This document shows, one piece after another, positions 1 to 64,000 of a stretch of 64,000 bases of DNA. Both the position numbers and the translations under genes were made by a program. The stretch lies in NCBI GenBank assembly GCA_902595755.1, contig CACJRF010000006.1, positions 5,911 to 69,910 of the forward strand. The letters are read 5' to 3'. This stretch comes from an uncultured Alphaproteobacteria bacterium (GTDB lineage: Bacteria > Pseudomonadota > Alphaproteobacteria > Methylaequorales > Methylaequoraceae). Under the pieces are notes generated by a model, which saw only the letters and a program-made list of their open reading frames with translations, was not told where the DNA came from and did no database searches. Numbering within the stretch: the first letter of the stretch is position 1; each line of letters begins with the position of its first letter.

Positions 1-294
1 AAGTCAGCTTTTTCAGCTAATAGTCAAGCAAAGATTTTAGCTACTAATTTAGTTAACAGAATATATGAAAAGGATATATTAAGTCCCGTATTCTTGAATA
101 CTTGTTACAGTTTTTCTTCCTCAAAGAGGGCCTTCTCGATAACATCTTGGTATAAACTTAATAAAAAAAAAACTAGAATAGTATCTTTGGGTAGCAGTAC
201 CACTAAGGTTGATGCTTTGTCTCATCAATATTACGATGAAACACGTCAAGCCTATGGTTGGTATGAAAATTTAGTGAAAACATTATATGGTTAA
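1..294 (+). CDS. soxF: Flavocytochrome c sulfide dehydrogenase flavoprotein (SoxF/FccB), C-terminal fragment, 5' truncated by window edge
   Basis: Frame 1 is open from base 1: KSAFSANSQAK...LNTCYS...AYGWYENLVKTLYG. This matches the FCSD C-terminal pattern (PKSAFSANSQAK, NTCYS, terminal W..). Confidence 0.75.
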   Translation, partial: KSAFSANSQAKILATNLVNRIYEKDILSPVFLNTCYSFSSSKRAFSITSWYKLNKKKTRIVSLGSSTTKVDALSHQYYDETRQAYGWYENLVKTLYG

Positions 295-298
295 ATAA

Positions 299-958
299 TT
301 ATAGTTTTTTCATAATTTTTTGAATTGTTGTATCTATATCTTTTTCCTTGAAAGCATTTTGCCCCCTTAACAGACTAGTCATCCCGATATTTAGCTGTTC
401 AATTTCAATTAATGTAGTTTCCATACCAAGCTTTTTTTTTTCATCATTAAGTGTATTAACAAGAGAGCATAAACAACTCTTACTTAAGCCAAAAGAATGA
501 TGGTATGCCTTACCTTTTTCAATTTTCTTATTTGTTAAAAAAATGACTTTTGTTTTTCTCTTTCCACCCATTATAGATTTTAATTCCTTAATGATTCTCC
601 AATAACAACTAAAGTTTATTTCCATATGATCATTCCAATCTCTATGTGATAAATCTGTAATAGATTTTAGTCCATTAAACTTTCCTATCAGATTTATCAT
701 CACATCAATGTGATTAAAGTGAGATGATACAGTTTTATAAAGCTCTAGGTAAAACTTTTCAGATAAAACATCTGAGTAAAATGGTATTATATTTTTATTT
801 CTAGATGAGTTAGATCTGGACAATTCCTTTACTTTTTTATCAGATTTACCGTGTACAATTAATTTTGCACCAGTATTTGCTAGAGTGGTTGTTAAATATT
901 GGCCTATAAAACCTGTTGCACCAAAAATTATAATATTTTTTTGACTAAGATCCTCCAT
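299..958 (-). CDS. Short-chain dehydrogenase/reductase family protein (atypical active site)
   Basis: Rossmann motif GATGFIG; YxxxK appears as FGLSK; occupies the usual SDR slot downstream of purF. Confidence 0.75.
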   Translation of the reverse strand: MEDLSQKNIIIFGATGFIGQYLTTTLANTGAKLIVHGKSDKKVKELSRSNSSRNKNIIPFYSDVLSEKFYLELYKTVSSHFNHIDVMINLIGKFNGLKSITDLSHRDWNDHMEINFSCYWRIIKELKSIMGGKRKTKVIFLTNKKIEKGKAYHHSFGLSKSCLCSLVNTLNDEKKKLGMETTLIEIEQLNIGMTSLLRGQNAFKEKDIDTTIQKIMKKL

Positions 959-963
959 AATTA

Positions 964-2421
964 TTATTTACTTTCAATTAACAAAGATAATTGAGATGAA
1001 AATACACCTGATTTTTGATCAACTAATTCCACTGGATAGTCACCACTAAAATAATGATCAGTGTATTCAGGTTTTTTTGAATTTCTTCCATTTTTATGAC
1101 CTAGAGCTTTATATACGCCATCTAAAGAAATAAATTTGAGTGTATCAACTCCTATAAAATTTCTGATTTCCTCTAGCGAATATTTAGATGCCAATAACTC
1201 TTCTTTGTTCGGGGTATCAATTCCATAGAAACAAGGATACATTACAGGAGGACTGGCTATTCTCATATGAATTTTCTTTACTCCACAATTTTTTAACATC
1301 TCGACAATTTTTACAGATGTTGTTCCACGAACTATTGAATCATCGATCAATGCTATATTCTTATTCCTTAAAGAATTTAGGTTTGGATTATGTTTTAGTT
1401 TAACGGACAGATCTCTAATTGTATTACTTTCTTGAATAAATGTTCTACCTGTATAGTGATTTCTAATAATTCCTAGATCAAAATTTCGCCCAATTTTTTC
1501 TGCGTATCCAAGTGCAGAGGCATTCCCAGAATCTGGTATGGGTATAACAACATCAATTTTTTCTTTATCATCCAAATTTTCTTTGGCTAACTCATGGCCA
1601 ATTTTTTTCCTTACCTCATAAACATTCCTTCCATCTAGAATGCTATCTGGTCGAGCAAAATATATATATTCAAATAAACATGGTCTAAGGTAAGATCTTG
1701 AAAAAGGTTTAATAGATTCTAATTTATTATTTTTGATAATAACAATTTCTCCAGGTTCAACATCACGAATAAGTTTAGCACCAATTATATCTAAACCGCA
1801 GCTCTCCGAACTAAATATATAAGAGTCATTTAGTTTGCCTATTACCAAAGGACGTATGCCAACTGGGTCTCTTACAGCAATAAGTGCATCTTTAGACATT
1901 AGTAAAAGAGAATATGCACCTTTTATTGAATGTAACGAATAGATAAGTCTATCGATAAGGTCACCCTTTGATCGTGAAATTAGATGTAGAATAACTTCAG
2001 TATCTGATGTAGATTGAAAAATTGCCCCATCTTTAATAAATTCCTCTCTTAAAAAATTTGTATTAGTTAAATTTCCATTATGAGCTATGGCTATACCACC
2101 AATATTAAGTTCTGAAAATAATGGTTGAACATTTTTAAGCGCTGATTCACCAGTTGTTCCATATCTATTATGGCCAATTGATAATTCACCTTTAAGATGA
2201 TTAAAAACTTTCTTATCAGAAAAAACTTCAGATACTTGTCCCATACCTCTATGGGCAAAAAAGTTGATATTATCTGTTGTGACGACACCTGTTGAATCTT
2301 GTCCTCTGTGTTGGAGCGCATGAAGACCTAAAGCCACAAGCTGGGCTGCATTAGAGTTTCTTGAAACACCAAAAATTGCACATTCATCTCTTGGCTTTTT
2401 ATCTGAAAAAATTATTTTCAT
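964..2421 (-). CDS. purF: Amidophosphoribosyltransferase
   Basis: ECAIFG Ntn cysteine, LQHRGQD, AHNGNL, DDSIVRGTT PRPP motif, PCFYGID. Confidence 0.98.
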   Translation of the reverse strand: MKIIFSDKKPRDECAIFGVSRNSNAAQLVALGLHALQHRGQDSTGVVTTDNINFFAHRGMGQVSEVFSDKKVFNHLKGELSIGHNRYGTTGESALKNVQPLFSELNIGGIAIAHNGNLTNTNFLREEFIKDGAIFQSTSDTEVILHLISRSKGDLIDRLIYSLHSIKGAYSLLLMSKDALIAVRDPVGIRPLVIGKLNDSYIFSSESCGLDIIGAKLIRDVEPGEIVIIKNNKLESIKPFSRSYLRPCLFEYIYFARPDSILDGRNVYEVRKKIGHELAKENLDDKEKIDVVIPIPDSGNASALGYAEKIGRNFDLGIIRNHYTGRTFIQESNTIRDLSVKLKHNPNLNSLRNKNIALIDDSIVRGTTSVKIVEMLKNCGVKKIHMRIASPPVMYPCFYGIDTPNKEELLASKYSLEEIRNFIGVDTLKFISLDGVYKALGHKNGRNSKKPEYTDHYFSGDYPVELVDQKSGVFSSQLSLLIESK

Positions 2422-2422
2422 A

Positions 2423-3052
2423 TCAGTCTAAGTTATTATTAATTATATTCTCAAGATCTTTTTTATTTTTTTCATTATAAGAGTTATCCATATCTTTTTC
2501 TCTAAATTTTAATTTTGAATCGATACTTTTTTTAAATAAAAAATTTGATTTTTGTTCAATTTCTTTTCTCAATTTTTTAGAATATTCGTTATCTACTTGC
2601 ATGATATTAAAAATTTCTTTATTTGAAATTTTAATAATTGGGACTAACTTTGAACTATCTAAAAAAATAGGTTTTGAACCACTGTAAAAGTAGTCGAAAC
2701 AAAAATAACAAAAACAAACTAATAAATAACCTCTTAATAAACCATAGAAAAAACCTAGGCTTCTATCTAAAAGGCCAGCAAAAGAATTTTTAATCAATGA
2801 AGAAACATTTTTAGTAAGATACGAAAAAATTATAAGAAGAAGAATAAATGAAAAAACATATGAAACTAAAGTAGATATTAGAAAATTGTCCAGAAATTGA
2901 TTTATTTGATTGGAAGCTAAGCCTCCATATAGGTACGAAATACCAATAGAAAAGATCCATCCAGAAAGAGAAAGAATTTCTAATGAAAGGCCTCGTATGA
3001 AAGCAAAAAAGGCAGAAATAAATATTAAAATTATGATTATTAGGTCAAGCAT
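2423..3052 (-). CDS. cvpA: CvpA family membrane protein
   Basis: MLDLIIIILIFISAFFAFIRGL...LDRSLGFFYGLLRG; immediately upstream of purF. Confidence 0.9.
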   Translation of the reverse strand: MLDLIIIILIFISAFFAFIRGLSLEILSLSGWIFSIGISYLYGGLASNQINQFLDNFLISTLVSYVFSFILLLIIFSYLTKNVSSLIKNSFAGLLDRSLGFFYGLLRGYLLVCFCYFCFDYFYSGSKPIFLDSSKLVPIIKISNKEIFNIMQVDNEYSKKLRKEIEQKSNFLFKKSIDSKLKFREKDMDNSYNEKNKKDLENIINNNLD

Positions 3053-3060
3053 TTATAATT

Positions 3061-3774
3061 TCAAAGAGCTCCATCTATAAAATTTTTTAAGTTTTTATTT
3101 TTAGTATCATATATTTTTTTAGCATCTCCATACCATTCTATTTTACCACTTCTTAAGAAGGCAACCTTTTCTCCATATTCATTTACACTTGTCATATCAT
3201 GGGTGATAGTTACTGCTGTAATCTTTTTTTTCTCAACAATATTTTTAATTAAAATATTGATCTGATTTGAGATGAGTGGGTCAAGCCCAGTTGTTGGTTC
3301 ATCTAATATCAATATTTCTGGCTCTTTTAAAATTGCTCTTGCTAATCCAACTCTTTTTTGATCACCAACAGAGATCTCTGAGGGAAATTTTTTTAAGATT
3401 TTTTTTGTCAAATTAATCTCATTTAAAATTTCTGACAAATTAATATTTTTATCAGTAAACTTTAAGTTTTCCTCAACACTCAAACTATCCAACAATGCAG
3501 AATTTTGAAATAAAATTCCAAATTTCGATATATGTTCATTTAGAGACTTTGATGACATCCTCATAACATCCTTTGAATCATCAGTTAGAATCTTACCTTT
3601 TTCAAATTCTGTCAATCCTGTTATGCACCTTGCTAAAACTGACTTACCTGAGCCAGATTCACCAATTATTGACAAAGATTCAGACTCGTAAATATTTAGA
3701 TCTAGATCTTTAAGGACAAATCTTTTTTCAAAATTTTTTGATAATTTCTTAATTTCTATTTTTAGTTTTCTCAT
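3061..3774 (-). CDS. mlaF: ABC transporter ATP-binding protein, MlaF/Mkl type
   Basis: Walker A GESGSGKS, LFQNSALLDSL, ILDEPTTGLDP, THD; overlaps mlaE. Confidence 0.88.
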   Translation of the reverse strand: MRKLKIEIKKLSKNFEKRFVLKDLDLNIYESESLSIIGESGSGKSVLARCITGLTEFEKGKILTDDSKDVMRMSSKSLNEHISKFGILFQNSALLDSLSVEENLKFTDKNINLSEILNEINLTKKILKKFPSEISVGDQKRVGLARAILKEPEILILDEPTTGLDPLISNQINILIKNIVEKKKITAVTITHDMTSVNEYGEKVAFLRSGKIEWYGDAKKIYDTKNKNLKNFIDGAL

Positions 3775-4568
3775 AACTTAAAAAAAAGCGAAGTTATTAT
3801 ATAATTCATTAATAAAATTAAGATTGAAGATGATACAACAGAATATGTAGTAGACTGTCCAACACCTTGTGCTCCCCCTTTAGTGTTAAATCCAAAGTAA
3901 CAACCAATAAAGGTTATAATAAAACCAAAGACTGCTGCTTTTACAAGTCCAGAAAATATATCAATAAATTCCACAAAATTATAAGTATTTTGTAAGTATA
4001 CCGATGGGTTAAAATTTAGTAGATTTACACAAATCAAATATCCTCCTAACACACCAATTATATCGCCAATTAAAACAAGAAATGGAAGTGATATTATACC
4101 AGCAATTACTCTTGGTGTTACTAGGTATGAAAAAGGATTTGTTGACAAAGTTTTAAGAGCATCGATTTGTTCAGTTACTTTCATAGTTCCTATTTCCGCG
4201 GCAATAGCAGCACCAGCTCGACCTGCAACCATTAATCCAGCTAATACAGGTGCGAGTTCTCTTGTAATTGACAACACTACTACGTTAGGAATGGCACTTT
4301 CTGCAGAAAACCTTGAAAAACCTGTATATGATTGTAAAGCTAATACCATACCAGTAAAAATTGCTGTTAGACCTACAACAGGTAAGGAATTAAAGCCAAT
4401 TTTAACAATTTGATTAAAGAAAAGCCTAGGATAAAATTTATCAGTTAATAAATTTTTAATAAATAGAAGAAAAAAGAAGAAAACGTCTCCTATATCGTAA
4501 AAGAAATTGAAAACATAACTACCTATTTTCCTAAAAACTTTTTGAAATACTAAAAGATTAAACTTCAT
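3771..4568 (-). CDS. mlaE: MlaE family ABC permease
   Basis: RELAPVLAGLMVAGRAGAAIAAEIGTMKVTEQIDAL, GGAQGVG. Confidence 0.93.
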   Translation of the reverse strand: MKFNLLVFQKVFRKIGSYVFNFFYDIGDVFFFFLLFIKNLLTDKFYPRLFFNQIVKIGFNSLPVVGLTAIFTGMVLALQSYTGFSRFSAESAIPNVVVLSITRELAPVLAGLMVAGRAGAAIAAEIGTMKVTEQIDALKTLSTNPFSYLVTPRVIAGIISLPFLVLIGDIIGVLGGYLICVNLLNFNPSVYLQNTYNFVEFIDIFSGLVKAAVFGFIITFIGCYFGFNTKGGAQGVGQSTTYSVVSSSILILLMNYIITSLFFKL

Positions 4569-4570
4569 GT

Positions 4571-5668
4571 TTAACCAATATATTGTTTTTTGGCTCTACT
4601 ACAAATATTTATTAAAATTTCATAAGGTATAGTCTGTGACTTTCTAGATATTTCTTTAATGTTTATATTTTCCCCAATAAATTCAACCCAATCTCCAACC
4701 TTAATTTGACCAACACCTAACTTTGAAATATCAACTATAGTATAGTCCATTGAAATTGTGCCTATAATGGAAAGTCTTTTCTTAAAAAAAACTTCGGCTT
4801 TATTACTTAGTAGTCTTGGATAACCATCGGCATAACCTAAACCCAAGATAGCAATCCTTTTAAAACCTGTTGATTTAAAAGTAGAATTATATCCAAAGTG
4901 ATTTAAGTTCTCCTCAGCTTTCGCAATTTGTAAAACTCTTGCATATAAGCCAAAAGATTGTTTGAATTTATTTGATGTAACTCCAAAAATATTTCCACCT
5001 GAACGTACCATGTCATAATTCAACGATTTATCGTTAATGATGGCGTTTGAGTTGGAAATACTGAAAATCGCATTTGGAAAATTTTTAGTTATCTCATCAA
5101 ACTTTTTTTTTTGTTCTTTATTTAGTATTGTTTTTTCGTCCGAGGCAATTAGGTGACTCATTACACATTTAACTTTTATATCATTTTGTTTACAAATATT
5201 TTTAATTTGTACTAATTCATTTTGTCGAATTCCAAGCCTATTTATTCCTGTATCAAAATGTAAAGATATTTCAATGCAATCACCACGACTTCTTTTTAAT
5301 TTAATAAGTTTTTCTAATTCTTCTAAAGAATTGATAACAGGGGTAATATTTTTATCCAAAACCTCTTTTATTTCATTATGGTTAATATTTATTAAACCAT
5401 TAAGTAAATAAATATCAGAATTTCCACATATTTTCCTTAAATGTAGTGTCTCTTTTATTGAATTTAAAAAAAAAGAGTTACAACCTATATCAATAAGTTT
5501 GGTTGCTATATATGAAAGTCCAAGGCCATATGCATTTGATTTCAGGACAGCACTAACAGTGGAGGTTTTAGCGATATTTTTTTGAATTTTTTTATAATTT
5601 AAACTAATTGTATTAAGATTTATCTTAAGTAAACAATTTTCATTAATAATAAAGTTTTTTGTGTCCAT
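4571..5668 (-). CDS. alr: Alanine racemase
   Basis: AVLKSNAYG (PLP lysine), DTGINRLG, GYADGYPR, ISMD, TIPYEIL. Confidence 0.93.
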   Translation of the reverse strand: MDTKNFIINENCLLKINLNTISLNYKKIQKNIAKTSTVSAVLKSNAYGLGLSYIATKLIDIGCNSFFLNSIKETLHLRKICGNSDIYLLNGLININHNEIKEVLDKNITPVINSLEELEKLIKLKRSRGDCIEISLHFDTGINRLGIRQNELVQIKNICKQNDIKVKCVMSHLIASDEKTILNKEQKKKFDEITKNFPNAIFSISNSNAIINDKSLNYDMVRSGGNIFGVTSNKFKQSFGLYARVLQIAKAEENLNHFGYNSTFKSTGFKRIAILGLGYADGYPRLLSNKAEVFFKKRLSIIGTISMDYTIVDISKLGVGQIKVGDWVEFIGENINIKEISRKSQTIPYEILINICSRAKKQYIG

Positions 5669-5677
5669 TTTTTTTTA

Positions 5678-7138
5678 CTAAAACGATGTTTCTGCTAAAT
5701 CAGAAAACTTAGTAATAGTAGGGTTGAAATAAAGTCTCACTTTTGAGATTGGCCCATGTCTATTTTTAGCAATTATTGCTTCTGCAACATTATGTACTTT
5801 TTCCATCTTACTAGTCCATACTTCATGTTTATCTGTTCCTTCTGAAGGTTCTGTTCTTGCAAGGTAATACTCTTCTCTATAAAGAAATACAACCAAATCT
5901 GCATCTTGTTCTATAGAACCAGATTCTCTTAAATCAGCTAATTGTGGCCTCTTTTCTTCTCTATCTTCAACTTTTCTAGATAATTGTGATAATGCTATTA
6001 CAGGAACATCTAATTCTTTTGCTATAGCTTTTAATCCTCTGGTAATCTCTGATATTTCTTGTACTCTACTATCATTGTATCGACTATCACTTGATACAAG
6101 CTGAAGATAATCAAGCACGATTAGATCTAGACCATGTTTTCTTTTCATTCTTCTAGCTCTAGTTCTTATAGAAGAAATAGTAAGTGCCGGAGTATCATCA
6201 ATAAATAAGTTTAGGTCTTTAAGATTTTCACTACCTTTAATTAACTTATTGAAATCATTCTTTGATAAATTTCCTGTCCTTATATTTTCTGATGAAAGAC
6301 CTGCAATTTCTGAGATAATCCTAGTTGCCAGTTGTTCAGAGGACATTTCTAGTGAAAAAAAAATGACATTTTTTTCTTTTTTTTTATCTTTTAAATCTTT
6401 AGTAATGTTGTAAGCAAGATTAGTTGCAAATGCTGTTTTTCCCATGGAAGGCCTACCTGCAACAATTATTAAGTCAGATTTATGTAAACCTCCAATCTTT
6501 TTATCAAAGTCAGTAAGTCCAGTTCTTAAACCAATAACTTCCTCACTTTTCTTAAAAGCTTTTTCAGCATAATCCATTGTATTTATTAAAATATCTTCGA
6601 ATGTTCTTGGACCTTTTGAGATACTATCATCATTCGATAATTCAAAAAGTTCTTTCTCCGTTTGTTCTATGATTTTAAGAGCCTTATCTTCATTATTTAT
6701 GTTGTAGCAATCATTAATGAGTTCTGTACCGACATTGATTAACTTTCTTCTTATGAATAAATCGTAAATAAGTTCACCGTATTGTTTTGCGTTAACAATA
6801 CTTAGACTATTTTCACAAAGTTTAAGTAAATAATCTAATCCACCATTTTTCTTAAAATCCTCATCATTTTCTAAAAATATTTTAAGAGTATTAATATCTG
6901 CTATCTGATCATTAGAAATTATTCTTCTTAATGCTTCAAATATTATTTTATTAATTTTAGTTGAGAAAAAGTCAGATCTTAAAAAATTTTCAATTTTTTC
7001 GAATGCTAAGTTATTCGATATAATTGCTCCTAATAAAGCTTGTTCTGCTCCAAGGTTCATGGGTGCTTCTCTTGAAAGACTCAAATTTTTTGATGTATTT
7101 ACGGTGACGATTTTGTTGTTAGGATTTTGATTAGACAT
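5678..7138 (-). CDS. dnaB: Replicative DNA helicase
   Basis: AEQALLGAII, AGRPSMGKT, FSLEMS, DYLQL, LSQLSR, DLRESGSIEQDAD, KNRHGP. Confidence 0.98.
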   Translation of the reverse strand: MSNQNPNNKIVTVNTSKNLSLSREAPMNLGAEQALLGAIISNNLAFEKIENFLRSDFFSTKINKIIFEALRRIISNDQIADINTLKIFLENDEDFKKNGGLDYLLKLCENSLSIVNAKQYGELIYDLFIRRKLINVGTELINDCYNINNEDKALKIIEQTEKELFELSNDDSISKGPRTFEDILINTMDYAEKAFKKSEEVIGLRTGLTDFDKKIGGLHKSDLIIVAGRPSMGKTAFATNLAYNITKDLKDKKKEKNVIFFSLEMSSEQLATRIISEIAGLSSENIRTGNLSKNDFNKLIKGSENLKDLNLFIDDTPALTISSIRTRARRMKRKHGLDLIVLDYLQLVSSDSRYNDSRVQEISEITRGLKAIAKELDVPVIALSQLSRKVEDREEKRPQLADLRESGSIEQDADLVVFLYREEYYLARTEPSEGTDKHEVWTSKMEKVHNVAEAIIAKNRHGPISKVRLYFNPTITKFSDLAETSF

Positions 7139-7213
7139 TATTAAAGTATACTGCCATAAAAATTAAAAGCAGTATTTTTCTGATTGTTAATTAAGTGGAT
7201 AATGTGTAAAACT

Positions 7214-8170
7214 TTAAAAATTTCTGTAATAAAGGGTTATTAAATAAAGAATGTAGGATACTAAAAAAATAATTGATATTTTTTTGTTTATAGTTATTTT
7301 TTTTAACAAACATATTGAAAATATAAATATTATGATAGTTAAAATTAATACATCATTTTTTAAAATGTAGTAATTATAACCAAAAAATTTAAATAATGAT
7401 GATAATCCTAGTATAAATAATAAGTTATAAATATTTGATCCAATAATATTACCAAAAATTATTTGGTTATTACCTCGTTTAGCTGCTGATATTGAAGTAA
7501 CTAATTCAGGGAGTGATGTGCCAATGGCAATAAGAGATAATCCAATGAAAGAATCAGGTATTTTAAGTTCTTTAGATATCTGCACAGCAGAATTAACTGC
7601 TAGGTCAACACCAAATAGAGTTAAAGATATAGAAATTATAAGTATCGGCAGACTAAATAAAAATGGTTTTCTAAAAGTGAAATTTGAAAAATAATCCATT
7701 TCATTAGTGGTATTAATCTGCTTTTTATCTTTTGAAAACTTAAGGCTAAAAATAATATAAATCAAAAAAAATACGATAAATAACATTCCAAATTTCTTAC
7801 CGAATGTTGAAAAATTGAAGATTAAGAAAAAAATTACATGCATGCTTAAGTGAAAAAAAATATCAAAAGATGCTATACTCTTTATTTTTATGTTATTAAC
7901 AAAGCCTAGGGTGGAAAATACTAATAGAATATTTGCTATATTGGACCCTAATATATTCCCCACAGATAAATTGGCAGAATTGCTCAATACAGCTTCAATA
8001 GAAACCAAAAGTTCTGGAATAGACGTACCAAATCCTACTATTACAAGTCCTACAAAGAAGTCTGAAACCTTTAGCTTTAGTCCTAAACCAACCGAAGATG
8101 AAATTAGGATGTCAGCACCTTTTATTGCGAGGAATAGACCTAATATTAGTTTAAGTATTTCTAGAAGCAT
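7214..8170 (-). CDS. Calcium/sodium antiporter (CaCA, YrbG-like)
   Basis: Two alpha repeats GTSIPEL and GTSLPEL, each followed by GNI(L/I)GSNI. Confidence 0.9.
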   Translation of the reverse strand: MLLEILKLILGLFLAIKGADILISSSVGLGLKLKVSDFFVGLVIVGFGTSIPELLVSIEAVLSNSANLSVGNILGSNIANILLVFSTLGFVNNIKIKSIASFDIFFHLSMHVIFFLIFNFSTFGKKFGMLFIVFFLIYIIFSLKFSKDKKQINTTNEMDYFSNFTFRKPFLFSLPILIISISLTLFGVDLAVNSAVQISKELKIPDSFIGLSLIAIGTSLPELVTSISAAKRGNNQIIFGNIIGSNIYNLLFILGLSSLFKFFGYNYYILKNDVLILTIIIFIFSICLLKKITINKKISIIFLVSYILYLITLYYRNF

Positions 8171-8181
8171 TTAGGCAATTT

Positions 8182-8832
8182 TCATTGCTGTGGATCATTA
8201 TCTTCTTTTATAATCTGAGTTGAGTCATCTTTATCATCACTATTTTTTGGACTTATCTGCTGAGATTCTTTTTTATTTTCAATAACTTCAGATTCAGGTG
8301 TGGCAGTTTTTTTATCAAGTTCATTTTTTTCACTTTGTTTAGATTCTTTCGGTTTGTTAAGTTCATCTTTTTGCTTGGTCGCATTTTCTTCTGATGTAGC
8401 AACGTTAATTTTTAGATTACATGTAACCTCTGCATGGAGTTTTATATTAATGTCGTAGATACCGATTTTTTTTATTGAAGTATAGAGATTTATACTTGAA
8501 GGCTTGATATCAACTTTTTGTTCTGCAAAGTAGTTTGAAATATCTTTCGGAGATACAGATCCATAGAGTTGACCATTATCACTTGCATTTCTGATAAAAA
8601 TAATATCTTTATTTTCAATTTTCTTTAAGACTAAATTTGCTTCATCAACTGCTTTCTTACTCTTTTCTAATAGGTCACTCTTAATTCTTGCAAAATAGTC
8701 TTTATTGGTTTCATTTGCCCTAAGTGCTTTTTTTTGAGGAATTAAAAAATTTCTTGCAAACCCGTCTTTAACTTTAACGACATCACCGATTTTTCCTAGT
8801 CTATCGAATGTTTCTAATAAAATGACTTCCAT
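8182..8832 (-). CDS. rplI: 50S ribosomal protein L9 with charged C-terminal tail
   Basis: MEVILLE...GDVVKVKDGFARNFLIP, LYGSV, LHAEV. Confidence 0.97.
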   Translation of the reverse strand: MEVILLETFDRLGKIGDVVKVKDGFARNFLIPQKKALRANETNKDYFARIKSDLLEKSKKAVDEANLVLKKIENKDIIFIRNASDNGQLYGSVSPKDISNYFAEQKVDIKPSSINLYTSIKKIGIYDINIKLHAEVTCNLKINVATSEENATKQKDELNKPKESKQSEKNELDKKTATPESEVIENKKESQQISPKNSDDKDDSTQIIKEDNDPQQ

Positions 8833-8834
8833 AT

Positions 8835-9770
8835 TTAAATCCTAAATAATAGTTTTTTAATATTCTTGTATAATCCAATCAAAAATATAATCAGTAACAG
8901 AACATACCCTAAAAATATAAAAAGTAAAAATATTATTAAAAATTTTATAGACGAGCTTATTTCAAATTTTTCAAAATATGTTTGAAGATTTTGGTAGCCT
9001 TCAGCTATATAACCTGAACTTAGAAAGATGAGTATATTTACAGATAATATTTCAATTCCTTCGAAATTAAGTAATTTAAGAATAATAAAAAATAAAAATA
9101 TATAAGTATAGGATTTTTCGAGAGAAATATTTTTAAAAGAAAAAGAATAATTTTGTATAAACTTTAATGATTTACAAATCATTGTTGCTAATCTGAAATT
9201 TACAATGAATACCGAAATTATAACTAAAAAATTTACTGAAGGTAAAATATTTACTATAAGTGTTGATATTTCTGAAAAAGTATCTCCAGAGTAATATAAC
9301 GATTTTGGATTAAATTTTCTAAGTATCTCTGATAAACTCTCTATCATAGCTGAGTGATCAAGATTCCTGTAATAAAATAAGATAAATACACTTAAAATAA
9401 AACCTAAAATTAGAATTAATCTTGAGAAAATAATCCCATTCATGTGATTTTCATTTTTTTTAAGATGGTTTAAAAATGTGAAACTTAATGCAACAATTGA
9501 GACGAAAGAAAGAAAAATTAAATCTTTATAATTAATAAATTCAAAGATGCTAAAATTTTTAATAAGGGTGAGAATTATTGCAGATAAAACAACGCTATTA
9601 ATAATTTGTCTTTGGGTAAGAATAATACATAAAAATAAAATTGGAAGGTGTGAAAAAAAAAAAAAGAACTGTGTTGATATTCTTAAAAGAATGATCTCAG
9701 TTAAAATAAAAAAGAGTGAGGAATATAAAACTAAGCTAATTTGATTATTATTTTCTTTCGAAAACTTCAT
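8835..9770 (-). CDS. Multi-pass membrane protein (DUF2232/YybS-like position)
   Basis: Hydrophobic 311-aa ORF between rpsR and rplI, overlapping the rpsR stop; family call rests on synteny only. Confidence 0.55.
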
Positions 9771-10015
9771 TGTCTTGAAACGTACGGTAGCAGTGCTAAA
9801 AATCTTGCTCTTTTGATTGCTACAGATAACTCCTTTTGTTTTTTAGTTGAAACTTGTGTAACTCTACTTGGAAGAATTTTACCCTTTTCAGTCATATATC
9901 TTCGGAGTAGATTAATATTTTTATAATCAACAATTGGAGCATCCTTACCTGAGAGTGGGCAACTCTTAGTAAAAAATAATTTAGAAGATGTGTTGTCGAA
10001 GACCTTATTTCTCAT
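9767..10015 (-). CDS. rpsR: 30S ribosomal protein S18
   Basis: [25 protein letters not shown]...[13 protein letters not shown]. Confidence 0.98.
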
Positions 10016-10031
10016 TTGTTAGCTCCATTGA

Positions 10032-10352
10032 TTATTTTTGTTCTGTCAAAAGCGATTGATCTTTGCTTATGGATTTAATTTTTAAATTAAAGAATCTAAT
10101 AAAATTTACATCCTGTCTTACCTTGGTATCAAATTCCTTAAAAATTTTAGGGTCACATTCGCAATTAATCATGTAGTAGTACCCCTTCGAATTTTTTTTT
10201 ATTTTGTAGGCTAAATCCCGAAGTCCCCAAAATTCAGTTTTAAGGATTTTACCTCCAGTATCTTTAATTTTTTTGATCAAATCATCATAATAGTCGTCTG
10301 CAGATTTTTTAGATAACTGACCACTTATAATAAAAACATTCTCGTATAACAT
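10032..10352 (-). CDS. rpsF: 30S ribosomal protein S6
   Basis: LYENVFII...EFWGLRDLAYKIKKNSKGYY. Confidence 0.97.
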   Translation of the reverse strand: MLYENVFIISGQLSKKSADDYYDDLIKKIKDTGGKILKTEFWGLRDLAYKIKKNSKGYYYMINCECDPKIFKEFDTKVRQDVNFIRFFNLKIKSISKDQSLLTEQK

Positions 10353-10462
10353 TTTAATCCTTTCGGTTAAACTTTTAACAGTTTAGCTATTTTTAAATAG
10401 CAAGGTTTTAAAATTAGGTTTATAACATTATTAAATAATTTTTAAAGAGATAATTTATAAAA

Positions 10463-11425
10463 ATGAATAACTTTAACCTCATTTTTCCAGGACAGGGTTC
10501 ACAGACAGTAGGAATGGGATTAGACCTTTATCAAAACCATAAAAAAGCAAAAGAAGTTTTTGATGAAGTTGATGATACATTAAACTTCAAACTTTCTAAA
10601 ATAATTTTTGATGGTCCGAGTGAATTATTGAAATTAACAGAAAATACACAACCTGCAATAATGGCAACAAGTCTTGCCGTAGTAAAAGTGGTTGAAGACG
10701 AACTTAAAAAGGATATTACATCATTCTCTGAAATTGTATTAGGACATTCGTTGGGAGAGTATTCTGCGTTATGTTCTATAAATTCACTAACTATAAGTGA
10801 GACTACGAAAATTTTACAACAAAGAGGAAAAGCTATGCAGCAATCAGTTGGAGGCATAGAGACAAAAATGGTAGCTATCATTGGTTTGGATATTGTAAAT
10901 TTAGAGAATGAACTTAAAAAATTTATTATAAAAGAAAATGAGGTTTGTGAAATAGCAAATGATAATTGTCCAGGTCAAATCATTTTATCGGGTACAAGAA
11001 ATGCAATAGAAGACTTTTCAGAAGTACTAAAAAAAAACGGAGCAAGATCGGTTATTGATTTAAATGTTAGTGCTCCTTTTCACTGTAGCTTAATGAATGA
11101 AGCATCTAAAATTATGGAAGAGGTTTTAAAAGATACTGATTTTAAGAATTTAAATGCAAAATTTATCAGTAATGTTACTGCAAAGATTGAAAATGATGTT
11201 AATAAAATAAAAGGTTTACTTATCGATCAGATTTCAAGTAGGGTTAGGTGGAGAGAAAGTATTCTAGTAGCAGAGAAAATGGGTTCGAAAACTTTCCTAG
11301 AGGTTGGAAATGGTAGTGTTTTATCCGGTATGAATAAAAGAATTTCTAAAAATATAACGACACAAAATCTTTTAGATATGAAAAGTATTGAGCAATTTAT
11401 CAATTTAAATAAGGATATATTATGA
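10463..11425 (+). CDS. fabD: ACP S-malonyltransferase
   Basis: FPGQGSQ, TQPAI, GHSLGEY, VSAPFH. Confidence 0.97.
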   Translation: MNNFNLIFPGQGSQTVGMGLDLYQNHKKAKEVFDEVDDTLNFKLSKIIFDGPSELLKLTENTQPAIMATSLAVVKVVEDELKKDITSFSEIVLGHSLGEYSALCSINSLTISETTKILQQRGKAMQQSVGGIETKMVAIIGLDIVNLENELKKFIIKENEVCEIANDNCPGQIILSGTRNAIEDFSEVLKKNGARSVIDLNVSAPFHCSLMNEASKIMEEVLKDTDFKNLNAKFISNVTAKIENDVNKIKGLLIDQISSRVRWRESILVAEKMGSKTFLEVGNGSVLSGMNKRISKNITTQNLLDMKSIEQFINLNKDIL

Positions 11426-12141
11426 AAAAAGCTTTGATCACAGGAGCAACAGGAGGAATTGGTTTGGAAATTTGTAAATTTCTAGGTAATGATCACGAAA
11501 TTTATATTTTGGGAAGAAATGAAGAAAAGTTAATAAATTTATCCAATAAATTTTCATTTATAAAAGAATACTTTGTTTGCGATATAAGTGAAGTTAAGAG
11601 TTTGCAAGATTTTTTTGAAAAAATTTCAATGAAGAATTTACAAATTGACGTTTTAGTAAATAATGCCGGGGTAACAGATGACAGCCTTTTCTTAAGAATG
11701 GATTTAAAAAAATGGAATAAAGTTATAAACATTAATTTAAACTCAAATTTTATGATTAGTAATTTTTTTTCCAAACAAATGATAAAAAAAAAATGGGGTA
11801 GAATAGTTAATATAACGTCAGTGGTTGGACATACTGGAAATGCTGGTCAATCAAACTATACTGCCTCTAAAGCAGGCATAATTGGAATGACAAAATCTAT
11901 AGCAATTGAGCTTGCTAAAAGAAATATTACTGTGAATTCAATTTCACCTGGTTTCATAGATACTGAAATGACTGCATCTTTAACTGATGAACAAAAAGAT
12001 TTTATAAAAAATAAAATACCACTCGCTAGAATTGGAAGGCCAGAGGATGTCGCTTATTGTGTGAAATTTTTAGTATCCGACCAAGCAAACTATATTACAG
12101 GCCAAACTATTCATGTTAATGGAGGTCTTGCAATGTTATAA
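11422..12141 (+). CDS. fabG: 3-oxoacyl-ACP reductase
   Basis: TGATGGIG, NNAG, YTASKAG; lies between fabD and acpP. Confidence 0.95.
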   Translation: MKKALITGATGGIGLEICKFLGNDHEIYILGRNEEKLINLSNKFSFIKEYFVCDISEVKSLQDFFEKISMKNLQIDVLVNNAGVTDDSLFLRMDLKKWNKVININLNSNFMISNFFSKQMIKKKWGRIVNITSVVGHTGNAGQSNYTASKAGIIGMTKSIAIELAKRNITVNSISPGFIDTEMTASLTDEQKDFIKNKIPLARIGRPEDVAYCVKFLVSDQANYITGQTIHVNGGLAML

Positions 12142-12205
12142 TATAATTGATTTAAAAGAAAAATTATTTATTAATAAACATATTAATTAATGTAAGGATG
12201 GTAGT

Positions 12206-12442
12206 ATGAGTGATATATCAGAAAGAGTTAAAAAAATTGTAGTTGAACATTTAGGTGTTGAATCAGACAAGGTAGTAGGTTCAGCAAGTTTTGTTGATGA
12301 TTTAGGGGCAGATAGTTTAGATACTGTTGAGTTAGTTATGGCGTTTGAAGAGGAATTTAATATAGAGATTCCTGATGATATGGCAGAAAAAATTACTACC
12401 ATTAAAGACGCGATAGATCATATCCAAAATTCTCAAAACTAA
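12206..12442 (+). CDS. acpP: Acyl carrier protein
   Basis: [20 protein letters not shown]. Confidence 0.98.
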
Positions 12443-12445
12443 ACT

Positions 12446-13696
12446 ATGAGAAGGGTGGTAGTTACAGGTATCGGTATGTGTACACCACTCGGCTTTGGTT
12501 GGAAACATTGTTGGAATAAACTAATCGAAGGAAAGTCTGGAATCAGACAGTTATCAGGTTTTGAAATTAGTGATTTACCTTCAAAGGTTGGTGGACAGCT
12601 TCCGATGGATGGAGACAAAACACTTTTTTCAGAAAATATAATAGAAGTTAAAGACAGAAAAAAAATAGAGCCATTTATTGAATACGCACTGATCGCAGCG
12701 AGTGAAGCTTTAAAAGACTCAGGATGGAAATCAGAAAGTGATGAAGATTCATATAAAACTGGCGTTATGATAGGTTCAGGAATAGGGGGATTAGATGGTA
12801 TAAGGAAAAGTGCAATTAATTTAGATAGAAGCCCTCGAAAGATTTCTCCATTTTTTATTCCTTCATGTTTGATAAACTTAGCAAGTGGACACGTATCTAT
12901 AAAATATAACTTTAAAGGTCCAAACCACTCTGTTGTTACGGCTTGTTCTTCAGGAGCACATGCAATCGGTGACTCCTTTAGACTTATTTCTGACGGAACA
13001 GCTGATGTAATGGTAGCAGGTGGAACAGAGGCTGCATGTACTAGATTTGGTATTGCTGGTTTTTGTGCAATGAGAGCACTATCGACTAGATATAATCATA
13101 ATCCAAGCATTGCATCTCGTCCTTGGGATATTGATAGAGATGGATTTGTACTTTCAGAAGGTTCTGGAATATTAGTTCTTGAAGAATATGAACATGCAGT
13201 AAAAAGGTCAGCAAATATTTATGCAGAAATAATTGGTTACGGTTTGTCTGGTGATGCATCGCATCCAACAGCACCTGCATCTGATGGAAATGGAGCATTT
13301 AGAGCTATGAAAATGGCTATCGATAAAGCAAATATTTCTTCGCAAGATATTGATTATATAAATGCTCACGGCACATCAACGCCCTTAGGAGACGAGATTG
13401 AATTTGCGGCAGTAAAAAAGTTATTTTCAGATAACACTAATCTTTTCATGTCTTCAACAAAATCATCGACTGGTCATCTACTTGGAGCATCGGGTTCAAT
13501 AGAAGCTATATTTTCAATTTTATCACTTAAAAACGACGAAATACCTCCAACACTCAATCTCGATAATATTTCGGAAAGCTGTTCGGGGATAAATTTAGTG
13601 CCACATGAAAGTATAAAAGAAAAAGTTAATTTTTCATTATCGAATTCTTTTGGTTTCGGAGGGACGAATGTATCGCTTATTTTTAAGAAAATTTAA
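12446..13696 (+). CDS. fabF: Beta-ketoacyl-ACP synthase II
   Basis: VVTACSSGAH, NAHGTSTP, GHLLGA, NSFGFGG. Confidence 0.98.
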   Translation: MRRVVVTGIGMCTPLGFGWKHCWNKLIEGKSGIRQLSGFEISDLPSKVGGQLPMDGDKTLFSENIIEVKDRKKIEPFIEYALIAASEALKDSGWKSESDEDSYKTGVMIGSGIGGLDGIRKSAINLDRSPRKISPFFIPSCLINLASGHVSIKYNFKGPNHSVVTACSSGAHAIGDSFRLISDGTADVMVAGGTEAACTRFGIAGFCAMRALSTRYNHNPSIASRPWDIDRDGFVLSEGSGILVLEEYEHAVKRSANIYAEIIGYGLSGDASHPTAPASDGNGAFRAMKMAIDKANISSQDIDYINAHGTSTPLGDEIEFAAVKKLFSDNTNLFMSSTKSSTGHLLGASGSIEAIFSILSLKNDEIPPTLNLDNISESCSGINLVPHESIKEKVNFSLSNSFGFGGTNVSLIFKKI

Positions 13697-13701
13697 CAAT
13701 A

Positions 13702-14649
13702 GTGCTGAATTATTTTATATTTGTACTTGTTCTAGTTATAAATATTTTTTTTGAGTTATTCTTTAAAGATTATGAATTAAAAAATAATAAAAAAATCATT
13801 ATCGAGCAGGGAATGAGTCTTTCGGATGTAAGCAACTTACTAAAAAATAATAATATTATAAAAAGTAAATTAGCTTTTAAAATTTGGATTAAAGTTAATT
13901 TTGTCGAAACAAAAATTAAATTTGGTGAGTATCAGTTTGAAAATGGAGTGTCAGTAAATAAAATTGTTAGCAAATTAAAAAGTGGAGATTTTTTTTTCAG
14001 AAAATTTACAATAGTTGAAGGTACTACAAAGTTTGATTTATTTGAAAAAATTAGAGGGACTTATCCTGATCAAAAAATTGAGCTAAATGAACTGAGCGAT
14101 TTTTTTGTCGCAGATACTTATTATTATAACGTAGCCGAAAGTGCTAATGAACTAATTAAAAATATATCTAAAAGTAGTTCTGAAATTTTAAATAAATTGT
14201 GGAGCCAAAGAGATGAAGGGCTACCACTAAAAAATATTGAAGAGGTGTTTATATTATCATCAATAATTGAAAAAGAAACATCGTTGGATTATGAAAAAAA
14301 GGAAGTTGCTGGTGTTTTTTATAATAGATTAAAAAAGGGAATGCGATTACAATCTGACCCAACTGTTATATTTGCAATAACTAAAGGGGAAAAAAAATTT
14401 AATAGAAAGTTATTGAGAAAAGACTTGAAGTATAAATCACCTTTTAATACTTATTTAAATAAAGGATTACCACCCTTACCCATTTGTTTTCCCGGAATAA
14501 AATCAATAGAGGCAACTCTCAATCCAGATCAAAATGAATATTTCTATTTTGTAGCAGACCCTAAAATTAATGGACACATCTTTTCAAAACATTATCATCA
14601 ACATTTAAAAACTATAAAAATGATAAAAGAATATAAAATTAATGACTAA
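13702..14649 (+). CDS. mltG: Endolytic transglycosylase MltG
   Basis: SSIIEKET, MRLQSDPT, SPFNTY, GLPP, YFYFV; GTG start. Confidence 0.93.
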   Translation: MLNYFIFVLVLVINIFFELFFKDYELKNNKKIIIEQGMSLSDVSNLLKNNNIIKSKLAFKIWIKVNFVETKIKFGEYQFENGVSVNKIVSKLKSGDFFFRKFTIVEGTTKFDLFEKIRGTYPDQKIELNELSDFFVADTYYYNVAESANELIKNISKSSSEILNKLWSQRDEGLPLKNIEEVFILSSIIEKETSLDYEKKEVAGVFYNRLKKGMRLQSDPTVIFAITKGEKKFNRKLLRKDLKYKSPFNTYLNKGLPPLPICFPGIKSIEATLNPDQNEYFYFVADPKINGHIFSKHYHQHLKTIKMIKEYKIND

Positions 14650-15271
14650 AAAAAACAAAAGAAAAGGTTTAATGTTAGTTTTGTCTTCTCCTTCTGGTGC
14701 AGGTAAAACTTCAATCTGCAGAAAACTACTAGAAATAGAAAATGATCTAGTAATGTCTATATCTTACACAACAAGAAAAAAAAGAAAAAGTGAAACAAAT
14801 GGAATTGACTACTTTTTTGTTTCAGATAATGAATTTGAAAAGCTTAAGAATAACGACTTTTTTATTGAATACGCAAATGTATTTGATAATTGGTATGGGA
14901 CTCCAAAAAAAATTGTAATAGATCATATGCAAAATGGAGTGGATGTAGTATTCGATATAGATTGGCAAGGTACTCAAAAATTGTACAATTTTTCAAGTAC
15001 TGATATGGTTTCAATTTTTATTCTTCCACCTACCAATCATGAATTATCTAACAGGTTAAAAAATAGAGATGAGGATAGTGACGATACAGTTTCACTTAGA
15101 ATGAGCAAGGCAAAATCAGAAATAAGTCATTGGATAGAATATGACTATGTTTTAATAAATGAGAATTTAGATGAATGTGTTAAAGAAGTACTTACTATAC
15201 TGTACGCCGAGAGAAAAAAGAAGTCTCGTCAAAACTTTTTATTTGAGATGGTTGGAAAGTTATTAGAATAA
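14642..15271 (+). CDS. gmk: Guanylate kinase
   Basis: LSSPSGAGKT, SYTTR, WYGT, DIDWQG. Confidence 0.97.
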   Translation: MTKKNKRKGLMLVLSSPSGAGKTSICRKLLEIENDLVMSISYTTRKKRKSETNGIDYFFVSDNEFEKLKNNDFFIEYANVFDNWYGTPKKIVIDHMQNGVDVVFDIDWQGTQKLYNFSSTDMVSIFILPPTNHELSNRLKNRDEDSDDTVSLRMSKAKSEISHWIEYDYVLINENLDECVKEVLTILYAERKKKSRQNFLFEMVGKLLE

Positions 15272-16036
15272 TAATTTAGACATCATCAAATAACTATCTA
15301 TGCTTATATTCTGCGGTCTCAGGTTTAGATCTACACCGCTATTAATAATTTTTTGAAGGTCAGAATGACTGATTTTATTAAGATTGTTTTTTAGCTTTTT
15401 TCTACGTTGAGCAAAGCAAATTTTTAGTAGTTCATCGATATTTTCATAATTAAAATTAAGATTAGATTTCGGAGTTAATTCTATAATTGATGAATCAACT
15501 TTGGGTTTGGGATGAAAATTTTCAGGTGACACATCGAAAATTTTTTTCACATTTGAATGTAGCTGAACAAGTACACTAGTTCTACCATAAAACTTTGTTG
15601 ATACTTTTGCTGATAATCTATCTGCGACTTCTCTTTGGACCATAACAATAATCGACTCAAATTTTTTTATATATCTTAACCATTTAATCACAAGTGTTGT
15701 TGCTATATGGTAAGGAAGGTTTGCAACTAAAAATATTTTTTTATCCTCAATTTTAGAATAATCATATGTAAGTGCGTCCTGAAAAATAATCTTAAGAATC
15801 TCTGGATATTTATTTTGTATGTTAACTAAAAAAGGCTTGAGTTCTTCATCCTTCTCAATTGCTAAAAGTTTTTTGGGTTTTTTTTTTAATAAATATTCGG
15901 TGAGTGCACCTTTACCAGGACCAATTTCTAAAATTGATTTATTTTCAAAATTTTTTAACTCGGAAATCTTTTTCAGTAAATCTTTATTTTTAAGAAAATT
16001 CTGCCCAAACCTTTTCTTTGGATAAAAATTATACAT
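15263..16036 (-). CDS. rsmA: 16S rRNA dimethyladenosine transferase
   Basis: PKKRFGQNFL, EIGPGKG, ANLPY, FHPKPKVDS, QRRKKL. Confidence 0.96.
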   Translation of the reverse strand: MYNFYPKKRFGQNFLKNKDLLKKISELKNFENKSILEIGPGKGALTEYLLKKKPKKLLAIEKDEELKPFLVNIQNKYPEILKIIFQDALTYDYSKIEDKKIFLVANLPYHIATTLVIKWLRYIKKFESIIVMVQREVADRLSAKVSTKFYGRTSVLVQLHSNVKKIFDVSPENFHPKPKVDSSIIELTPKSNLNFNYENIDELLKICFAQRRKKLKNNLNKISHSDLQKIINSGVDLNLRPQNISIDSYLMMSKLLF

Positions 16037-17045
16037 TTTTTTTTATAAATTTTAGTGCTGCACATAAACTTTCAGAGTTAGCACAATTTTTATCAGCAAT
16101 ATCAAAAGCTGGACCATGATCGGGCGATACCCTTAAAAATGGGAGGCCACCTGTAACATTTATTGAATGTTTAAAGTCAAGTAACTTAATGGGAATAAGA
16201 CCTTGGTCATGATAAAAGCATATAATACCATGATAGTTTTTTCTTATATCCTTTGAAAAACATGAATCACCACTTAATGGTCCGTAAACATTAATTTTAT
16301 CTTTCAATCCTTTTAATACAGGCTTGATAAGTGAGATTTCTTCACGCCCTATAAGACCACCTTCCCCAGCATGAGGATTTACCGAGGCTATTGCAATTTT
16401 AGGGTTTTTAATACCCCAAAATTTCTTGAGTGATAAATCGAAAAGACTAATCTTTTCACCAATTAATTTTTTATTTACATTTTTTAAGCAGTCTTTTAAA
16501 GGCACATGTGTTGTTATCAATCCTACTATTAAATTTGTACCTTTATCCTCAGGTTTTGTAGTTGACAAAATCATGATTTCATTTGAATTTTTAAAATTAT
16601 CTTTTGAGGCCAAGCTTGATAAATATTCAGTTTGTCCGCAAAAATTAAAACCATTCTTTTTTAAACTTTTTTTGCATACTGGTAAAGTTACTAAGCCTGA
16701 AACATCTCCTTTTTTAAATAAGTCATAACTACCATCTATAGATCTTAATACATATTGTGAATTTTTATAATTAGGTTTACCTAAGTTAAATTTTAGATTT
16801 ATTTTCATATCAAGAACAGGTAAATATTCGTTAAAATATTTTTTAGCTTCCTTTGCCTTCGATATTTTCACTAATTTTGCTTTTAAATTGAATTTTCTAT
16901 TTATAAATTCAACTTTTCTGAAATCATCCAGTAGAAAAAAAATGGGTAGACCTAGTTTCTTTCTCTTGAGCCATGATTTGATAGCAATTTCTGTTGCTAT
17001 TCCAGATGGTTCTCCCATTGTTAAAACAATTGGCTTTTTTTTCAT
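16029..17045 (-). CDS. pdxA: 4-hydroxythreonine-4-phosphate dehydrogenase
   Basis: TMGEPSGI, NPHAGEGG, YHDQGLIP, SPDHG. Confidence 0.94.
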   Translation of the reverse strand: MKKKPIVLTMGEPSGIATEIAIKSWLKRKKLGLPIFFLLDDFRKVEFINRKFNLKAKLVKISKAKEAKKYFNEYLPVLDMKINLKFNLGKPNYKNSQYVLRSIDGSYDLFKKGDVSGLVTLPVCKKSLKKNGFNFCGQTEYLSSLASKDNFKNSNEIMILSTTKPEDKGTNLIVGLITTHVPLKDCLKNVNKKLIGEKISLFDLSLKKFWGIKNPKIAIASVNPHAGEGGLIGREEISLIKPVLKGLKDKINVYGPLSGDSCFSKDIRKNYHGIICFYHDQGLIPIKLLDFKHSINVTGGLPFLRVSPDHGPAFDIADKNCANSESLCAALKFIKKNV

Positions 17046-18256
17046 TCTGTAAAAAATTTAACATTTATATTTTTTCTTAGATTTGCAAGGTATGTATTTG
17101 TAAGCTGATTAAATTTTTCAGCAAAGATCTTTGTTTCAATTTTTTCACGATTGACAACTTGTTTTTCTTTATCAAACTTATCGCAAACAAGTAGTATGTT
17201 ATTTTCTCCTGATATATCAATTATATTTGTGAAAGACCCAATTTTAGTTTTTTCAAGTTCGTCAAAAAAGATCTCTGAAAGTTCGTTAGCCTTAATATTT
17301 TGAATTGACACAAATGAAATATCTTCAAGATTAAACTTATCTTCGTCAAATTCACAAGTTATATTGCTTTTTTTTAGTTCATTTAAATCTTTATTAAATG
17401 ACGAAAACTTGATGAACGAATATGTAAATGCTTCAAGACCAAATATTCTTTTTTCATTCAACTTTATAATTTTATAACCATTTTTAGTCTTAATATTAGA
17501 TTTAATTTCTCCAACACCTAATTGATTTAATACACTTTTTAAATCATCATCTAAATTATCTACCATTACCCATCTATTTTTTTCAAGATTCGTTGTTGAA
17601 ATATTCTCATCAAATTTCTTTGCTACTAAATCAAACGACAATTCTGATTCTAACAAAGATAGTACTTTGTTCATCCTTTTTTTTGTATTCTCCAAATCGT
17701 TTTCTTTAATGTTTTTAAAAAGAATCTCTGAGTAATTATATTCTACTTTTCCAACTTTATTCATCAAATTATTCGCAAGTGTTTCAACTTCACTTTTATT
17801 GATCGTGATTTTTGATGAAAATTTCTGTCGTGTATACTTTTTCCACATTAATTCAGCTTTAAGTTGTTCTTTAATCACATCAATATCTATTTTTTCCTGT
17901 TTTAAAAAGGTTTTGAACTGTTCAAACTCATCTACTGGAAAATCATACATCTTTGATATGAAATTATTTAATTCTTCTTCAGCTATTTCAACATTAAATT
18001 TTTCAGATTCTATTTTTTTTATTTTTTCTAAAATTAACAATTCAAGAACTCTATCTCTTACAGAATCTCTATTTTTAATATTATCATCAAGGTTTAATGA
18101 CTTTAAAACAAGTTTTATCCTTTCAGATAGGTCATAGGTTGTTATTGCCTCAGAATCTACCGAGACAATTAAACCTTCAAATTTTTCATCAGACAGTAAT
18201 TTTGTTTCCAATAAAAGTATAAATAAAATCACAAAAATAAAACTCTTATATATCAC
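17042..18256 (-). CDS. surA: SurA-like periplasmic chaperone/PPIase
   Basis: Start reassigned to GTG at 18256 (GTG ATA TAT AAG, followed by a signal peptide) because the longer track ORF runs 128 nt into lptD. Has VDSEAITTYDL and LILEKIKKIES SurA-N patterns; sits between lptD and pdxA. Confidence 0.8.
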   Translation of the reverse strand: MIYKSFIFVILFILLLETKLLSDEKFEGLIVSVDSEAITTYDLSERIKLVLKSLNLDDNIKNRDSVRDRVLELLILEKIKKIESEKFNVEIAEEELNNFISKMYDFPVDEFEQFKTFLKQEKIDIDVIKEQLKAELMWKKYTRQKFSSKITINKSEVETLANNLMNKVGKVEYNYSEILFKNIKENDLENTKKRMNKVLSLLESELSFDLVAKKFDENISTTNLEKNRWVMVDNLDDDLKSVLNQLGVGEIKSNIKTKNGYKIIKLNEKRIFGLEAFTYSFIKFSSFNKDLNELKKSNITCEFDEDKFNLEDISFVSIQNIKANELSEIFFDELEKTKIGSFTNIIDISGENNILLVCDKFDKEKQVVNREKIETKIFAEKFNQLTNTYLANLRKNINVKFFTE

Positions 18257-20420
18257 CGTCCATAATCTCCTTAAGACTGAATAAAAATATAAAGCTATTA
18301 GACGTTGGATCCTCTGGATTATGAGTATACTTACGTTTCCAGGAAAAAGATAAACCCACGCATTCGTCTTCATATTTTATTTTTGAATTAATATTATTGT
18401 ATTTAATTTCATCCTTTTTATCAAATGTTGTTGAAGAGGTAAAGGACCAGAATTCACTAATTTGATGATTATAAGAAATAGAATATTGATTTTTACCTTC
18501 AATTTCAGTCGTACCAGTTTCATTTAAAATTACTGGAGAATGAATGTTACTTATGGATAATTGATTTTTATTAACTGTAAAAATTAAACTTGAATATGCA
18601 TTTTTTAAAGAGAACTTTTCTTGATCTAGAGAGAAAGTTGAGGAAATGTTAACTAGACTTGATGGCTGAATTTTTATATTTCCAACAAAATCTGAGAATT
18701 TTTTAGATATACCAGAATTTTCCTGCATATATGACTGTCTTTCCATCTGGTAACTTTGGGCAACAGAGATTTCGCTTACGAAATCATTATTTATTGATTT
18801 TTTTTTAAATTTAATTCCGTAGTCAACCCTTGACTGAGAATCAAATCTATCGAATCCGGATAATCTATTAATATTAAAAATATCAAAGTAATCTAATTGA
18901 AAATTGTTTATATTATTTTCGTCTGGTATGAACCTATTAAATGCTTTTTTATTTGACTTAATAAACATAATATTAGGCTCAATTATATTTACATACTTTC
19001 TACTACTTTTAAAGTAGGGTTTATTCAGTTTGAGAGAGAATACCGGGTAGGCGTTTATCCTATTTTTACTGTATTCAAAACTACCATTTGCTGGGTTGTC
19101 GTATTTATTGATATTATAAAAACCAGCATTTAGATGAATACCTACTTCAGCTGATGTACCATCAACTAATATAGTAGGATATAGGAGATTTTGATTAATG
19201 AAAAACTTATTAGTTTCTGTACCTTTTGTTCTGTGTAAACTGACAAATTCACCCTTTGTATTAAGGTTTATTTTATTCATTTGACTAGCAGAGTTTAAAT
19301 CAAACTTAAAAAGGGGGAATATTTTTGGTTTAGTTTCTCTGATAATATTTGCTCTCAAATCCTGAATTGCATAAGATTCTAAAGAATAAAAATTTCTATT
19401 ATGATGAGTTGCTAATTTAAAAGAAGTTTCTAAAATATCAGTATTTTTGTATCTATATGTATTAAGATAGTTTCTATCTGTTACTCGTTGGAGTTTTAAA
19501 TCAAGATATGTATTTTCATTGATATCAAATTTTGAATGAGATCTAATATGGCCTCTTTTTTTATCTTCTTTGGTAATATTAACCTTTTGATTTTCTATTG
19601 TTCCACTAAAGTCAGTAATAATTTCGCCATTTCTAAAATTTTTTCTATGCTCAATATAAAGTGCTGGATTTTTTTTTTGCGAGAATTTCGGTTGAATTGT
19701 GACATCTTGATAATCACTGATCGGAATGTAGTATGGGATATCAACTGAAAAACCAAAATAATAATTTTGTTTATAACTAGGTGCAATAAATCCTGCTTTT
19801 CTTTTAACTAGAGGAGATGCAACTGAAAAGTATGGAAGATAAAAAATACTTTTACCTTTAACGTCTAAATATGAATCGTAGAACTTAACCATCTGTTCTT
19901 TTTTATCATGAATGATTTTTTTTGCTTTAACTTGAACAAGTGGATTTTCAAATTTATCTGACCCTTCTTTTTTGCAAATATCACAAGCGGTAAAAATTCC
20001 ATTATCTAATTTTTCCCAATATTGGTCTCTTCTCTCTACTTTCTTTGCAGCGATCCTAATATAATTTTTCTTAACTAAGTTTTCTGAGGTTGGAATATAT
20101 AAGTACTTATCTTGAATTATAGCATTCTCAAGATTTTTATCGGCAACTATTTTTTTTGCTCTTAAAAAAGTACCATCAGTTTTGTTATAAATTTTAACAT
20201 TATCACTTGCAGAAATAACATTTGAATCATTATTCAAAAAAACTTTATCTGCATTTAATTTAAAAAATTTATCAATAATTTCAACATTTCCCGTCGCATA
20301 GATTCTAGTGCTATTTTTATCATATGTGAATTGGTCAGCTTTAATTTCTATTTCATCATTTGAGAAGGTATTATTGAAAAAAAGAAGCAAGATTAGAAGA
20401 ATTATTTTACCCATCTTCAA
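18246..20420 (-). CDS. lptD: LPS assembly outer-membrane protein LptD
   Basis: N-terminal OstA-like region (IEIKADQFTYD, ATGNV), FTACD, RKAGFIAP, YEDEC. Confidence 0.92.
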   Translation of the reverse strand: MKMGKIILLILLLFFNNTFSNDEIEIKADQFTYDKNSTRIYATGNVEIIDKFFKLNADKVFLNNDSNVISASDNVKIYNKTDGTFLRAKKIVADKNLENAIIQDKYLYIPTSENLVKKNYIRIAAKKVERRDQYWEKLDNGIFTACDICKKEGSDKFENPLVQVKAKKIIHDKKEQMVKFYDSYLDVKGKSIFYLPYFSVASPLVKRKAGFIAPSYKQNYYFGFSVDIPYYIPISDYQDVTIQPKFSQKKNPALYIEHRKNFRNGEIITDFSGTIENQKVNITKEDKKRGHIRSHSKFDINENTYLDLKLQRVTDRNYLNTYRYKNTDILETSFKLATHHNRNFYSLESYAIQDLRANIIRETKPKIFPLFKFDLNSASQMNKINLNTKGEFVSLHRTKGTETNKFFINQNLLYPTILVDGTSAEVGIHLNAGFYNINKYDNPANGSFEYSKNRINAYPVFSLKLNKPYFKSSRKYVNIIEPNIMFIKSNKKAFNRFIPDENNINNFQLDYFDIFNINRLSGFDRFDSQSRVDYGIKFKKKSINNDFVSEISVAQSYQMERQSYMQENSGISKKFSDFVGNIKIQPSSLVNISSTFSLDQEKFSLKNAYSSLIFTVNKNQLSISNIHSPVILNETGTTEIEGKNQYSISYNHQISEFWSFTSSTTFDKKDEIKYNNINSKIKYEDECVGLSFSWKRKYTHNPEDPTSNSFIFLFSLKEIMDGDI

Positions 20421-21504
20421 TATGAATCAATGCGCTAATTAAAAATAAATTGAAAATGATTGGTGCTGCCCAGACAGAAAAAAAAACATTTAAATTCCCT
20501 GTTTGACCAAGTGTTTTGACTATATCACCAGTAAAATGAAAAATAACTCCAATTATTAAACCAATAACAACCATTAAAAAGTTCTTCTTTATTCTATTTT
20601 TTTTTATGGATAGCAAACAACCAAGTAATACCATAGATAAAAGTATCAAGGGATATGAATATAAATAGTTCTTGTAAACAACATGTTTTCTAACTGAGAA
20701 TCCAGATTTTTCCAAATTCTTAATATAATTGTCCAACTCCCAAAAACCAATTGATTCAGGTGGCCTAAAGTTTCTTTCAATTTTTTTTGCGTCAAGATTT
20801 ATAAACAGTTGTAATTTGTTAAATTTCATTGGAAGTTTATTAATTTCTAGTCGATATCCGTCGTTGAGTTCCCAAATTTCTGTATTTAACATTATTATAT
20901 TTTCAACATTTATTCTTTCCAAAAATTTATTATTTAGATCAAATTTGAATATTTTAACATTTTGCAGTTTTTGTTCTTCAGGAATATATAATTTAGAATT
21001 TATAACATATTCGAACTCATCATTTTTTTCCCTTAACCAAAGACCAGTTTGCGAAACTGAGTATAAACCAGACGAGCCTTTAAAAAATGAATTTTCAAGA
21101 CTTTTAAATTTTAGATTCATATAGGAAAAAACCGGATTAAAAATAAATAAAAAAAGAATACTTACAATAGTCACATTTATTATTGTAGGTAATATTAAAG
21201 ACCATATTGAGAACCCTGATGCCCTTAGGACACTTAATTCATTGTTTTTATTTAACCTCATGTATGTGTTCATTGAACTTAATAGAAAAACTGTAGGAAG
21301 AATTATAGGAAAGAGTGTAGGTATGTGAAGTAATGCCATTTTGAGTAAGATCGTGAACTCAATATTTTTGCTAGAGCTTCTTCTAATAAGTTCGATGAGG
21401 TCAATAGAAATAAAAAAAATACATGAAAATGTAAAAATTATAAGAAAGGAGAATAAATTTTCCTTTATAATATATCTTAAAACAAGTGTATTTTTAAAAA
21501 TCAT
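20407..21504 (-). CDS. lptG: LPS export permease LptG
   Basis: DLIELIRR, NELSVLRASGFSIW, GLWLRE; six-TM pattern. Confidence 0.88.
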   Translation of the reverse strand: MIFKNTLVLRYIIKENLFSFLIIFTFSCIFFISIDLIELIRRSSSKNIEFTILLKMALLHIPTLFPIILPTVFLLSSMNTYMRLNKNNELSVLRASGFSIWSLILPTIINVTIVSILFLFIFNPVFSYMNLKFKSLENSFFKGSSGLYSVSQTGLWLREKNDEFEYVINSKLYIPEEQKLQNVKIFKFDLNNKFLERINVENIIMLNTEIWELNDGYRLEINKLPMKFNKLQLFINLDAKKIERNFRPPESIGFWELDNYIKNLEKSGFSVRKHVVYKNYLYSYPLILLSMVLLGCLLSIKKNRIKKNFLMVVIGLIIGVIFHFTGDIVKTLGQTGNLNVFFSVWAAPIIFNLFLISALIHIEDG

Positions 21505-22586
21505 ATTTTTTTTGACTTATCAATAAGAACTGGAACTAAAAATAAACATAAAATTGATGGAATAAAATTAAAAAGTTGCATATTCATAAATTTTATAGAC
21601 AGATTTGAGGCTGTAATTGAAACAACCTGTAATAAAATTATTGAAATAAATATTATTACTGTTCTATTTAAACCTTCTGTTCTTCTATAATTAAAGGATA
21701 ATAATATGATTGCAATTAAAGAGCTAAATCCAATTATATTAAGAGGCATTGAGTATCTGAGAGTTAATTCAGCTCTAAATGCTTGAATATTATTTTGGTC
21801 GTCGAGAGAATTTGGATTTGGATTTTTTAGTTCGTCAATAGTTCTTTCGGATGGTGATTTCCATCTTGCAGACCAATTATCACTTTGATTTTGATTTATA
21901 TCTAGTAAGTACTTATCAAAATAAAGAACTGAAAGCTTTTTGTCTTGAGATTGAAATTGTTGTGAGCCATCTTCCAACATGATTTTTGTTGATGAGTCAC
22001 CAGAAATAATTTCTCCCTTTTTAGCTATTAATGTTGAAGTTTGTTTATTATTTCTAGTATCGTGGATAAAAACATTATAAAGACCATCAACTTTTCTTTC
22101 TTTAACAAATATGGTGAAATTTTTACCAATAGTGTTAAATGTACCCTCTTGAAGTAAAGTAGAGGAATAATCATCTTTAAGTGTATAAAATAATTTTTTA
22201 AAGTCAGTATTTGACTGTGGAGCAAGATAAAGGGTGAAATAAAAACTTATAATGCAAAGAACTGTAGAAAATATAATTATTGGTTTAATTATATCTAGAA
22301 TAGTGAAGCTAGAAGATTGTAGAATTACTAACTCACGGTCTGTTTGCATTCTTGAAAATACGAAGTAAGTTGATAAACAAACAGTTACAGGAAGAATTAC
22401 AGGAATTATTTGGGGAAGTGATAGGCTTATAAGTTTTATAAAAATATAAAAAGGCAAACCTCTACCAATCATTAGCTCAATAAGTTGAACACTTTTAGCT
22501 AAACAAAAAAGAGAAATAATCAGCAAAAGTATTAATAATGAGTTGTAGCAAAGTTGTTTAAATATATATTTGTCAATTAAATTCAT
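21501..22586 (-). CDS. lptF: LPS export permease LptF
   Basis: MNLIDKYIFKQ, DRELVILQSS, LQEGTFN; divergent from pepA. Confidence 0.88.
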   Translation of the reverse strand: MNLIDKYIFKQLCYNSLLILLLIISLFCLAKSVQLIELMIGRGLPFYIFIKLISLSLPQIIPVILPVTVCLSTYFVFSRMQTDRELVILQSSSFTILDIIKPIIIFSTVLCIISFYFTLYLAPQSNTDFKKLFYTLKDDYSSTLLQEGTFNTIGKNFTIFVKERKVDGLYNVFIHDTRNNKQTSTLIAKKGEIISGDSSTKIMLEDGSQQFQSQDKKLSVLYFDKYLLDINQNQSDNWSARWKSPSERTIDELKNPNPNSLDDQNNIQAFRAELTLRYSMPLNIIGFSSLIAIILLSFNYRRTEGLNRTVIIFISIILLQVVSITASNLSIKFMNMQLFNFIPSILCLFLVPVLIDKSKKI

Positions 22587-22651
22587 TGAATATTTTTAAA
22601 AAAACAATATACATTATTTATTACAAATTTTAATCTTAATTAATACAGAAA

Positions 22652-24121
22652 ATGAAAATAAGTTTTTCCAATAAGTTTGATAGCGAAGATAGCCTAGTAA
22701 TAATATATTCAGACAAAAACCAACTTCTTAAAAAAATCACGTTGAGTGGCGCTGAAAAAAACTTAATCGAGAAGGTTGAAAAATTAAATAAATCTAAAAA
22801 ATCATTTACTGAATTCTTTAATATCCCAGATGGAAAGAATATTAAAAAAATACTAATTTCAAAGACAAAATCAAAATTTGAAGTATCTCATACAGAGGCA
22901 CTGGCTGGAAAAATATTAAGTCAACTGGAAAGGAATAATATTGAAAAGGCCGTTGTTATTTGTTCAGTAGATTCTAACAGAGAAGGCTTATTTAATACAA
23001 TCAAAGCTCTTACACATGGTTTCTTAATGAAAGATTATAGGTTTGAAAAATATAAAACAATAACAAAAAAAGATTTCAAAGTTACATCTTTATCATTTAT
23101 TTTTCAAGCCTCACAATCAGAAAAAAAAAATCTAGAGACTCAGATTCAAATGGTAAAGGGAATTTACCTTACTAGAGATCTAATTTCAGAGCCAGCTAAT
23201 GAACTCTATCCAGAGAAATTTGTTCAACTTTGTAATGTTTTAAAAAAAGTTGGTATAAAAACCGAGGTTCTTGATGAAAAAAAAATAAAGAGCTTGGGTA
23301 TGAATGCTCTTATGGGAGTTGCTCAAGGCTCTGTAAAACCACCAAGAGTATTAGTAATGAAATGGAATGGCAAAAAGGATAAGGATTTTTCAAACCCTCT
23401 TGGCTTTATCGGAAAAGGTGTAACTTTTGATACAGGTGGTATATCTATTAAACCTTCAGGGGGAATGGAGGACATGAAATGGGATATGGGTGGAGCAGCG
23501 GTTGTTGCTGGATTGATGTATACACTTGCAATAAGAAAGTCAAAAGCTAATGCTATAGGTATTGTAGGTCTAGTAGAAAACATGCCTGATGGTAATGCTC
23601 AAAGACCTGGTGACATTGTTAAATCAATGTCTGGTCAGACAATTGAAGTTTTAAATACAGACGCAGAAGGAAGACTTGTTCTGGCAGACGTTATAACCTA
23701 TGTTAGGAAAAAATATAAACCGTCTTTGATGATTGACCTAGCAACATTGACTGGAGCTATAATTGTTGCTCTGGGAGATAGATATGCTGGACTTTTTTCA
23801 AATTCAGATAGTTTGTCAAACAAAATTTACAAATCCTCCATCAATACACAAGAGCTAGTTTGGAGATTACCAATGGATAATAAATTTGATAAACTTCTTG
23901 ATTGTTCAGTAGCTGATATGAAGAATATTACTGGCACTAGGGGGGCAGGAAGTATAACTGCTGCTCAGTTTATCAAAAGATTTGTAGGAGATGTCGATTG
24001 GGCACACTTAGATATTGCAGGAGTTACTTGGTCAAAAAGGGGCACAGATTTCTCAAGACCTGGCGGAACTGGCTTTGGTGTAAGATTATTAGATAATTTT
24101 GTTAAAGAAAATTATGAATAA
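22652..24121 (+). CDS. pepA: Leucyl aminopeptidase (M17)
   Basis: GKGVTFDTGG, MKWDMGGAA, NTDAEGRLVLAD, WAHLDIAG. Confidence 0.97.
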   Translation: MKISFSNKFDSEDSLVIIYSDKNQLLKKITLSGAEKNLIEKVEKLNKSKKSFTEFFNIPDGKNIKKILISKTKSKFEVSHTEALAGKILSQLERNNIEKAVVICSVDSNREGLFNTIKALTHGFLMKDYRFEKYKTITKKDFKVTSLSFIFQASQSEKKNLETQIQMVKGIYLTRDLISEPANELYPEKFVQLCNVLKKVGIKTEVLDEKKIKSLGMNALMGVAQGSVKPPRVLVMKWNGKKDKDFSNPLGFIGKGVTFDTGGISIKPSGGMEDMKWDMGGAAVVAGLMYTLAIRKSKANAIGIVGLVENMPDGNAQRPGDIVKSMSGQTIEVLNTDAEGRLVLADVITYVRKKYKPSLMIDLATLTGAIIVALGDRYAGLFSNSDSLSNKIYKSSINTQELVWRLPMDNKFDKLLDCSVADMKNITGTRGAGSITAAQFIKRFVGDVDWAHLDIAGVTWSKRGTDFSRPGGTGFGVRLLDNFVKENYE

Positions 24122-24578
24122 TGGAGTCAAATCTAGACAGATAGATTTTTACTATATATCCTCAAATTTTTCAGACATACTTCTTAAGCTAGGTGAAAAG
24201 CTTATGGGTCGTGATTATAAAACTCTTGTTTTATTGGATAAATATAAAGATTTAAACGATATAGATAGGTTTTTATGGGTTAAAGAAAAAAGTAGTTTCT
24301 TACCTCACAAATTAATTAACGAAGAAATTTTTGAAAAGGATAAAATTGTATTATCTCAAAATTCAGAGATACCTGATTATTTGGAGAAAAAATTTGATAC
24401 GTTGATTATTTCGCCCGAAAAAAGTATAAAGTCATTTAAATTATTTAAAAGATTCTTAGTTTTTTGTTATAAAGGTAGTTACCAGAATTTCGATTCTTAT
24501 AAAATTAGACTTGAATCATTAGGCTTCACAGTTAACGGTTTTGAAGAGTTCAATGCATTTAAATGGAAGTCATTGTAA
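24114..24578 (+). CDS. holC: DNA polymerase III chi subunit (divergent)
   Basis: IDFY, LNDIDRFLW, SFLPH motifs; directly downstream of pepA. ATG at 24114 preferred. Confidence 0.7.
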   Translation: MNNGVKSRQIDFYYISSNFSDILLKLGEKLMGRDYKTLVLLDKYKDLNDIDRFLWVKEKSSFLPHKLINEEIFEKDKIVLSQNSEIPDYLEKKFDTLIISPEKSIKSFKLFKRFLVFCYKGSYQNFDSYKIRLESLGFTVNGFEEFNAFKWKSL

Positions 24579-24594
24579 ATTGTGAGGAGATATT

Positions 24595-25014
24595 ATGAAA
24601 CTTACGTTATCAATAATCAAACCTGATGCAGTCAAAAGAGATCTTATTGGTAAAATAAATACTATGATTGAGGATAAGTCTATAAAGATTGTTGGTCAGA
24701 AAATGATCAAATTATCATTAGAGGACGCCCAAATGTTTTATTCAGTTCATAAAGATAGAGCTTTTTATCAGGATTTGTGTAATTATATGATTTCTGGACC
24801 CATTGTAGTTCAGGTCTTGTCAGGTAAAGATGTAATCGTAAAATATAGGGAGCTCATGGGTGCCACAAATCCAGCAAATGCTGAGGATAATACTATAAGA
24901 AAGTCATATGGTGTGTCAGTTGAAGAAAACTCAGTTCATGGTTCAGATAGCGAAGAGAACGCGAAAATTGAAATAGATTTCTTTTTTAGCAAAAGAGAGA
25001 TATATAACTTTTAA
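24595..25014 (+). CDS. ndk: Nucleoside diphosphate kinase
   Basis: TLSIIKPDAV, SGPIV, GATNP, NSVHGSDS. Confidence 0.98.
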   Translation: MKLTLSIIKPDAVKRDLIGKINTMIEDKSIKIVGQKMIKLSLEDAQMFYSVHKDRAFYQDLCNYMISGPIVVQVLSGKDVIVKYRELMGATNPANAEDNTIRKSYGVSVEENSVHGSDSEENAKIEIDFFFSKREIYNF

Positions 25015-25133
25015 TAAATTAAAAAGAACCAAAGTAAAACTAACAATATCGTTATAATTACTGATGAGATAATGCTGAATTTTATAAATTTATTATAGAA
25101 ACTTTCGTGCTGTTTACTATTTACTTTTTCCAT
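25011..25133 (-). CDS. Small membrane protein resembling aa3-type cytochrome c oxidase subunit IV (40 aa; not in ORF track)
   Basis: Hand translation MEKVNSKQHESFYNKFIKFSIISSVIITILLVLLWFFLIY; GGAG 7 nt upstream; H-E-x-x-Y-x-x-F-I-K-F-S followed by one TM helix. Confidence 0.55.
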   Translation of the reverse strand: MEKVNSKQHESFYNKFIKFSIISSVIITILLVLLWFFLIY

Positions 25134-25698
25134 AATCTTTCTCCAATTTTTTTAATACTTTTATATATAATTTATGTTCTTCCATCAATATTTTTTTTGA
25201 TAACGAATCCTCATCATCGTGAGTCGAAATATTAACAATTTTTTGATCTATAATTTCCCCCCCATCCATAACATCGTTTACAAAATGTACAGTGCATCCA
25301 GAATATTTTGCATTATTTTCTATAGCTTGTTTCTGTGCATTTAATCCTTTAAAGTATGGAAGAATAGAGGGATGTATATTTAAAATCATCTTTGGCCATT
25401 TTTTTACAAAGCCTTTACTAAGTATCTTCATAAAACCTGCTAAGCAAATAAGATTAATGTTATTTTTTTTTAATATTTTATCTAAAAGACTCTCAAAACT
25501 TTCTGTAGCTAGACTTTTACTATCTAGAATATGAGTTTCTATTTTATATTTGCTTGCAACTTTTAATCCGTATGCATTAGATTTATTTGATACAACTAAA
25601 TTTACAGAAGAACATAATTTTTTTTTATTACATGCTTCGATGATATTCTTCATATTACTTCCTCTACCGGAAATCAAAATAGCTATTCTAAAACCCAT
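25117..25698 (-). CDS. purN: Phosphoribosylglycinamide formyltransferase
   Basis: ILISGRGSNM, LAGFMKIL, LNIHPSILP, GCTVHFV. Confidence 0.97.
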   Translation of the reverse strand: MGFRIAILISGRGSNMKNIIEACNKKKLCSSVNLVVSNKSNAYGLKVASKYKIETHILDSKSLATESFESLLDKILKKNNINLICLAGFMKILSKGFVKKWPKMILNIHPSILPYFKGLNAQKQAIENNAKYSGCTVHFVNDVMDGGEIIDQKIVNISTHDDEDSLSKKILMEEHKLYIKVLKKLEKDYGKSK

Positions 25699-26741
25699 TT
25701 ACCATAATTCTTTATTATTATTTGACTGCCCATCTTATTTTCAAAAGTTTTACCCATAATCCAAAATTTAATTCCTTTTTTTTTTAAAAAACTTATGACA
25801 CCTTTTTGCTGATTATCTGAGATAATCAAAATTAATCCAATACCGCAATTAAATGTTTTTAACATTTCTTTATTTTCTATAGAGCCTAACTTTTGAAGCC
25901 ATAGAAATATATTGGGAATTTTATAATTTTTAAAATCAATAATTGCAGTTAACTCTTTTGGGATAGCTCTTACCAGATTTTCATATATCCCTCCACCAGT
26001 AATATGAGCAATTGATTTGATCATTCTTTTTTTTATTAGTGGTAATATGTAATCAATGTATATTTTTGTTGGTTTAATAAGTTCATCTCCAACTTTTTTT
26101 TTAGAATTGAAAGATAACTTTTCATCAAGTGATATTTTATTAATTTCCAGTATTTTTCTTACCATTGAAAATCCATTTGAATGGATACCATTAGACTCTA
26201 AACCAATTATTAAATCTCCTTTTTTTACATTTCCCTTTTTAAGTAAATTTTTTCTTTCAACCACACCAACCGAGAATCCAGCTATATCAAAATCATTATT
26301 TTTATATAATCCTGGCATTTCAGCGGTTTCTCCTCCAACTAATGAGCAATTTGATACTTTACATGCCTTATTGATGCTTTTAACAAGTTTTAAAAAATCT
26401 TTTTTTTCTATTCTTGAAGAAGAAATATAATCCAAAAAAAATAGGGGTTCACCTCCACTTGCTAAAATATCATTAACACACATAGCTACTAAATCAAATC
26501 CTAGATAATCTAGTTTATTATAATTTATTGCTACGCATAGTTTTGTCCCTACACCGTCTGTACTACTAAGTAAAATTGGATCTTTATACCTTAGTTTTTT
26601 TAAGTCAAACAGAGAACAAAATCCACCTGTATTTTTAATAACTTCTCTCCTAATATTTGTAGAGGTTATATTTTCAATATTATTTACTAATTTTGATGTT
26701 TTGTTAGTATCAACACCAGAAGATTTATATGTTATTTTAAT
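25683..26741 (-). CDS. purM: AIR synthase PurM (probable ATT start)
   Basis: The frame stays open upstream of the track's ATG (26483) through TYKSSGVD, TGGFCSLFDL and TDGVGTK to a TAA at 26769-26771. It has no in-frame ATG/GTG/TTG; AAGGAG lies 6 nt before ATT at 26741. Confidence 0.93.
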   Translation of the reverse strand: MKITYKSSGVDTNKTSKLVNNIENITSTNIRREVIKNTGGFCSLFDLKKLRYKDPILLSSTDGVGTKLCVAINYNKLDYLGFDLVAMCVNDILASGGEPLFFLDYISSSRIEKKDFLKLVKSINKACKVSNCSLVGGETAEMPGLYKNNDFDIAGFSVGVVERKNLLKKGNVKKGDLIIGLESNGIHSNGFSMVRKILEINKISLDEKLSFNSKKKVGDELIKPTKIYIDYILPLIKKRMIKSIAHITGGGIYENLVRAIPKELTAIIDFKNYKIPNIFLWLQKLGSIENKEMLKTFNCGIGLILIISDNQQKGVISFLKKKGIKFWIMGKTFENKMGSQIIIKNYGKWVLE

Positions 26742-26826
26742 TGGTCGCTCCTTAATTTTCTTTAATAATTACTTTAGAAAAAAATAAATGCTATAAATCA
26801 AATAAAACTTAACAATTTTTGGTTTA

Positions 26827-27921
26827 TTGCGAAATTTTATTAAATATTTAATCATTATAATATTTATTAATTTTCATGTACATGGAAATGATGCATTATA
26901 TTTTGTTAAAGATAATCAAGTTTTTCTTCAAAATGATAACAATATATTGGATCTAAGAGAGAAAGCAAAAAATATTGCTTTTGAGAATGCCTTTAGAATA
27001 TTAATAAAAAAAATTATTGATTCAAAAGATCTAAAAAGTGTAAATCAATTAGATAACCTTAAAATTAATAAGCTTGTGAATGATTACAAGATAACCGATG
27101 AACAAATATCAGATATTAGCTATTCTGCAAACATCTCCGTAAATTTTAATCAAAAGTCTATACTAAAGTTTTTTAGAAAGCATAAAATAAGAGTTCAAAC
27201 ATTAGTTTCCGACGAATATTTAGTATTTCCAATTTTAGATAAAGTAAATACTTTATACTTATGGGAGATGAATAATACTTGGTATGATAACCTTAAGTCA
27301 GACTATGATGAAGTTGGGTTATTAAAATTATATTTTCCAGAGAAAAATCATCTAAATAAATTAAAGATATCTGCGCGACAAATAATAAAAAGAGATATTT
27401 TTGCAATTAAGGGGTTTCTAAAAACTCATAAGAAAAAAAAAGGTATTATAATTTTTTTAAGAGAAAACTTTGATAAAGAAGCTGGTGGATTTAAATCAGA
27501 CTTGAGTTTAACTATTTTTACTGACGATAATTTTGAAGAGATTAAAATTATTGATAAAAATAATTTTAATGAAATTTACTCAACTTCACAGATGAAACTT
27601 ATCTCAAAAACAGTTATCAACGAACTGCAAATGTGGTGGAAAAAAAAGGCTAATAAGCTTGATCTTAAGTCAAATATGATTAACGAGATATTTATTAAAC
27701 ATTACTATGATGGTTTGAAAACAAGCCTACTTATTGAGAAAACACTATTTAGTATTTTTGATAATGATGAAATTACACTGTTTCAAGTTCAAGATGATTC
27801 AGTGATTTATAAAGTAATGTCAAATTTTTCTATAGATAAAATTAATTTGTCTTTGAGTAAATATGGTTTGATTATTAAGTCTATTGAGAATAAAACATTT
27901 CTAATAGATGAAATCAATTGA
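26827..27921 (+). CDS. Exported protein, DUF2066-like
   Basis: Signal peptide, then REKAKNIAFENAFRIL...LVNDYKITDE...YSANISVNF; divergent from purM as is usual for DUF2066. Confidence 0.55.
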   Translation: MRNFIKYLIIIIFINFHVHGNDALYFVKDNQVFLQNDNNILDLREKAKNIAFENAFRILIKKIIDSKDLKSVNQLDNLKINKLVNDYKITDEQISDISYSANISVNFNQKSILKFFRKHKIRVQTLVSDEYLVFPILDKVNTLYLWEMNNTWYDNLKSDYDEVGLLKLYFPEKNHLNKLKISARQIIKRDIFAIKGFLKTHKKKKGIIIFLRENFDKEAGGFKSDLSLTIFTDDNFEEIKIIDKNNFNEIYSTSQMKLISKTVINELQMWWKKKANKLDLKSNMINEIFIKHYYDGLKTSLLIEKTLFSIFDNDEITLFQVQDDSVIYKVMSNFSIDKINLSLSKYGLIIKSIENKTFLIDEIN

Positions 27922-28598
27922 TGAAACAAGAAATTATTAAATTTAATTTTAAATTTAAAAATAATGATTTTTATGTAAGTACTAAAAATGAGTTGGCCTA
28001 TAAAATGATTAAAAAGTGGCCTGAATGGCCTACTAAAGTAGTTTATATTTATGGATCTGAAAAGTGCGGTAAATCATTAGTTTGCAAATTGTGGAAGGAT
28101 ATATCACGGGGAATATATATTAATAAAAAAAACTTTCTGGAAAAATTAATTGCTCAGAATGATTTGAGTTATATTCAAAATCATAATTGGATAATCGACG
28201 ATGTTGATTACATAATTAGCTTTGAAGATAATAAGTATGAGGAAAAGATTCTTAATCTTATAAATATTATTAAAGCAAGTGGAAAAAATAATATTTTGAT
28301 GGCTTCTCGAAAAATGCCACGGCTCTTAGATTCTGGTTTAAAAGATTTAATATCTAGAATTTCATCTGCTACCGTTATTGAAATGAGAGATCCTGATGAA
28401 ATTTTATTAAAAAAAATTATTGAAAAATATTTAAAGGAAAGAAATATACATATTAATAATGAGAGTCTAGATTATTTGATAAATAGAATTGAAAGATCTT
28501 ATAAGTCAGCATTAAAATTTGCAAAAATGATAGATATTATGTCATTGGAAAAGAAAACTAAGATTAATAAATCTTTTCTCAAATCTATATTAAATTAA
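27918..28598 (+). CDS. hda: DnaA regulatory inactivator Hda / HdaA-like AAA+ protein
   Basis: DFYVSTKNELAY, WPEWP, Walker A GSEKCGKS, DLISRI, LINRIERSY. Confidence 0.8.
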   Translation: MMKQEIIKFNFKFKNNDFYVSTKNELAYKMIKKWPEWPTKVVYIYGSEKCGKSLVCKLWKDISRGIYINKKNFLEKLIAQNDLSYIQNHNWIIDDVDYIISFEDNKYEEKILNLINIIKASGKNNILMASRKMPRLLDSGLKDLISRISSATVIEMRDPDEILLKKIIEKYLKERNIHINNESLDYLINRIERSYKSALKFAKMIDIMSLEKKTKINKSFLKSILN

Positions 28599-29414
28599 AT
28601 TATTTAGTACTGTTTTGAGTTCATAGTTTTGAACTTTATTTATTACCTTTTTTTTTAATTTTAATGAGGATTTATTTTTAAAAAATAATTTAATTTCAAA
28701 GTTTTTAATAATTCTTTTTACTGGAACATTATTTTTGATAGCAATTTTTTCTCTTAACTCACAGATTTTTTTTAGTCTATAAAAATCTTCATTTGATTTA
28801 GGAATAAATCTTAATTTTTTCCAAGCTACCAAAGCTTTTTCAGAATATGTTTTGGGATTTAACAGTTTTTCATGGATACTTTTTAGATACATAAAATTTT
28901 TACTGAAATTTATTTTTAAATTTAGTTTCTTGTATAAAGGTAACAGATATTTTACATCATTTATAGCATAACTAATTTTACCTTCGCTTAGTGGTCGCTT
29001 TCTCCAATCTATAAATTGATTATTTTTGTTAATATTTATTGCTAAGAAGTTTTTACAGGCTGATGCGTAACTAATTGACAGGTTTGTATTAATTAAGGAT
29101 ATACAAAGTTGAAGATCGTAAATTGGTTTAGGTATTTTTTTAAATATTTTGTAAAAAATTTCAATATCCTGACTTGCCGCAAAAAAGACCTTTATTATTG
29201 TTTGATTAAATAGAAGTTTTTCAAGGAATTTCTTTTCTAATTTACCACAAATTGGATCAATAATAATACTTTGACTTAAATTAGAAATTTGTATAAGACA
29301 CAATTTTGGGTGGTATGTATCAACTCTGTAGAATTCGGTATCTATACCAATTAATTTATCTTTTTGACATTTCAAATAGAATTGTTGTAATTTAACATTA
29401 TTTAAATTGAGCAT
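28590..29414 (-). CDS. rnd: Ribonuclease D-like DEDDy exonuclease
   Basis: IDTEF, LCLIQIS, DWRKRPL, YAINDV; divergent from aspS. Confidence 0.85.
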   Translation of the reverse strand: MLNLNNVKLQQFYLKCQKDKLIGIDTEFYRVDTYHPKLCLIQISNLSQSIIIDPICGKLEKKFLEKLLFNQTIIKVFFAASQDIEIFYKIFKKIPKPIYDLQLCISLINTNLSISYASACKNFLAININKNNQFIDWRKRPLSEGKISYAINDVKYLLPLYKKLNLKINFSKNFMYLKSIHEKLLNPKTYSEKALVAWKKLRFIPKSNEDFYRLKKICELREKIAIKNNVPVKRIIKNFEIKLFFKNKSSLKLKKKVINKVQNYELKTVLNNLI

Positions 29415-29452
29415 TCATTAATTATTATCATTATTAAGCATTTTCATCAATT

Positions 29453-31216
29453 ATGACTAAATATAGATCAAACAACTGCGGAGAACTTACTAGTAATCAT
29501 ATCAATCAAGATGTAAAGTTATCTGGTTGGATTAATAAGAAAAGAGATCATGGAGGACTTTTATTTATAGATCTTAGGGATCATTACGGTGTAACGCAAT
29601 GTGTTGTTGACTCTAAAATCAATAACTATGATGTAATTGAATCAGTGAAGTTAGAAAGTGTAATTAAAATTGAGGGCAAAGTTTTAAAGAGATCTGATGA
29701 GACAATTAATAAAGCAATAAAAACAGGAGAGATTGAGGTTTCTGTTGAAAAACTTGAAGTGCTCAATGCCTCCAAACAAATTCCTTTTCAAGTATCTATC
29801 GATGATGACTCTCCAGAGGACCTAAGACTAAAATATAGATATATTGACCTCAGAAGAAAAAAAATTCATGAAAATATTATCTTAAGATCAAATGTTATTA
29901 AAACACTTAGAGAGGAGATGACTAATGCAGGATTTAACGAAATTCAGACTCCAATTCTTACCGCATCATCGCCAGAGGGTGCTAGAGATTTTTTAGTGCC
30001 AAGTCGATTAAATAATGGAAAATTCTATGCGCTCCCACAAGCTCCACAAATATTTAAGCAATTGCTAATGGTATCAAATTTTGATAAATATTTTCAAATT
30101 GCCCCATGTTTTAGAGATGAAGATGCTCGAGCTGATAGATCCCCTGGAGAGTTTTATCAGTTAGATTTTGAGATGTCATTCGTTGAGCAAGAAGATATAT
30201 TTAATGAAATTGAACCTATACTAGAGAAGGTTTTTAAGAAGTTTAGTGGCAAGAGAGTATCTAAACTACCATTTAACAGAATAACCTACAAAGAATCTAT
30301 GTCCAAATATGGAACAGATAAACCTGATTTAAGAAACCCATTGGAAATAATAGATGTTACCCAATGTTTTCTAAACTCTGGCTTTAAAATTTTTGAGTCA
30401 AACATATCAAATGGTAGTGTTGTAAAAGCAATAATTGCTCCAAAATCAGCTGATAAACCCAGAGGATGGTTTGATAAATTAAATAAGTGGGCAAGAGATA
30501 ATGGTCAAAAAGGACTTGGATATATAATCTTTGACGATAATGAGGCTAAAGGACCAATTGCGGGTAATTTAAACTCCGAAAATTTAAAAAAAATTCTTAA
30601 TGTTTCAGGTTTAGAGAATGGCGACTCATTATTTTTTATTTGTGATCAATTGAAAAATGCACAAAAGTTTTCCTCTTTAGCAAGAAATAAATTATGCGAG
30701 GATTTATCTTTATTAAAAACCGGAAGTTTTGAATTTTGTTGGATAATAGACTATCCAATGTTCGAGTTAGATGAACGAGGTAAGCTTGATTTTAGTCATA
30801 ATCCCTTTTCTATGCCCCAAGGGGGCATGGAAGCTTTAAATAATAATAATCCACTTGATATTCTCGCATATCAATTTGATATAGTTTGTAATGGAGTTGA
30901 ATTATCTTCAGGAGCAATAAGAAATCATAAGCCAGAAATAATGCTTAAAGCTTTCGAAATTGCAGGTTACTCAGAAAAAGAGCTTAAAGAAAGATTTGGA
31001 TTTTTGTTTGAAGCATTTCAATATGGTGCCCCTCCACATGGTGGATCTGCACCTGGTATTGATAGAATAGTAATGTTATTAGCAGCTGAGGATAATTTAA
31101 GAGAGGTTGTTGCTTTTCCAATGAATCAACAAGCAGAAGATCTAATGCTTGGAGCACCTAATAAAGCATCAGAAAATCATTTGAAGGAATTGGGTATTTT
31201 GATAAAAAAATCCTGA
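29453..31216 (+). CDS. aspS: Aspartyl-tRNA synthetase (non-discriminating signature)
   Basis: RDHGG, FIDLRD, EGARDF, LPQAPQ, FRDED, PPHGG. Confidence 0.98.
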
Positions 31217-31384
31217 TTATTTTATTTTTTGTTCTTTAAAAACAACGTGTTTTCTAGCTTTAGGATCGTATTTTTTGAGTTCTAATTTTTCTGTTTTGGT
31301 CTTTGGATTCCTGAACTTGACATAAAAGTAACCTGTATTAGCTGTACTAACCATTTTAACTTGTATAGTATTAGACTTTGCCAT
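31217..31384 (-). CDS. rpmG: 50S ribosomal protein L33 (55 aa; not in ORF track)
   Basis: Hand translation [55 protein letters not shown]. Confidence 0.96.
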
Positions 31385-31421
31385 ATTTAGTTTATAAAAA
31401 TAATAATTTCATATGTCAAGC

Positions 31422-31766
31422 TTATGTTTTATCATCAACACTGATTTGAAATCCTATAAAAGCACCCTTTATTTTTGGTAATAGCCATAAGGATAAAACT
31501 AATGTTAAGAGTGGCCAAAAAAACATTTGAAAATAAATGGATGGACTTAATTTTTTTTCTGCAAGAAGGACAAGTGGGATTATGATATGTCCAACGATTA
31601 AAATTGTTAAGTATGCAGGACCATCATCAGATTTATAATTTGATAGTTTGATTCCGCATGATTTACATTTTTTGTATGTTTTTAAAAATTCAACATATAG
31701 TGGCACCTCACCACATGCTGGACATTTTTTTTTAAAACCTCGTTTTATATAATTCCCTCTATTCAT
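31422..31766 (-). CDS. DUF983 family membrane protein
   Basis: RG...CPACG...CKSCG...DDGPAY...LLPKIKG. Confidence 0.85.
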   Translation of the reverse strand: MNRGNYIKRGFKKKCPACGEVPLYVEFLKTYKKCKSCGIKLSNYKSDDGPAYLTILIVGHIIIPLVLLAEKKLSPSIYFQMFFWPLLTLVLSLWLLPKIKGAFIGFQISVDDKT

Positions 31767-33246
31767 TTTTTTTTAGTATCTTAACATTTCCAGCAAGAAT
31801 TTTTCCATTTTTAATATTATTTCTAATAATCTTAAAAGATACAATTTGCCCAAATTTATAATTTAAACTTTCATCATTATTGTTAAATTTACTAAATCTA
31901 GCAAGAGCAGAAAAGGGGAGTTCTATTGCCTTTATAAATATACCAAAACTTTCAATTCCATCCACCATACCAGTAAAGAATTTTCTATTATTATTTTTAA
32001 TATAAATACTACATAGTCTATCGTTAATTTTTCTTTCTAACTCATCACTCTTTTTTTCTTGAATAGTCAAATGATCCGTTAGTTCTTTGTTATTAGTATT
32101 TAATTTTTTATTAAAGATTATTTCAATAAGATCTCTATGTACTAATAAATCTGAATACCTTCTAATTGGTGAAGTAAAATGTGTATAATGATTTAAACCA
32201 AGACCGAAGTGACCAATACTTTTTATATCATAATATGCTTTTGATTGTGCTCTTAGCATTAATTCACTAATAAAAGATGTTCTATTAGAAAATGTTTTTT
32301 TTAAATAATAATTAAAATCTTCTTGAGCTTTAAAATTCTTAATTTCTTTAATATTCGTAAGTTTTAATGATTTTTTCAACTCTTTAATTTTTTCATCTTT
32401 GGGCTTTTCATGATTTCTATAAGCTGATTTCACACCATTAGAATTAAGATGGGTTGCTACAACATTATTAGCTAGAACCATGAATTCTTCAATTAGTCTA
32501 TTTGACTTATAATTTTCTTTTTCTTCAAACTTAAACTCTTTATCATTCGTGAAATTTACTTCATATTCTTTTACTTTGAATTCTATTTTTCCTCTTCTTT
32601 CTGATATTTTCTTTAGAGTTTCAAGAGCTTTAAAAAGATTATCAACTAATTTAGATATTTCATTTTTACTATTATTCTTATGAATTTCATCAACTTCTTT
32701 ATAAGTAAGCCTAGCCTTAGAAAGAATTTTTGCTCTATGAAATTTATATTTAATTACTTTTGTATTCTGAAGAATTATTTCACAAACTAGAGAAGCCCGA
32801 ATTTGATTTGGTATAAGTGAACAAATATTATTTGAAAGGATTTCAGGAAGCATTGGTATAACTCTATCTGGAAAGTAAAATGAATTTCCTCTTTTCCGAG
32901 CTTCTACATCGATTGGATCTCCCTTTTTTACAAAGAAACTTACATCTGCTATTGCAACAAGTATTTTAATTTTTTCGTTATTTACTTCAGCGTATACGGC
33001 ATCATCAAAATCTTTACTGTTTTCACCATCAACTGTAACAAAGGGGATATGAGTAAGATCTTTATGACTTTTATAATCTATTTTGTCAAACCTTTGACTA
33101 TAAGATTGTATTCCTTTTGAAAAACCTTGCCTTATTGAGTTGCCCTTAATTTCAGAATCAATAATATTGGAAATGTTGATATCTTTATTTTCTTTTTTCT
33201 TTTTTCTTTGAAATCTTTTCATCAATAATCTTAAGTGCTTCTTCAA
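31759..33246 (-). CDS. rnr: RNase R/II family exoribonuclease, N-terminally shortened; start uncertain
   Basis: TVDGENSKDFDDAV, RGNSFYFPDRVIPMLP, IEEFM, HFGLGL, YTHFTSPIRRYSDL. Confidence 0.85.
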   Translation of the reverse strand: MKKHLRLLMKRFQRKKKKENKDINISNIIDSEIKGNSIRQGFSKGIQSYSQRFDKIDYKSHKDLTHIPFVTVDGENSKDFDDAVYAEVNNEKIKILVAIADVSFFVKKGDPIDVEARKRGNSFYFPDRVIPMLPEILSNNICSLIPNQIRASLVCEIILQNTKVIKYKFHRAKILSKARLTYKEVDEIHKNNSKNEISKLVDNLFKALETLKKISERRGKIEFKVKEYEVNFTNDKEFKFEEKENYKSNRLIEEFMVLANNVVATHLNSNGVKSAYRNHEKPKDEKIKELKKSLKLTNIKEIKNFKAQEDFNYYLKKTFSNRTSFISELMLRAQSKAYYDIKSIGHFGLGLNHYTHFTSPIRRYSDLLVHRDLIEIIFNKKLNTNNKELTDHLTIQEKKSDELERKINDRLCSIYIKNNNRKFFTGMVDGIESFGIFIKAIELPFSALARFSKFNNNDESLNYKFGQIVSFKIIRNNIKNGKILAGNVKILKKNE

Positions 33247-35644
33247 GTGATATTTTTTTTTCTTTCATATCATCTTTAATAGAAAAATTTTTCTTGTTAT
33301 ATGATAGGTAATCTGGTCTTCCCTTGATTCCCCTTTTTTGAACTATTTTTTTTTTGGTTGAAGGGTGTTCACCAATAACGATGTCTTGTTTTGATTTGAT
33401 ATTTTTATCAATTAATTCAACAGCCCGATTGATTCCTATCTCTGTTACATCATCTTCTTTCAAGGATACATATTTATTGTCATGCTTTAAATAAGGTCCA
33501 TATGGACCAATTGATGCAGTAATAAGTTTCTTGCTCTCGGGATGCTCACCAATTTTTCTTGGAAGCGATAATAATTTGACTGATTTATCAATATCAATTT
33601 CTTCATTCTTCATTTTTTTAGGTATACTAGTCCTTTTGGCTTTCCCATCATCTAATAAAGTTTCTAAATACCTACCATAACGCCCAACTTTAAGAAATAT
33701 TTTTTGTTTTGTTTCATTGTTAATTCCTATAAATTTTCCATCTCCTGACAACTCTTTATTCTCATCATTTTCACCCAAAGCATAACTGTAAGTGCATCCA
33801 TTACCATCTTTACTATAATTTGTGCAACCAATAAATGGACCACTAAAGGCAAATTTAATAGTTAGCTTACCATCTTTACATTTTCTACAGTCTTTTTCTT
33901 TTAGAATCTCAGAACTATTTTCATTTATTTTATCAATCACTTGAGTGATACTTTGTTTTTCAACTTGATCTACAGTTTGATTTAATATTTCTAAAAATTT
34001 ATTTAAGGTACTTTTCCAGTTAAGTTTTGACTCAGTAATAAGATCTAATTGCTCTTCAAGATCTGCAGTGAAGCCATAGTCAACAAACTTGTCAAAGAAT
34101 CCATCAAGAAACTTTACAAGAATCTTACCCTTTCCAGTTGGTATTAAAGATTTATTCTTAATATTAATATATAAATTTTTTTCTAACTTAGTGAAAATTG
34201 AAACATAGGTAGATGGTCTACCTATTCCTAATTCCTCAAGTTTTTTAATTAAACCTGCTTCTGAATATCTGTTAGGAGGTTTAGTGAAATTTTGTTTTAT
34301 ATCAAGTTTCTTCACTTCAAGTTTTTCATTTTTTTCAAGATTTGGTAAAGTTTGTGAATCATCTTTACCATCTGAGAAATTATAAATTTTTTTAAATCCA
34401 TCGAAGGTTTTAATTGAACCAGAAGCCTTAAGAATGAACTCTTCACTCTTTAGGTAATAAAGTGTTTCCAAACTTTTACTTGGTTTCATTTGCGAAGCAA
34501 TTGTTCTTTTCCATATTAGATCATAAAGCTTATATTGATCCGGAGATAATTTATCTTTAATATCTTCAGGTTTTCTTTTAAGTTGGGTGGGTGTAACAGC
34601 TTCATGCCCTTGCTGTACGAACTTAGACTTTTCTTTATATATAATTTCTTTTTCTGAAACATAGTTTTTCCCAATAGAACTTGAAATCAACTCTCTTAAC
34701 TTTAATACCTCACTTTTTTTCATCCTATTAGAGTCTGTTCTGTGGTACGTAATTAGTGCTCCTAATCCGCCTAATCCATCGCCGTCTTTAAGTTGTTGTG
34801 CAAGAGCATTAGTGTATTTAGGGCTAAAACCTAGTTTTGATGACGCATCCTGTAATAACAGTGAATTGGAGTATGGAGAGTATGGTTGTCTTTGTTTTTC
34901 TCTTTTAACAATATTATCTACAAGAAATTTAGAATTAGAAATTTTTTCTTTCAACTTTTCAGCTTGAACTTTGTTTTCTAGTGAAAGTTTATCAAATTTT
35001 TTATTTAATATAGAGACCAAATCACAGGAAATATTGTTATTTTGTTTGTCATTTAAAGTTATATCAAGTTCCCAGTATTCTTTTTCAATAAATAAATCAA
35101 TTTCTTTTTCTTTCTCACATAAAATTTTTAGGGTTGGAGATTGTACTCTTCCAGCTGAATTTCCGAATATGGTTCTTCTTTTTGTAATAGGAGAAATCTT
35201 ATAACCAAAAAAACGATCCAAAAACCTTCTTGTAATCGCTGCATTTACTAAATTTTGATTTATTTCTCTGGGGTGTTTTATTGCACTAATAATATCTTCT
35301 TTTCTTATAGCTGAAAATTCAATACGTTTAAAGCTTCTGTTGTCGGTGAGTTTCTTCTCTTTGCATATCTCAATTAAATGCCACGCTATAAGTTCTCCTT
35401 CTCTATCTGGATCTAAAGCTAGGAAAATTTCGTCAGATTTTTTGATTGTTTTAATAATTGGGTCAATCTTTTTGTTATCAACTTCCCACTTTTTTACAGA
35501 AAAATCTTCATTTTCTTCAATTCCTATACCCTTTTCAGGTAAATCTCTGAAATGGCCAATACTTGCAAGAACTTCAAATTCGTCATCTAAATAACCTTTG
35601 ATTGTTTTTGCCTTAGCTGGTGATTCAACTACTAGAAGTTTCAT
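33185..35644 (-). CDS. topA: DNA topoisomerase I
   Basis: VVESPAKAKTI, DPDREGE, SAGRVQS, ITYHRTDS, HEA, GIGRPSTY; one zinc ribbon plus C-terminal repeats. Confidence 0.97.
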   Translation of the reverse strand: MKLLVVESPAKAKTIKGYLDDEFEVLASIGHFRDLPEKGIGIEENEDFSVKKWEVDNKKIDPIIKTIKKSDEIFLALDPDREGELIAWHLIEICKEKKLTDNRSFKRIEFSAIRKEDIISAIKHPREINQNLVNAAITRRFLDRFFGYKISPITKRRTIFGNSAGRVQSPTLKILCEKEKEIDLFIEKEYWELDITLNDKQNNNISCDLVSILNKKFDKLSLENKVQAEKLKEKISNSKFLVDNIVKREKQRQPYSPYSNSLLLQDASSKLGFSPKYTNALAQQLKDGDGLGGLGALITYHRTDSNRMKKSEVLKLRELISSSIGKNYVSEKEIIYKEKSKFVQQGHEAVTPTQLKRKPEDIKDKLSPDQYKLYDLIWKRTIASQMKPSKSLETLYYLKSEEFILKASGSIKTFDGFKKIYNFSDGKDDSQTLPNLEKNEKLEVKKLDIKQNFTKPPNRYSEAGLIKKLEELGIGRPSTYVSIFTKLEKNLYINIKNKSLIPTGKGKILVKFLDGFFDKFVDYGFTADLEEQLDLITESKLNWKSTLNKFLEILNQTVDQVEKQSITQVIDKINENSSEILKEKDCRKCKDGKLTIKFAFSGPFIGCTNYSKDGNGCTYSYALGENDENKELSGDGKFIGINNETKQKIFLKVGRYGRYLETLLDDGKAKRTSIPKKMKNEEIDIDKSVKLLSLPRKIGEHPESKKLITASIGPYGPYLKHDNKYVSLKEDDVTEIGINRAVELIDKNIKSKQDIVIGEHPSTKKKIVQKRGIKGRPDYLSYNKKNFSIKDDMKEKKISLEEALKIIDEKISKKKEKRK

Positions 35645-35687
35645 AATTAATGAGATTAACTATATTGATAAATATAAAAAGTCAAAA

Positions 35688-36281
35688 TTATTTTACTTTT
35701 TTTAATATTATTTTTGTTTCTTTTCCACGAATAAGTCTTTTTATATTATTGAAATGTTTAAATATTACTAATATTAACATTACAAACATTACTGGAACTA
35801 ATTTGTCTCCTTCAATCAACATAAATAAGAATGTGAAAATACAAGCAACTAAAGCTGCTAGAGAAGAATATCTTGTTAAAATCGCTACTATTATCCAAGT
35901 AAGGAGAAATAATAAAGCAAAACTAATTTTATAGGCCAAGATTGCTCCGATTAAAACAGCTATACCTTTTCCACCTTTAAATTTTATCCAAAATGGAAAA
36001 AGGTGACCAATAAAAACTGAAATTATGGCTATTTCTAAATTTAATGAATTTGATAAGCTGATAACTTTTATTGGGATGAAAGCCTTTAAAATATCAAAAA
36101 ATAATGTTAAGAACCCAAGTTTTACCCCGCTTACTCTAAGTATATTAGTTGCCCCAATATTTTTAGATCCTAAAGATCTGGGGTCATCCTTTTTAAGAAT
36201 TTTTGATATTACCAAACCAAATGGAATTGATCCAAAAAGATAGCATATTAAAATTAGATATAGTTCAGGATTTATAGACAA
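35688..36281 (-). CDS. plsY: Glycerol-3-phosphate acyltransferase PlsY
   Basis: YLFGSIPFG, GSKNIGATN, GHLFP, FKGGKGIA. Confidence 0.96.
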   Translation of the reverse strand: MSINPELYLILICYLFGSIPFGLVISKILKKDDPRSLGSKNIGATNILRVSGVKLGFLTLFFDILKAFIPIKVISLSNSLNLEIAIISVFIGHLFPFWIKFKGGKGIAVLIGAILAYKISFALLFLLTWIIVAILTRYSSLAALVACIFTFLFMLIEGDKLVPVMFVMLILVIFKHFNNIKRLIRGKETKIILKKVK

Positions 36282-37581
36282 GCTTACCTCTTACGAAAGT
36301 CATAATATTTTTTCCCTCTAAAAGCATTCCATCAAATGGAGAATTTTTAGATTTTGAGTAAAAAGACTCTGATGAAACTTTCCATGATTTATCAGGATCA
36401 AATATAGAAATATCAGCTTCAGAACCTTCCTCAATAATACCTGAACCTAAACCCAAGATTTTGGAAGGATTTATCGATATTAACGATATGGCAGAACAAA
36501 TATCTAATAATTTATTTTTTACTAGAGAAAGTGTGCATGGTAAAAGAGTTTCTAATCCAATTCCACCAAACTCTGCTTGATTAAAAGGAAGTCTCTTAGC
36601 ATCTTGATCATGAGGTGTATGATCGGATACAATTGAATCTATTGTCCCATCTTTTAATCCTTTAATAATCTCTTGACGGTCTTCCTCGGTCTTTAGAGGA
36701 GGGGAGAGTTTTAAGAATGTTCTGTAATTTTCAAGGGAAAATTCATTAAGCATGAAATAAGGTGGAGCTGTATCACATGTTATATTTAATCCTTCTTTTT
36801 TGGCCTTTCTGATTACCTCAACAGTATCTTTTGAAGATATATGACTGACATGATATCTACATCCGGTATCTCTAACTAACCAAAGATCTCTTTCCACAAT
36901 CATTGCTTCAGCATAACTTGGGATACCAACTAAACCTAACCTTGTTGAGAATTCTCCTTCATTGACCACACCCTCTTCACTTAAATCGGGTTCCTCAGCA
37001 TGTTGAATTATTAATCCATCAAATGATTTTACGTAGTTCAATGCACGTTTCATTACTCTTACATTTGCTATACTTTTATATCCATCTGTAAAACCTAGAG
37101 CACCAGACTCTTTCATAAGTTGTAATTCACATATTTCTTTTCCAATTGCTCCTCTTGTAATACATCCTGTACAATAAAACTTGCTTAAAGCAACTTCTCT
37201 TGCTTTTCTTTGTATACTTTGGATGATTGCTGGTTGATCAATTGGTGGTGATGTGTTGGGCATACAAATCAAGGATGTAATACCTCCACTTGCTGCCGAC
37301 ATTGATACACTTTTAACTGTTTCTTTATGTTCAGATCCAGGCTCACCAATATTTACTCGCATATCAACTAGGCCTGGTGCTATCATCAATCCGCTACAGT
37401 CAATAACCTCTACATCTTTTGAAGTAATATTAATTCCTGTTTTAATCTGTTTGATTTTTTTATTCTCTAAAAGCAAGTCCTTATCTTCGATTTTCTTTTC
37501 TTTAAGATTTATAAACTTGCCATTTTTTAAAAGATAACTAATGGATTTTTTTTTGTTATTAAAAGGATTTTTAAGATTCAT
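36265..37581 (-). CDS. pyrC: Dihydroorotase / PyrC-like subunit
   Basis: APGLVDM, GGITS, MPNTSP, PPLKT, SDHTPH, SKNSPF. The first metal motif reads DMRVN rather than DxHxH, so this may be an inactive PyrC' ATCase partner. Confidence 0.88.
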
Positions 37582-38536
37582 TTTGTAGTTCTTTATTTTC
37601 AGTTAAAGCCTTTAAACAAGCCATTCTAACGGCAACACCCATCCTCACTTGTTCAAATATTGCAGATCTATCTAAATCGTCAGCGAGCTCTGAATCTATT
37701 TCAACTCCTCTATTCATAGGTCCAGGATGTAAAATTAATGCGTCAGATTGAGCATAGTTAAGTTTATCACGGTCCAGTCCATAAAATCTAAAATATTCAC
37801 GAATTGACGGAACAAAAGAACCTGACATCCTTTCAAGCTGAAGTCTCAACATTATTATTATATCTACATCCTTTAATCCATTTTTCATATCATAAAAAAC
37901 TTTTACTCCCAAAGACTCAATATTTTTTGGGATTAATGTTGCAGGTGCGATTACTCTTACTTCTGCTCCTAGTGTGTTCAGTAAGTGAATATTTGATCGC
38001 GCTACCCTGCTATGCATAATATCTCCGCAGATTGCAACTTTAAGACCTGCAATTGTTTTTTTTCTATTTAGTATTGTTAGAGCATCTAGTAAAGCTTGAG
38101 TAGGATGTTCATGAGGACCATCTCCTGCATTAATTACTCCACAATTTACCTTCTCAGATAAGAGTTTTACTGCACCTGCATCATAATGCCTAACGACAAT
38201 AATATCTGGTTGCATTGCATTTAGCGTCATAGCAGTATCAATCATTGTCTCCCCTTTTTTTATAGAGCTTGCACCAACCGCAATATTCAATATATCAGCA
38301 CTTAATTTTTTGCCTGCTAGTTCGAATGATGTCCTAGTCCTTGTTGAATTCTCAAAAAAAAGATTTATACAAATTTTATTTTTTAAATAATCAAATTTTT
38401 TTTTTTTATCTTCTTTAAGATGATTTACAAAATTATGGGAAAGATTTAACAGATAATTGATTTCATTTGGAAGAAGTCCCTCAGTACCAAGCAAGTGTTC
38501 GTGAGGATAGATTTTTAGCGAACAGTCCTCTTTCAT
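37571..38536 (-). CDS. pyrB: Aspartate carbamoyltransferase catalytic subunit
   Basis: [42 protein letters not shown]. Confidence 0.98.
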
Positions 38537-38581
38537 TATTGAGGATAATATAATGAAAAAAAAAAATGATCAATAAGCTTG

Positions 38582-39805
38582 TCAAATAATCTTTTTATCT
38601 TTTAATCTGTTAACTTCATTTTTGGATAACTTTAAAAATTTTGTCAGTATCTTTTCAGTATCCTGACCGAGAGTAGGGGGGCTTTTTTTATATTTTACTT
38701 TACTTGTGGAAAACTTAATTGGGTTCCCAATGAGATCAATGAACTTCTTCGACTTTTTATGCTTCATTTTAATTTTCATATTACGTGAATTTACTTGGGG
38801 ATCTTCGAAAACCTGTTTAATATTATTTATAGGTCCACATGGAACATTAAGTTTATTTAACCCTAAAACCCATTCATCTATTTTTTTTTCTTTTAGGACC
38901 TTTAAAATAATTTTATTAAGGCTTCCTCTGTTTTTTACCCTCAATGAATTTGTAGAATATTTGGGATTATTAAATAATTTAGGAATTTTCGCAAATTTAC
39001 AAAAATCTCTGAATTGTCGATCATTAGCAATAGCAAGAACCATAAGTCCATCTTTAGCCGTCACTGTTTGATAAGGAACAATAGAAGGGTGGTCGTTACC
39101 AATTCTCTTTGGGATTTCTTTTGAAATCAGATAACTTTGTGCAACGTAGCTTAGCCAAGAGACTTGAGAGTCCATTAAAGATAGATCAATATGTTGTCCT
39201 TTTGAAGTTTTATCTCTAAATCTTAGTGCAGCCAATATAGCATTTGATGCGTAAAGACCAGTTATTATATCTGATACACCAACACCTATTTTCGTTGGGT
39301 TCCCTTTTTTTTCGCCTGTAATACTCATTATTCCTCCCATAGCTTGTACTAAATAATCATAACCACCTCTTTTTGAGTAAGGACCATTTTGTCCAAAGCC
39401 TGTAATTGAACAATAAATTATCTTTGGATTTTTCTGTTTAACATTTGCATAGTCTAATCCATATTGTTTAAGATTTCCTGCTCTAAAGTTCTCAACAATT
39501 ACGTCACATTTTTTTATCAATTTAAAGGCTAAATCCTGACCATCTTTTTTTGTCAGATCAATAGTAACAGAATGTTTATTTCTATTAACACTTAAAAAAT
39601 ATGCACTTTCTTTTGGTTTTCTAGCATTTCTATCAAGGTAGGGTGGTCCAAGATTTCTTGAATCATCTCCAGATTCTGGCCTTTCTATTTTAATTATATT
39701 AGCTCCAAGATCACCCAATAGTTGTGTCGAAGTTGGTCCAGCTAAAACTCTTGTCAAATCGAGGATATTTATCCCTTCAAGAGGTTGATTAATTTTCTTT
39801 TTCAT
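38582..39805 (-). CDS. CaiB/BaiF family III CoA-transferase
   Basis: LDLTRVLAGP, DLGANIIKIE, NRNKHS, ENFRAG, ITGFGQNGP, PTLGQDT. Confidence 0.93.
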   Translation of the reverse strand: MKKKINQPLEGINILDLTRVLAGPTSTQLLGDLGANIIKIERPESGDDSRNLGPPYLDRNARKPKESAYFLSVNRNKHSVTIDLTKKDGQDLAFKLIKKCDVIVENFRAGNLKQYGLDYANVKQKNPKIIYCSITGFGQNGPYSKRGGYDYLVQAMGGIMSITGEKKGNPTKIGVGVSDIITGLYASNAILAALRFRDKTSKGQHIDLSLMDSQVSWLSYVAQSYLISKEIPKRIGNDHPSIVPYQTVTAKDGLMVLAIANDRQFRDFCKFAKIPKLFNNPKYSTNSLRVKNRGSLNKIILKVLKEKKIDEWVLGLNKLNVPCGPINNIKQVFEDPQVNSRNMKIKMKHKKSKKFIDLIGNPIKFSTSKVKYKKSPPTLGQDTEKILTKFLKLSKNEVNRLKDKKII

Positions 39806-40259
39806 CTAAAAGTGTGTACTCTCTAATAAAGTCATCTAAAAAAATTTTTGCTGCAAATTTATCAATTTTTTTACCCTTATAAAAATCACGAACTAAAGTT
39901 TCAGCCTCAAAACTAGAAAAATTTTCATCCCAAAAAAAAATTGGTAGATTTATTTTATTCTCAATTAAATATAAATCCATATTTTTAGAAATATCTACTA
40001 TAAACTGAGAAATTTTATTTAGAGATTTATCGTTGTTTAAAGGTAACCCAACTAAAATTGCACCTACGTTATATTCAAAAATGATTTTTTTAATATTTTC
40101 ATGAAAAAGTTTATTTCTTAATATATTTTTTATTGGTGTTGTAATTGTATGTTTGGTATTTGAGATCGCTAATCCTACTTTTTTTTTTCCCAAATCAACT
40201 GAGAGTATTTTTTTATTATTAATAATATTTATGAACTCTTTTATATTGCGAATTATCAT
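39789..40259 (-). CDS. ruvX: YqgF/RuvX family nuclease
   Basis: SVDLGKKKVGLAIS, VGLP, WDENFSS, IDKFAA. Confidence 0.88.
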   Translation of the reverse strand: MIIRNIKEFINIINNKKILSVDLGKKKVGLAISNTKHTITTPIKNILRNKLFHENIKKIIFEYNVGAILVGLPLNNDKSLNKISQFIVDISKNMDLYLIENKINLPIFFWDENFSSFEAETLVRDFYKGKKIDKFAAKIFLDDFIREYTLLDEKEN

Positions 40260-40303
40260 TTGCAGTGTTATTTATAATTACTTATATCTTTTATTTAAGC
40301 AAA

Positions 40304-40591
40304 ATGTCTATTGATAATTCTACAGTAAAAAAAGTTGCCAAGCTGGCAAGGCTCAAAGTTGATGCTAAAGAAGAGCAGAATTTAAAGAATGAACTAAATA
40401 ATATTCTTGAATGGGTGGATAAACTTCAAAAAGTTGATACTGAAAATATAGATCCAATGCTATCAGTTTCTAATGAACCTATGTCAATGAGAGAAGACAT
40501 GGTGACGTCAAAACTTGATAATAAGCAAATACTATCAAATGCTCCTGAAAAAAAAGCTGGATTTTTTGTTGTTCCAAAGGTTGTTGAGTGA
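40304..40591 (+). CDS. gatC: Asp/Glu-tRNA amidotransferase subunit C
   Basis: ATG at 40304 gives MSIDNSTVKKVAKLARL...NAP...FFVVPKVVE. Confidence 0.95.
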   Translation: MSIDNSTVKKVAKLARLKVDAKEEQNLKNELNNILEWVDKLQKVDTENIDPMLSVSNEPMSMREDMVTSKLDNKQILSNAPEKKAGFFVVPKVVE

Positions 40592-42042
40592 CGGATTTCT
40601 CAAAATTAAATATTACCTCAGCATTACTAGGTCTCAAAAATAAAGATTTTAAGTCGGTTGAGTTAACAGAATATTTTATAAATCAAATAAATAAAAAAGA
40701 AAACTTGAATTGCTTTATAACAAAAACTTTTGACAAAGCTATAGATATGGCTAAAAAATCTGACGAAAAAATTATAAAAAACAGAGAACTAGGATCATTA
40801 GAGGGCATTCCAATAACAATGAAAGACCTTTTTTGTACCAAAGATATTAGAACTACAGCAGGTTCAAAAATTTTAGATTCATTTATCCCATTTTATGAAT
40901 CAACAGTCTCTCAAAATCTATGGAATTCAGGAGCTGTTCTCTTGGGTAAAACGAATATGGATGAGTTTGCTATGGGTTCTGCTAATACTACTAGTTTTTT
41001 TGGTAATGTTATAAATCCATTAAAATCAAAAAATAACGACAAAGATTTAGTTCCCGGCGGATCCTCTGGTGGGTCTGCATCCTCTGTAGCTGCTGGACTT
41101 TGTTTGGCTGCAACAGGGTCGGATACAGGAGGTTCCATCAGACAACCAGCTTCATTTTGTGGTCTTGTTGGTCTAAAACCAACATATGGACGTTGTTCTA
41201 GGTTTGGAATGGTAGCTTTTGCATCCTCACTAGATCAAGCAGGTCCAATTACTTTAACGGTTGAGGATTCTGCGAGGATGCTTCAGTCAATGGTTAGTTA
41301 TGATTCTAAAGATTCTACGAGCTCCAAAAAAGAGATAGAAAACTTATTAGATTATAAAAAATCTGATTTAAAAGGTAAAAGAGTTGGAGTTCCAAAAGAA
41401 TATTTACTTGACGGACTGAATCCAGAAATAAAAAAAGCATGGGATTTAGGAATAAGTTGGTTTAAATCTGTGGGTTCAGAAATTATTGAAATTTCTTTAC
41501 CAAACACAGAGTCAGCTCTTCCTACATATTATATAATTGCTCCTGCAGAAGCATCAGCAAATTTAGCTAGGTATGATGGAATAAGGTATGGTTTTAGAGC
41601 AGAAGAAAAATCAGACCTTACTCGATTGTATGAAGAAACTAGAGCACAGGGTTTTGGCAAAGAAGTAAAAAGAAGGTTAATGATTGGCACATACGTTTTA
41701 TCAGCTGGATATTATGACGCTTATTATCTTAAAGCTCTTAAAGTACGAAAATTAATTTCAGATGATTTTTCAAAGGCATTTGAGAGATGTGATATTATTC
41801 TTACACCAACAACCCCTAACGTCGCCTTTCCTATAGGTGAAAAACAGACTGATCCCATAGAAATGTATTTAAATGACGTGTTGACCGTTCCTGCAAGCTT
41901 AGCAGGGTTACCTGCTATCTCTATTTCAGCTTGTTTAAATTCAGATAGTTTACCGATAGGCTTGCAAATTATTGGCAAGCCATTTGAAGAGTCCTCAATA
42001 CTAAGCGCTGCTAGTTTAATTGAAGACTTAAGAGGTTTTTGA
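40588..42042 (+). CDS. gatA: Asp/Glu-tRNA amidotransferase subunit A
   Basis: KTNMDEFAMGS, PGGSSGGS, SDTGGSIRQPA. Confidence 0.98.
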   Translation: MTDFSKLNITSALLGLKNKDFKSVELTEYFINQINKKENLNCFITKTFDKAIDMAKKSDEKIIKNRELGSLEGIPITMKDLFCTKDIRTTAGSKILDSFIPFYESTVSQNLWNSGAVLLGKTNMDEFAMGSANTTSFFGNVINPLKSKNNDKDLVPGGSSGGSASSVAAGLCLAATGSDTGGSIRQPASFCGLVGLKPTYGRCSRFGMVAFASSLDQAGPITLTVEDSARMLQSMVSYDSKDSTSSKKEIENLLDYKKSDLKGKRVGVPKEYLLDGLNPEIKKAWDLGISWFKSVGSEIIEISLPNTESALPTYYIIAPAEASANLARYDGIRYGFRAEEKSDLTRLYEETRAQGFGKEVKRRLMIGTYVLSAGYYDAYYLKALKVRKLISDDFSKAFERCDIILTPTTPNVAFPIGEKQTDPIEMYLNDVLTVPASLAGLPAISISACLNSDSLPIGLQIIGKPFEESSILSAASLIEDLRGF

Positions 42043-43493
42043 TGGAATACTTAATAGAAGGAAAAACTGGTAACTGGGAACTTGTAATTGGTTTAGAGGT
42101 ACATGCTCAAATAAGCGCAAACTCAAAACTATTTTCTGGTGCATCTACCGACTGGGGAGCTGATCCAAATTCCCAGGTTGAATTGGTTGACTCTGGTATG
42201 CCTGGAGCACTTCCAGTAATTAATAAACATTGTATTGATCAGGCAATACTCACAGGTATAAGTTTAAATGCACAGATTAATAAAAAATCTATTTTTGATA
42301 GAAAAAACTATTTTTATCCTGACCTACCTCAAGGCTACCAAATTTCGCAGTTTGAATTTCCAATTGTTGGCAAAGGACATCTAAATATAGAAATAGATGG
42401 AGTTGAAAAATCAATTGGTATAACTAGACTGCACTTGGAGCAGGACGCAGGTAAAAGTCTTCATGATCAAGATATTGACAACTCATTTATTGATTTAAAC
42501 AGATCAGGTTGTGCATTGATGGAAATTGTATCAGAACCAGATATGAGTAGTCCATCAGAGGCGGCAGAATATGTAAAAAAATTAAGGAATATACTTAGGT
42601 TCATAGGTACTTGTGATGGAAATATGGAAAAAGGAAATTTAAGAGCGGATGTTAATGTTTCAGTTAGAAGAAAAGGGGATGAATTGGGAACAAGATGTGA
42701 AATTAAAAACGTTAATTCAATTAAATTTATTCAACAGGCAATTGAATTTGAAGCAAGAAGACAAGTAGACCTAATTGAAAAAGGGGAAAAGATAATTCAG
42801 GAAACTAGACTATTTGATTCTAATAATCTTGAAACTAGATCAATGCGAGGTAAAGAAGAATCTCACGACTATAGATATTTCCCAGATCCAGATTTACCCC
42901 CATTAGTACTAAATGAAGAGGATATAGAGAAGTTGAGACTTAAACTTCCCGAGTTGCCAGATCAAAAGAAATCTAGATTTATAGAGGAGTTTGGAATAAC
43001 AGCATATGATGCGGAAATTTTGGTTACGGAGAAGTATGTGTCTGATTTTTTTGAACAGATTGTTGAAGGTAGGGACTCAAAAATTGTTATAAGTTGGATA
43101 ACCGTGGAATTATTTTCTTATTTAAAGAGGAAAAACGTCTCGTTAGAAGAGAGTAAAATTGGTCCTGAAAAAATTAGTAGTTTGTTAGATCTTATTATAT
43201 CTAATAAAATTTCTAATAGACAAGCTAAGGAAATTTTTGATGAATATTTAAAGAGTGATGTGAATGCTGATACTTTTATCGAGAAAAAAGGCCTGATTCA
43301 AATTTCAAATGAATCTGAAATTGAAGAATTAGTTGAAAAGGTTTTAAAGGAAAATCCAAAAATGCTAGAGCAGTATAAAAGCGGGAAAGATAAGCTATTT
43401 GGTTTTTTTATAGGACAAGTAATGAAACTTTCTAATGGTAAAGCAAATCCAAAAATGGTAAATGAAACCTTAAAAAGGAAGCTTTCCCTTTGA
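42042..43493 (+). CDS. gatB: Asp/Glu-tRNA amidotransferase subunit B
   Basis: IGLEVHAQ, YFYPDLP, LEQDAGKS, DYRYFPDPDL; TGATG coupling with gatA. Confidence 0.98.
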   Translation: MEYLIEGKTGNWELVIGLEVHAQISANSKLFSGASTDWGADPNSQVELVDSGMPGALPVINKHCIDQAILTGISLNAQINKKSIFDRKNYFYPDLPQGYQISQFEFPIVGKGHLNIEIDGVEKSIGITRLHLEQDAGKSLHDQDIDNSFIDLNRSGCALMEIVSEPDMSSPSEAAEYVKKLRNILRFIGTCDGNMEKGNLRADVNVSVRRKGDELGTRCEIKNVNSIKFIQQAIEFEARRQVDLIEKGEKIIQETRLFDSNNLETRSMRGKEESHDYRYFPDPDLPPLVLNEEDIEKLRLKLPELPDQKKSRFIEEFGITAYDAEILVTEKYVSDFFEQIVEGRDSKIVISWITVELFSYLKRKNVSLEESKIGPEKISSLLDLIISNKISNRQAKEIFDEYLKSDVNADTFIEKKGLIQISNESEIEELVEKVLKENPKMLEQYKSGKDKLFGFFIGQVMKLSNGKANPKMVNETLKRKLSL

Positions 43494-43498
43494 TGTAT

Positions 43499-43590
43499 GG
43501 AGAGGTGGCCGAGTGGCTGAAGGCGACGGTTTGCTAAACCGTTATAGGTGGTAACACCTATCGTGGGTTCGAATCCCATCCTCTCCGCCA
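43499..43590 (+). tRNA. tRNA-Ser(GCT)
   Basis: GGAGAGG acceptor pairs with CCTCTCC; anticodon arm ACGGT-TTGCTAA-ACCGT; long variable arm; GTTCGAATCC; encoded CCA. Confidence 0.97.
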
Positions 43591-43833
43591 TTAACTTCAA
43601 ATTTACTATTATGTGCTCAGAGTGTGGATCAGTTCAAACATATTTTATGTTCTCTTATTATCAGCTTTCAATGCTATGTATTTTTCTATTCTTGGGAGGC
43701 AGCCTCAATCTTTCAAAAACACCTTAGAAGTGTTTGAGATTCTCAAGTGCAAATTACTTTTCTTCGAGCTAATCAATACGATCAAACCAAGTTAAATTGT
43801 TTAGTGAGGGTAATTATGAAGGTAAATTTTAAA

Positions 43834-44277
43834 TTATGGTAAAATTGTGGTAGAAAATGTTTTTGAAAGAATATAAAAATATATAATATTTCCTATGTAA
43901 TAAAGTATTCCAAGAATTAGAATAGAATATGAGGTTACGGTAAGTCTCATGCCTATGCGTCTTTTTTTTAAATCCTCATTTACATTTGAGATTGAATTGG
44001 CATGAATCCGTCTTCCCACGCACATAATTAATAAAGATAAAAAACATATAAAATGATAGTTATTAAAATATAGAATTAGACTTAAAAAAAGATTAAAAGG
44101 TACCGTTTCACAAAAATTAGAATGTGCTCTGATTGCTCTTTCTAATTTTTCACCTTTGTATCCTAAAGTTGTTTTTGTTTCTCTTCTATGTGAAACTACA
44201 TTCCGAAATAAAGAAAAGTATAGAGCTAAAAGATAAAACACTGACAAAAGATAAAGAATTTCAAATATAATATTCAT
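43834..44277 (-). CDS. MAPEG family membrane protein
   Basis: LGY...ERAIRAHSNFCETVPF...GRRIHA...RRIGM. Confidence 0.85.
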   Translation of the reverse strand: MNIIFEILYLLSVFYLLALYFSLFRNVVSHRRETKTTLGYKGEKLERAIRAHSNFCETVPFNLFLSLILYFNNYHFICFLSLLIMCVGRRIHANSISNVNEDLKKRRIGMRLTVTSYSILILGILYYIGNIIYFYILSKTFSTTILP

Positions 44278-44333
44278 ATCGTTTTTCTTGGTGTATATAC
44301 TAAAATTTACTATCTATTATATAGGTTTATAAA

Positions 44334-45752
44334 ATGAAAAATAAAGTTTCAATTCATTGGTTTAGGCAGGACCTTAGAATTCAGGATAATCCATCACTGA
44401 ACCATCTTTCCAAAAACTATGAAAATATTGTTTGCGTATATATTCTTGACGAAATTAATTGTGATAGAACTATTGGTTCTGCGAGTAAGGTCTGGTTACA
44501 CAATGCACTTGAGGATTTAAATCAGCAATTAAATGGAAATCTGATTTTTTTATCTGGTGATCCTTTAAAAGTTTTAGATGAACTAACGAATTTTTTTGAT
44601 GTTGAAGAAATTTCTTGGAATAGGTGTTACGAGTCATGGACGATCAATAGAGATAAAAAAATCAAAGAATATTTAAAAAAAAAAATAAAGGTAAGTTCCT
44701 TTAATGGTTTATTACTATGGGAACCTTGGGAAGTTTTAAAAGATAATGGAACCCCTTATAAAGTTTTTACACCTTACTACAAAAGAGGTTGCCTTTCTAA
44801 ACCACCACCAAGAGAACCTAAGGAGACTAATTTAAAAATTTATGATCATAATTTCAAACAAACTTCTCTTAAAGATTTAAAACTTCTTAAAAATAAAAAA
44901 TGGGAAGAGAAAATACTTACAAACTGGAAGATTAGTGAAGTAGAGGCAAAAAATACCATGAAATCTTTTTTTTTAAATGGTGTAAGTGATTATTCTGAGG
45001 GTAGAAATTTTCCTTCAAAGAAGAATGTTTCAAGGCTATCTCCATATATTCATTGGGGACAAATTTCAGTAAATACTCTTTGGCATAATGCAATGAAAAT
45101 TTCAAGAACAATAAATTCTAATAGTGCAGAAGTTTTTATGAGTGAGTTAGGATGGAGAGAGTTTGCATATTATCTTTTATTCCATTCTCCTAATTTACAA
45201 ACTAAGAATCTACAAAATAAATTTGATAGATTCCCATGGAATAATGATGAAAGGTTTTATAATGCCTGGATTAGGGGTAAAACTGGATACCCCATAATAG
45301 ATGCAGGTATGAGGGAGTTATGGCAAACTGGTTATATGCATAACAGAGTCAGGATGATAGTTGGATCATTCCTAGTAAAAAACCTCTTACATGATTGGAG
45401 AAGAGGTGAAGCTTGGTTCTGGGATTGTTTATTCGATGCAAGCACCGCTAGCAATTCAGCCAGCTGGCAGTGGGTAGCAGGGACTGGAACAGACTCCACA
45501 CCATATTTCAGAATCTTTAATCCAATTACACAATCTCAAAAATTTGATCCTGATGGAGCATACATAAGAAAATTTATCCCAGAAATTAAAAAACTCCCTA
45601 ATAAATATATTTTCAGTCCTTGGGAAACGCCTATTAATCTTCAACAAGAATTAAGTACAATTGTAGGACAGGATTATCCTAGGCCTATCGTGGAAATAAA
45701 GAGCTCCAGAGAGCTTGCCCTGAGTGCTTTTGCATCAATTAAACAAAATTGA
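44334..45752 (+). CDS. phrB: CPD DNA photolyase (class I/III-like)
   Basis: HWFRQDLRIQDN, SRLSPYIHWG, ELGWRE, MHNRVRMIV, WQWVAG...PYFRIFNP. Confidence 0.93.
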   Translation: MKNKVSIHWFRQDLRIQDNPSLNHLSKNYENIVCVYILDEINCDRTIGSASKVWLHNALEDLNQQLNGNLIFLSGDPLKVLDELTNFFDVEEISWNRCYESWTINRDKKIKEYLKKKIKVSSFNGLLLWEPWEVLKDNGTPYKVFTPYYKRGCLSKPPPREPKETNLKIYDHNFKQTSLKDLKLLKNKKWEEKILTNWKISEVEAKNTMKSFFLNGVSDYSEGRNFPSKKNVSRLSPYIHWGQISVNTLWHNAMKISRTINSNSAEVFMSELGWREFAYYLLFHSPNLQTKNLQNKFDRFPWNNDERFYNAWIRGKTGYPIIDAGMRELWQTGYMHNRVRMIVGSFLVKNLLHDWRRGEAWFWDCLFDASTASNSASWQWVAGTGTDSTPYFRIFNPITQSQKFDPDGAYIRKFIPEIKKLPNKYIFSPWETPINLQQELSTIVGQDYPRPIVEIKSSRELALSAFASIKQN

Positions 45753-45753
45753 A

Positions 45754-47238
45754 ATGAAAAAGATTTTTTTAATATTAGGTAATCAACTTTTTAATCCTGA
45801 TTTTTTGAGTAAGTACAAAAAAGATCATATTTTTTATATGGCTGAGGATTATGGCCTATGTTCATACGAAAAGCATCACAAACATAAAATAATATTTTTT
45901 TTGTCCTGTATGCGCTCTTTCAGAGATGAGCTAACGAAAAAGGGTTTTAAAATTATTTATAAAACCATCGATGAGAATGATTTTAAGATTGAATATACAA
46001 AAAAGTTAAAAGAAGAAATGATGAAAAGAGAAATAAAGGAAATTTCAGCCTTTGAGATCGAAGATAAAGTATTTGAAGAAAGAATTTTAAATTTTTGTAA
46101 AGATCTAAAACTCAATTATATAAATTCACCACAGTTTCTTACCAAAAGGGATGAATTCAAAAAGTACCTCCAAACAGTTAAAAAACCATTTATGGCTAGT
46201 TTTTACAAAACCCAAAGAATAAAATATAAAATTTTGGTAGATGAGCAAAACAAACCTATTGGAGATAAATGGAGCTTTGATAATGAAAACAGAAAAAAAA
46301 TGCCAAAAAACGTTGATATTCCCAAGAAGTTTAGTTTTCATGAAACACAACATACGAAAGACTTAAAAGATATAGTTGATGAATTATTTAAAAAAAATCC
46401 GGGAAGTGTTGAAGATTTTTGGATTGGTACAAGAAGAGAAGATTCAATAAAATTTTTTGAATATTTTCTAAAATTTAAATTCAACTTATTTGGTGATTAT
46501 GAAGATGCAGTTGATCAAAGGGATAATATTTTATTTCATTCAGCATTAAGCCCATTTATCAACATTGGGTTAATAACTCCGGCAGAGATATTATCAAAAC
46601 TTAAGGAATTAAAAGTAAAGGTTAATATAAATTCTTATGAGGGTTATGTAAGGCAGATTATTGGATGGCGAGAATTTATAAGAGGGGTTTATAGAGAGTA
46701 TAGCGATGAATTTGAAGAAAAAAATTTTTTCAATCACAAAAGAAAGATGAAAAATACCTGGTATCATGGAACAACCGGCATACCTCCTCTTGATCATTCT
46801 ATTAAAAATGCAATTAAATATGGATGGACTCACCATATTGAGAGACTCATGATATTGAGTAATATAATGAATCTTGCAGGCATTCATCCAAAGAATATTT
46901 ATAAATGGTTTATGGAAATGTTTATAGATTCTTCGGAATGGGTTATGGTCCCGAATGTTTATGGAATGGGTTTATTTAGTGACGGAGGAATTTTTGCTAC
47001 GAAACCATATATTTGTGGATCAGCATATTTTCTAAAAATGATGGATTTTAAAAAAGGTGAATGGTGTGATGTAATGGATGGACTATATTGGAATTTTATT
47101 GACAGAAATAGAGATTTTTTTCTTAAAAACCCAAGATTGTCAATGATGGTGAGAGTTTTAGATAAAATGAAGGACGATAGGAAAAAGAGAATTTTTGATA
47201 GTGCAAACAAATTCATTGATGAAAATACAATATCTTAA
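45754..47238 (+). CDS. Bacterial (6-4) photolyase/CryB family protein, apparently lacking the 4Fe-4S ligands
   Basis: ATG at 45754; [55 protein letters not shown]. Confidence 0.9.
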
Positions 47239-47375
47239 TGGCACATAAAAAAAAAAGGTTAGAGTCTAAAATTTGTATAGTTTGCAAGAAGGAATTCTTT
47301 TGGAGGAAAAAATGGGAAAGAGACTGGGGGAATGTAAAGTATTGTTCTAAAAGTTGTTCAACTAAATCTACTTAA
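47238..47375 (+). CDS. DUF2256 family 4-Cys mini-protein (45 aa; not in ORF track)
   Basis: TAATG-coupled to the photolyase; [45 protein letters not shown]. Confidence 0.88.
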
Positions 47376-48015
47376 GTTTGGTATATCTTAAATATGGCTT
47401 AACAGAAGTGAAAGAATCAAACATTTTTTTTGCCTCGTCATCTGATACGGCAGGTATAATGATTACCTCGTCACCTTTTTTCCAATTTACAGGAGTAGCA
47501 ACCTTAGTTTTTGATGTTAATTGAATTGAATCTAAAACTCTTAGAATTTCATCAAAATTTCTTCCAGTTGTCATTGGGTAGGTTAGCATCATTCTTATTT
47601 TTTTTTCAGGGTCAATTAAAAAAACTGATCTTACTGTAGCATTTGTTATTGCAGTTCTGTTGGTGTTGGCAACTTCATCTGCAGGAAGCATATTAAATGC
47701 CTTTGCTACTTCTAAATTTGAATCAGATATTAAAGGATAGTCAAGTTTAGTATCAGCAACATCTTCTATATCTTTCTTCCAAGAAAGATGATCCTCTACT
47801 GAGTCGATACTTAATCCTAAAATCTTACAATCTCTTTTTTCAAATTCTTCTTTAATATTTGCCATATATCCAAGTTCAGTTGTACAAACTGGTGTAAAAT
47901 CTTTTGGATGCGAAAAAAGTACTGCCCAAGAATTATTAATAAAGTCATGAAAATTAATAATACCATGAGTTGATTCAGCATCAAAATCAGGAGCAATATC
48001 ATTTATTCTAAGCAT
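47368..48015 (-). CDS. 1-Cys peroxiredoxin (Prx6/LsfA type)
   Basis: [41 protein letters not shown]. Confidence 0.95.
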
Positions 48016-48068
48016 TTCAATATAATAAATAAAAATTCTACAAAAAACACTAACTTTTTGTTAGAAAA

Positions 48069-48926
48069 TTAAAAAATATAAAATATCCCAATCGATAAAA
48101 TTAAAACTCCAACGACTTTCTGAATAGTTATTTTTTCTTTAAAGATTATATATCCAAAAATTACTGCACATACTTGTCCAATTGTTCTTTTAATTGATTC
48201 CATAATTGGAACATAATTTTCAAGAATTGAGTAAAATTGAAGGATAGTTGCGGTAGTCCCAATTAGTAATGTAATTATAATTAAACTACTTGATCTTAAG
48301 GGGAAATTTAAGGTTTTAATTTCCTTAACTGAAATTGATACTAGAGCTAATAGCATTCCCAGTGACTGAAATAATCCGTGATAGTTTATAGGTGTATATT
48401 TAAGACAAATTTTATCAATGACAGGAGTTACACTCCAGAAAATTGATACTATGACCATTAATTTTGCACCCTTATTTTCTTTTATAATCATAAAACTTCT
48501 AAAAAAAGAATTTAGAGTTAATTCCTTTGTATACAGAGTCAATGTTCCTAACACTATACTTAATATTCCAAAATATTGCGTAAGTAAGAGTTTTTCATTC
48601 AAAAATAATAACGAAAATAAAGAACTAAATATAGGCGTGAGTGAGAGTAGGGGTATTGTTAAACTTAAATCTGAATGAAGAATTGATTTTAAAAAAAAAA
48701 TAGCTGAAATTACACTTATAAAAATAAGAATAATTCCTGGTAAAACGTAATTATATGAGAAGTAAAAATTTTTTTCATACAAAGTCCATACGAAAAAAAT
48801 TATAACTTGTGCGATCATAAAAAAAGAAAGCAAGATTTTGGGATGTAAATACTTAAGAGATAACTTTCTAGTAATATCAAAAAAAGCCCAAAATAGACCA
48901 TTAAGTATGCAAAAAAGTAAACCCAT
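48069..48926 (-). CDS. EamA/DMT family transporter
   Basis: Ten-TM two-repeat pattern, each repeat ending LFLNEK / IIFKEK. Confidence 0.85.
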   Translation of the reverse strand: MGLLFCILNGLFWAFFDITRKLSLKYLHPKILLSFFMIAQVIIFFVWTLYEKNFYFSYNYVLPGIILIFISVISAIFFLKSILHSDLSLTIPLLSLTPIFSSLFSLLFLNEKLLLTQYFGILSIVLGTLTLYTKELTLNSFFRSFMIIKENKGAKLMVIVSIFWSVTPVIDKICLKYTPINYHGLFQSLGMLLALVSISVKEIKTLNFPLRSSSLIIITLLIGTTATILQFYSILENYVPIMESIKRTIGQVCAVIFGYIIFKEKITIQKVVGVLILSIGIFYIF

Positions 48927-49184
48927 GAAATCAAAATTATTAATTTTTTATTTTTAGTTCAAGTTTATAATTTTGTACAGAGAGTCTAGTCTAGAAAGTT
49001 GGACGAAAATATCAGGTATATCTATAGCCTTAAAAATTATGAAGAAAAGAGTATTCCATGTTTTCTTAATTTTTTTTAGGATAAAATATTTAAGTCTAGA
49101 AAGTAAAGAAGCTTTGAAGCTTACTTATTTGCCTAGATAAATTTATAGTTCTAGAACATAAAAATACTCTAATCAAATTAGTGA

Positions 49185-49976
49185 CTACATTCCAGGTAGT
49201 CTCATCAAACTTGCTCCAACAGAGTCAAGTTCTTCTGTCATTTGAATCATTTTTACGTGCATCTCGAATTTTCGTTGTTGGTCTATAGTGTTAACCATTT
49301 CTTCAACAGCATTTACATTACTTTTTTCAAGCGTGCCAGCTACTAACTTTCCCTGATTATTAGGAACTATTTCAGCAAGACTAATTTGTCCATTTTCATC
49401 GGGCTCGGTTTGTAATCTTATGTGACCATCTAGTGTTTTTTTTAATTGATCGTTCTCACCAGGAACAAAAGTAGCTATTAAAGCTGCGTTTATTGGCAAA
49501 GCATCTGGTTCAGCCCCAGTTGGTTCAATAATTATCTCGCCATTTGGTGATATGTCAATTCTTCTAAATGCTGGAAGAACGATTGGTTGAAGTCCATCAT
49601 CTAATATTTTATTTCCTGCACCATCAAGTAATTCTCCATTTTCACTAGTTTGCAAATCACCTCTTCTTGATAAAGCCGGGTTTCCACCATCCCTTGGTTC
49701 TATTAAGAAATATCCGTTTCCATCAAGTGCCACATCTAATGGGTTTCCAGTAGTTTCCATTGAACCCTGTTGGGTTGAAAAACCACCCACATTTCTAGCT
49801 GAAACGATTCTAGGTTCCACTCCGTTTTGTCTATTTAGATAAATTGAACCAAAATCTGTAACAACATCTTGACGATAACCAGGAGTGCTAAGGTTCGATA
49901 AATTATGAGAAGTGGCAGTTTGATTTTCCATTAACATTTTTAAGCTATTCAAAGCAGTTTGTGCCATTCTATCCAT
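49185..49976 (-). CDS. flgF: Flagellar proximal rod protein FlgF
   Basis: SHNLSNLSTPGY, TGNPLDVALDGNGYF, SRRGD, LEKSNVNAVEEM, QRKFEM; follows flgE. Confidence 0.9.
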   Translation of the reverse strand: MDRMAQTALNSLKMLMENQTATSHNLSNLSTPGYRQDVVTDFGSIYLNRQNGVEPRIVSARNVGGFSTQQGSMETTGNPLDVALDGNGYFLIEPRDGGNPALSRRGDLQTSENGELLDGAGNKILDDGLQPIVLPAFRRIDISPNGEIIIEPTGAEPDALPINAALIATFVPGENDQLKKTLDGHIRLQTEPDENGQISLAEIVPNNQGKLVAGTLEKSNVNAVEEMVNTIDQQRKFEMHVKMIQMTEELDSVGASLMRLPGM

Positions 49977-50005
49977 AATTTATCTCCTAATAAATTTTAC
50001 AAAAA

Positions 50006-53000
50006 TTACATTCTAATATTAACAATGGACTGAGTTGTTGCAGCAGTTGTTTCAATTGATTTAGCGTTTGCCTGAAAGTTTCTTTGCGCTGTAATTAAAT
50101 TTACAAGCTCTTCAGTAATATCAACATTTGATCTTTCAAGTGAACCTGAAAGAACAGTACCAAAACCCTCTGCACCAGCTTCACCAACCGTTGCAGTTCC
50201 TGATACAGCTGTTTCAACATAGGTAGCATTACCGATTTGTTTTAAACCATTTTGGTTGTTAAAGTTCGCTAGAACAATTTTTCCCAATGGGTTATTTTGT
50301 CCATTTGTATAGTTGGCTCTAACTGTTCCTGATGCATCAATTTCTAGACCATCTAATCGTCCTGATGTAAAACCATCCTGATTCACAGTTGATACAAAGA
50401 AAGGTTGTGCAAGCTGTGTGGACTTAGTGAAATCGATATCTAGATCGATACTAAACCCCGCTTCTTGTTTCTCATAATGTACGCCCTGTTTAGGACTTAC
50501 AATACTACCGGATTTATCGAATGTTAATTCACCCTCATCAATGTACAAAGGAAAATATCCATCTACTAGGTTTGCTGGAGGTGTAGTTACTTTGTTGCCA
50601 TCTGCGTCCACAAAAAGATTAAGTCCTTCTGCGTTAGTTGCTTGTATTAGATTATAAATTTGTGGAACTGAACCCACACCTAAATCAACGTTATCGAGAC
50701 CAAACTTAGAGGCCCCTCTAACTTTAATAGTTGAATCCTTACCTGTTGTACCATTAGTGAATGTAAAACTGTTCGTATCAGAATTATATTTTACTGTGAT
50801 ACCACCACCCACAGTTCCAGATTCATCTTCAATTTGGTTGATTCTTTCTTGAAGAGCTTCTGCAAGTGTTGTTCCTACATAAAAACCTTGTGGTATTTCA
50901 ATTACTCCTGCCACACCATTAACTGATACGTTGAAAATGTTTTCATTTCCTAGATTTGATAACCTAAACACTTGTGTAAGATCCTCGGTAGCAGATGCCC
51001 CAACTGCTTGAGCGGGTTGAGCTGCTAAACCTTTTGCATCAGTTGTAATGGCATTAGTTTTAGTCACACCAATGCCTAAAAGGTTATTATCTCCTGAGAA
51101 AAAATCTGTACTATCAGTTACCGATCCATCAGTAGTAGATAGTAAGTATCTACCAACTACAATACTCGAAGCAGTTTGAGCTTCGGTAACTCCAATTGCT
51201 CCATTAGCGGCGATAGTTTCACCTGTAGTCCCGCTACTAAATTCAAAGGCTTTTAACTCACTATTATATCCAACTTTAACCCCAAATCGTTTGTCGTTAA
51301 GCTGAATTTCAGCACCATCAGCTACAAAAGTTCCTGCCGAAAATTTAACACCACCTCTAATGAGTGTTTCTGGAGTATCATCAGCTGTAGGAATACCTAA
51401 ATTATTCTCTGATGTTGCAGTTGTAGAACCAAAAATTTTAAAACTATTGAAATTACTATTTGTTCCTGTACCTATTAAGTTTCTATCAACCTCAAACTGA
51501 AGTCTTTGATTTAATACATCATAACTAACCTCTATCGGTGGATCTTTTTCATCTACCCAATGAGTGGCTGGTATCGTTTGATCATCAGTAGTTCCATCTC
51601 CATTCAGATATGTGTCTCTGGTGTTAGCATTTGTGTTTTCTCCTAGTCCAGTTAACTCGTAGGTATCTAATGTTGTGCCTGCCGATGTTTCAGTATCAGT
51701 AAGTGTGAATACTTCTACAAGATCATCAATAATATTTTTTGCAGCGCCCTCAGCAGTTGTTTTTGTAACCATGTCTGCATTGGTATAGTCGTGTTTTGTT
51801 GTAGATCCAATTTCTCTAATAACAATCTTTGAACTACTAAAATTTACTGGTGCTCCGGAGTAAACATTTTGTGCTCCTTCAAAAAATGCTTCAACAGCTG
51901 TCGATTGTTCTGAGTATATGTTAGCCGAGTCATTTGCATCGGCTACAGATAAAGAAAAATCAGAATCTGGAAAATTTAAACCTGCTGTACTTGCTTCTAC
52001 ATAATAATAGGTATTACCACCTGAAGTTTCAGTGCCAGTAGTTGAAATAGTAAATTCACGTCCATTTACAAAATCAGCATTCGCATTTTGCGTTGTGTCT
52101 GAATAAAATTTACCAATAAAACGTACTTTTTCGTTAGCAGTAAGAGCTGGGTCTGTTGTCCCAAAATAAAATCTTACAGTATTTTCTGATTGATCAAATT
52201 CAACTGCAGTTGTACTTGCGTTATCTCCTAACGAATCCATTTCATCATAAACATGAAGTTCAGGACTTTTTCCATAGTAGGAATAGGTAAGATGTCTTCC
52301 TGTTGAAAGAGAACCGTTTGCAGTAAGGTTTGCTGCTGTGTTTGATGTTGCGCTTGAACCATCATCAGCTGTTCTGTGATTAAAAGTAAAAGCTTGACTT
52401 TGGTCAAGTATCGTAGATATAGATTTACCAGAGGCCCTATAAAATAAACTATCTCCAACACCTAAAGCTGTAGCACTATTTACTGCGTCAGTAGATGGAG
52501 TTACTGCATATTCATTGAGAGCAGCATTTAGTCGAGCCTGAGCATGAGCTAGAAACTGTTCTCTTGTAAAATCAGGCGATGCCCCAGTTAATACTATTCC
52601 CTCTAAATTAGAGACATAAGAATCACTCAACAAGTCAACAGACACAGGTGTGGTCAGGCCTGTTGAAGTTCCATCTGCATTTAATTTTAGCAAATCAATA
52701 GTCAATGTGTCATCAACGTTTTGAACAATCTGAATTTTCTTATCATCACCATATGCAGAATTAATAGCTCTTTGAATCTCGGTTGATAATTGAGCAGCAT
52801 TATAAGAACCTGGTCTTATATCAATATTTACTGGTTGGTCACTATTATCAACATTAATAGTCATAAAATTTGTACCCCAATAAATACTTGAAGATGTATC
52901 TCCACTTTCTCTAGTTGAATTAAATTTCATTGGATCTGTAACAACAGTCACAGTTTTATCACCCTCTTCACCAAAATCGAAAGCACTAGATTCACCAGTT

Positions 53001-53902
53001 ACTTTTGCTGGTGTTGAATCAATTAATGTTTGTAAATCATCTAATTTATAAAGTGCTGATCCTTTACCTTCCAAGAAATAGTTATCATCAGGAACAGATG
53101 TAGTTTGCTGACCGAAACGGTCAATAAAGATTGGCTGTTGAGTATCTGTTACTGAACGAACCAAATCTGGATCAATTACAGTGTCGTTAATTACCAATCT
53201 TGTTTCAAACTTATTCGTAGGGTCGTCAGCTGATGCTGCTTGTGTTCGAATAAAAAATATGGTTGCAATCGTTGGGTTACCTAAATCATCAAAGATCGTG
53301 ATTGAAGTTGAATTATTGTAAGTGGTTGGATCATTAGGATCAAAGACATAACCATTTTCAAATTGTGGTTTATCAGTAATAATTTCACTTGTAGCAGATA
53401 CGTTTACACCCAGCTCAATTGATGTTGTCGCCTTTGGTGTTCCTGAAGTTACTGGAAGTTGCAGTGGTACAGCACTGACTAAGTCTTTTGCTGTTACTGA
53501 ACCATCCTCGTTCACTGGAAAAGTAAGCAAAAACTGTCCAGATGAATCAGTAACATATCTATCATTATTAACGTTAAATGAGCCATTCCTTGTATAAACT
53601 GTTTGACCAGATGTCAATGATGGTTTTAAGGAGAAAAAACCTTGTCCTGAAATCGCTACGTCTAATACGTTAAGGGATGAAGTAATGTTACCTTGAGTGA
53701 ACTGCTGTTTTACACTTTTTAGAATTGTACCAGAACCGATTGAAGATGAAGCATTTTGTAATGGAGAAGTTGCAAAAATATCACCAAATTCTGCCCTTGA
53801 TCTTTTAAAACCAGTCGTGTTAACGTTTGCAATATTGTTTGAAGTAGCCGAAATATCGGACTGCGCTCCATTTAACCCTGTTAATGCTGTATAAAATGAC
53901 AT
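50006..53902 (-). CDS. flgE: Flagellar hook protein FlgE, giant (1298 aa)
   Basis: N-terminal SNNIANVNTTGFK/DVAISGQGFF/YTRNGSF; FlaE-type YNNSTSITIFDDLG; C-terminal ANYTNGQ/LANFNN/SGSLERSNVDITEELVNLITAQRNFQANAK; lies between flgD and flgF. Confidence 0.95.
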   Translation of the reverse strand: MSFYTALTGLNGAQSDISATSNNIANVNTTGFKRSRAEFGDIFATSPLQNASSSIGSGTILKSVKQQFTQGNITSSLNVLDVAISGQGFFSLKPSLTSGQTVYTRNGSFNVNNDRYVTDSSGQFLLTFPVNEDGSVTAKDLVSAVPLQLPVTSGTPKATTSIELGVNVSATSEIITDKPQFENGYVFDPNDPTTYNNSTSITIFDDLGNPTIATIFFIRTQAASADDPTNKFETRLVINDTVIDPDLVRSVTDTQQPIFIDRFGQQTTSVPDDNYFLEGKGSALYKLDDLQTLIDSTPAKVTGESSAFDFGEEGDKTVTVVTDPMKFNSTRESGDTSSSIYWGTNFMTINVDNSDQPVNIDIRPGSYNAAQLSTEIQRAINSAYGDDKKIQIVQNVDDTLTIDLLKLNADGTSTGLTTPVSVDLLSDSYVSNLEGIVLTGASPDFTREQFLAHAQARLNAALNEYAVTPSTDAVNSATALGVGDSLFYRASGKSISTILDQSQAFTFNHRTADDGSSATSNTAANLTANGSLSTGRHLTYSYYGKSPELHVYDEMDSLGDNASTTAVEFDQSENTVRFYFGTTDPALTANEKVRFIGKFYSDTTQNANADFVNGREFTISTTGTETSGGNTYYYVEASTAGLNFPDSDFSLSVADANDSANIYSEQSTAVEAFFEGAQNVYSGAPVNFSSSKIVIREIGSTTKHDYTNADMVTKTTAEGAAKNIIDDLVEVFTLTDTETSAGTTLDTYELTGLGENTNANTRDTYLNGDGTTDDQTIPATHWVDEKDPPIEVSYDVLNQRLQFEVDRNLIGTGTNSNFNSFKIFGSTTATSENNLGIPTADDTPETLIRGGVKFSAGTFVADGAEIQLNDKRFGVKVGYNSELKAFEFSSGTTGETIAANGAIGVTEAQTASSIVVGRYLLSTTDGSVTDSTDFFSGDNNLLGIGVTKTNAITTDAKGLAAQPAQAVGASATEDLTQVFRLSNLGNENIFNVSVNGVAGVIEIPQGFYVGTTLAEALQERINQIEDESGTVGGGITVKYNSDTNSFTFTNGTTGKDSTIKVRGASKFGLDNVDLGVGSVPQIYNLIQATNAEGLNLFVDADGNKVTTPPANLVDGYFPLYIDEGELTFDKSGSIVSPKQGVHYEKQEAGFSIDLDIDFTKSTQLAQPFFVSTVNQDGFTSGRLDGLEIDASGTVRANYTNGQNNPLGKIVLANFNNQNGLKQIGNATYVETAVSGTATVGEAGAEGFGTVLSGSLERSNVDITEELVNLITAQRNFQANAKSIETTAATTQSIVNIRM

Positions 53903-53923
53903 TTTTTCTTTCTCCTTTAAGTA

Positions 53924-54628
53924 TTAATCGTTAGTTTTTAATTTTATGGCGTCATTTGCTGAAATTTCTCCATAATCTTTAGTTTCTAAAATTACGTCCT
54001 CACTATCTTTTGGAGCAGAAGCAGCAATGACTTTATTGTACACAGCTGTACTTATTCCGTCACTTGCTTGACCATTCCCTGCATAGGCTTGAATCGTAAG
54101 TCTTGTCTTATTTCTTTTGATTTCATCTGGAATATCAGTCCAACTGAAACCAACTAAACCTCTATCATTTGAACCAAGGTTCATCGTGTGAACAATTTCA
54201 CCACTTGGATTTGTAAAAGTTAAACCTACATCGTTTGAGTAACTAGGTAAATCAACAACTCCGTGAATCTCACCCTTATCATCAGGACTTACAACTTGTC
54301 CAGGGACAAGAACTGAATGTCCTAAAAATTGTGCAGCTGTAGCTACACGATTAGGTTCAAGTTTTGATCCTAAATTAGTTAAGTTACTATTAATTTCAGT
54401 AATACCTGTTACCGTTGAAAATTGAGCCATCTGCGCAATAAAATCTCCGTTATCCATTGGAGCAAATGGATCTTGATTTTGAAGTTGAGTGGTCATGAGC
54501 TTTAAAAAATCTTCCTGACCTAATTTGTTTTTATTACCTTCTTTTTTTACATCTTCTTGCGTTCTTACTCCAAGTTTATTTAGAATATTATTTAAAGATT
54601 GTTCTGATGTTTTTGAAATATCTGCCAT
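53924..54628 (-). CDS. flgD: Hook capping protein FlgD
   Basis: LGQEDFLKLMTTQLQNQDPFAPMDNGDFIAQMAQFS. Confidence 0.97.
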   Translation of the reverse strand: MADISKTSEQSLNNILNKLGVRTQEDVKKEGNKNKLGQEDFLKLMTTQLQNQDPFAPMDNGDFIAQMAQFSTVTGITEINSNLTNLGSKLEPNRVATAAQFLGHSVLVPGQVVSPDDKGEIHGVVDLPSYSNDVGLTFTNPSGEIVHTMNLGSNDRGLVGFSWTDIPDEIKRNKTRLTIQAYAGNGQASDGISTAVYNKVIAASAPKDSEDVILETKDYGEISANDAIKLKTND

Positions 54629-54639
54629 TTTTTACCCCT

Positions 54640-55053
54640 TTATTTTCCTAAACTTGCAGTTTTAAGCATTAGCGCTTTAATTGTTGAAATTACCTCTACA
54701 TTATTTTGATAATGTCTCGATGCCTCAAGCATATCCACGTATTCTTCTTCAATATTCACAGGTGCTCTATATATAAAACCATTCTCATCAGCCATAGGGT
54801 GACCAGGTTTATATTCTTTTATCGGATCTATATCCATCTTTTGAACAGTTACCGCATCAACTGTAGAAATCCCTTTTTTCCTAATTAGATCAAAATATTT
54901 TGTTTCAAATACTGGTTTTACAGGTTTGTAAGCATCATTAGGATTTGATGCAATATTATCTGCGTTGGCTAAATTACTAGCCGTAGCATTAAGCCTTACT
55001 AGCTGAGCTCCCATTGCCCTTTGTGCTATGTGATAAATATTTTTAATATCCAT
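54640..55053 (-). CDS. flgC: Rod protein FlgC
   Basis: ASNLANAD, PGHPMADENG, PVNIEEE...ASRHYQNN. Confidence 0.95.
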   Translation of the reverse strand: MDIKNIYHIAQRAMGAQLVRLNATASNLANADNIASNPNDAYKPVKPVFETKYFDLIRKKGISTVDAVTVQKMDIDPIKEYKPGHPMADENGFIYRAPVNIEEEYVDMLEASRHYQNNVEVISTIKALMLKTASLGK

Positions 55054-55442
55054 TATTCACCCCTTATCGCCCCAAGTAACCCTCTAATTTTTGAATTAAT
55101 AAAATCTAAAGTTGTTTGATATCTAATCGAGTTTTCAGCAAATTCCATCTGTTCAACTGCAAGTTCAACAGTATTTCCATCAACAGAAGGGTTAATTGAC
55201 TGACGATATTGAACTTTGCCTGGTAAATACTTAGTAGTTAATGCTATATGAGCATCACTTGATGTTTTTAGAGGTCCGTTGTTTAATGATCTTGCTAATT
55301 CCACCTCAAAGTCAACATCTCTTGCTTTAAAATTTGGTGTAGAAGCATTGGCAATGTTAGACGCAAGAATCTCATTCTTTTTGTTTCTAATGTTTAATGC
55401 ATTGCTGTACACATCAAATTGTTGTTTAATACTATTATTCAT
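55053..55442 (-). CDS. flgB: Rod protein FlgB (129 aa)
   Basis: ATG at 55442; ILASNIANASTPNFKARD, DGNTVE. The track's 285-aa version is an antisense read of the neighbouring gene. Confidence 0.95.
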   Translation of the reverse strand: MNNSIKQQFDVYSNALNIRNKKNEILASNIANASTPNFKARDVDFEVELARSLNNGPLKTSSDAHIALTTKYLPGKVQYRQSINPSVDGNTVELAVEQMEFAENSIRYQTTLDFINSKIRGLLGAIRGE

Positions 55443-55458
55443 ATTTTTTTTTCGCTTT

Positions 55459-55474
55459 TGGTTTGGAATTTGCA
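55459..55474 (+). promoter_or_regulatory. Possible second sigma54 promoter, for the 55507 ORF
   Basis: Plus strand TGGTTTGGAATTTGCA = GG-N10-GC with a perfect TTGCA but a weaker -24 element. Confidence 0.4.
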
Positions 55475-55486
55475 AATTGAATGCCA
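55471..55486 (-). promoter_or_regulatory. sigma54 (-24/-12) promoter of flgBCDEF
   Basis: Minus strand TGGCATTCAATTTGCA = GG-N10-GC, close to the TGGCAC-N5-TTGCW consensus, about 30 nt above the flgB ATG. Confidence 0.8.
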
Positions 55487-55506
55487 AAAGAAAGGTTGTT
55501 AATTTT

Positions 55507-56448
55507 ATGAATGAAAAAAATGAGTTAAACACAAACTTAGATCCTGAAGTTGAAAAAATAAGAGACCAAATAATTTCAAAAATAGGAGATAAACCTTTAG
55601 ATGAAGTAAACCAAGTCATCAAAAAATTGCTAATGGAAAATATGGATGAAACAATGAGACTTGCTGCACTGGCGGCAAGAGTAAAGATTATTAGAGGGAA
55701 AATTTCCTTATTATATGATAATAAAATTGAAATTAATAAACCAAAAACAAAACCTGTTGAACAAAAGTCAGATGAAAAAACAAATATTAAAGAAGAGAAA
55801 TGGGTCAGAATAAAGATGCTTGAGTCTGGTGAAGTCAACGGTAAACAAATTGATAAGGATGTAATACTAGATGTTAAAGAAGAAGACTCAAAAATTCTTA
55901 TAAATGCCAAAAAAGCAGAAATAGTTATAGATAAAGCTGATAAGCCTGATCAGACGAAAAAAGCAGATATTGACCCTGAAAAAAAAGCTAGTGTAAAAAA
56001 TGATATCCAAGAGGAGGCTAAAGAAAGTAAATCTGATAAAAGTACTAATGAGGCAGAACAAAATATTGAGGATAAAAATAAAAAAGATCTTTTAGATAAG
56101 CATGAAAAGAAAGAAAAAGATGGCAAAATTGAAGATAAAATGGAAGATTCAAAAGAGTCTAAATCTGATGAGAATAAGACGGCTGAACAAGCTGCACCGT
56201 CTTCTGAGAGCAAACCATTAGAAGAGGCTAAAAGTAAAGAAGATAAACCGGCTGAACAAGCTGCACCTGCATCTGAGAGCAAACCAGTAGAAGATGCTAA
56301 AGGTGAAGAAGATAAACCGGTTGCACAAGCTATACCTTCTTCTGAGAGCAAACCAGAAGAAAAGGCTCAAGGTGAAGATAAACCGGTTGCACAAGCTACA
56401 CCTTCTTCTGAGAGCAAACCAGTAGAAGAAAATAATTCTAAAAACTAA
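55507..56448 (+). CDS. Hypothetical protein (313 aa) with a small folded domain and a Lys/Glu/Asp-rich repeat tail
   Basis: ATG at 55507 preferred because the longer ORF overlaps flgB antisense; no signal peptide or TM segment seen. Confidence 0.8.
   Translation: MNEKNELNTNLDPEVEKIRDQIISKIGDKPLDEVNQVIKKLLMENMDETMRLAALAARVKIIRGKISLLYDNKIEINKPKTKPVEQKSDEKTNIKEEKWVRIKMLESGEVNGKQIDKDVILDVKEEDSKILINAKKAEIVIDKADKPDQTKKADIDPEKKASVKNDIQEEAKESKSDKSTNEAEQNIEDKNKKDLLDKHEKKEKDGKIEDKMEDSKESKSDENKTAEQAAPSSESKPLEEAKSKEDKPAEQAAPASESKPVEDAKGEEDKPVAQAIPSSESKPEEKAQGEDKPVAQATPSSESKPVEENNSKN
56173..56430 (+). repeat. Four in-frame tandem repeats, periods 69/69/66 bp
   Basis: TCTGAGAGCAAACCA at 56203, 56272, 56341 and 56407; encodes ~23-aa units KP(A/V)(E/A)QA.PSSESKP.E. 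Confidence 0.95.
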
Positions 56449-56529
56449 GATTGAAATAAAAACTAATTAAGAAAAATTTTGCTAAGATTATTTTATAAAT
56501 ATTAAATTAATATCTAGATTGAGGAGCAT

Positions 56530-56880
56530 TTGATAAAAAAAATAAAAATACTTTCAATAATATTTTGTATAATAATTTTATATGGATGCGAAGATCTTTT
56601 TCTAAGGTTTAAATATGAGACCCACGAATGTAAACCAAATCGTGTCAATTTAAATAAAATTTTTATTAAAAACTATGATCAAGGGGATGATGTAGATGTT
56701 GAAATAGGTGATTATTTACATAAGTTTAAAATTACTTATATAAGTGATGAAAAAATGTATTTAGTTGAAGAAGCAGAAGATTTTGTTATTAAAATATATA
56801 GAAAAACCAACAAAATAGAGGCGAGGGTAGATAATTTAATTCTCAATGTTCAGTGCACTAAAGAAACATTTAAAATGTAA
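56530..56880 (+). CDS. Hypothetical lipoprotein
   Basis: GAGGAG then TTG start; lipobox LYG-C at residue 20; two further Cys near the ends of a beta-rich domain. Confidence 0.7.
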   Translation: MIKKIKILSIIFCIIILYGCEDLFLRFKYETHECKPNRVNLNKIFIKNYDQGDDVDVEIGDYLHKFKITYISDEKMYLVEEAEDFVIKIYRKTNKIEARVDNLILNVQCTKETFKM

Positions 56881-57306
56881 CTAACCTTTTCCATGATATT
56901 TAATAATAGGCTCTACTTCTTCGGTAGTTAAGTTAGTAGCTTCTGATATTTCAGATATAGATTTACCTTGATTTGCCATCTGAATAGCTAGTGTAATTTT
57001 AGATTCTCCACTTGAAGAGTCAGCTAATCTTGCAATTTCTAGATCGATTTTTTCTAATGAATACTTATAATCTTGAATAGCCTTTTTTTGATCTGAAAAA
57101 AGCAGTTCGAATGCTCTAAATTCTTCAATTAAATCTTTAATAGCTCTTTCAAGCATGAATATTCTTTGAAGGTTTTGCTTATTTTTTTTATTATCAATTA
57201 AATATGCAACTAAAACTAAACATATTATAAATACTGTAAATATAAGAAAAAAAGTGAAGATTGTCCCTGAGGGATCATTTTTTATCAAATTATTAAAATA
57301 ATTCAT
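56881..57306 (-). CDS. DUF2802-like protein (TM anchor, coiled coil, C-terminal HTH-like motif)
   Basis: C-terminus LAIQMANQGKSISEISEATNLTTEEVEPII fits the DUF2802 pattern. Confidence 0.65.
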   Translation of the reverse strand: MNYFNNLIKNDPSGTIFTFFLIFTVFIICLVLVAYLIDNKKNKQNLQRIFMLERAIKDLIEEFRAFELLFSDQKKAIQDYKYSLEKIDLEIARLADSSSGESKITLAIQMANQGKSISEISEATNLTTEEVEPIIKYHGKG

Positions 57307-57343
57307 GATTGTATGTTATTATTTTATATAATTTATCTCAACT

Positions 57344-57622
57344 TTAATTAATTTTTCTATCTTTTAGATATTTCATGAAATCTGCAAAAGTTTTGTTTCT
57401 CTGTTCTTGATTTTGGTCTAGGTTTTTAATTACTTCACCTAACGTATCAACACTTTGCTTTAAATCTTTATCATCTTCGGAGTATTTATTTTCCTCTATT
57501 AAGCCCTTTAGATCTTTGATTATCAGTTCAACCTTTTCTTCCAATCTAATAACATCTTCTGTATCACTAGCTTTTTCCAGCTCTTTGAGAGCTGAGATAA
57601 GTAAATCAAGAATTTGTTTCAT
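57344..57622 (-). CDS. Small helical acidic protein in the flgN position (possible export chaperone)
   Basis: 92 aa, all-helical amphipathic pattern, 9 nt downstream of flgM; no diagnostic motif recognised. Confidence 0.45.
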   Translation of the reverse strand: MKQILDLLISALKELEKASDTEDVIRLEEKVELIIKDLKGLIEENKYSEDDKDLKQSVDTLGEVIKNLDQNQEQRNKTFADFMKYLKDRKIN

Positions 57623-57631
57623 TAAAGAAAC

Positions 57632-57946
57632 TTATTTTATTTCTTTATGGACTTGTATTAGAGCATCAGCTAGTTTTTCTAAATCAAGCGGATATGTCCC
57701 GCTAGCTATTGCAGCTTTGATTCTTGTAACAGCTGTCTTATCAATAGGTGGTTCACTTGCCATTTTTTTTACCTTTTCTTTGGAAATGAACTGCGAAACC
57801 TTTCCGTTATTGGACTCAACATCAGTGGTAAGATGACTAACTTTCGAAACCTTAGCATCCGAAACTTTATTAGTTACTGACTCGCTGGTAACCTTGTTAT
57901 TATTGAGGTCGGTTCCTAGGTTTTTTGGTTTAATTTGGTCAATCAT
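57632..57946 (-). CDS. flgM: Anti-sigma28 factor FlgM
   Basis: PPIDKTAVTRIKAAIASGTYPLDLEKLADALI. Confidence 0.9.
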   Translation of the reverse strand: MIDQIKPKNLGTDLNNNKVTSESVTNKVSDAKVSKVSHLTTDVESNNGKVSQFISKEKVKKMASEPPIDKTAVTRIKAAIASGTYPLDLEKLADALIQVHKEIK

Positions 57947-57958
57947 TTTATAATCCTT

Positions 57959-58684
57959 TTAATTATTAACGACATTAGGTTCAAATTGTTTAGGGTTAAA
58001 TACAACATTTTTTTTATTTTTTGCATAAACTTGCAATATTTTACCACTTTTTATATTTTTAACAATCAATCTATCCATAAAATTCGCATTTTCCATAGCA
58101 ATTCCAGATTCTCTGATAGTTATGTTGCCTTTATTGTTGATTATTGTAACTACAGTATTCTTTTCTATTAACCAATCATTTAGTAAGTCGTTATATTGTA
58201 GTGAAATACTTTTATTCATATTTCTTTTAAGCTTTTTGCCAACAATATCTGAATGATTTGTGATGTAGACACTCTGACCTACTAATTTTTTATTAACCTC
58301 AGTTAAATGTTCTTTTGTTAAGATTGTACCATTTTTGAGGTTTCTTTTTAAAGCAAAGGTTTTAACCGTTTTTTTTCTTTTATCTGTGACTTTTCTTTCT
58401 TTTTTGTTTCTTAAGATTATTCGCCATGGATTTTTATCTACACATTTAATTTTAATCAAATTATAATTACCAGAAATATCGCTTATAATCATCTTAGATT
58501 TCTCACAAAAGGGATACTTTAGTTCGTCCAAAATCTTTACGTTCGGTAATTGATTTTGTTCTTGAAGCCAACTATTGACAATAGTTTTTAGTTCTATTCC
58601 ACTTATAGTATTTGAAAGTAAATTATTTGTACTCAAAGAACTAAAAGTAAAAGTAAGTAATATTATTTTAAAAATTATTTTCAT
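57959..58684 (-). CDS. flgA: P-ring assembly chaperone FlgA
   Basis: Signal peptide; SAF-like ALKRNLKNGTIL; C-terminal GIAMENANFMDRLIVKNIKSGKILQV; upstream of flgM. Confidence 0.85.
   Translation of the reverse strand: MKIIFKIILLTFTFSSLSTNNLLSNTISGIELKTIVNSWLQEQNQLPNVKILDELKYPFCEKSKMIISDISGNYNLIKIKCVDKNPWRIILRNKKERKVTDKRKKTVKTFALKRNLKNGTILTKEHLTEVNKKLVGQSVYITNHSDIVGKKLKRNMNKSISLQYNDLLNDWLIEKNTVVTIINNKGNITIRESGIAMENANFMDRLIVKNIKSGKILQVYAKNKKNVVFNPKQFEPNVVNN
57966..57992 (-). promoter_or_regulatory. Putative sigma28 promoter for flgM inside the flgA 3' end
   Basis: Minus strand TAAA-N15-GTCGTTAA versus consensus TAAA-N15-GCCGATAA. Confidence 0.6.
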
Positions 58685-58687
58685 ATA

Positions 58688-59119
58688 TTATGGACTAAAA
58701 AAATAAATGTGTTCGCGTTGTGAACTTTGTGTTGAACTGAAATTTTTTGAATTTTTAACCAAATTCATTATGTGATCAATTGAGGGTATAACCAAAGTTT
58801 TTCCTGCAAACATGTAGTTAGGATTTTTTCTAACAAAAGCATGTTTGTTTATCTCAATTAATGAAACCTCAACTATTCTCATATTCAGTCCACTATTACC
58901 ATAATACTTTTTAAGTATATCACTAAGCGATTCACCATTTTTTATCTTATGTTTCACGCTATAACTTTGATTCTTAACAAAAATGTTATCTTTATTTAAT
59001 TTACCACTGCTATCATGACCTTGATTATAATCTAGTACTACAAAAGGTTCATTGGATTTAGCTTGGTATATCGAAGTAGTTAAGATTGAAAAAATTATTA
59101 TAAAAATTTTTAGTTTCAT
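58688..59119 (-). CDS. Exported protein with a single FimV/HubP-type LysM domain
   Basis: Signal peptide; HKIKNGESLSDILKKYY...INKHAFVRKNPNYMFAGKTLVIP. Confidence 0.7.
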   Translation of the reverse strand: MKLKIFIIIFSILTTSIYQAKSNEPFVVLDYNQGHDSSGKLNKDNIFVKNQSYSVKHKIKNGESLSDILKKYYGNSGLNMRIVEVSLIEINKHAFVRKNPNYMFAGKTLVIPSIDHIMNLVKNSKNFSSTQSSQREHIYFFSP

Positions 59120-59128
59120 TTCACATTC

Positions 59129-60310
59129 CTATTTTAAAAATTTAATGAATTTTCCCTCAATGGCATCATTTTTATTGCTAGGGTTTAGTGGTTCAATCTC
59201 AGAAAAATCATCATTTGTATTTTTTACTGTTACTACAATCCAGTCATTCATATTCATATCATTTCCATTTGGTGAAATTATTCCAACTTTCCCTTTTTTT
59301 AAACCTTGGTTAGCACCTAAAGAAACAATTATCTTATTATCAACTTTTCTAGCTAATGCTTCAAGTGGATGACATTTTAATTGGTCCATTATTCTATATT
59401 GTACTTTAGATAAACTTTTATCCACTAATACTTTAATTTTATCGTATGGCTTTCTATAAAAAGCGTCTATATGCTGATAACCTGTTTGTTGTCCCAAAAG
59501 AAGAGAGAATTGATATTCTAAACTACTTATCAATTGAAAATTTCTATTTTCATAAATATCTAAAGTTAAATTTACTAATAACTCTTTGGAGAATCTTCCA
59601 ATTTTTCCGTTAATGCTATCAATAAGAATTGTTGGATGAACTGCAAATTCTCCATCTTTTAATGAGACACTCCTGCCGTCAACTATGTTATCATAATTTA
59701 AATCTGATGATTTAATACTAAGACTCTTTGGATTAAAAAAAACATTAGATTTATCTTTTAATCTTATGAAATCGATTTTTTTTAAACTTTGCCTAATATT
59801 ATGTGATATTGCCTTAGGTAATTTATGAGTCCAGGGATCTAATTTACTTGAAACTGTAAAATGTGGAGATAAATACGAAACGTTAACATAAGGTCTTTCG
59901 CTACAACTTGATGTTGAATTAATATTAACTAAATAAGCTTTAATTTTAACGGAATAATGTGTCTTATCTGCTTTTTCATCTATTATAACAAAGTCAGTTA
60001 TGGTCGATGCAGGTCTAACCAAAAGATTTTCATTTAGTCGTGTTAAACTATCTACATTGGAATATCCATCAACTTTTGCTCCACCTCTCAGGCTTGCCAG
60101 GTAAAGTGCATCATCCAATGCTCTTTTTTTTGCTAGCTTTTTATCTCCGTCAATAATTACTGCACGTCCTTCAGTTATTATCTCTTTAACATTGTATTCA
60201 CTTGCAAGAGTGTAAGTTGATAAAAGAAGAACAAATAAAACACTAGAAAAGAAAAGAACTAAATCTTTTAGTACTACGTCAAATTTATTATATTCAATTT
60301 TCTTTAACAT
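59129..60310 (-). CDS. flgT: Flagellar H-ring/T-ring assembly protein FlgT
   Basis: FlgT-N pattern EGRAVIIDGDKKLAKKRALDDAL...GGAKV; C-terminal IVSLGANQGLKKG; adjacent to flgP. Confidence 0.8.
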   Translation of the reverse strand: MLKKIEYNKFDVVLKDLVLFFSSVLFVLLLSTYTLASEYNVKEIITEGRAVIIDGDKKLAKKRALDDALYLASLRGGAKVDGYSNVDSLTRLNENLLVRPASTITDFVIIDEKADKTHYSVKIKAYLVNINSTSSCSERPYVNVSYLSPHFTVSSKLDPWTHKLPKAISHNIRQSLKKIDFIRLKDKSNVFFNPKSLSIKSSDLNYDNIVDGRSVSLKDGEFAVHPTILIDSINGKIGRFSKELLVNLTLDIYENRNFQLISSLEYQFSLLLGQQTGYQHIDAFYRKPYDKIKVLVDKSLSKVQYRIMDQLKCHPLEALARKVDNKIIVSLGANQGLKKGKVGIISPNGNDMNMNDWIVVTVKNTNDDFSEIEPLNPSNKNDAIEGKFIKFLK

Positions 60311-60315
60311 AAAAC

Positions 60316-60831
60316 CTATAATGTTTGGGCACTTCTAAATAAATATGCAACCATATCTTGATCGATCTCAAGAACTGTTTCATAAGTATCAGAGCCTGTT
60401 GGATTAATTCTGACAGTCCTGGCCCCTCTAATTACGCCAGAAACAACACCACGAAAAGTATCATTTTGTACCATTAAATCAATAACAGTAGTATTACTAT
60501 CAACTTTAAGACCATGAATTTGTTCAGCTAAATCTCTCATTGCTGACATACGCGCAGATCTAATTGCCATCAACCTTTTTTGCTCAATACTTTGACCAGG
60601 TTGACTTGATACCACTGCATAACCAGTAGCAGTTAGGGTTGGAAAATTAATGGAGGCCCCGTCCAGAAGGTCTCTTGTTTTATTAAGTTGACTTGTTGGA
60701 GCTGAATAATCAAATTCATCTGCTGTTTGACCTGCTTGCTTATTTGCTAAATTTCCTCTCATATTGTCTAGAAAATTTGAAGAACATGATTGTATAAACA
60801 GTGCAGTAAAAATAATTAAAATATATTTCAT
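60316..60831 (-). CDS. flgP: Flagellar outer-membrane lipoprotein FlgP (LPP20 family)
   Basis: Lipobox IQS-C; LTATGYA...RLMAIRSAR...RDLAEQIHGLKV...VSGVIRGA. Confidence 0.85.
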   Translation of the reverse strand: MKYILIIFTALFIQSCSSNFLDNMRGNLANKQAGQTADEFDYSAPTSQLNKTRDLLDGASINFPTLTATGYAVVSSQPGQSIEQKRLMAIRSARMSAMRDLAEQIHGLKVDSNTTVIDLMVQNDTFRGVVSGVIRGARTVRINPTGSDTYETVLEIDQDMVAYLFRSAQTL

Positions 60832-60864
60832 ATTTACCTCAATAAAAGTTGTTTGAACAATTTG

Positions 60865-60880
60865 TGCATAAATTATGCCA
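60865..60880 (-). promoter_or_regulatory. sigma54 promoter of the flgP-flgT-LysM-flgA-flgM operon
   Basis: Minus strand TGGCATAATTTATGCA (GG-N10-GC). Confidence 0.75.
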
Positions 60881-60892
60881 AAAAAAAATTAA

Positions 60893-60912
60893 ATAACTGA
60901 ATCACTAGTTAT
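60893..60912. promoter_or_regulatory. Inverted repeat containing a GANTC site, between two divergent sigma54 promoters
   Basis: ATAACT-GAATCACT-AGTTAT; GAATC at 60899-60903. Confidence 0.4.
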
Positions 60913-60915
60913 AGG

Positions 60916-60931
60916 TGGCATATTCCTTGCA
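60916..60931 (+). promoter_or_regulatory. sigma54 promoter of the flhA-flhF operon
   Basis: Plus strand TGGCATATTCCTTGCA (GG-N10-GC). Confidence 0.8.
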
Positions 60932-61029
60932 TCTACATAACATATGAGTTTAAAAAAAAGAAAAAGCGTGTTTTCCGTGGGTTTTAAAAGTCATTTTTTT
61001 GACAATTTTCATAACTGTAAAGGTTTTTT

Positions 61030-63177
61030 ATGGATCTAGTGCTAAAATCATTCCAATCACAAAGCTTAATTAGTTTTGTAAGAACATTTAGTATACCAAT
61101 CGGTATAATGATCCTTGTGGCTATGATGGTAATTCCATTAAGTCCTTGGATGCTAGATATTTTATTCACCACTAATATTTTAGTTTCATTACTGGTATTG
61201 ATGGTTGCTTTACAAACTTTCAAGCCTCTTGATTTTTCTAGTTTTCCAACTGTATTACTATTTGCTACGGTTTTAAGATTAGGATTAAATGTCGCGTCAA
61301 CAAGAGTGATATTAGGTTCTGGACATAATGGAACAGATTCAGCAGGTAGTATAATTGAAGCTTTTGGTGCGTTTGTTATGTCAGGTAGCTATGCAGTAGG
61401 CTTATTCGTTTTTACAATATTAGTAATCATCAACCTAATAGTTATAACAAAAGGGGCTGGAAGAGTATCTGAAGTAGCGGCTAGGTTTACTTTAGACGCT
61501 ATGCCTGGGAAACAAATGGCAATTGATGCTGATCTAAATGCAGGTGTTATTTCTAGTGAAGATGCTAAAGAAAGGAGAGCAGAAATAGCAAAAGAGGGCG
61601 AATTTTATGGTGCAATGGATGGTGCTGCAAAATTTGTAAAAGGTGACGCTATAGCTGGTATTTTGATACTGGTGATTAATATAATAGGTGGTTTGGTTAT
61701 AGGAACTACTCAACATGATCTTTCTTTATCTGATTCTGCAGAATCATATATACTACTAACCGTTGGAGATGGGCTAGTCGCACAAATTCCTTCATTGCTT
61801 TTAGCAATGGCAACAGCAACAATTGTAACTAGAATATCTTCAGATAAGGATGATCTGGCTGGACAAATCTCTTCCCAGATGGGTTTGTCAAAAGCATGGG
61901 TGCCAGTTTCTGCAGTTTTATTATTATTTGGACTAGTTCCGGGTATGCCCAATACTTTATTTATAGCAGGATCAATATTTTCTGGAATAATAGCATGGTT
62001 TACCTCAAAAAATAGAGAAATCAATCTTAAAGATAAAGAGTTAAAAAATGAGGAACAAGATGATTCGGATGCAATTGGAAAAATTGATATTGATGATGTA
62101 TCTGATAACGCATCTATATCACTTGATTTAGGTTATGGGTTAATTTCTATGGTGGATTCAAATGACAAAAAGTCAGCTGGTCCACTAATATCAAAAATTA
62201 CTGGTATCAGAAAACAAGTTTCTAAGGATTTAGGTTTTATTATACCTAATGTCAGAGTAAAAGACGATTTATCATTAGATTCTAATTCATATAGAATTAG
62301 AGTTGGTCATACTATTGTTGCACAAGATAAAGTTTATGTTGATAGAAAACTTGCAATGCCAAGTGATGAAACTCAGTTAAAGATACAAGGAATACAAGTT
62401 GAGGATCCAACTTTTGGTTTGGAATCATTTTGGATCGAGCAACATTTGGTCTCAAAAGCTGAAGCCAATCACTACATGATAATAGAACCTGAGGCAGTAA
62501 TAGCTACTCATCTTAACAATGTTCTTCTTAGGTATTCAGGAGATTTAATTAGTCAGGATGATGTTCAATCACTTTTGGATAATCTTAGTAAATCTAATCC
62601 TCAACTTGTTCAATCAGTTGTTCCAAAATTAGTACCACTTCACCATTTAACAATTATCCTTAGAAACCTTCTTACCGAGAGGGTTCCAATAAATGACTTA
62701 AAAAAAATCTTAGAGGCATTAACTAATCTTTCAGAAAAAAAACTTAGTCCTGAAGAATTGTCTGAGGCCGTAAGGCCAGCAATATCATCTTTATTAATTC
62801 AAAAGATTTCTAATATTAACGAGTCATTGAATGTCGTTACTTTCAACCCAGAATTTGAACAGATGCTTATTGCGATGTCAAAGAAAAGTGGTTCTGAGGG
62901 AATTTTAATTGATCCAGAACTTGCTAAACAAATGATCAACTCTCTAATTGAGGTTGGGGAAAAGTTTACAATGGATGGTCAACCGTTGGTAATTGTCACT
63001 TCGCCAATAATAAGGAAAGATATAGCTATTTTACTTCGTCAACATATAGAGGATTTAGTTGTACTTTCATTTACAGAATTACCAGAAAATAAAAAGGTAA
63101 AAGTTGTATCTACTATTGGAGAAAAAATAAATAATAATTCACAAAAGGAGAAATCTAATGAAAACACAACTGTTTAA
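61030..63177 (+). CDS. flhA: Flagellar export gate protein FlhA
   Basis: DFSSFPTVLLFATVLRLGLNVASTR, RFTLDAMPGKQMAIDADL, FYGAMDGA, LTVGDGLV. Confidence 0.98.
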   Translation: MDLVLKSFQSQSLISFVRTFSIPIGIMILVAMMVIPLSPWMLDILFTTNILVSLLVLMVALQTFKPLDFSSFPTVLLFATVLRLGLNVASTRVILGSGHNGTDSAGSIIEAFGAFVMSGSYAVGLFVFTILVIINLIVITKGAGRVSEVAARFTLDAMPGKQMAIDADLNAGVISSEDAKERRAEIAKEGEFYGAMDGAAKFVKGDAIAGILILVINIIGGLVIGTTQHDLSLSDSAESYILLTVGDGLVAQIPSLLLAMATATIVTRISSDKDDLAGQISSQMGLSKAWVPVSAVLLLFGLVPGMPNTLFIAGSIFSGIIAWFTSKNREINLKDKELKNEEQDDSDAIGKIDIDDVSDNASISLDLGYGLISMVDSNDKKSAGPLISKITGIRKQVSKDLGFIIPNVRVKDDLSLDSNSYRIRVGHTIVAQDKVYVDRKLAMPSDETQLKIQGIQVEDPTFGLESFWIEQHLVSKAEANHYMIIEPEAVIATHLNNVLLRYSGDLISQDDVQSLLDNLSKSNPQLVQSVVPKLVPLHHLTIILRNLLTERVPINDLKKILEALTNLSEKKLSPEELSEAVRPAISSLLIQKISNINESLNVVTFNPEFEQMLIAMSKKSGSEGILIDPELAKQMINSLIEVGEKFTMDGQPLVIVTSPIIRKDIAILLRQHIEDLVVLSFTELPENKKVKVVSTIGEKINNNSQKEKSNENTTV

Positions 63178-64000
63178 AGCAAAAGATATGAAATCAGCTA
63201 TAAACCTAGTTAATAATCAATTTGGTGAGAATGCTGTGATTTTATCGACTCGAAAAAACAATGGTATAGTTGAGGTTGAGGCATCTGACAGTGATGATGC
63301 TATTCATAACCATAAAGAAAAATTAAAAGAGAAAGAAAGTTTTTCTAAAGTTTTCATGAAGGAAATAAAAAACGAGAATGATAATATTTCATTTATTGAT
63401 AAAGGAAATAAGGAAAATTTTGTCAATAAGAAAAGAGATGATGTCTACGAAAAGATTAAAAATGAAATTACATCTTTAAGAGATGATTTGAGTAGAATGG
63501 TTCTTACAGACCAGACTGGAATATCTGACGAACTGTCCTATCTTACACCAATCAAACTTAGACAAGAAAAATTTCTACCTGAATTAATAAATCAACTAAG
63601 CTATTCATTCATTGGAAAAAACTCTGAAGATGGAAGAATCTCTTTTTTTAGAGAATTATCTAGAAAACTCTCTTCAGATGATATTTCAAGAATGGTAAAC
63701 GCCAGAAATATATTTATATTTGGAAATTCTGGCTCAGGAAAATCTACTTTATCAGCAAAAATTGCTTCATTTTTATCTGATAAAAAATCCACTAAAGAAA
63801 TTAATTTCATTGATGTATCAGGTTCTGGTACAACGCATTCAGATATTTTACGATCTTACAGTAGAGTTTTGGGATTTCCAATAAAAGATCACAAATATTT
63901 CGATTTCAATGAAAGTCAAACTACCGAAAGCTCAAAAATAAATATTTTTGATTTTTCTGGGGACCTAAATTTTAGTCTACAAAAAATTAAAGAGATAAAA
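63158..64000 (+). CDS. flhF: FlhF SRP-type GTPase homologue, 3' truncated by window edge (not in ORF track)
   Basis: AAGGAG then ATG at 63158; MKTQLFKAKDMKSAINLV...FGENAVILSTRK N-terminus; P-loop GNSGSGKST; frame open to base 64000; directly follows flhA. Confidence 0.85.
   Translation, partial: MKTQLFKAKDMKSAINLVNNQFGENAVILSTRKNNGIVEVEASDSDDAIHNHKEKLKEKESFSKVFMKEIKNENDNISFIDKGNKENFVNKKRDDVYEKIKNEITSLRDDLSRMVLTDQTGISDELSYLTPIKLRQEKFLPELINQLSYSFIGKNSEDGRISFFRELSRKLSSDDISRMVNARNIFIFGNSGSGKSTLSAKIASFLSDKKSTKEINFIDVSGSGTTHSDILRSYSRVLGFPIKDHKYFDFNESQTTESSKINIFDFSGDLNFSLQKIKEIK

What the first reader, a model, noticed from the sequence alone, without database searches (positions are those of the whole stretch)
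49185..64000. Gamma-type, sigma54/sigma28-controlled flagellar system in a streamlined AT-rich alphaproteobacterium
Seen: flgBCDEF, flgP-flgT-X-flgA-flgM and flhA-flhF with GG-N10-GC promoters, sitting beside an alphaproteobacterial core. Established: FlgT/FlgP, FlhF, FlgM and sigma54 control typify Vibrio/Pseudomonas-type polar flagella and the horizontally acquired Fla1 system of Rhodobacter sphaeroides, not the native Caulobacter/rhizobial system; streamlined Pelagibacter ubique is non-flagellated and lacks sigma54. Inference: an old, ameliorated, laterally acquired polar flagellum with several unassigned accessory genes, in a lineage that would otherwise be presumed non-motile.
Basis: partly seen in the sequence, partly recalled or inferred. 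Interest (0 to 1): 0.75.

Follow-up and report, generated by a model that had tools for sequence, protein, structure and literature searches.

The report
Chemotaxis-less Fla1-type flagellum in TMED127
An abundant, tiny-genome open-ocean bacterium (order TMED127/Methylaequorales) carries a complete, strongly conserved flagellum of the gamma-like "Fla1" kind with a three-fold oversized hook protein, yet no relative searched has any chemotaxis gene, so these supposedly passive plankton probably swim without steering.

Summary
Window 49185-64000 holds flgFEDCB, flgP-flgT-LysM-flgA-flgM(-2 more), and flhA-flhF. Perfect sigma-54 promoters sit before flgB, flgP and flhA.

- **Host:** an alphaproteobacterium of order TMED127/Methylaequorales (genus TMED13-like), not SAR11.
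- **No chimera:** gene order and flanks are identical in a single-cell genome and a long-read MAG.
- **Missing genes:** fliH-R, flhB and motAB fall in an assembly gap. A same-genus genome has fleT-fliE...R-flhB in one array.
- **Spread:** FlhA is in 32 of 37 family genomes across 14 genera, with dN/dS of 0.06 or less and host-like GC3.
- **Type:** it matches Rhodobacter sphaeroides Fla1. It has a FleQ (no N-domain) plus FleT (no HTH) pair, FlgT, FlgP, a giant FlgK and a rod-binding-only FlgJ. It adds FlhF/FlhG and a PomA-like stator.
- **Origin:** a five-protein tree puts it, with relatives from PS1/Parvibaculales-labelled lineages, beside gamma polar flagella (98/97). An AU test does not reject an alphaproteobacterial-side placement (p 0.29-0.55), so lateral origin stays unproven.
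- **New here:** CheW, MCP and PilZ domains are each absent from 41 of 41 family genomes, and there is no CheY. FlgE is 1298 aa.

The parts
49185..49976 (-). flgF (proximal rod), last gene of flgBCDEF
   Evidence: Pfam Flg_bbr_C and LlgE_F_G_D1; best E. coli match is FlgF
50006..53902 (-). flgE, giant hook protein of 1298 aa. D0/D1/D2 ends flank an insert of about 750 aa.
   Evidence: Pfam Flg_bb_rod, D1, FlgE_D2 and Flg_bbr_C. 935 metagenomic homologues of the insert, 1255-1547 aa long. The insert model has pLDDT above 70 over residues ~90-480 and no PDB fold match.
53924..54628 (-). flgD (hook cap)
   Evidence: Pfam FlgD, 83 bits
54640..55053 (-). flgC (rod)
   Evidence: Pfam; E. coli FlgC E 1e-24
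55053..55442 (-). flgB (rod), corrected start, 129 aa
   Evidence: Flg_bb_rod begins at aa 168 of the long ORF. An ATG follows the sigma-54 promoter.
55471..55486 (-). sigma-54 promoter of flgBCDEF (TGGCATTCAATTTGCA)
   Evidence: Exact consensus match
55507..56448 (+). Unassigned 313-aa protein: conserved three-helix module, small beta module and an acidic repeat tail
   Evidence: No Pfam, NCBIfam or PDB hit. 124 homologues, all unnamed. Conserved at this position in TMED127 and in the PS1-like MAG L004. The model gave no significant fold match.
56530..56880 (+). Unassigned 116-aa lipoprotein (lipobox LYGC)
   Evidence: Read from the sequence; conserved in G015, L003 and L004; no family hit
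56881..57306 (-). DUF2802-like protein, last gene of the flgP operon
   Evidence: Pfam DUF2802 at 26.9 bits, below the 33.5 cut-off; conserved in relatives
57344..57622 (-). Unassigned 92-aa protein in the position of flgN
   Evidence: No family hit. The FlgN role is inferred from position only.
57632..57946 (-). flgM (anti-sigma-28)
   Evidence: Pfam FlgM, 40 bits against a cut-off of 25
57959..58684 (-). flgA (P-ring chaperone)
   Evidence: Pfam ChapFlgA, 66.6 bits
58688..59119 (-).
   Evidence: Weak LysM hit; FimV_core E 1e-6, below cut-off; conserved in L004
59129..60310 (-). flgT (H-ring protein)
   Evidence: Pfam FlgT_N at 37.6 bits against a cut-off of 28.8; no PDB sequence hit
60316..60831 (-). 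flgP (outer-membrane lipoprotein, basal disk)
   Evidence: Pfam LPP20; solved FlgP 8z5n E 5.7e-16
60865..60880 (-). sigma-54 promoter of flgP-flgT-...-DUF2802 (TGGCATAATTTATGCA)
   Evidence: invariant in 12 family genomes
60916..60931 (+). sigma-54 promoter of flhA-flhF-flhG-fliA (TGGCATATTCCTTGCA)
   Evidence: invariant in 12 family genomes
60944..61039 (+). Short upstream ORF (31 codons). It starts 12 nt after the -12 element and ends over the flhA start. It contains the conserved palindrome GTCA-N6-TGAC at 60990-61003.
   Evidence: The ATG at +11/12 and an open frame of at least 24 codons recur in 11 of the 12 family loci. The frame ends within 2 nt of the flhA ATG or runs past it.
61030..63177 (+). 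flhA (export gate)
   Evidence: FHIPEP, 771 bits; dN/dS 0.04-0.06 against relatives
63158..64000 (+). flhF, 5' part (375 aa in full). flhG, fliA, a 133-aa ORF and a second flgG-like gene follow beyond the window.
   Evidence: Best NCBIfam hit is FlhF, E 2e-19, below cut-off. MinD-like FlhG. FliA TIGR02479 at 208 bits, above the 189.6 cut-off.

Best explanation
The window holds about one third of the genes for a complete, functional flagellum, probably a single polar one. It is native to the whole family TMED127/Methylaequoraceae.

**Proposed regulatory cascade (inferred, following the R. sphaeroides Fla1 logic)**
- RpoN works with a DNA-binding activator that has no N-terminal regulatory domain (FleQ-like). 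Together they fire the fleT-fliE...R-flhB operon.
- FleQ plus the HTH-less FleT-like partner then fire the sigma-54 promoters of flgBCDEF, flgP-T-A-M, flhA-flhF-flhG-fliA, flgG-L and one long flagellin.
- Once the hook is complete, FlgM is exported. FliA then transcribes the short flagellins and fliS from CTAAAC-N15-GTCGTTTTA promoters.

**Predicted structure (inferred)**
- FlhF/FlhG set the place and number of flagella.
- FlgT and FlgP build an H-ring/basal disk around the LP rings.
- A PomA/PomB-like stator drives the motor.
- The hook (FlgE, 1298 aa) and the hook-filament junction (FlgK, 1789 aa) are unusually bulky.

**Control.** There is no CheA, CheW, MCP, CheY or PilZ protein, so swimming is not steered by the canonical chemotaxis pathway or by a c-di-GMP brake.

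**Origin.** The cluster belongs to one clade of alphaproteobacteria-hosted systems: TMED127, PS1/Parvibaculales-labelled lineages and a larger-genome group. That clade is most similar to gammaproteobacterial polar flagella. It entered, or was already in, the TMED127 stem before the 14 sampled genera diverged. Ancient transfer from a gamma-like donor is the slightly favoured origin but is not proven.

Shown here: gene content, promoters, conservation, distribution and the absence of chemotaxis genes. Inferred: the order of the cascade, polar placement, the coupling ion and actual swimming.
For: **Genes**
- Window and contig C6.
- C3 carries flgG,H,I,J,K,L, four flagellins, fliD and fliS. C21 carries fleT-like, fliE, fliF and fliG.
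- rpoN is on C28 at 411 bits.

**Completeness**
- The same-genus TMED13 MAG and long-read MAG LRMED-289 have fleT-fliEFGHIJKLMNOPQR-flhB in one array, and LRMED-289 has motAB nearby.
- FliP is in 9 of 9 relatives tested.
- The PomA-like MotA is in 30 of 41 family genomes at 85-98% identity.

**Family-wide trait under selection**
- FlhA is in 32 of 37 family genomes, in all but one without internal stops, at 73-100% identity.
- dN/dS is 0.036-0.058.
- GC3 equals that of housekeeping genes.

**No chimera**
- Gene order and both flanks (gatB, photolyase-related gene, Prx and EamA on one side; TRAP transporter and pyk on the other) are the same in LRMED-289. The SAG AG-901-J22 locus shows the same order from flgE through the TRAP/pyk flank.

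**Regulators**
- The FleQ-like protein is AAA+ plus HTH_8 with no N-terminal domain. The FleT-like protein is AAA+ without an HTH and lies directly upstream of fliE.
- This matches the published FleQ/FleT pair (PMC7277832, PMC10084136).

**Promoters**
-.

**Fla1-like traits**
- FlgK is 1789 aa with Flagellin_IN motifs, against FlgK1 of 1363 aa in R. sphaeroides (PMC7277832).
- FlgJ is rod-binding-only, and an SLT-domain gene sits behind a sigma-54-like promoter.

**No chemotaxis**
- CheW domain 0 of 41 and MCPsignal 0 of 41.
- Only five response regulators per genome in six genomes, none single-domain.
- PilZ 0 of 41.
- The controls and two larger-genome relatives do score in these searches.

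**Phylogeny**
-.
Against: - No expression or microscopy evidence.
- G000 itself lacks fliH-R, flhB and motAB in its 87.5%-complete assembly, so its own completeness is inferred from relatives.
- rpoN and the fleQ/fleT-fliEFG pieces lie on small contigs of 3.3 and 6 kb. Their membership in the bin rests on composition and on synteny in relatives.
- FliM keeps an N-terminal LSSEEVNALM motif, which resembles the CheY-binding peptide. That is unexpected if nothing binds there.
- FlhF and DUF2802 score below their curated cut-offs.
- The sigma-28 motif rests on three sites.
- The coupling ion cannot be read from sequence.
- AU tests leave the origin open.
Confidence: 0.8

Rival explanations
1. One reading: the cluster was acquired laterally from a gammaproteobacterium and is foreign to Alphaproteobacteria.
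For: - FlhA is 40-47% identical to gamma/beta FlhA against 34-40% to typical alphaproteobacterial FlhA.
- In the careful five-protein tree, the clade groups with gamma polar flagella, apart from beta/enteric, at 98/97. Gamma+beta form one side of a branch in only 2% of bootstrap trees.
- The fliE-R-flhB and flhA-flhF-flhG-fliA orders match Vibrio/Pseudomonas.
- FlgT is otherwise reported from Vibrio, Aeromonas, Pseudoalteromonas and Rhodobacteraceae (PMC7277832).
Against: - AU tests do not reject trees with all alphaproteobacterial systems on one side: p 0.29, 0.55 and 0.54. In two of the three tests the constrained tree had the higher likelihood.
- The trees have no outgroup.
- The typical alphaproteobacterial group sits on a very long branch (about 0.9-1.2), so identity values mislead.
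- The clade is not nested inside any sampled gamma family.
- FleQ/FleT, the single-domain FlgJ and the missing FlrBC/FleSR kinase pair are unlike Vibrio and Pseudomonas.
Confidence: 0.5
2. The Fla1/TMED127-type system is an old alphaproteobacterial, or ancestral proteobacterial, flagellum. A few lineages kept it. The Caulobacter/rhizobial type is a fast-evolving derived form that lost FlhF/G, FliA/FlgM and FlgT/P.
For: - The constrained 'all alpha together' tree is as likely as the free tree.
- The alphaproteobacteria-hosted systems form one clade at 100/100 that spans several families and more than one order.
- TMED127 is reported as a deep-branching order (PMC12542740).
- Composition is fully host-like.
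Against: - The best careful tree favours gamma affinity.
- The type is rare and patchy in Alphaproteobacteria: about 7 of 197 FlhA-bearing genomes in a 301-genome class sample, and 16 of 58 genomes in the order of one relative.
- Vertical descent would therefore need many losses, or two systems in the ancestor.
Confidence: 0.3
3. The apparatus is not a swimming organelle. It would be a secretion, adhesion or sensing device that no longer needs chemotaxis genes.
For: - No chemotaxis, CheY or PilZ genes in 41 genomes.
- A very unusual hook and hook-filament junction.
- Streamlined oligotrophs are usually non-motile (my own knowledge).
Against: - Filament genes (four flagellins), the cap gene fliD, fliS, the full rod, rings and hook, and the switch genes fliG/M/N are all present.
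- The stator protein is the most conserved of the parts compared, at 85-98% identity, which points to selection on torque generation.
Confidence: 0.1
4. Binning or assembly chimera, or a recent insertion at about 49 kb.
For: GC rises to 0.36-0.37 over flgE.
Against: - Same order and flanks in a long-read MAG of another genus, and the same order with one shared flank in a single-cell genome.
- Housekeeping genes lie on both sides within one 79-kb contig.
- GC3 is 0.19 against 0.20 for housekeeping genes.
- The cluster is present across 14 genera.
Confidence: 0.01

Closest known systems
Fla1 flagellar system of Rhodobacter (Cereibacter) sphaeroides
   Same: - Sigma-54 control by a FleQ plus FleT pair, with fleT as the first gene of the fliE... 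operon and no histidine-kinase tier.
- FliA/FlgM as the last regulatory tier.
- A flgBCDEF operon.
- FlgT (H-ring) and FlgP (basal disk).
- A giant FlgK with Flagellin_IN motifs.
- A FlgJ without a muramidase domain, plus a separate SLT-type lytic transglycosylase.
- The host is an alphaproteobacterium.
   Different: - FlgE is 1298 aa here, against 423 aa in Fla1.
- FlhF/FlhG are present.
- The stator scores best as PomA/PomB-like. Fla1 uses H+ MotAB together with MotF.
- The FleT-like protein has an N-terminal extension of about 125 aa.
- There are no chemotaxis genes at all. R. sphaeroides has several che operons that stop the motor.
- No second, Fla2-like flagellar set exists.
- Direct sequence grouping with Fla1 proteins could not be tested. 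No R. sphaeroides sequence was available.
Vibrio/Pseudomonas polar flagellum (RpoN then FliA hierarchy)
   Same: - Sigma-54 followed by sigma-28 tiers.
- One flagellin on a sigma-54 promoter and the others on sigma-28-like promoters.
- FlhF/FlhG.
- The orders fliE-R-flhB and flhA-flhF-flhG-fliA.
- FlgT/FlgP.
- A PomA-like stator.
- DUF2802.
   Different: - No FlrA/FleQ N-terminal domain.
- No FlrBC/FleSR two-component tier.
- flhA is uncoupled from flhB and has its own promoter.
- FlgJ is single-domain.
- No cheY-cheZ-cheA genes follow fliA. A 133-aa unassigned ORF sits there instead.
- MotX/MotY were not examined.
Native alphaproteobacterial flagellum (Caulobacter/rhizobial type, R. sphaeroides Fla2)
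   Same: The host class, the single-domain FlgJ and the use of sigma-54 activators in some species.
   Different: - FlhA, FlhB, FliP, FliQ and FliR are separated from that group by the longest internal branch of the tree (100/100).
- That type lacks FliA/FlgM, FlhF/FlhG and FlgT/FlgP.
Large FlgE hook proteins of Campylobacter/Helicobacter (about 700-850 aa; my own knowledge)
   Same: Extra surface domains are inserted between the conserved D0/D1/D2 ends of FlgE.
   Different: The insert here is about 750 aa and gives a 1255-1547-aa protein. It has no detectable sequence or fold similarity to solved structures.

Membership tests
Fla1-type flagellar system (R. sphaeroides) | Two sigma-54 activators: FleQ with an HTH and FleT without one, with fleT at the head of the fliE operon | tested here: met
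   - C21 3836-5011(-) has AAA+ and lid domains, no HTH, and lies directly upstream of fliE.
- The divergent gene has an AAA+ domain from aa 7. Full-length copies in relatives carry HTH_8.
-; PMC7277832, PMC10084136.
Fla1-type flagellar system (R. sphaeroides) | FlgT (H-ring) and FlgP (basal disk) | tested here: met
   FlgT_N is above its Pfam cut-off. FlgP matches the solved FlgP structure at E 6e-16.
Fla1-type flagellar system (R. sphaeroides) | Oversized FlgK with Flagellin_IN motifs (bulky HAP region) | tested here: met
   FlgK is 1789 aa with FlgK_D1, Flagellin_IN and Flg_bbr_C domains.
Fla1-type flagellar system (R. sphaeroides) | Motor controlled by CheY proteins from che operons | tested here: not met
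   CheW 0 of 41 and MCP 0 of 41 genomes. No single-domain response regulator in six genomes.
Fla1-type flagellar system (R. sphaeroides) | MotF and H+-driven MotAB | tested here: inconclusive
   The stator scores best as PomA (270 bits, below the 341 cut-off) and as a MotB-family protein (264 bits, above the 259 cut-off). MotF was not searched for because no reference sequence was available.
Fla1-type flagellar system (R. sphaeroides) | Proteins group phylogenetically with Fla1 proteins | not testable with these tools
   No named R. sphaeroides sequence could be fetched. The clade of alphaproteobacteria-hosted systems is monophyletic at 100/100.
Vibrio/Pseudomonas polar flagellum | FlhF and FlhG next to flhA and fliA | tested here: met
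   The order is flhA-flhF-flhG(MinD-like)-fliA. FlhF scores below its curated cut-off.
Vibrio/Pseudomonas polar flagellum | Master regulator with a FleQ N-domain, plus a FlrBC/FleSR kinase and response-regulator tier | tested here: not met
   The activators have no FleQ or receiver domain. The only receiver-AAA+ proteins are the NtrC/NtrX-like pair on C5.
Vibrio/Pseudomonas polar flagellum | Dual-domain FlgJ (rod-binding plus muramidase) | tested here: not met
   FlgJ is 107 aa with a Rod-binding domain only.
Vibrio/Pseudomonas polar flagellum | Sigma-54 promoters before early and middle operons, sigma-28 before late genes | tested here: met
   Sigma-54 sites. The sigma-28-like motif rests on three sites only.
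Native alphaproteobacterial flagellum (Caulobacter/rhizobial type) | Export-gate proteins group with those of typical Alphaproteobacteria | tested here: not met
   The typical group is a separate clade at 100/100, and TMED127 lies outside it. A sister relationship is not excluded.

The most novel reading that the evidence does not exclude
The TMED127/PS1-type cluster is a distinct, chemotaxis-independent class of flagellum. Its marks are:
- a kinase-less FleQ/FleT pair;
- FlhF/FlhG;
- an H-ring;
- a 1300-1550-aa hook protein and a 1800-aa junction protein;
- its own accessory proteins.

Streamlined marine Alphaproteobacteria share it and keep it although they have discarded every known steering input. 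It would serve unsteered or speed-modulated swimming, such as raising nutrient encounter or reaching particles. It may also be the ancestral alphaproteobacterial flagellum rather than a gamma import.
Probability: 0.3. Interest if true: 0.8.

Novelty: new variant of a known kind. Interest (0 to 1): 0.6.

Why it matters
TMED127/Methylaequorales reaches several percent of surface-ocean metagenomic reads, and the one dedicated paper does not mention motility (PMC12542740). Genome-streamlined oligotrophs are generally taken to be non-motile. Here a 1.3-Mb genome spends well over 40 kb on a flagellum that is kept under strong purifying selection across the family.

None of the 41 family genomes searched has CheA, CheW or an MCP. 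The 11 flagellated genomes tested from PS1-like lineages have no CheW-domain protein either. That raises a testable question: what is unsteered swimming for in the oligotrophic ocean?

The finding also bears on three other points.
- **Where Fla1 came from.** The R. sphaeroides 'foster' flagellum may have come from a pool of alphaproteobacteria-hosted systems rather than directly from a gammaproteobacterium.
- **A new hook to study.** It is a natural giant-hook, giant-junction variant suited to structural work.
- **A compact sigma-54 regulon.** It comprises glnB-glnA plus the flagellar operons, with start codons at the transcript start.

Tried and rejected
- **E. coli queries:** they missed motAB and much of the fli set in G000. 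The cause is an assembly gap (C21 ends after fliG), not absence.
- **Wrong-strand ORFs:** my first Pfam scan of 55950-56351(-) used the wrong strand. The real gene is 55507-56448(+).
- **FlhA-only and quick trees:** the starred placements proved unreliable. The constrained tree had equal or higher likelihood, so I do not claim a donor.
- **Naming the allied lineages:** Names came only from NCBI labels of FlhA homologues: PS1 clade, Parvibaculales and Rhodobiaceae. The identity of family f146 (G333, G185) was not established.
- **FlgE insert model:** mean pLDDT 62, with residues ~90-480 confident. No PDB fold match at E <= 0.001.
- **Model of the 313-aa protein's conserved part:** pLDDT 66. Best hit E 0.016 (GINS-like helical plus beta architecture, TM 0.22), which is not significant.
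- **The 133-aa ORF after fliA:** it sits where cheY lies in Pseudomonas. It has no receiver-domain or PilZ hit and does not look like CheY.
- **FlgT:** no PDB sequence match.
- **Window-only promoter count:** the statistic for the sigma-54 motif with one mismatch is weak (4 observed against 1.6 expected; 8 of 100 shuffles reach 4). The argument rests on placement, genome-wide rarity and conservation.

Full report
**1. What is in the window**

Six-frame ORFs were scanned against Pfam, NCBIfam and PDB sequences.

On the minus strand lie flgF, flgE, flgD, flgC and flgB (49185-55442). A second minus-strand operon spans 56881-60831: flgP, flgT, a 143-aa LysM/FimV-core-like gene, flgA, flgM, a 92-aa ORF and a DUF2802-like gene. 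On the plus strand, flhA (61030-63177) is followed by flhF.

The contig continues past the window with the rest of flhF, a MinD-like flhG, fliA (TIGR02479, 208 bits), a 133-aa ORF and a second flgG-like gene. A TRAP transporter and pyruvate kinase come next.

Reading the sequence directly gave two corrections.
- flgB starts at 55442 and is 129 aa.
- Two plus-strand genes were missed: a 313-aa protein (55507-56448) and a 116-aa lipoprotein (56530-56880).

**2. Promoters**

TGGCAY-N5-TTGCA sites stand 25-100 nt before flgB, flgP and flhA.

Genome-wide, the exact motif occurs five times, against about 0.5 expected from base composition (my arithmetic). The five sites are before flgB, flhA, flgG and the long flagellin, and before glnB-glnA, the textbook sigma-54 operon. 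One-mismatch versions precede flgP, the second flgG-like gene, the fleT-like gene and an SLT-domain gene.

Across 12 family genomes the flgP/flhA intergenic region is otherwise unalignable. The two promoters and one palindrome are its invariant blocks.

A sigma-28-like motif, CTAAAC-N15-GTCGTTTTA, precedes two short flagellin genes and fliS. Its -10 word occurs only six times in the genome. That evidence is thin.

**3. Host and integrity**

The genome is 1.30 Mb with 29% GC, 87.5% completeness and 0.05% contamination.

The window's left 47 kb carries topA, dnaB, aspS, gatAB, lptD, pyrC, purF and fabF. AspS is 92% identical to the MAG 'Pelagibacteraceae bacterium TMED13' and about 60% identical to diverse Alphaproteobacteria, SAR11 included. 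TMED13 is a genus of the order TMED127/Methylaequorales, which has a single family. These are methanol-oxidising surface-ocean bacteria, and their describing paper does not mention flagella or motility (PMC12542740).

The cluster and both flanks are collinear in the long-read MAG LRMED-289, which belongs to another genus. The single-cell genome AG-901-J22 shows the same order from flgE through the TRAP/pyk flank. GC3 is 0.193 in flagellar genes and 0.202 in housekeeping genes. A chimera or a recent insertion is excluded.

**4. The rest of the flagellum**

E. coli queries found the following elsewhere in the genome.
- On C3: flgG, H, I, a 107-aa rod-binding-only flgJ, a 1789-aa flgK with Flagellin_IN motifs, flgL, four flagellins, fliD and fliS.
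- On the 6-kb contig C21: fliE, fliF and fliG, after which the contig ends.

rpoN is on C28. fliH-R, flhB and motAB are missing from this assembly only.
- The same-genus TMED13 MAG and LRMED-289 carry fleT-fliEFGHIJKLMNOPQR-flhB as one array.
- FliP is in 9 of 9 relatives tested.
- A PomA-like MotA is in 30 of 41 family genomes at 85-98% identity.

FlhA is in 32 of 37 family genomes across 14 genera, in all but one without internal stops. Three of the five genomes without FlhA still have MotA. FlhA dN/dS is 0.036-0.058, with dS saturated. There is one FlhA per genome, so no second flagellar set exists.

**5. Regulators and type**

C21 encodes two sigma-54 activators.
- One is 392 aa. It has a GAFTGA AAA+ core and lid but no HTH, and it lies immediately upstream of and co-directional with fliE.
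- The other is divergent. Its AAA+ core starts at residue 7. Full-length copies in relatives end in a Fis-type HTH.

This is the FleQ/FleT arrangement described only for R. sphaeroides Fla1, where FleQ fires fleT-fliEFGHIJ and FleQ/FleT fire the remaining operons (PMC7277832, PMC10084136).

Other shared Fla1 traits:
- the flgBCDEF operon;
- FlgT and FlgP;
- the giant FlgK (1363 aa in Fla1);
- a FlgJ without a muramidase domain;
- a separate SLT gene.

Differences from Fla1:
- FlhF/FlhG are present;
- the stator is PomA-like;
- FlgE is three times larger;
- no che genes exist.

Differences from Vibrio and Pseudomonas:
- no FleQ N-terminal domain;
- no FlrBC/FleSR tier;
- a single-domain FlgJ;
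- flhA is separated from flhB;
- nothing che-like follows fliA.

**6. Phylogeny and origin**

FlhA is 40-47% identical to gamma/beta proteins. It is 34-40% identical to those of about 190 other alphaproteobacterial genomes. It is 51-57% identical to those of five other alphaproteobacterial families with 2.0-2.5-Mb genomes.

FlhA homologues about 74% identical to one of those relatives carry NCBI labels PS1 clade, Parvibaculales or Rhodobiaceae. A MAG labelled Rhodobiaceae has the same cluster order, including the four unassigned genes. In that relative's order only 16 of 58 genomes have the gene.

A careful LG+C20 tree was built from FlhA, FlhB, FliP, FliQ and FliR (36 taxa, 1670 columns). It gives:
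- a typical alphaproteobacterial clade at 100/100 on a branch of length 0.86;
- a clade of alphaproteobacteria-hosted systems (TMED127, the PS1-like group and two larger genomes) at 100/100;
- that second clade grouped with gamma polar flagella, apart from beta/enteric systems, at 98/97.

However, AU tests do not reject keeping all alphaproteobacterial systems on one side. The p values are 0.29, 0.55 for 51 taxa and 0.54 for FlhA alone. In two of these tests the constrained tree was the more likely one. The trees are unrooted.

I conclude that the system is gamma-like in type and very old in this lineage. Its lateral origin is plausible but not shown.

**7. No steering**

- The CheW domain (which covers CheA, CheW and CheV) is in 0 of 41 family genomes.
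- MCPsignal is in 0 of 41.
- Six genomes, five of them more than 90% complete, have at most five response regulators each. Three are about 230 aa and two are NtrC/NtrX-like. None is single-domain.
- PilZ is in 0 of 41.

The same searches score in the control genomes and in the two larger-genome relatives. The 11 PS1-like genomes tested that carry this flagellar type also lack CheW domains.

So this cluster type goes with loss of the whole chemotaxis pathway across several lineages. One loose end remains. FliM keeps an N-terminal LSSEEVNALM, which resembles the CheY-binding LSQAEIDALL of E. coli, and it is identical in two genera.

**8. Giant hook and unassigned genes**

FlgE has normal D0/D1/D2 ends and an insert of about 750 aa. 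Homologues of the insert number 935. They are 1255-1547 aa long and all come from marine data. The AlphaFold model is confident over about 390 beta-rich residues but matches no solved fold.

The 313-aa protein has a conserved helical module, a small beta module and a variable acidic tail. It has 124 unnamed homologues and no significant fold match.

**9. Verdict**

It is a new variant of a known kind: a Fla1/gamma-like flagellum. What is worth following up is a universally flagellated, chemotaxis-less, streamlined ocean clade with a giant hook.

Noticed in passing
window 60944-61039 (+), palindrome 60990-61003: A short ORF of 24-31 codons starts at an ATG 11-12 nt after the -12 element of the flhA sigma-54 promoter, which would make it leaderless. 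It ends at or over the flhA start codon. It is open in 11 of the 12 family loci, and 8 share a [GS]Q.FD motif that coincides with the conserved GTCA-N6-TGAC palindrome. It could be a micro-protein, a translational-coupling device or a protein-binding site.
   Followed up: partly
G000 contigs C10 16087-16102, C6 72886, C28 970 (outside the window): Several sigma-54 promoters have the start codon 10-14 nt after the -12 GC: glnB, the second flgG-like gene and the SLT gene. This implies leaderless mRNAs. The genome's perfect-match sigma-54 regulon appears to be only glnB-glnA plus the flagellar operons.
   Followed up: partly
G000 C28 979-1608 (+) (locus L215): An SLT-domain lytic transglycosylase of 210 aa with a signal peptide sits behind a sigma-54-like promoter. 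It lies next to an M23 peptidase and is convergent with rpoN. It is a likely SltF-type partner of the muramidase-less FlgJ.
   Followed up: partly
G000 C3 43095-48461 (+) (locus L213 9095-14461): FlgK is 1789 aa with Flagellin_IN motifs. That is even larger than the 1363-aa FlgK1 responsible for the bulky HAP region of R. sphaeroides Fla1.
   Followed up: partly
G000 C3 50392-57066: There are four flagellin genes. Three are short (about 250-260 aa), and at least two of these have a sigma-28-like promoter. One is long (515 aa) and sits behind a perfect sigma-54 promoter. This parallels the flaA versus flaB-E split in Vibrio.
   Followed up: partly
L183 10245-11234 and L179 12358-13350 (FliM of TMED13 and LRMED-289): The FliM N-terminus keeps a CheY-binding-like peptide (LSSEEVNALM) although no CheY, CheA, CheW or MCP exists in the family.
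   Followed up: partly
window 56180-56448 (+): The 3' end of the 313-aa gene is made of imperfect repeats of about 60 nt that encode KP.EQAAPSSESKPVEE-like units. Copy number and tail length vary widely among homologues (261-354 aa among close relatives).
   Followed up: no
L001 2773-3174 (+), just past the window end on the same contig: A conserved 133-aa beta-rich ORF occupies the slot after fliA, where cheY lies in Pseudomonas and Vibrio. It has no receiver, PilZ or other family hit.
   Followed up: partly
locus L193 (G278, an alphaproteobacterium of another family): Its FlhA groups with a betaproteobacterial (Thiomonas) FlhA rather than with either alphaproteobacterial group. This may be a separate flagellar gene transfer.
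   Followed up: no

What the first reader, a model, noticed from the sequence alone, without database searches (positions are those of the whole stretch)
50006..53902. Giant 1298-aa flagellar hook protein with a ~880-aa insertion
Seen: both FlgE termini and the start of the D2 (FlaE) domain are intact, but residues ~243-1121 (nt ~50540-53176) are an extra Thr/Ser/Asp/Gly-rich, Cys-free block. Established: Salmonella/E. coli FlgE is ~400 aa, and Campylobacter FlgE reaches ~850 aa through extra outer domains. Inference: each hook subunit would carry several additional surface domains. That predicts a very thick or decorated hook, which could stiffen it, act as an adhesin, or shield or vary a phage-binding surface. 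Keeping a 3.9-kb hook gene in a genome this compact implies selection.
Basis: partly seen in the sequence, partly recalled or inferred. Interest (0 to 1): 0.85.

Follow-up and report, generated by a model that had tools for sequence, protein, structure and literature searches.

The report
Giant flagellar hook protein FlgE
This small-genome ocean bacterium makes its flagellar hook from a protein three times the usual size, because a conserved, folded arm of about 850 amino acids sits inside the outer hook domain. The same giant hook gene occurs in many abundant marine Alphaproteobacteria, and I found no paper that studies it.

Summary
Window 50006-53902 (-) is an intact 1298-aa ORF with every FlgE core domain. 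It lies in a flgB-C-D-E-F operon and is the only hook gene found in the genome.

- **The insert.** About 850 residues (~269-1120) replace roughly 80 residues of domain D2. It is not a low-complexity spacer. AlphaFold2 predicts mostly confident beta-rich and alpha/beta domains, and it evolves under purifying selection.
- **Its layout.** It has two conserved arms (269-475 and 776-1120) and a faster-evolving centre (476-775). The centre contains an indel hot spot that holds 42 to 340 residues in relatives.
- **Distribution.** The same insert is in FlgE of 1230-1547 aa in more than 200 species-level genomes. Nearly all are marine Alphaproteobacteria: the window's clade, SAR116, PS1 and pelagic roseobacters.
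- **Linked features.** In a sample of genomes it always came with FlgT and with a giant FlgK (1285-1795 aa; 1789 aa here).
- **No known relative.** The insert shows no detectable relationship to the extra domains of Campylobacter FlgE or to anything in Pfam or PDB.

Best reading: a thick hook (roughly 32-35 nm) whose extra layers strengthen or stiffen the joint of a polar flagellum, with a tolerant, exposed tip. The function is inferred, not shown. It is a new variant of a known kind, of moderate to good interest.

The parts
50006..53902 (-). flgE, giant hook protein: 1298 aa, 138 kDa, pI 4.3
   Evidence: ORF; Pfam and NCBIfam FlgE domains; mass and pI
53099..53902 (-). N-terminal core, residues 1-268: D0 helix, Dc, first half of D1, first strands of D2
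   Evidence: Aligns to solved polar-flagellum FlgE 9yee/8z5u residues 3-214. NCBIfam NF004240 matches 1-268. 0.74-0.99 identical to the window protein in 25-residue blocks of alignment A1.
52478..53098 (-). Insert, proximal N-arm, residues 269-475. Conserved alpha/beta region that includes helices 369-384 and 447-466.
   Evidence: AF2 pLDDT mostly 85-95. Conservation 0.74-0.93 in 25-residue blocks. dN 0.03-0.15. Residues 296-382 resemble 961-1023 (hhalign probability 89).
51578..52477 (-). Insert, variable centre, residues 476-775. Beta-rich and presumably the outermost part of the arm.
   Evidence: Conservation 0.38-0.73 in 25-residue blocks. dN 0.09-0.55, omega 0.06-0.43. Amino-acid diversity 0.082 among 39 close relatives. 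A disordered loop at 515-529.
51560..51778 (-). Indel and cassette hot spot, residues ~709-781, between the KHxY and WVDEKxPP anchors
   Evidence: This segment is 42 to 340 aa long in 69 related loci, with at least five unrelated contents. The 332-340 aa cassette of some relatives is 43-45% identical to repeats in this genome's FlgK.
50543..51577 (-). Insert, distal-to-proximal C-arm, residues 776-1120. This is the most widely shared part of the insert.
   Evidence: The representative search shows this part in proteins of about 830-2492 aa. The A3 profile is found in 207 species-level genomes. It folds confidently only together with the N-arm: pLDDT 85-93 in the long model but 39-75 when folded alone.
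50678..51010 (-). Self-contained alpha/beta module, residues ~965-1075 (beta hairpin, helix 1010-1021, beta sheet)
   Evidence: pLDDT about 90 even when the C-arm is folded alone. Foldseek matches Vibrio cholerae FlaA (9n8g_C) and a cyanophage sheath protein (8kee_C), each with probability 1.0 and E about 0.01; that these matches fall on this module is my assumption, because the tool gave no query coordinates. Internal repeat 874-896 ~ 1034-1056 (probability 95).
50009..50542 (-). C-terminal core, residues 1121-1298: last D2 strands, second half of D1, D0 helix
   Evidence: Aligns to solved FlgE residues 290-437. Flg_bbr_C at 1252-1295. 0.91-1.0 identical in 25-residue blocks from residue 1126 on.
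53924..54628 (-). flgD, hook cap, 234 aa (ordinary size)
   Evidence: NCBIfam FlgD models, E 1.5e-40
54640..55053 (-). flgC, proximal rod
   Evidence: TIGR01395, 125.6 bits, above its cut-off
55053..55442 (-). flgB, proximal rod (likely start MNNSIK...)
   Evidence: TIGR01396, 106.5 bits, above its cut-off; start located
49185..49976 (-). flgF-like rod protein, 263 aa, immediately downstream of flgE
   Evidence: NF009280 and TIGR02490 FlgF models
59129..60310 (-). flgT (H-ring component of Vibrio-type polar motors)
   Evidence: Pfam FlgT_N, 37.6 bits, above its cut-off. Present in 9 of 9 sampled genomes with this giant FlgE and 0 of 17 without it.
60316..60831 (-). flgP-like lipoprotein (LPP20)
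   Evidence: Pfam LPP20, 32.8 bits, above its cut-off

Best explanation
This is the cell's only hook protein.

**Shown**
- It keeps the complete FlgE polymerisation core (D0, Dc, D1, D2), which is closest to the hook of Vibrio-type polar flagella.
- It carries a folded, multi-domain arm of about 850 residues nested in D2.
- The arm runs out through a conserved N-arm (269-475), reaches a faster-evolving centre that tolerates cassettes (476-775), and returns through a conserved C-arm (776-1120). The C-arm folds confidently only together with the N-arm.

**Inferred**
- In the roughly 120-subunit hook, these arms add one or more concentric outer layers around the normal 18-nm tube.
- The hook would then be about 32-35 nm wide, with extra contacts between subunits that strengthen and stiffen the universal joint. 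Deletion experiments showed this effect for the unrelated D3 and D4 domains of Campylobacter FlgE.
- The enlarged junction protein FlgK (1789 aa) would match this thick hook to a filament built from flagellins of ordinary size.
- For a very small marine cell with a single polar motor that has FlgT and FlgP, a stiffer hook would resist buckling or tearing at high rotation rates. It would also set the threshold for reorientation by flicking.
- The arm's exposed tip is free to vary.

I am about 97% sure of the identity and architecture. My confidence in the mechanical function is about 50%.
For: **Identity**
- Domains and operon.
- No other FlgE_D2 hit in the genome.
- The core aligns to solved polar-flagellum hooks 9yee and 8z5u (Foldseek hit 8z5y, probability 1.0).

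**Folded arm**
- 813 of 1180 modelled residues have pLDDT of at least 70, and the insert is mostly 85-95.
- The C-arm folded alone drops to a mean pLDDT of 65.6.

**Selection**
- Insert arms dN 0.03-0.18 against dS mostly above 1. The centre is 2-5 times faster, but omega stays below 0.45.
- Diversity profile among 39 close relatives.

**Spread**
- 878 hits to the insert.
- 407 clusters at the 50%-identity level.
- ORFs of 1230-1547 aa in 69 complete loci.
- The insert profile is in 207 species-level genomes.

**Co-enlargement and motor type**
- FlgK is 1285-1795 aa in genomes with this FlgE (one further FlgK was cut at a contig end), against 450-721 aa in the ordinary-FlgE genomes where FlgK was found.
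- FlgT_N is present in 9 of 9 such genomes and 0 of 17 others.
- flgT and flgP lie in the window.

**Precedent**
- The extra FlgE domains of Campylobacter widen the hook from 180 to 280 A and make it more robust (PMC5097172).
- Scaling from those two hooks gives 325-346 A here.
Against: - No hook of this family has been imaged. Neither the diameter nor any contact between subunits is shown.
- I could not see model coordinates or dock the model on a hook lattice.
- The link with FlgT may only reflect shared ancestry of one type of flagellar gene cluster. Vibrio has FlgT with an ordinary 437-aa FlgE.
- No MotY (T-ring) was found, so a high-torque motor is not established.
- dS is saturated, so the omega values are rough.
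- The D1 part of the model was poorly predicted.
Confidence: 0.55

Rival explanations
1. The arm is mainly a surface-interaction or evasion layer. On this reading its outer tip binds particles, algae or other cells, or it changes to escape flagellotropic phages and grazers. Any mechanical effect would be secondary.
For: - The centre of the insert is the fastest-evolving part.
- It contains a hot spot where unrelated cassettes of 42-340 aa have been swapped in.
- One cassette type is shared with FlgK (E 3e-26), so modules have moved between exposed axial proteins.
- In Campylobacter the variable, antigenic parts of FlgE are likewise the exposed D3 and D4 surfaces (PMC5097172).
Against: - Omega stays well below 1 everywhere.
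- Only 28% of centre sites vary among 39 close relatives.
- About two thirds of the insert (the two arms) is strongly conserved across orders, which fits a structural role.
- No adhesin, lectin, Ig-array or enzyme signature in Pfam, PDB or BFVD.
- A hook is only about 55 nm long, which is a small target compared with the filament.
Confidence: 0.25
2. The enlargement is largely non-adaptive. Domains accreted in a tolerant surface loop, as in flagellin hypervariable regions. They were then kept because they became interlocked with D2 folding or hook assembly, without giving the hook a new property.
For: - Internal repeats indicate growth by duplication.
- Other Alphaproteobacteria enlarged FlgE independently, with unrelated inserts of 750-1143 aa total length.
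- Giant flagellins arose many times by similar routes (PMC6248924).
Against: - The carriers seen in the 401-genome sample have small genomes of 1.3-2.5 Mb. In such genomes 9.3 kb, or 0.7% of this one, for flgE plus flgK is hard to keep without benefit.
- The arms are nearly as conserved as parts of the core across distinct lineages.
- FlgK is enlarged in step with FlgE.
Confidence: 0.12
3. The long ORF is an artefact: a misassembly, a chimera or a decaying gene.
For: The closest relative in a long-read MAG (L065) has the gene broken into at least four ORFs.
Against: - Dozens of independent single-cell and metagenome assemblies give intact ORFs with the same architecture.
- The frame has no stops, and there is a good ribosome-binding site.
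- Purifying selection acts along the whole length.
- L065 is a polished long-read contig, where indel errors are expected.
Confidence: 0.01

Closest known systems
Campylobacter jejuni FlgE (865 aa; PDB 5jxl, 5az4) and Helicobacter pylori FlgE, with extra domains D3 and D4
   Same: - Extra folded domains are inserted in D2 of a true hook protein.
- They form additional concentric layers (hook 280 A against 180 A) that make the hook more robust.
- The exposed parts are the variable ones.
- FlgK is also diverged or enlarged.
(PMC5097172, PMC5069557, PMC5691160.)
   Different: - The insert here is about twice as large (about 850 against about 450 residues).
- It shows no sequence match and no Foldseek match to D3 or D4.
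- TIGR02489 scores 149 against a cut-off of 413.
- The core is of the Vibrio-like polar type.
- The hosts are free-living marine Alphaproteobacteria.
FlgE of Vibrio-type polar flagella (434-437 aa; PDB 8z5u/8z5y, 9yee)
   Same: - These are the best-matching solved cores, with E about 1e-69 over residues 4-223 and 1153-1297.
- The gene cluster shares flgT, flgP, flgA, flgM and flhF.
   Different: - Those hooks have an ordinary D2, with about 80 residues where this protein has about 929.
- No MotY was found here.
Giant flagellins of marine Oceanospirillales (Thomson et al. 2018, PMC6248924)
   Same: - An axial flagellar protein of more than 1000 aa in marine bacteria with a polar flagellum.
- It is enlarged in the exposed central region, partly by internal duplication.
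- It is predicted, and for the flagellins shown, to thicken the structure.
- That paper asks whether other flagellar parts are correspondingly large.
   Different: - The protein here is the hook, not the filament.
- In this genome's family the flagellins are ordinary in size (249-528 aa), although other lineages with this FlgE also have flagellins of 812-1770 aa.
Caulobacter crescentus FlgE (591 aa) with one extra domain
   Same: An alphaproteobacterial hook protein with an added outer domain (PMC5069557).
   Different: It carries one small domain only. The NCBIfam flgE_Caulobact model scores 125 against a cut-off of 750.

Membership tests
Flagellar hook protein FlgE (FlgE/F/G superfamily, TIGR03506) | N-terminal rod/hook helix (Flg_bb_rod, PF00460) | tested here: met
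   Residues 3-33, 35.7 bits against a cut-off of 20.7
Flagellar hook protein FlgE (FlgE/F/G superfamily, TIGR03506) | D1 domain (PF22692) and C-terminal helix (Flg_bbr_C, PF06429) | tested here: met
   D1 at 83-127 (43.2 bits) and Flg_bbr_C at 1252-1295 (54.9 bits), both above their cut-offs. TIGR03506 scores 283.7 against 70.25.
Flagellar hook protein FlgE (FlgE/F/G superfamily, TIGR03506) | Hook-specific D2 domain (FlgE_D2, PF07559) | tested here: met
   54.4 bits against 22.7, split into two stretches by the insert. Foldseek matches D2 of solved hooks (8z5y and 9wx3, probability about 1.0).
Flagellar hook protein FlgE (FlgE/F/G superfamily, TIGR03506) | Genomic position after flgD within the flgBCDE(F) operon, and sole copy in the genome | tested here: met
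   flgB, C, D upstream and flgF downstream on the same strand. The only other TIGR03506 hits are rod proteins and FlgK. The genome is 87.5% complete, so a missing copy cannot be fully excluded.
Flagellar hook protein FlgE (FlgE/F/G superfamily, TIGR03506) | Score above an NCBIfam FlgE equivalog cut-off | tested here: not met
   The best is NF004238, 377.7 bits against a cut-off of 400. The shortfall comes from the split D2, since both halves align end to end. It weakens automatic naming but not the identification.
Flagellar hook protein FlgE (FlgE/F/G superfamily, TIGR03506) | Polymerises into the hook between rod and junction | not testable with these tools
   Needs microscopy or proteomics of isolated hooks
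Epsilonproteobacterial large FlgE (TIGR02489; D3/D4 domains) | Score above the family cut-off | tested here: not met
   149.3 bits against 412.85, and only the C-terminal core matches
Epsilonproteobacterial large FlgE (TIGR02489; D3/D4 domains) | Insert homologous to D3/D4 | tested here: not met
   A profile of 41 sequences matches 5jxl and 5az4 only over the C-terminal core (profile positions 1025-1147). Neither chain is among the 50 Foldseek hits listed for the whole model.
Flagellin hook IN motif modules (PF07196) | Match to the Pfam model | tested here: not met
   No hit for the whole protein at E up to 0.1, or for eight pieces of the insert at E up to 10. This genome's FlgK does hit the model (26.8 bits).
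Flagellin hook IN motif modules (PF07196) | Profile or fold similarity to true IN-bearing outer domains | tested here: inconclusive
   hhalign of module profiles against this genome's FlgK IN region and FliD gives probability of at most 1.5. However, the C-arm model, whose only confident part is the 965-1075 module, matches V. cholerae flagellin FlaA in Foldseek (probability 1.0, E 0.012, 125 columns).

The most novel reading that the evidence does not exclude
A whole guild of abundant, small-celled ocean Alphaproteobacteria (the window's clade, SAR116, PS1 and pelagic roseobacters) would swim with a hook about twice the normal width. In the window's clade the hook would be thicker than its own filament.

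The hook's interlocked outer sleeve, together with a matching giant FlgK collar, would set the bending stiffness of the joint. That in turn would set the speed at which the hook buckles, which governs run-reverse-flick steering.

The sleeve's tip would be a plug-in site where surface cassettes are exchanged between hook and junction proteins.
Probability: 0.3. Interest if true: 0.75.

Novelty: new variant of a known kind. Interest (0 to 1): 0.6.

Why it matters
**Published picture.** Hook proteins are treated as about 400-aa parts, with Campylobacter's 865 aa called "one of the longest" (PMC5069557). The giant-flagellin paper explicitly asked whether other flagellar components are correspondingly large (PMC6248924).

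**What this gene shows.** Hooks of 1230-1547 aa and junction proteins of up to about 1800 aa are standard equipment in several of the most abundant motile alphaproteobacterial lineages of the surface ocean. These lineages have small genomes, where 9 kb of extra coding is costly.

**If the arm stiffens the hook.** That would link a sequence feature to the mechanics of steering in tiny marine swimmers. It would also offer a second, independent test, unrelated to Campylobacter, of how outer domains tune a universal joint.

**What makes it testable.** Two named isolates carry the gene: IMCC14465 and IMCC1909.

Tried and rejected
1. **Low-complexity or tandem-repeat spacer: rejected.** No DNA tandem repeats, and self-BLAST found nothing. 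Only weak profile-level internal repeats exist.
2. **Known domains in the insert: none found.** Pfam on eight pieces at E up to 10. A PDB sequence profile. Foldseek against PDB and BFVD with the long model gave only core hits or hits of low probability.
4. **Insert related to this genome's giant FlgK: rejected** for this protein. A cassette in longer relatives is related to FlgK repeats.
5. **Hypervariable insert: rejected** as a whole.
6. **T-ring or sodium-motor hallmark MotY: not found**.
7. **All enlarged alphaproteobacterial FlgE proteins form one family: rejected.** The 750-1143 aa FlgE proteins of other genomes lack this insert, and the three of them checked for FlgT (1039-1143 aa) lack it too.
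9. **Naming the lineage: no result.** Six literature searches in all found no paper on giant FlgE and no name for the window's clade.
10. **Folding the C-arm alone to get a cleaner fold search: worse model.** That result is itself informative about the arm's packing.


Full report
**The observation.**
The ORF at 50006..53902 on the minus strand is open and 1298 aa long. An AAGGAG ribosome-binding site lies 9 nt before the ATG. Pfam finds the four parts that define a hook protein:
- Flg_bb_rod at 3-33
- the FlgE/F/G D1 domain at 83-127
- FlgE_D2 at 186-362, in two stretches
- Flg_bbr_C at 1252-1295

NCBIfam FlgE models align end to end, but only to residues 1-~268 and ~1121-1296. TIGR03506 scores 283.7 bits against a cut-off of 70.25. 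The best FlgE equivalog model falls just short, at 377.7 against 400, because the match is split.

The neighbours on the same strand are flgB, flgC and flgD upstream and a flgF-like gene downstream. Further upstream lie flgM, flgA, a LysM protein, flgT and a flgP-like lipoprotein, with flhA divergent from them. No second hook gene turned up in the 1.30-Mb, 87.5%-complete genome.

I move the insert boundaries slightly, to about 269-1120. The Thr/Ser/Gly/Asp richness and the absence of Cys are real, but the conserved core shares them. They are the usual make-up of exported axial proteins.

**Size of the insertion.**
The closest solved structures are FlgE proteins of polar flagella (9yee and 8z5u, 434-437 aa; E about 1e-69). 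They align to residues 4-223 and 1153-1297. About 929 residues therefore stand where those hooks have about 80 residues of D2. The protein weighs 138 kDa, of which about 94 kDa is insert.

**The insert is a folded, conserved structure.**
An AlphaFold2 model of residues 71-1250 was built on 41 homologues of 38-93% identity. Its mean pLDDT is 75, and the insert is mostly at 85-95. The insert is rich in beta strands with a few helices, and has one clearly disordered loop at 515-529. Oddly, D1 was the poorly predicted part.

Across 22 relatives of 66-95% identity, conservation varies along the insert:
- the flanks 241-475 and 776-1125 are mostly 0.8-0.9 identical to the window protein (25-residue blocks 0.74-0.93);
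- the centre 476-775 falls to 0.38-0.73;
- all large indels fall at positions 754-775.

Synonymous sites are saturated (dS mostly above 1) even against the closest relatives. Non-synonymous divergence against the close relatives is 0.004-0.06 in the core (up to 0.11 against the most distant one compared), 0.03-0.18 in the arms and 0.09-0.55 in the centre. Omega is roughly 0.01-0.1 in the core and arms and 0.06-0.43 in the centre.

Among 39 relatives of identical length, amino-acid diversity is 0.004-0.017 in the core, 0.026-0.034 in the arms and 0.082 in the centre. Only 28% of centre sites vary. The insert as a whole is therefore under purifying selection. It has a tolerant middle and is not hypervariable.

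**Anatomy of the arm.**
When the C-arm (776-1125) is folded alone with the same depth of alignment, confidence collapses. Mean pLDDT is 65.6 and pTM 0.39, and residues that scored 85-93 in the long model score 39-75. Only a module at about 965-1075 still folds confidently. I read this as an out-and-back path. The chain leaves D2, climbs through the N-arm, turns in the variable centre and returns through the C-arm, with the two arms packed against each other. This is an inference from confidence values, since I had no coordinates.

Profile-profile scans find old internal repeats:
- 874-896 resembles 1034-1056 (probability 95);
- 296-382 resembles 961-1023 (probability 89);
- 246-273 resembles 1084-1111 (probability 79).

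Part of the arm therefore grew by duplication.

**No known fold family for the insert.**
- Pfam is silent on eight pieces of the insert, even at E up to 10.
- A 41-sequence profile matches PDB chains only through the core, and Campylobacter FlgE only through its C-terminal core region.
- Foldseek with the long model returns solved hooks for D2 and nothing credible for the insert in PDB or BFVD.
- The model of the C-arm alone matches Vibrio cholerae flagellin FlaA and a cyanophage sheath protein, each with probability 1.0, E about 0.01 and about 120 columns. I assume these matches fall on the 965-1075 module, the only confident part of that model. This is a modest hint that the module belongs to the general class of outer domains of helical tubes.
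That got no sequence support.

**A family, not an oddity.**
- The insert alone finds 878 proteins in the 90%-identity collection. The best 120 are nearly all 1255-1547 aa and carry the FlgE Pfam set.
- It finds 407 clusters in the 50%-identity library, and the C-arm is the most widely shared part.
- In one-genome-per-species contigs, 69 complete loci give ORFs of 1230-1547 aa with a nearly invariant N-terminus.
- A profile of the C-arm alone finds 207 species-level genomes.

The record titles name SAR116/Puniceispirillales, the PS1 clade and Rhodobiaceae (including isolate IMCC14465), pelagic Paracoccaceae such as Planktomarina, Amylibacter and isolate IMCC1909, Rhodospirillaceae MAGs, and the window's own clade. 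That clade is variously labelled "alpha proteobacterium MED-G10", "Pelagibacteraceae TMED13" and "Rickettsiales MED652". A quick tree places the window's clade next to SAR116 sequences. Rhodobacterales labels fall in three places, which could mean transfer of the cluster or mislabelled bins.

**Length survey.**
In an even sample of 401 alphaproteobacterial genomes, 224 have FlgE_D2. Most open frames are 410-650 aa. At least 12 exceed 1000 aa, and all 12 are in genomes of 1.3-2.5 Mb (the list was truncated, so this is a lower bound).

Nine of the 12 (FlgE frames of at least 1250 aa, from five GTDB families) carry this insert. The three with 1039-1143 aa and four with 750-860 aa do not. Large FlgE proteins therefore arose more than once in the class.

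**What travels with it.**
- FlgT_N is present in 9 of 9 genomes with this FlgE and in 0 of 17 others tested.
- In the eight of these genomes where the FlgK frame is complete it is 1285-1795 aa; in the ninth (G136) it is cut at a contig end. In the three genomes with other large FlgE proteins it is 746-909 aa. In the ordinary-FlgE genomes where it was found it is 450-721 aa.
- In this genome FlgK is 1789 aa, the second-longest ORF.
- Together flgE and flgK take 0.7% of the assembled genome.
- Flagellins differ by lineage. In the window's family the largest is 515-528 aa and the rest are about 250-290 aa. Other lineages with this FlgE also have flagellins of 812-1770 aa.
- MotY was not found.

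These associations are not phylogenetically independent. They show that the giant hook belongs to one type of flagellar gene cluster, with a Vibrio-like core and FlgT and FlgP.

**The hot spot.**
Between two conserved anchors (KHxY near residue 703 and WVDEKxPP near 782), the segment is 73 aa long here and 42 to 340 aa in relatives. It has at least five unrelated contents. The 332-340 aa version consists of repeats (HGxxTGD...YYxxKVDxNxFxLA). These are 43-45% identical to repeats in this genome's FlgK (E 3e-26). Surface modules have therefore moved between the hook and junction proteins at a site that I take to be the exposed tip of the arm.

**How it most likely works.**
Shown: a complete polymerisation core plus a conserved, folded arm of about 850 aa nested in D2.

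Inferred: on the usual 11-protofilament lattice the arms add outer layers. Scaling cross-section per kDa from the published Salmonella (180 A) and Campylobacter (280 A) hooks gives about 325-346 A.

In Campylobacter, unrelated extra domains make new contacts within and between protofilaments, and deleting them weakens the hook (PMC5097172). By analogy the arm would strengthen and stiffen the joint, and the giant FlgK would adapt the thick hook to the filament.

From general knowledge, not tested here: marine bacteria with a single polar flagellum steer by a buckling "flick" of the hook, so hook stiffness is a direct determinant of behaviour. That makes a mechanical role attractive for very small, fast swimmers.

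The rivals are an interaction or evasion surface, supported only by the behaviour of the centre, and non-adaptive accretion. Accretion is disfavoured by conservation across lineages in small genomes and by the matched enlargement of FlgK.

**Novelty.**
Six full-text searches found structural work on hooks up to Campylobacter's 865 aa ("one of the longest", PMC5069557) and the giant-flagellin paper (PMC6248924). That paper asks whether other flagellar parts are correspondingly large. I found nothing on FlgE of this size or on this insert. The databases simply label these proteins "flagellar hook protein".

Earlier notes of this scan report the same family in another genome and analogous giant hooks in marine Gammaproteobacteria. 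I treat those as leads, not support.

I class this as a new variant of a known kind: a true FlgE with a new, much larger outer architecture.

**Limits.**
- No coordinates or predicted-aligned-error maps.
- No multimer modelling.
- No reads or expression data.
- Saturated dS.
- Taxon labels are those of the submitters.

Noticed in passing
outside the window: genome contig C3:43095-48464 (+): FlgK (hook-filament junction protein) is 1789 aa, about three times the usual size and the second-longest ORF of the genome. It has FlgK_D1, Flagellin_IN and several HGxxTGD...YYxxKVDxNxFxLA repeats. It sits in a flgG-H-I-J-K-L-flagellins-fliD-fliS cluster.
   Followed up: partly
relatives P0094, P0105, P0106, P0110; loci L057, L058, L060 (FlgE of 1537-1547 aa): A cassette of 332-340 aa at the FlgE hot spot is 43-45% identical to the FlgK repeats of this genome. 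Surface modules have therefore been exchanged between hook and junction proteins.
   Followed up: partly
protein P0139 (2492 aa, from the representative library): An odd fusion. It has a long array of short helical repeats, then the FlgE D2 domain plus this insert, then a FlgD-like C-terminal Ig-like domain. It lacks the N-terminal rod helix, so it is not a normal hook subunit.
   Followed up: no
outside the window: genome contig C3:42783-43094: FlgJ is only 103 aa, the rod-binding part alone without a muramidase domain.
   Followed up: no
window 55507-56448 (+): A 313-aa charged, repeat-ended protein divergent from flgB, with no Pfam match.
   Followed up: no
locus L065 (closest relative, polished long-read MAG): flgE is broken into at least four ORFs of 152-340 aa. 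These are most likely indel errors of the assembly, not a pseudogene.
   Followed up: partly
outside the window: genome contigs C11:51699-57743 (-) and C7:55856-59818 (-): Two very large repetitive proteins of 2014 and 1320 aa. They share about 80-aa Thr/Ser/Gly-rich repeats and a common C-terminal ending (...STPD.S..VNPC...GYC.). The shorter one begins like a secreted filamentous haemagglutinin-type protein.
   Followed up: no
genomes G137, G289, G199 (other Alphaproteobacteria): FlgE proteins of 1039-1143 aa that lack this insert and lack FlgT, with FlgK of 746-909 aa. This is an independent enlargement of the hook in the same class.
   Followed up: partly

What the first reader, a model, noticed from the sequence alone, without database searches (positions are those of the whole stretch)
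50540..53176. Nested 'out-and-back' repeated domains inside the FlgE insert
Seen: residues 346-382 (TINVDNSDQPVNIDIRPGSYNAAQLSTEIQRAINS) resemble 988-1023 (NVSVNGVAGVIEIPQGFYVGTTLAEALQERINQ). A closing motif V.Y.....F.F recurs at ~789-806, ~874-894 and ~1034-1054. PIFIDRFGQQTT (~257-268) mirrors NLFVDADGNKVTT (~1095-1107). Inference: domains are inserted inside one another like Russian dolls, each completed by a distant segment, with residues ~470-780 forming the outermost tip. This looks like a modular extension arm grown by repeated domain insertion, as in flagellin outer domains.
Basis: partly seen in the sequence, partly recalled or inferred. Interest (0 to 1): 0.65.

Follow-up and report, generated by a model that had tools for sequence, protein, structure and literature searches.

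The report
Russian-doll domains in a giant hook protein
This 1298-residue flagellar hook protein (FlgE) of a small-genome marine alphaproteobacterium carries an ~800-residue outgrowth that appears to have formed by one small domain being inserted into copies of itself, ending in a hypervariable tip; it extends a known building principle of flagellar proteins and is not a new kind of system.

Summary
The gene (window 50006..53902, minus strand) is an intact FlgE. Its D0, D1 and D2 halves lie at the two ends, and about 800 unannotated residues sit inside D2.

- aa 346-385 matches the first half of a contiguous ~85-aa unit at 986-1070 (three strands, a helix, three strands).
- aa 868-917 matches the second half of that unit. 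Joined, the two pieces align colinearly with it (E 1e-9 with close homologues, 6e-19 with diverse ones).
- A second split copy (386-466 + 788-830) lies inside the first. It is interrupted by aa 467-787.
- In natural relatives of 933-1090 aa that second copy is contiguous.
- aa 467-787 holds all indels and the lowest identity among 28 homologues, so it is the hypervariable tip.
- Two homologous hairpins (245-280, 1085-1120) bracket the insert.

AlphaFold2 models the region confidently (pLDDT 88, pTM 0.78) with the same strand/helix layout in all three units.

Nesting is already known in Campylobacter FlgE and in flagellin. The size, the depth and the self-insertion are new. The function is untested; it is probably an outer sleeve on the hook.

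The parts
50006..53902 (-). flgE, giant flagellar hook protein, 1298 aa, 138 kDa, pI 4.3, no Cys
   Evidence: ORF. Pfam Flg_bb_rod, LlgE_F_G_D1, FlgE_D2 and Flg_bbr_C; TIGR03506 at 284 bits. PDB FlgE of polar flagella 9yee/8z5u, E 2e-69. Composition.
53171..53455 (-). D2 domain, N-terminal part (aa 150-244)
   Evidence: aa 183-250 match FlgE_D2 HMM positions 10-65. PDB alignments to aa 4-221.
53063..53170 (-). H2 (aa 245-280), hairpin element homologous to H3, at the outbound base of the insert
   Evidence: hhalign H2 vs H3: E 4e-11 on A2, 4e-3 on A1. Reciprocal HMM hits in most relatives.
52868..53062 (-). X1 (aa 281-345), outbound segment whose first ~30 residues need partners outside aa 281-470
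   Evidence: Strands at 281-302 have pLDDT 78-94 in the aa 145-1175 model. They are lost, with pLDDT 47-68, in the isolated aa 281-470 model.
52748..52867 (-). A-N (aa 346-385): first half (three strands + helix ...QRAIN) of split unit A
   Evidence: Best window against the first half of unit C: E 3e-5 (A1), 1e-12 (A2). DSSP layout.
52505..52747 (-). B-N (aa 386-466): first half of split unit B (strands + helix ...AQARLN), nested inside A
   Evidence: Concatenated B vs C: E 8e-4 (A1), 3e-8 (A2). B vs A: E 3e-9 (A2). Contiguous with B-C in P0234, P0257, P0169 and P0262.
51542..52504 (-). Tip module (aa 467-787): beta-rich, hypervariable, inserted in the helix/strand-4 loop of unit B
   Evidence: Absent from P0262, P0189, P0137, P0151 and P0158 with both flanks kept. 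Mean identity 0.59 vs 0.80-0.99 elsewhere. All 351 extra alignment columns of 28 homologues fall here. pLDDT is 94-97 across its central beta-rich part, ~aa 535-665.
51413..51541 (-). B-C (aa 788-830): closing three strands of unit B (IEVSYD..LQFEV)
   Evidence: Windows 765-824 vs the second half of C: E 3e-7 (A2). HMM hit at 790-826. Adjacent to B-N in tipless relatives.
51302..51412 (-). Linker (aa 831-867), almost entirely coil in the model
   Evidence: DSSP shows no helix and only isolated bridge residues. No similarity to a first half.
51152..51301 (-). A-C (aa 868-917): closing three strands of unit A (VKVGYNSELKAFEFSSGTTG)
   Evidence: E 4e-10 (A1) and 9e-10 (A2) vs the second half of C. 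Same 5- and 9-residue strands as C. Present in nearly all relatives.
50948..51151 (-). X2 (aa 918-985), inbound segment, unassigned
   Evidence: Short strands in the model. Conserved at 0.80 identity.
50693..50947 (-). Unit C (aa 986-1070): contiguous reference copy, three strands, helix (...QERIN), three strands
   Evidence: HMM scores 120 bits here and 88-126 bits in every relative where it was found. DSSP.
50543..50692 (-). X3 + H3 (aa 1071-1120): inbound base, with H3 homologous to H2
   Evidence: aa 1096-1178 match FlgE_D2 HMM positions 54-142.
50378..50542 (-). D2 domain, C-terminal part (aa 1121-1175)
   Evidence: Pfam FlgE_D2. PDB alignments from aa 1153.

Best explanation
This is a FlgE hook protein in which the distal loop of domain D2 has grown by recursive domain insertion.

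One ~85-residue unit (three strands, a helix ending in R-I/L-N, three strands) is present three times:
- Unit C (986-1070) is contiguous.
- Unit A is split into 346-385 and 868-917.
- Unit B is split into 386-466 and 788-830 and lies inside A.

Unit B is in turn interrupted, in the loop after its helix, by a 321-residue beta-rich hypervariable tip (467-787). Counting from the core, the order is D0 > D1 > D2 > (X1/X2?) > A > B > tip, with C in series on the return path. Two homologous hairpins (245-280, 1085-1120) sit at the base.

Both chain ends of an axial flagellar protein must lie in the filament core, so new material can only be added at the far loop. That topology forces the doll-in-doll pattern. 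It also means the tip can fold first as the chain leaves the export channel and the core closes last (inference).

In the assembled hook (usually about 120 FlgE copies in studied species, from general knowledge, not measured here) the extra 85 kDa per subunit would form an outer sleeve. Its conserved inner layers (A, B, C) probably make subunit-subunit contacts that stiffen or stabilise the hook, as the D3/D4 domains do in Campylobacter. The variable tip faces the water (inference, untested).
For: Identity as FlgE, with D2 split in two by the insert.

Three homologous units:
- Concatenated A vs C: probability 96.4%, E 1.1e-9, 65 columns, colinear with a single 1-residue gap at the junction, using only close colinear homologues. 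With 60 diverse sequences: 99.1%, E 6.5e-19.
- B vs C: E 8e-4 and 3.4e-8. B vs A: E 4.7e-3 and 3.2e-9.

Specificity: window scans give a background median E of 0.15-0.2. The only strong windows are at the A, B and C halves, plus one orphan at 555-600.

Complementarity: 386-430 has no likeness to a second half (E 0.44), and 831-867 is almost entirely coil with no helix.

Comparative evidence:
- Relatives P0234, P0257, P0169 and P0262 (933-1090 aa, full length) have unit B contiguous. That natural sequence aligns to unit C across the helix and closing strands at E 5e-8.
- The order N-half, C-half, full unit is kept in nearly all 27 relatives, whatever lies between (110-820 aa).

Structure: the AlphaFold2 model of aa 145-1175 has pLDDT 87.9 and pTM 0.78, with matching strand/helix layouts in A, B and C.

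Tip: it holds all indels and the lowest identity.

Distribution: FlgE reading frames of 1262-1551 aa occur in 30 of the 37 genomes of the same taxonomic family; the other five with a match are contig-end fragments.

Precedents for nesting and for a stabilising role: C. jejuni FlgE (PMC5069557, PMC5097172).
Against: - No coordinates or PAE were available, so contact between 346-385 and 868-917 was never seen directly.
- In an isolated model of aa 281-470 the strands and helix of A-N keep their DSSP assignment and pLDDT (74-92) without A-C. That would also fit a self-sufficient local domain, although a three-strand meander pairs with itself anyway.
- One alignment on the diverse set joined 340-430 to the whole of unit C (E 2e-10). 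This would suit a colinear reading. Its second half is heavily gapped and is not reproduced with the close-homologue alignment.
- The B evidence is weak with close homologues alone (E 8e-4).
- No relative with unit A contiguous was found.
- Nothing tests the mechanical role.
- Foldseek found no solved structure resembling the insert.
Confidence: 0.72

Rival explanations
1. Colinear out-and-back arm. The insert is a string of separate small domains going out and coming back. 346-430 is a complete unit with a diverged second half. 868-917, 788-830 and 557-599 are free-standing hairpin motifs belonging to other domains. The repeats reflect old tandem duplications, not nesting.
For: The isolated aa 281-470 model keeps all strands and the helix from 318 to 466 at pLDDT 74-92. 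The A2 alignment of 340-430 with 985-1070 spans 79 columns. Unit C and X2 really are in series.
Against: With the safe alignment, 386-430 shows no likeness to a second half (E 0.44), while 868-917 does (E 4e-10). 831-867 has no helix or strands that could be a lost first half. Tipless relatives join 466 to 788 directly and give a contiguous unit that matches C. A 35-aa hairpin cannot be a domain on its own.
Confidence: 0.17
2. The tip (467-787) is a functional head, not passive bulk. It could be a carbohydrate- or surface-binding module, or a decoy or shield against flagellotropic phages and grazers. The nested units would then serve only as its stalk.
For: The tip is the most confidently folded part (pLDDT 94-97 across ~aa 535-665). 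It is hypervariable, with all indels. It is swapped for unrelated modules in relatives. There are faint ConA-type lectin matches (E 0.3-0.6, probability at most 0.03).
Against: The lectin matches are not significant. There is no Pfam, PDB or PHROG hit for the tip. Hypervariability is also expected for any exposed surface without a function. This rival concerns function only and is compatible with the nested architecture.
Confidence: 0.25
3. The recurring motifs are chance or compositional effects in a Ser/Thr/Asn/Gly/Asp-rich protein and carry no structural meaning.
For: 45% of residues are S, T, N, G or D. Single-sequence Smith-Waterman for 348-382 vs 991-1023 gives only z=1.8.
Against: Profile scans of the whole protein give a background median E of 0.15-0.2 and pick out only the named sites, down to 1e-12. 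None of 2000 shuffles reached 3 regex hits. The pattern recurs at equivalent places in relatives of 25-40% identity.
Confidence: 0.02

Closest known systems
Campylobacter jejuni FlgE (865 aa; PDB 5az4, 5jxl), domains D3 and D4
   Same: Extra domains are inserted in the middle of D2. [quoted passage not shown] The extra domains add contacts that stabilise the hook (PMC5097172).
   Different: The insert is not homologous. The PDB match of 5jxl covers only aa 1172-1297. TIGR02489 flgE_epsilon scores 149 bits against a cut-off of 413. This protein is 430 residues longer, has at least two more nesting levels, and reuses one domain type. C. jejuni FlgE was called 'one of the longest' hook proteins in 2016 (PMC5069557).
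Flagellin outer domains (Salmonella FliC D2/D3; giant flagellins over 1000 aa of marine gammaproteobacteria)
   Same: A hairpin-topology axial protein with conserved D0/D1 and a hypervariable, surface-exposed middle that grows by additions at the distal loop. Giant versions give thick filaments (PMC6248924, PMC11532411).
   Different: That is the filament, this is the hook. In this genome the flagellins are small (249-262 aa, plus one of 515 aa), while FlgE and FlgK are giant. No sequence similarity between unit C and the flagellins, FlgK, FlgL or FliD of the same genome (per-domain i-E at least 0.04).
Recursive nested insertions in cyanobacterial RNA polymerase beta' (Si3 region)
   Same: Repeated insertion gives multi-level nesting, up to six levels (PMC13114784).
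   Different: Unrelated protein, fold and function. That case is documented from solved or predicted coordinates; here the nesting is inferred from profiles, relatives and secondary structure.
Flagellin hook IN motif (Pfam PF07196)
   Same: Similar layout: strands, a helix ending in I-N, then a V.a.Y/d-type strand pair. It occurs in FliD, FlgK, FlgL and flagellins.
   Different: Membership is not shown. FlgE gives no hit in the six-frame scan of its own genome at E up to 10. Only 3 of 30 unit-C sequences from relatives hit, best E 0.0098. The profile comparison with the genome's own IN motifs gives E 0.004, probability 8%.

Membership tests
FlgE / FlgEFG hook-basal body family | N-terminal rod motif (PF00460), D1 (PF22692), D2 (PF07559) and C-terminal helix (PF06429); TIGR03506 above cut-off | tested here: met
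   All four Pfam domains are above their gathering scores. TIGR03506 scores 283.7 bits against a cut-off of 70. PDB FlgE 9yee, E 2e-69.
FlgE / FlgEFG hook-basal body family | Genomic context within flgB-C-D-E-F | tested here: met
   ORFs for FlgD-like (53924..54628), FlgC-like (54640..55053) and FlgF/G-like (49185..49976) proteins flank the gene. These were assigned from their translations, not scanned individually.
Standard equivalog FlgE models (NF004238, NF004240, etc.) | Whole-protein score above the curated cut-off | tested here: not met
   377.7 bits vs 400, and 372.6 vs 472. Both ends match, the middle does not.
Epsilonproteobacterial long FlgE (TIGR02489, D3/D4 type) | Homology of the inserted domains to C. 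jejuni or H. pylori D3/D4 | tested here: not met
   149 bits against a cut-off of 412.85. PDB 5jxl, 5az4 and 5npy match only the C-terminal D2/D1/D0 part (aa 1144-1297). Foldseek 5az4: E 0.06, probability 0.10.
Nested (discontinuous) domain architecture A1-B-A2 | The two flanking pieces together match a contiguous homologous domain | tested here: met
   A vs C: E 1.1e-9 and 6.5e-19. B vs C: E 8e-4 and 3.4e-8. The alignments cross the junction colinearly.
Nested (discontinuous) domain architecture A1-B-A2 | Relatives exist in which the host domain is uninterrupted | tested here: met
   Met for unit B: P0234, P0257, P0169 and P0262. Not found for unit A.
Nested (discontinuous) domain architecture A1-B-A2 | The two pieces are in contact and form one fold in 3D | not testable with these tools
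   Structure prediction returns pLDDT and DSSP only. Indirect support: pTM 0.78 and identical strand/helix layouts. The truncation model was inconclusive.
Flagellin_IN motif (PF07196) | Score above the gathering cut-off of 22.7 bits | tested here: not met
   No hit in this FlgE. Weak hits in 3 of 30 relatives' units, best E 0.0098.
Phage tail sheath outer domains | Structural match mapped to a defined module | tested here: inconclusive
   BFVD sheath proteins: E 3.5e-5 and 5.9e-5, probability 1.0, 132-275 columns. The query range is not reported. Sequence hints are only DUF3383 at E 0.0027, and no annotated tail-sheath PHROG family matched.

The most novel reading that the evidence does not exclude
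The largest hook proteins arose by one small domain inserting repeatedly into the same loop of its own copies. That gives at least two levels (A around B), and possibly a third vestigial copy inside the tip at about 480-600. The result would be a multi-layer sleeve on the hook of a bacterium whose filament is naked. This would be a general, topology-driven growth rule for axial proteins, and a hook far thicker than its filament.
Probability: 0.45. Interest if true: 0.7.

Novelty: new variant of a known kind. Interest (0 to 1): 0.58.

Why it matters
Hook proteins are usually about 400 residues, and the longest one with a solved structure (Campylobacter, 865 aa) was already treated as exceptional. 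Here a whole family of streamlined marine bacteria (genome assemblies of 0.8-2.0 Mb, many incomplete) keeps a 3.9-kb hook gene of 1262-1551 codons, and metagenomic relatives reach 1650 aa or more.

This gives a clear natural series: tipless, tipped, and differently tipped versions. The series can be used to ask what hook outer layers do to bending stiffness, torque transmission, and phage or grazer recognition. It can also show how nested domains fold after export through the narrow channel of the flagellar type III secretion system (T3SS). It is also a second clear candidate, after RNA polymerase Si3, for recursive self-insertion of a domain.

Tried and rejected
1. I dropped it. With the close-homologue alignment only the first half aligns, 386-430 has no likeness to a second half, and 868-917 is by far the best second half.

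2. Truncation test: an AlphaFold2 model of aa 281-470 alone. It shows that 281-310 needs outside partners. It cannot decide the A-N/A-C question, because a three-strand meander pairs with itself.

3. Reading contacts from the model: no coordinates are laid in /data.

4. Foldseek of both models against the PDB: only D2 matches for the long model, nothing for the fragment.

5. Flagellin_IN membership was not established.

6. Homology of the units to the genome's own FlgK, FlgL, FliD or flagellins: none significant.

7. PHROGs scan of unit C: no family with a known function at a convincing E-value.

8. Checking whether H2/H3 is a feature of ordinary D2, using six alphaproteobacterial FlgEs of 412-476 aa. 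They are too divergent to say. A single-sequence PDB search with 1075-1192 was also uninformative.

9. Looking for intermediate forms in other alphaproteobacterial families with FlgE of 763-1080 aa. Their inserts are unrelated.

10. Covariation or DCA contact inference was not attempted, because there are too few independent full-length sequences.
Full report
**What is there.** The finding lies inside one ORF, window 50006..53902 on the minus strand, 1298 aa. It sits between flgD/flgC/flgB-like ORFs upstream and a flgF/G-like ORF downstream.
- Pfam finds the four FlgE hallmarks. NCBIfam TIGR03506 scores 284 bits. The standard FlgE equivalog models fall just below their cut-offs, because only the two ends match.
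- The best solved relatives are FlgE of polar flagella (9yee, 8z5u; E about 1e-69). They match aa 4-221 and 1153-1297.
- The Pfam D2 model is split: positions 10-65 match aa 183-250, and positions 54-142 match aa 1096-1178.
- So about 800-870 residues sit inside D2, and no library names them.
- The protein is acidic (pI 4.3), has no cysteine and weighs 138 kDa. The insert alone is 85 kDa.

**Checking the observation.** The quoted strings are at 348-382, 991-1023, 257-268 and 1095-1107.
- Single-sequence alignment is weak: z=1.8 and z=4.6 against shuffles.
- I collected relatives: 864 hits in the 90%-cluster database and 409 in the 50%-cluster database.
- I built two alignments. A1 has 28 close, strictly colinear homologues (at least 65% identity). 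A2 has 60 sequences down to about 25% identity.
- On A1, 874-894 vs 1034-1054 gives E 6e-7.
- Scanning 45-aa windows of the whole protein against each half of 985-1070 picks 345-389 as the best first half (E 3e-5) and 855-899 as the best second half (E 4e-10).
- On A2 these are 1e-12 and 9e-10, with a background median E of 0.15-0.2. Weaker sites are at 420-479 (first-half type) and at 765-824 and 555-599 (second-half type).
- An HMM built only from the 986-1070 segments of 30 relatives (A3) recovers 345-385, 557-585, 790-826 and 874-897 in this protein.
- The regex V.Y.{5,6}[FL].F hits exactly 792, 877 and 1037; 0.036 hits are expected, and none of 2000 shuffles reached 3.
- HMMs of 243-282 and 1083-1122 each find the other site in most relatives.

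**From repeats to architecture.** I first thought 340-430 was a complete local copy. The safe alignment does not bear this out:
- Only its first half aligns with 985-1070.
- 386-430 shows no likeness to a second half (E 0.44).
- The 40 residues before 874 are modelled almost entirely as coil.
- Joining 340-385 to 868-917 gives a colinear alignment to the contiguous unit across the junction with a single 1-residue gap. On A1 it is 65 columns, probability 96.4%, E 1.1e-9; on A2 it is 99.1%, E 6.5e-19.
- The same holds, more weakly, for 393-468 joined to 786-832. Against unit C: E 8e-4 (A1) and 3.4e-8 (A2). Against the first split unit: E 3.2e-9 on A2.
- All three share the pattern P-x-x-F/Y-x(4)-L/F-x(4)-Q-x-R-I/L-N followed by V-x-Y-x(5-6)-L/F-x-F.

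I therefore read three homologous units:
- C = 986-1070, contiguous.
- A = 346-385 + 868-917.
- B = 386-466 + 788-830, inside A.
- aa 467-787 lies inside B.

**Comparative proof for the inner level.** Full-length relatives drop or replace exactly 466-787 while keeping both flanks:
- P0262 (953 aa) aligns to query aa 1-465, then 788-1297. P0189, P0137, P0151 and P0158 break at the same two points.
- In P0234, P0257, P0169 and P0262 the helix of unit B is followed, directly or after at most about 13 residues, by its closing strands.
- That natural, uninterrupted sequence aligns to the unit-C profile over helix and strands at E 5e-8. It also aligns to the query's joined B across the junction at E 4e-5.
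- Across 27 relatives the order first half, second half, full unit is kept while the spacing varies from about 110 to 820 residues.
- Further insertion hot spots lie at query aa 711-745 (inside the tip) and 893-935, the loop between the last two strands of A.

**The tip.** Among the 28 close homologues (1255-1547 aa), all 351 extra alignment columns fall in 467-787. Identity to the query is 0.59 there against 0.80-0.99 in every other module.

**Structure prediction.**
- AlphaFold2 on aa 145-1175 with A2 gave pLDDT 87.9 and pTM 0.78. The tip is the most confident part, with pLDDT 94-97 across ~aa 535-665.
- DSSP gives the same layout for the units. A: strands 347-351, 358-360, 365-367, helix 369-383, then strands 876-880, 885-893, 914-917. 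C: strands 989-994, 997-1002, 1006-1008, helix 1010-1021, then strands 1036-1040, 1045-1053, 1058-1062. B: three strands, helix 447-466, then strands 790-795, 800-805, 820-824.
- The tools give no coordinates, so contacts could not be read.
- A second model of aa 281-470 alone (pLDDT 81, pTM 0.50) lost the strands at 281-302. Their pLDDT fell from 78-94 to 47-68, so that segment needs partners outside the fragment. The model kept the rest, which leaves the A-N/A-C packing undecided.
- Foldseek against the PDB matched only D2 and nothing for the fragment.
- Against viral models, two phage tail sheath proteins matched (E 3.5e-5 and 5.9e-5). The matching part of the query is not reported.

**Distribution.**
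- Of the 37 genomes of the same taxonomic family (the window's own included; 14 genera; assemblies of 0.8-2.0 Mb, many incomplete), 35 have a D2 match. In 30 of them the reading frame is 1262-1551 aa with D2 matched in two pieces. The other five are contig-end fragments, and two incomplete genomes have no match.
- Other alphaproteobacterial families mostly have 349-570 aa. A few reach 763-1080 aa, but with unrelated inserts.
- A close relative is labelled 'alpha proteobacterium MED-G10'.
- In the same genome the flagellins are 249-262 aa plus one of 515 aa, while the FlgK-like gene is 1789 aa.

**How it probably works.**
- Shown: identity as FlgE, the split D2, the three homologous units, the contiguous B in relatives, and the hypervariable tip.
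- Inferred: the split halves pack into one fold each. The nesting follows from the hairpin topology of axial proteins, so additions are tolerated only at the distal loop. After export the tip can fold first, and the units then close in turn towards the core.
- Inferred: the conserved layers make lateral contacts that stabilise the hook, as reported for the C. jejuni D3/D4 domains (PMC5097172). The tip is the exposed, fast-evolving surface. A binding or anti-phage role for the tip is an open alternative.

**Comparison with what is known.**
- Nested, discontinuous domains in FlgE are established for C. jejuni: D1, D2 and D3 are discontinuous and D4 is continuous. That 865-aa protein was called one of the longest hook proteins (PMC5069557).
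- Giant flagellins are known (PMC6248924).
- Recursive nesting up to six levels is described for cyanobacterial RNA polymerase beta' (PMC13114784).
- My full-text searches found no paper on hook proteins above 1000 aa.
- The insert is not homologous to the Campylobacter domains. Membership of the Flagellin_IN motif family is not established.

**Verdict.** This is a new variant of a known kind: a much larger hook protein, nested more deeply, and built by reuse of one unit.

Noticed in passing
L006 3095..8464 (own genome, contig C3:43095-48464): The FlgK-like hook-associated protein is 1789 aa, with at least three Flagellin_IN motif hits. The neighbouring flagellins are only 249-262 aa (plus one of 515 aa). 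Hook and junction are giant while the filament is minimal.
   Followed up: partly
P0139 (metagenomic relative, 2492 aa): This FlgE-like protein is 2492 aa. Its match to this FlgE starts only at about residue 1200, so roughly 1100 extra N-terminal residues are unexplained. It could be a gene fusion, a mis-call or a tandem FlgE.
   Followed up: no
model of aa 145-1175 (window 50378-53470): Foldseek against viral models gives phage tail sheath proteins at E 3.5e-5 and 5.9e-5 (probability 1.0). Seven of 30 unit-C sequences weakly hit Pfam DUF3383. This hints at a decoration domain shared by sheaths and hooks. The matching part of the query is not reported.
   Followed up: partly
window 52106-52234 (aa 557-599, inside the tip): An orphan second-half-like hairpin (TTAVEFDQSENTVRFYFGTT...KVRF) matches the second half of unit C at E 1e-8 on the diverse alignment, with no detectable first half. 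It may be the vestige of a third nested copy.
   Followed up: partly
L013-L017 (other alphaproteobacterial genomes): FlgE of 763, 851, 886, 1011 and 1080 aa occur in other families of the class. Their inserts show no similarity to this one, so hook enlargement has happened several times independently.
   Followed up: partly
window 55279..56448 (+): An ORF divergent from flgB encodes a K/E/D-rich protein that ends in near-identical repeats (AAPSSESKP.E..K.EDKP...). It was seen in the ORF list only.
   Followed up: no
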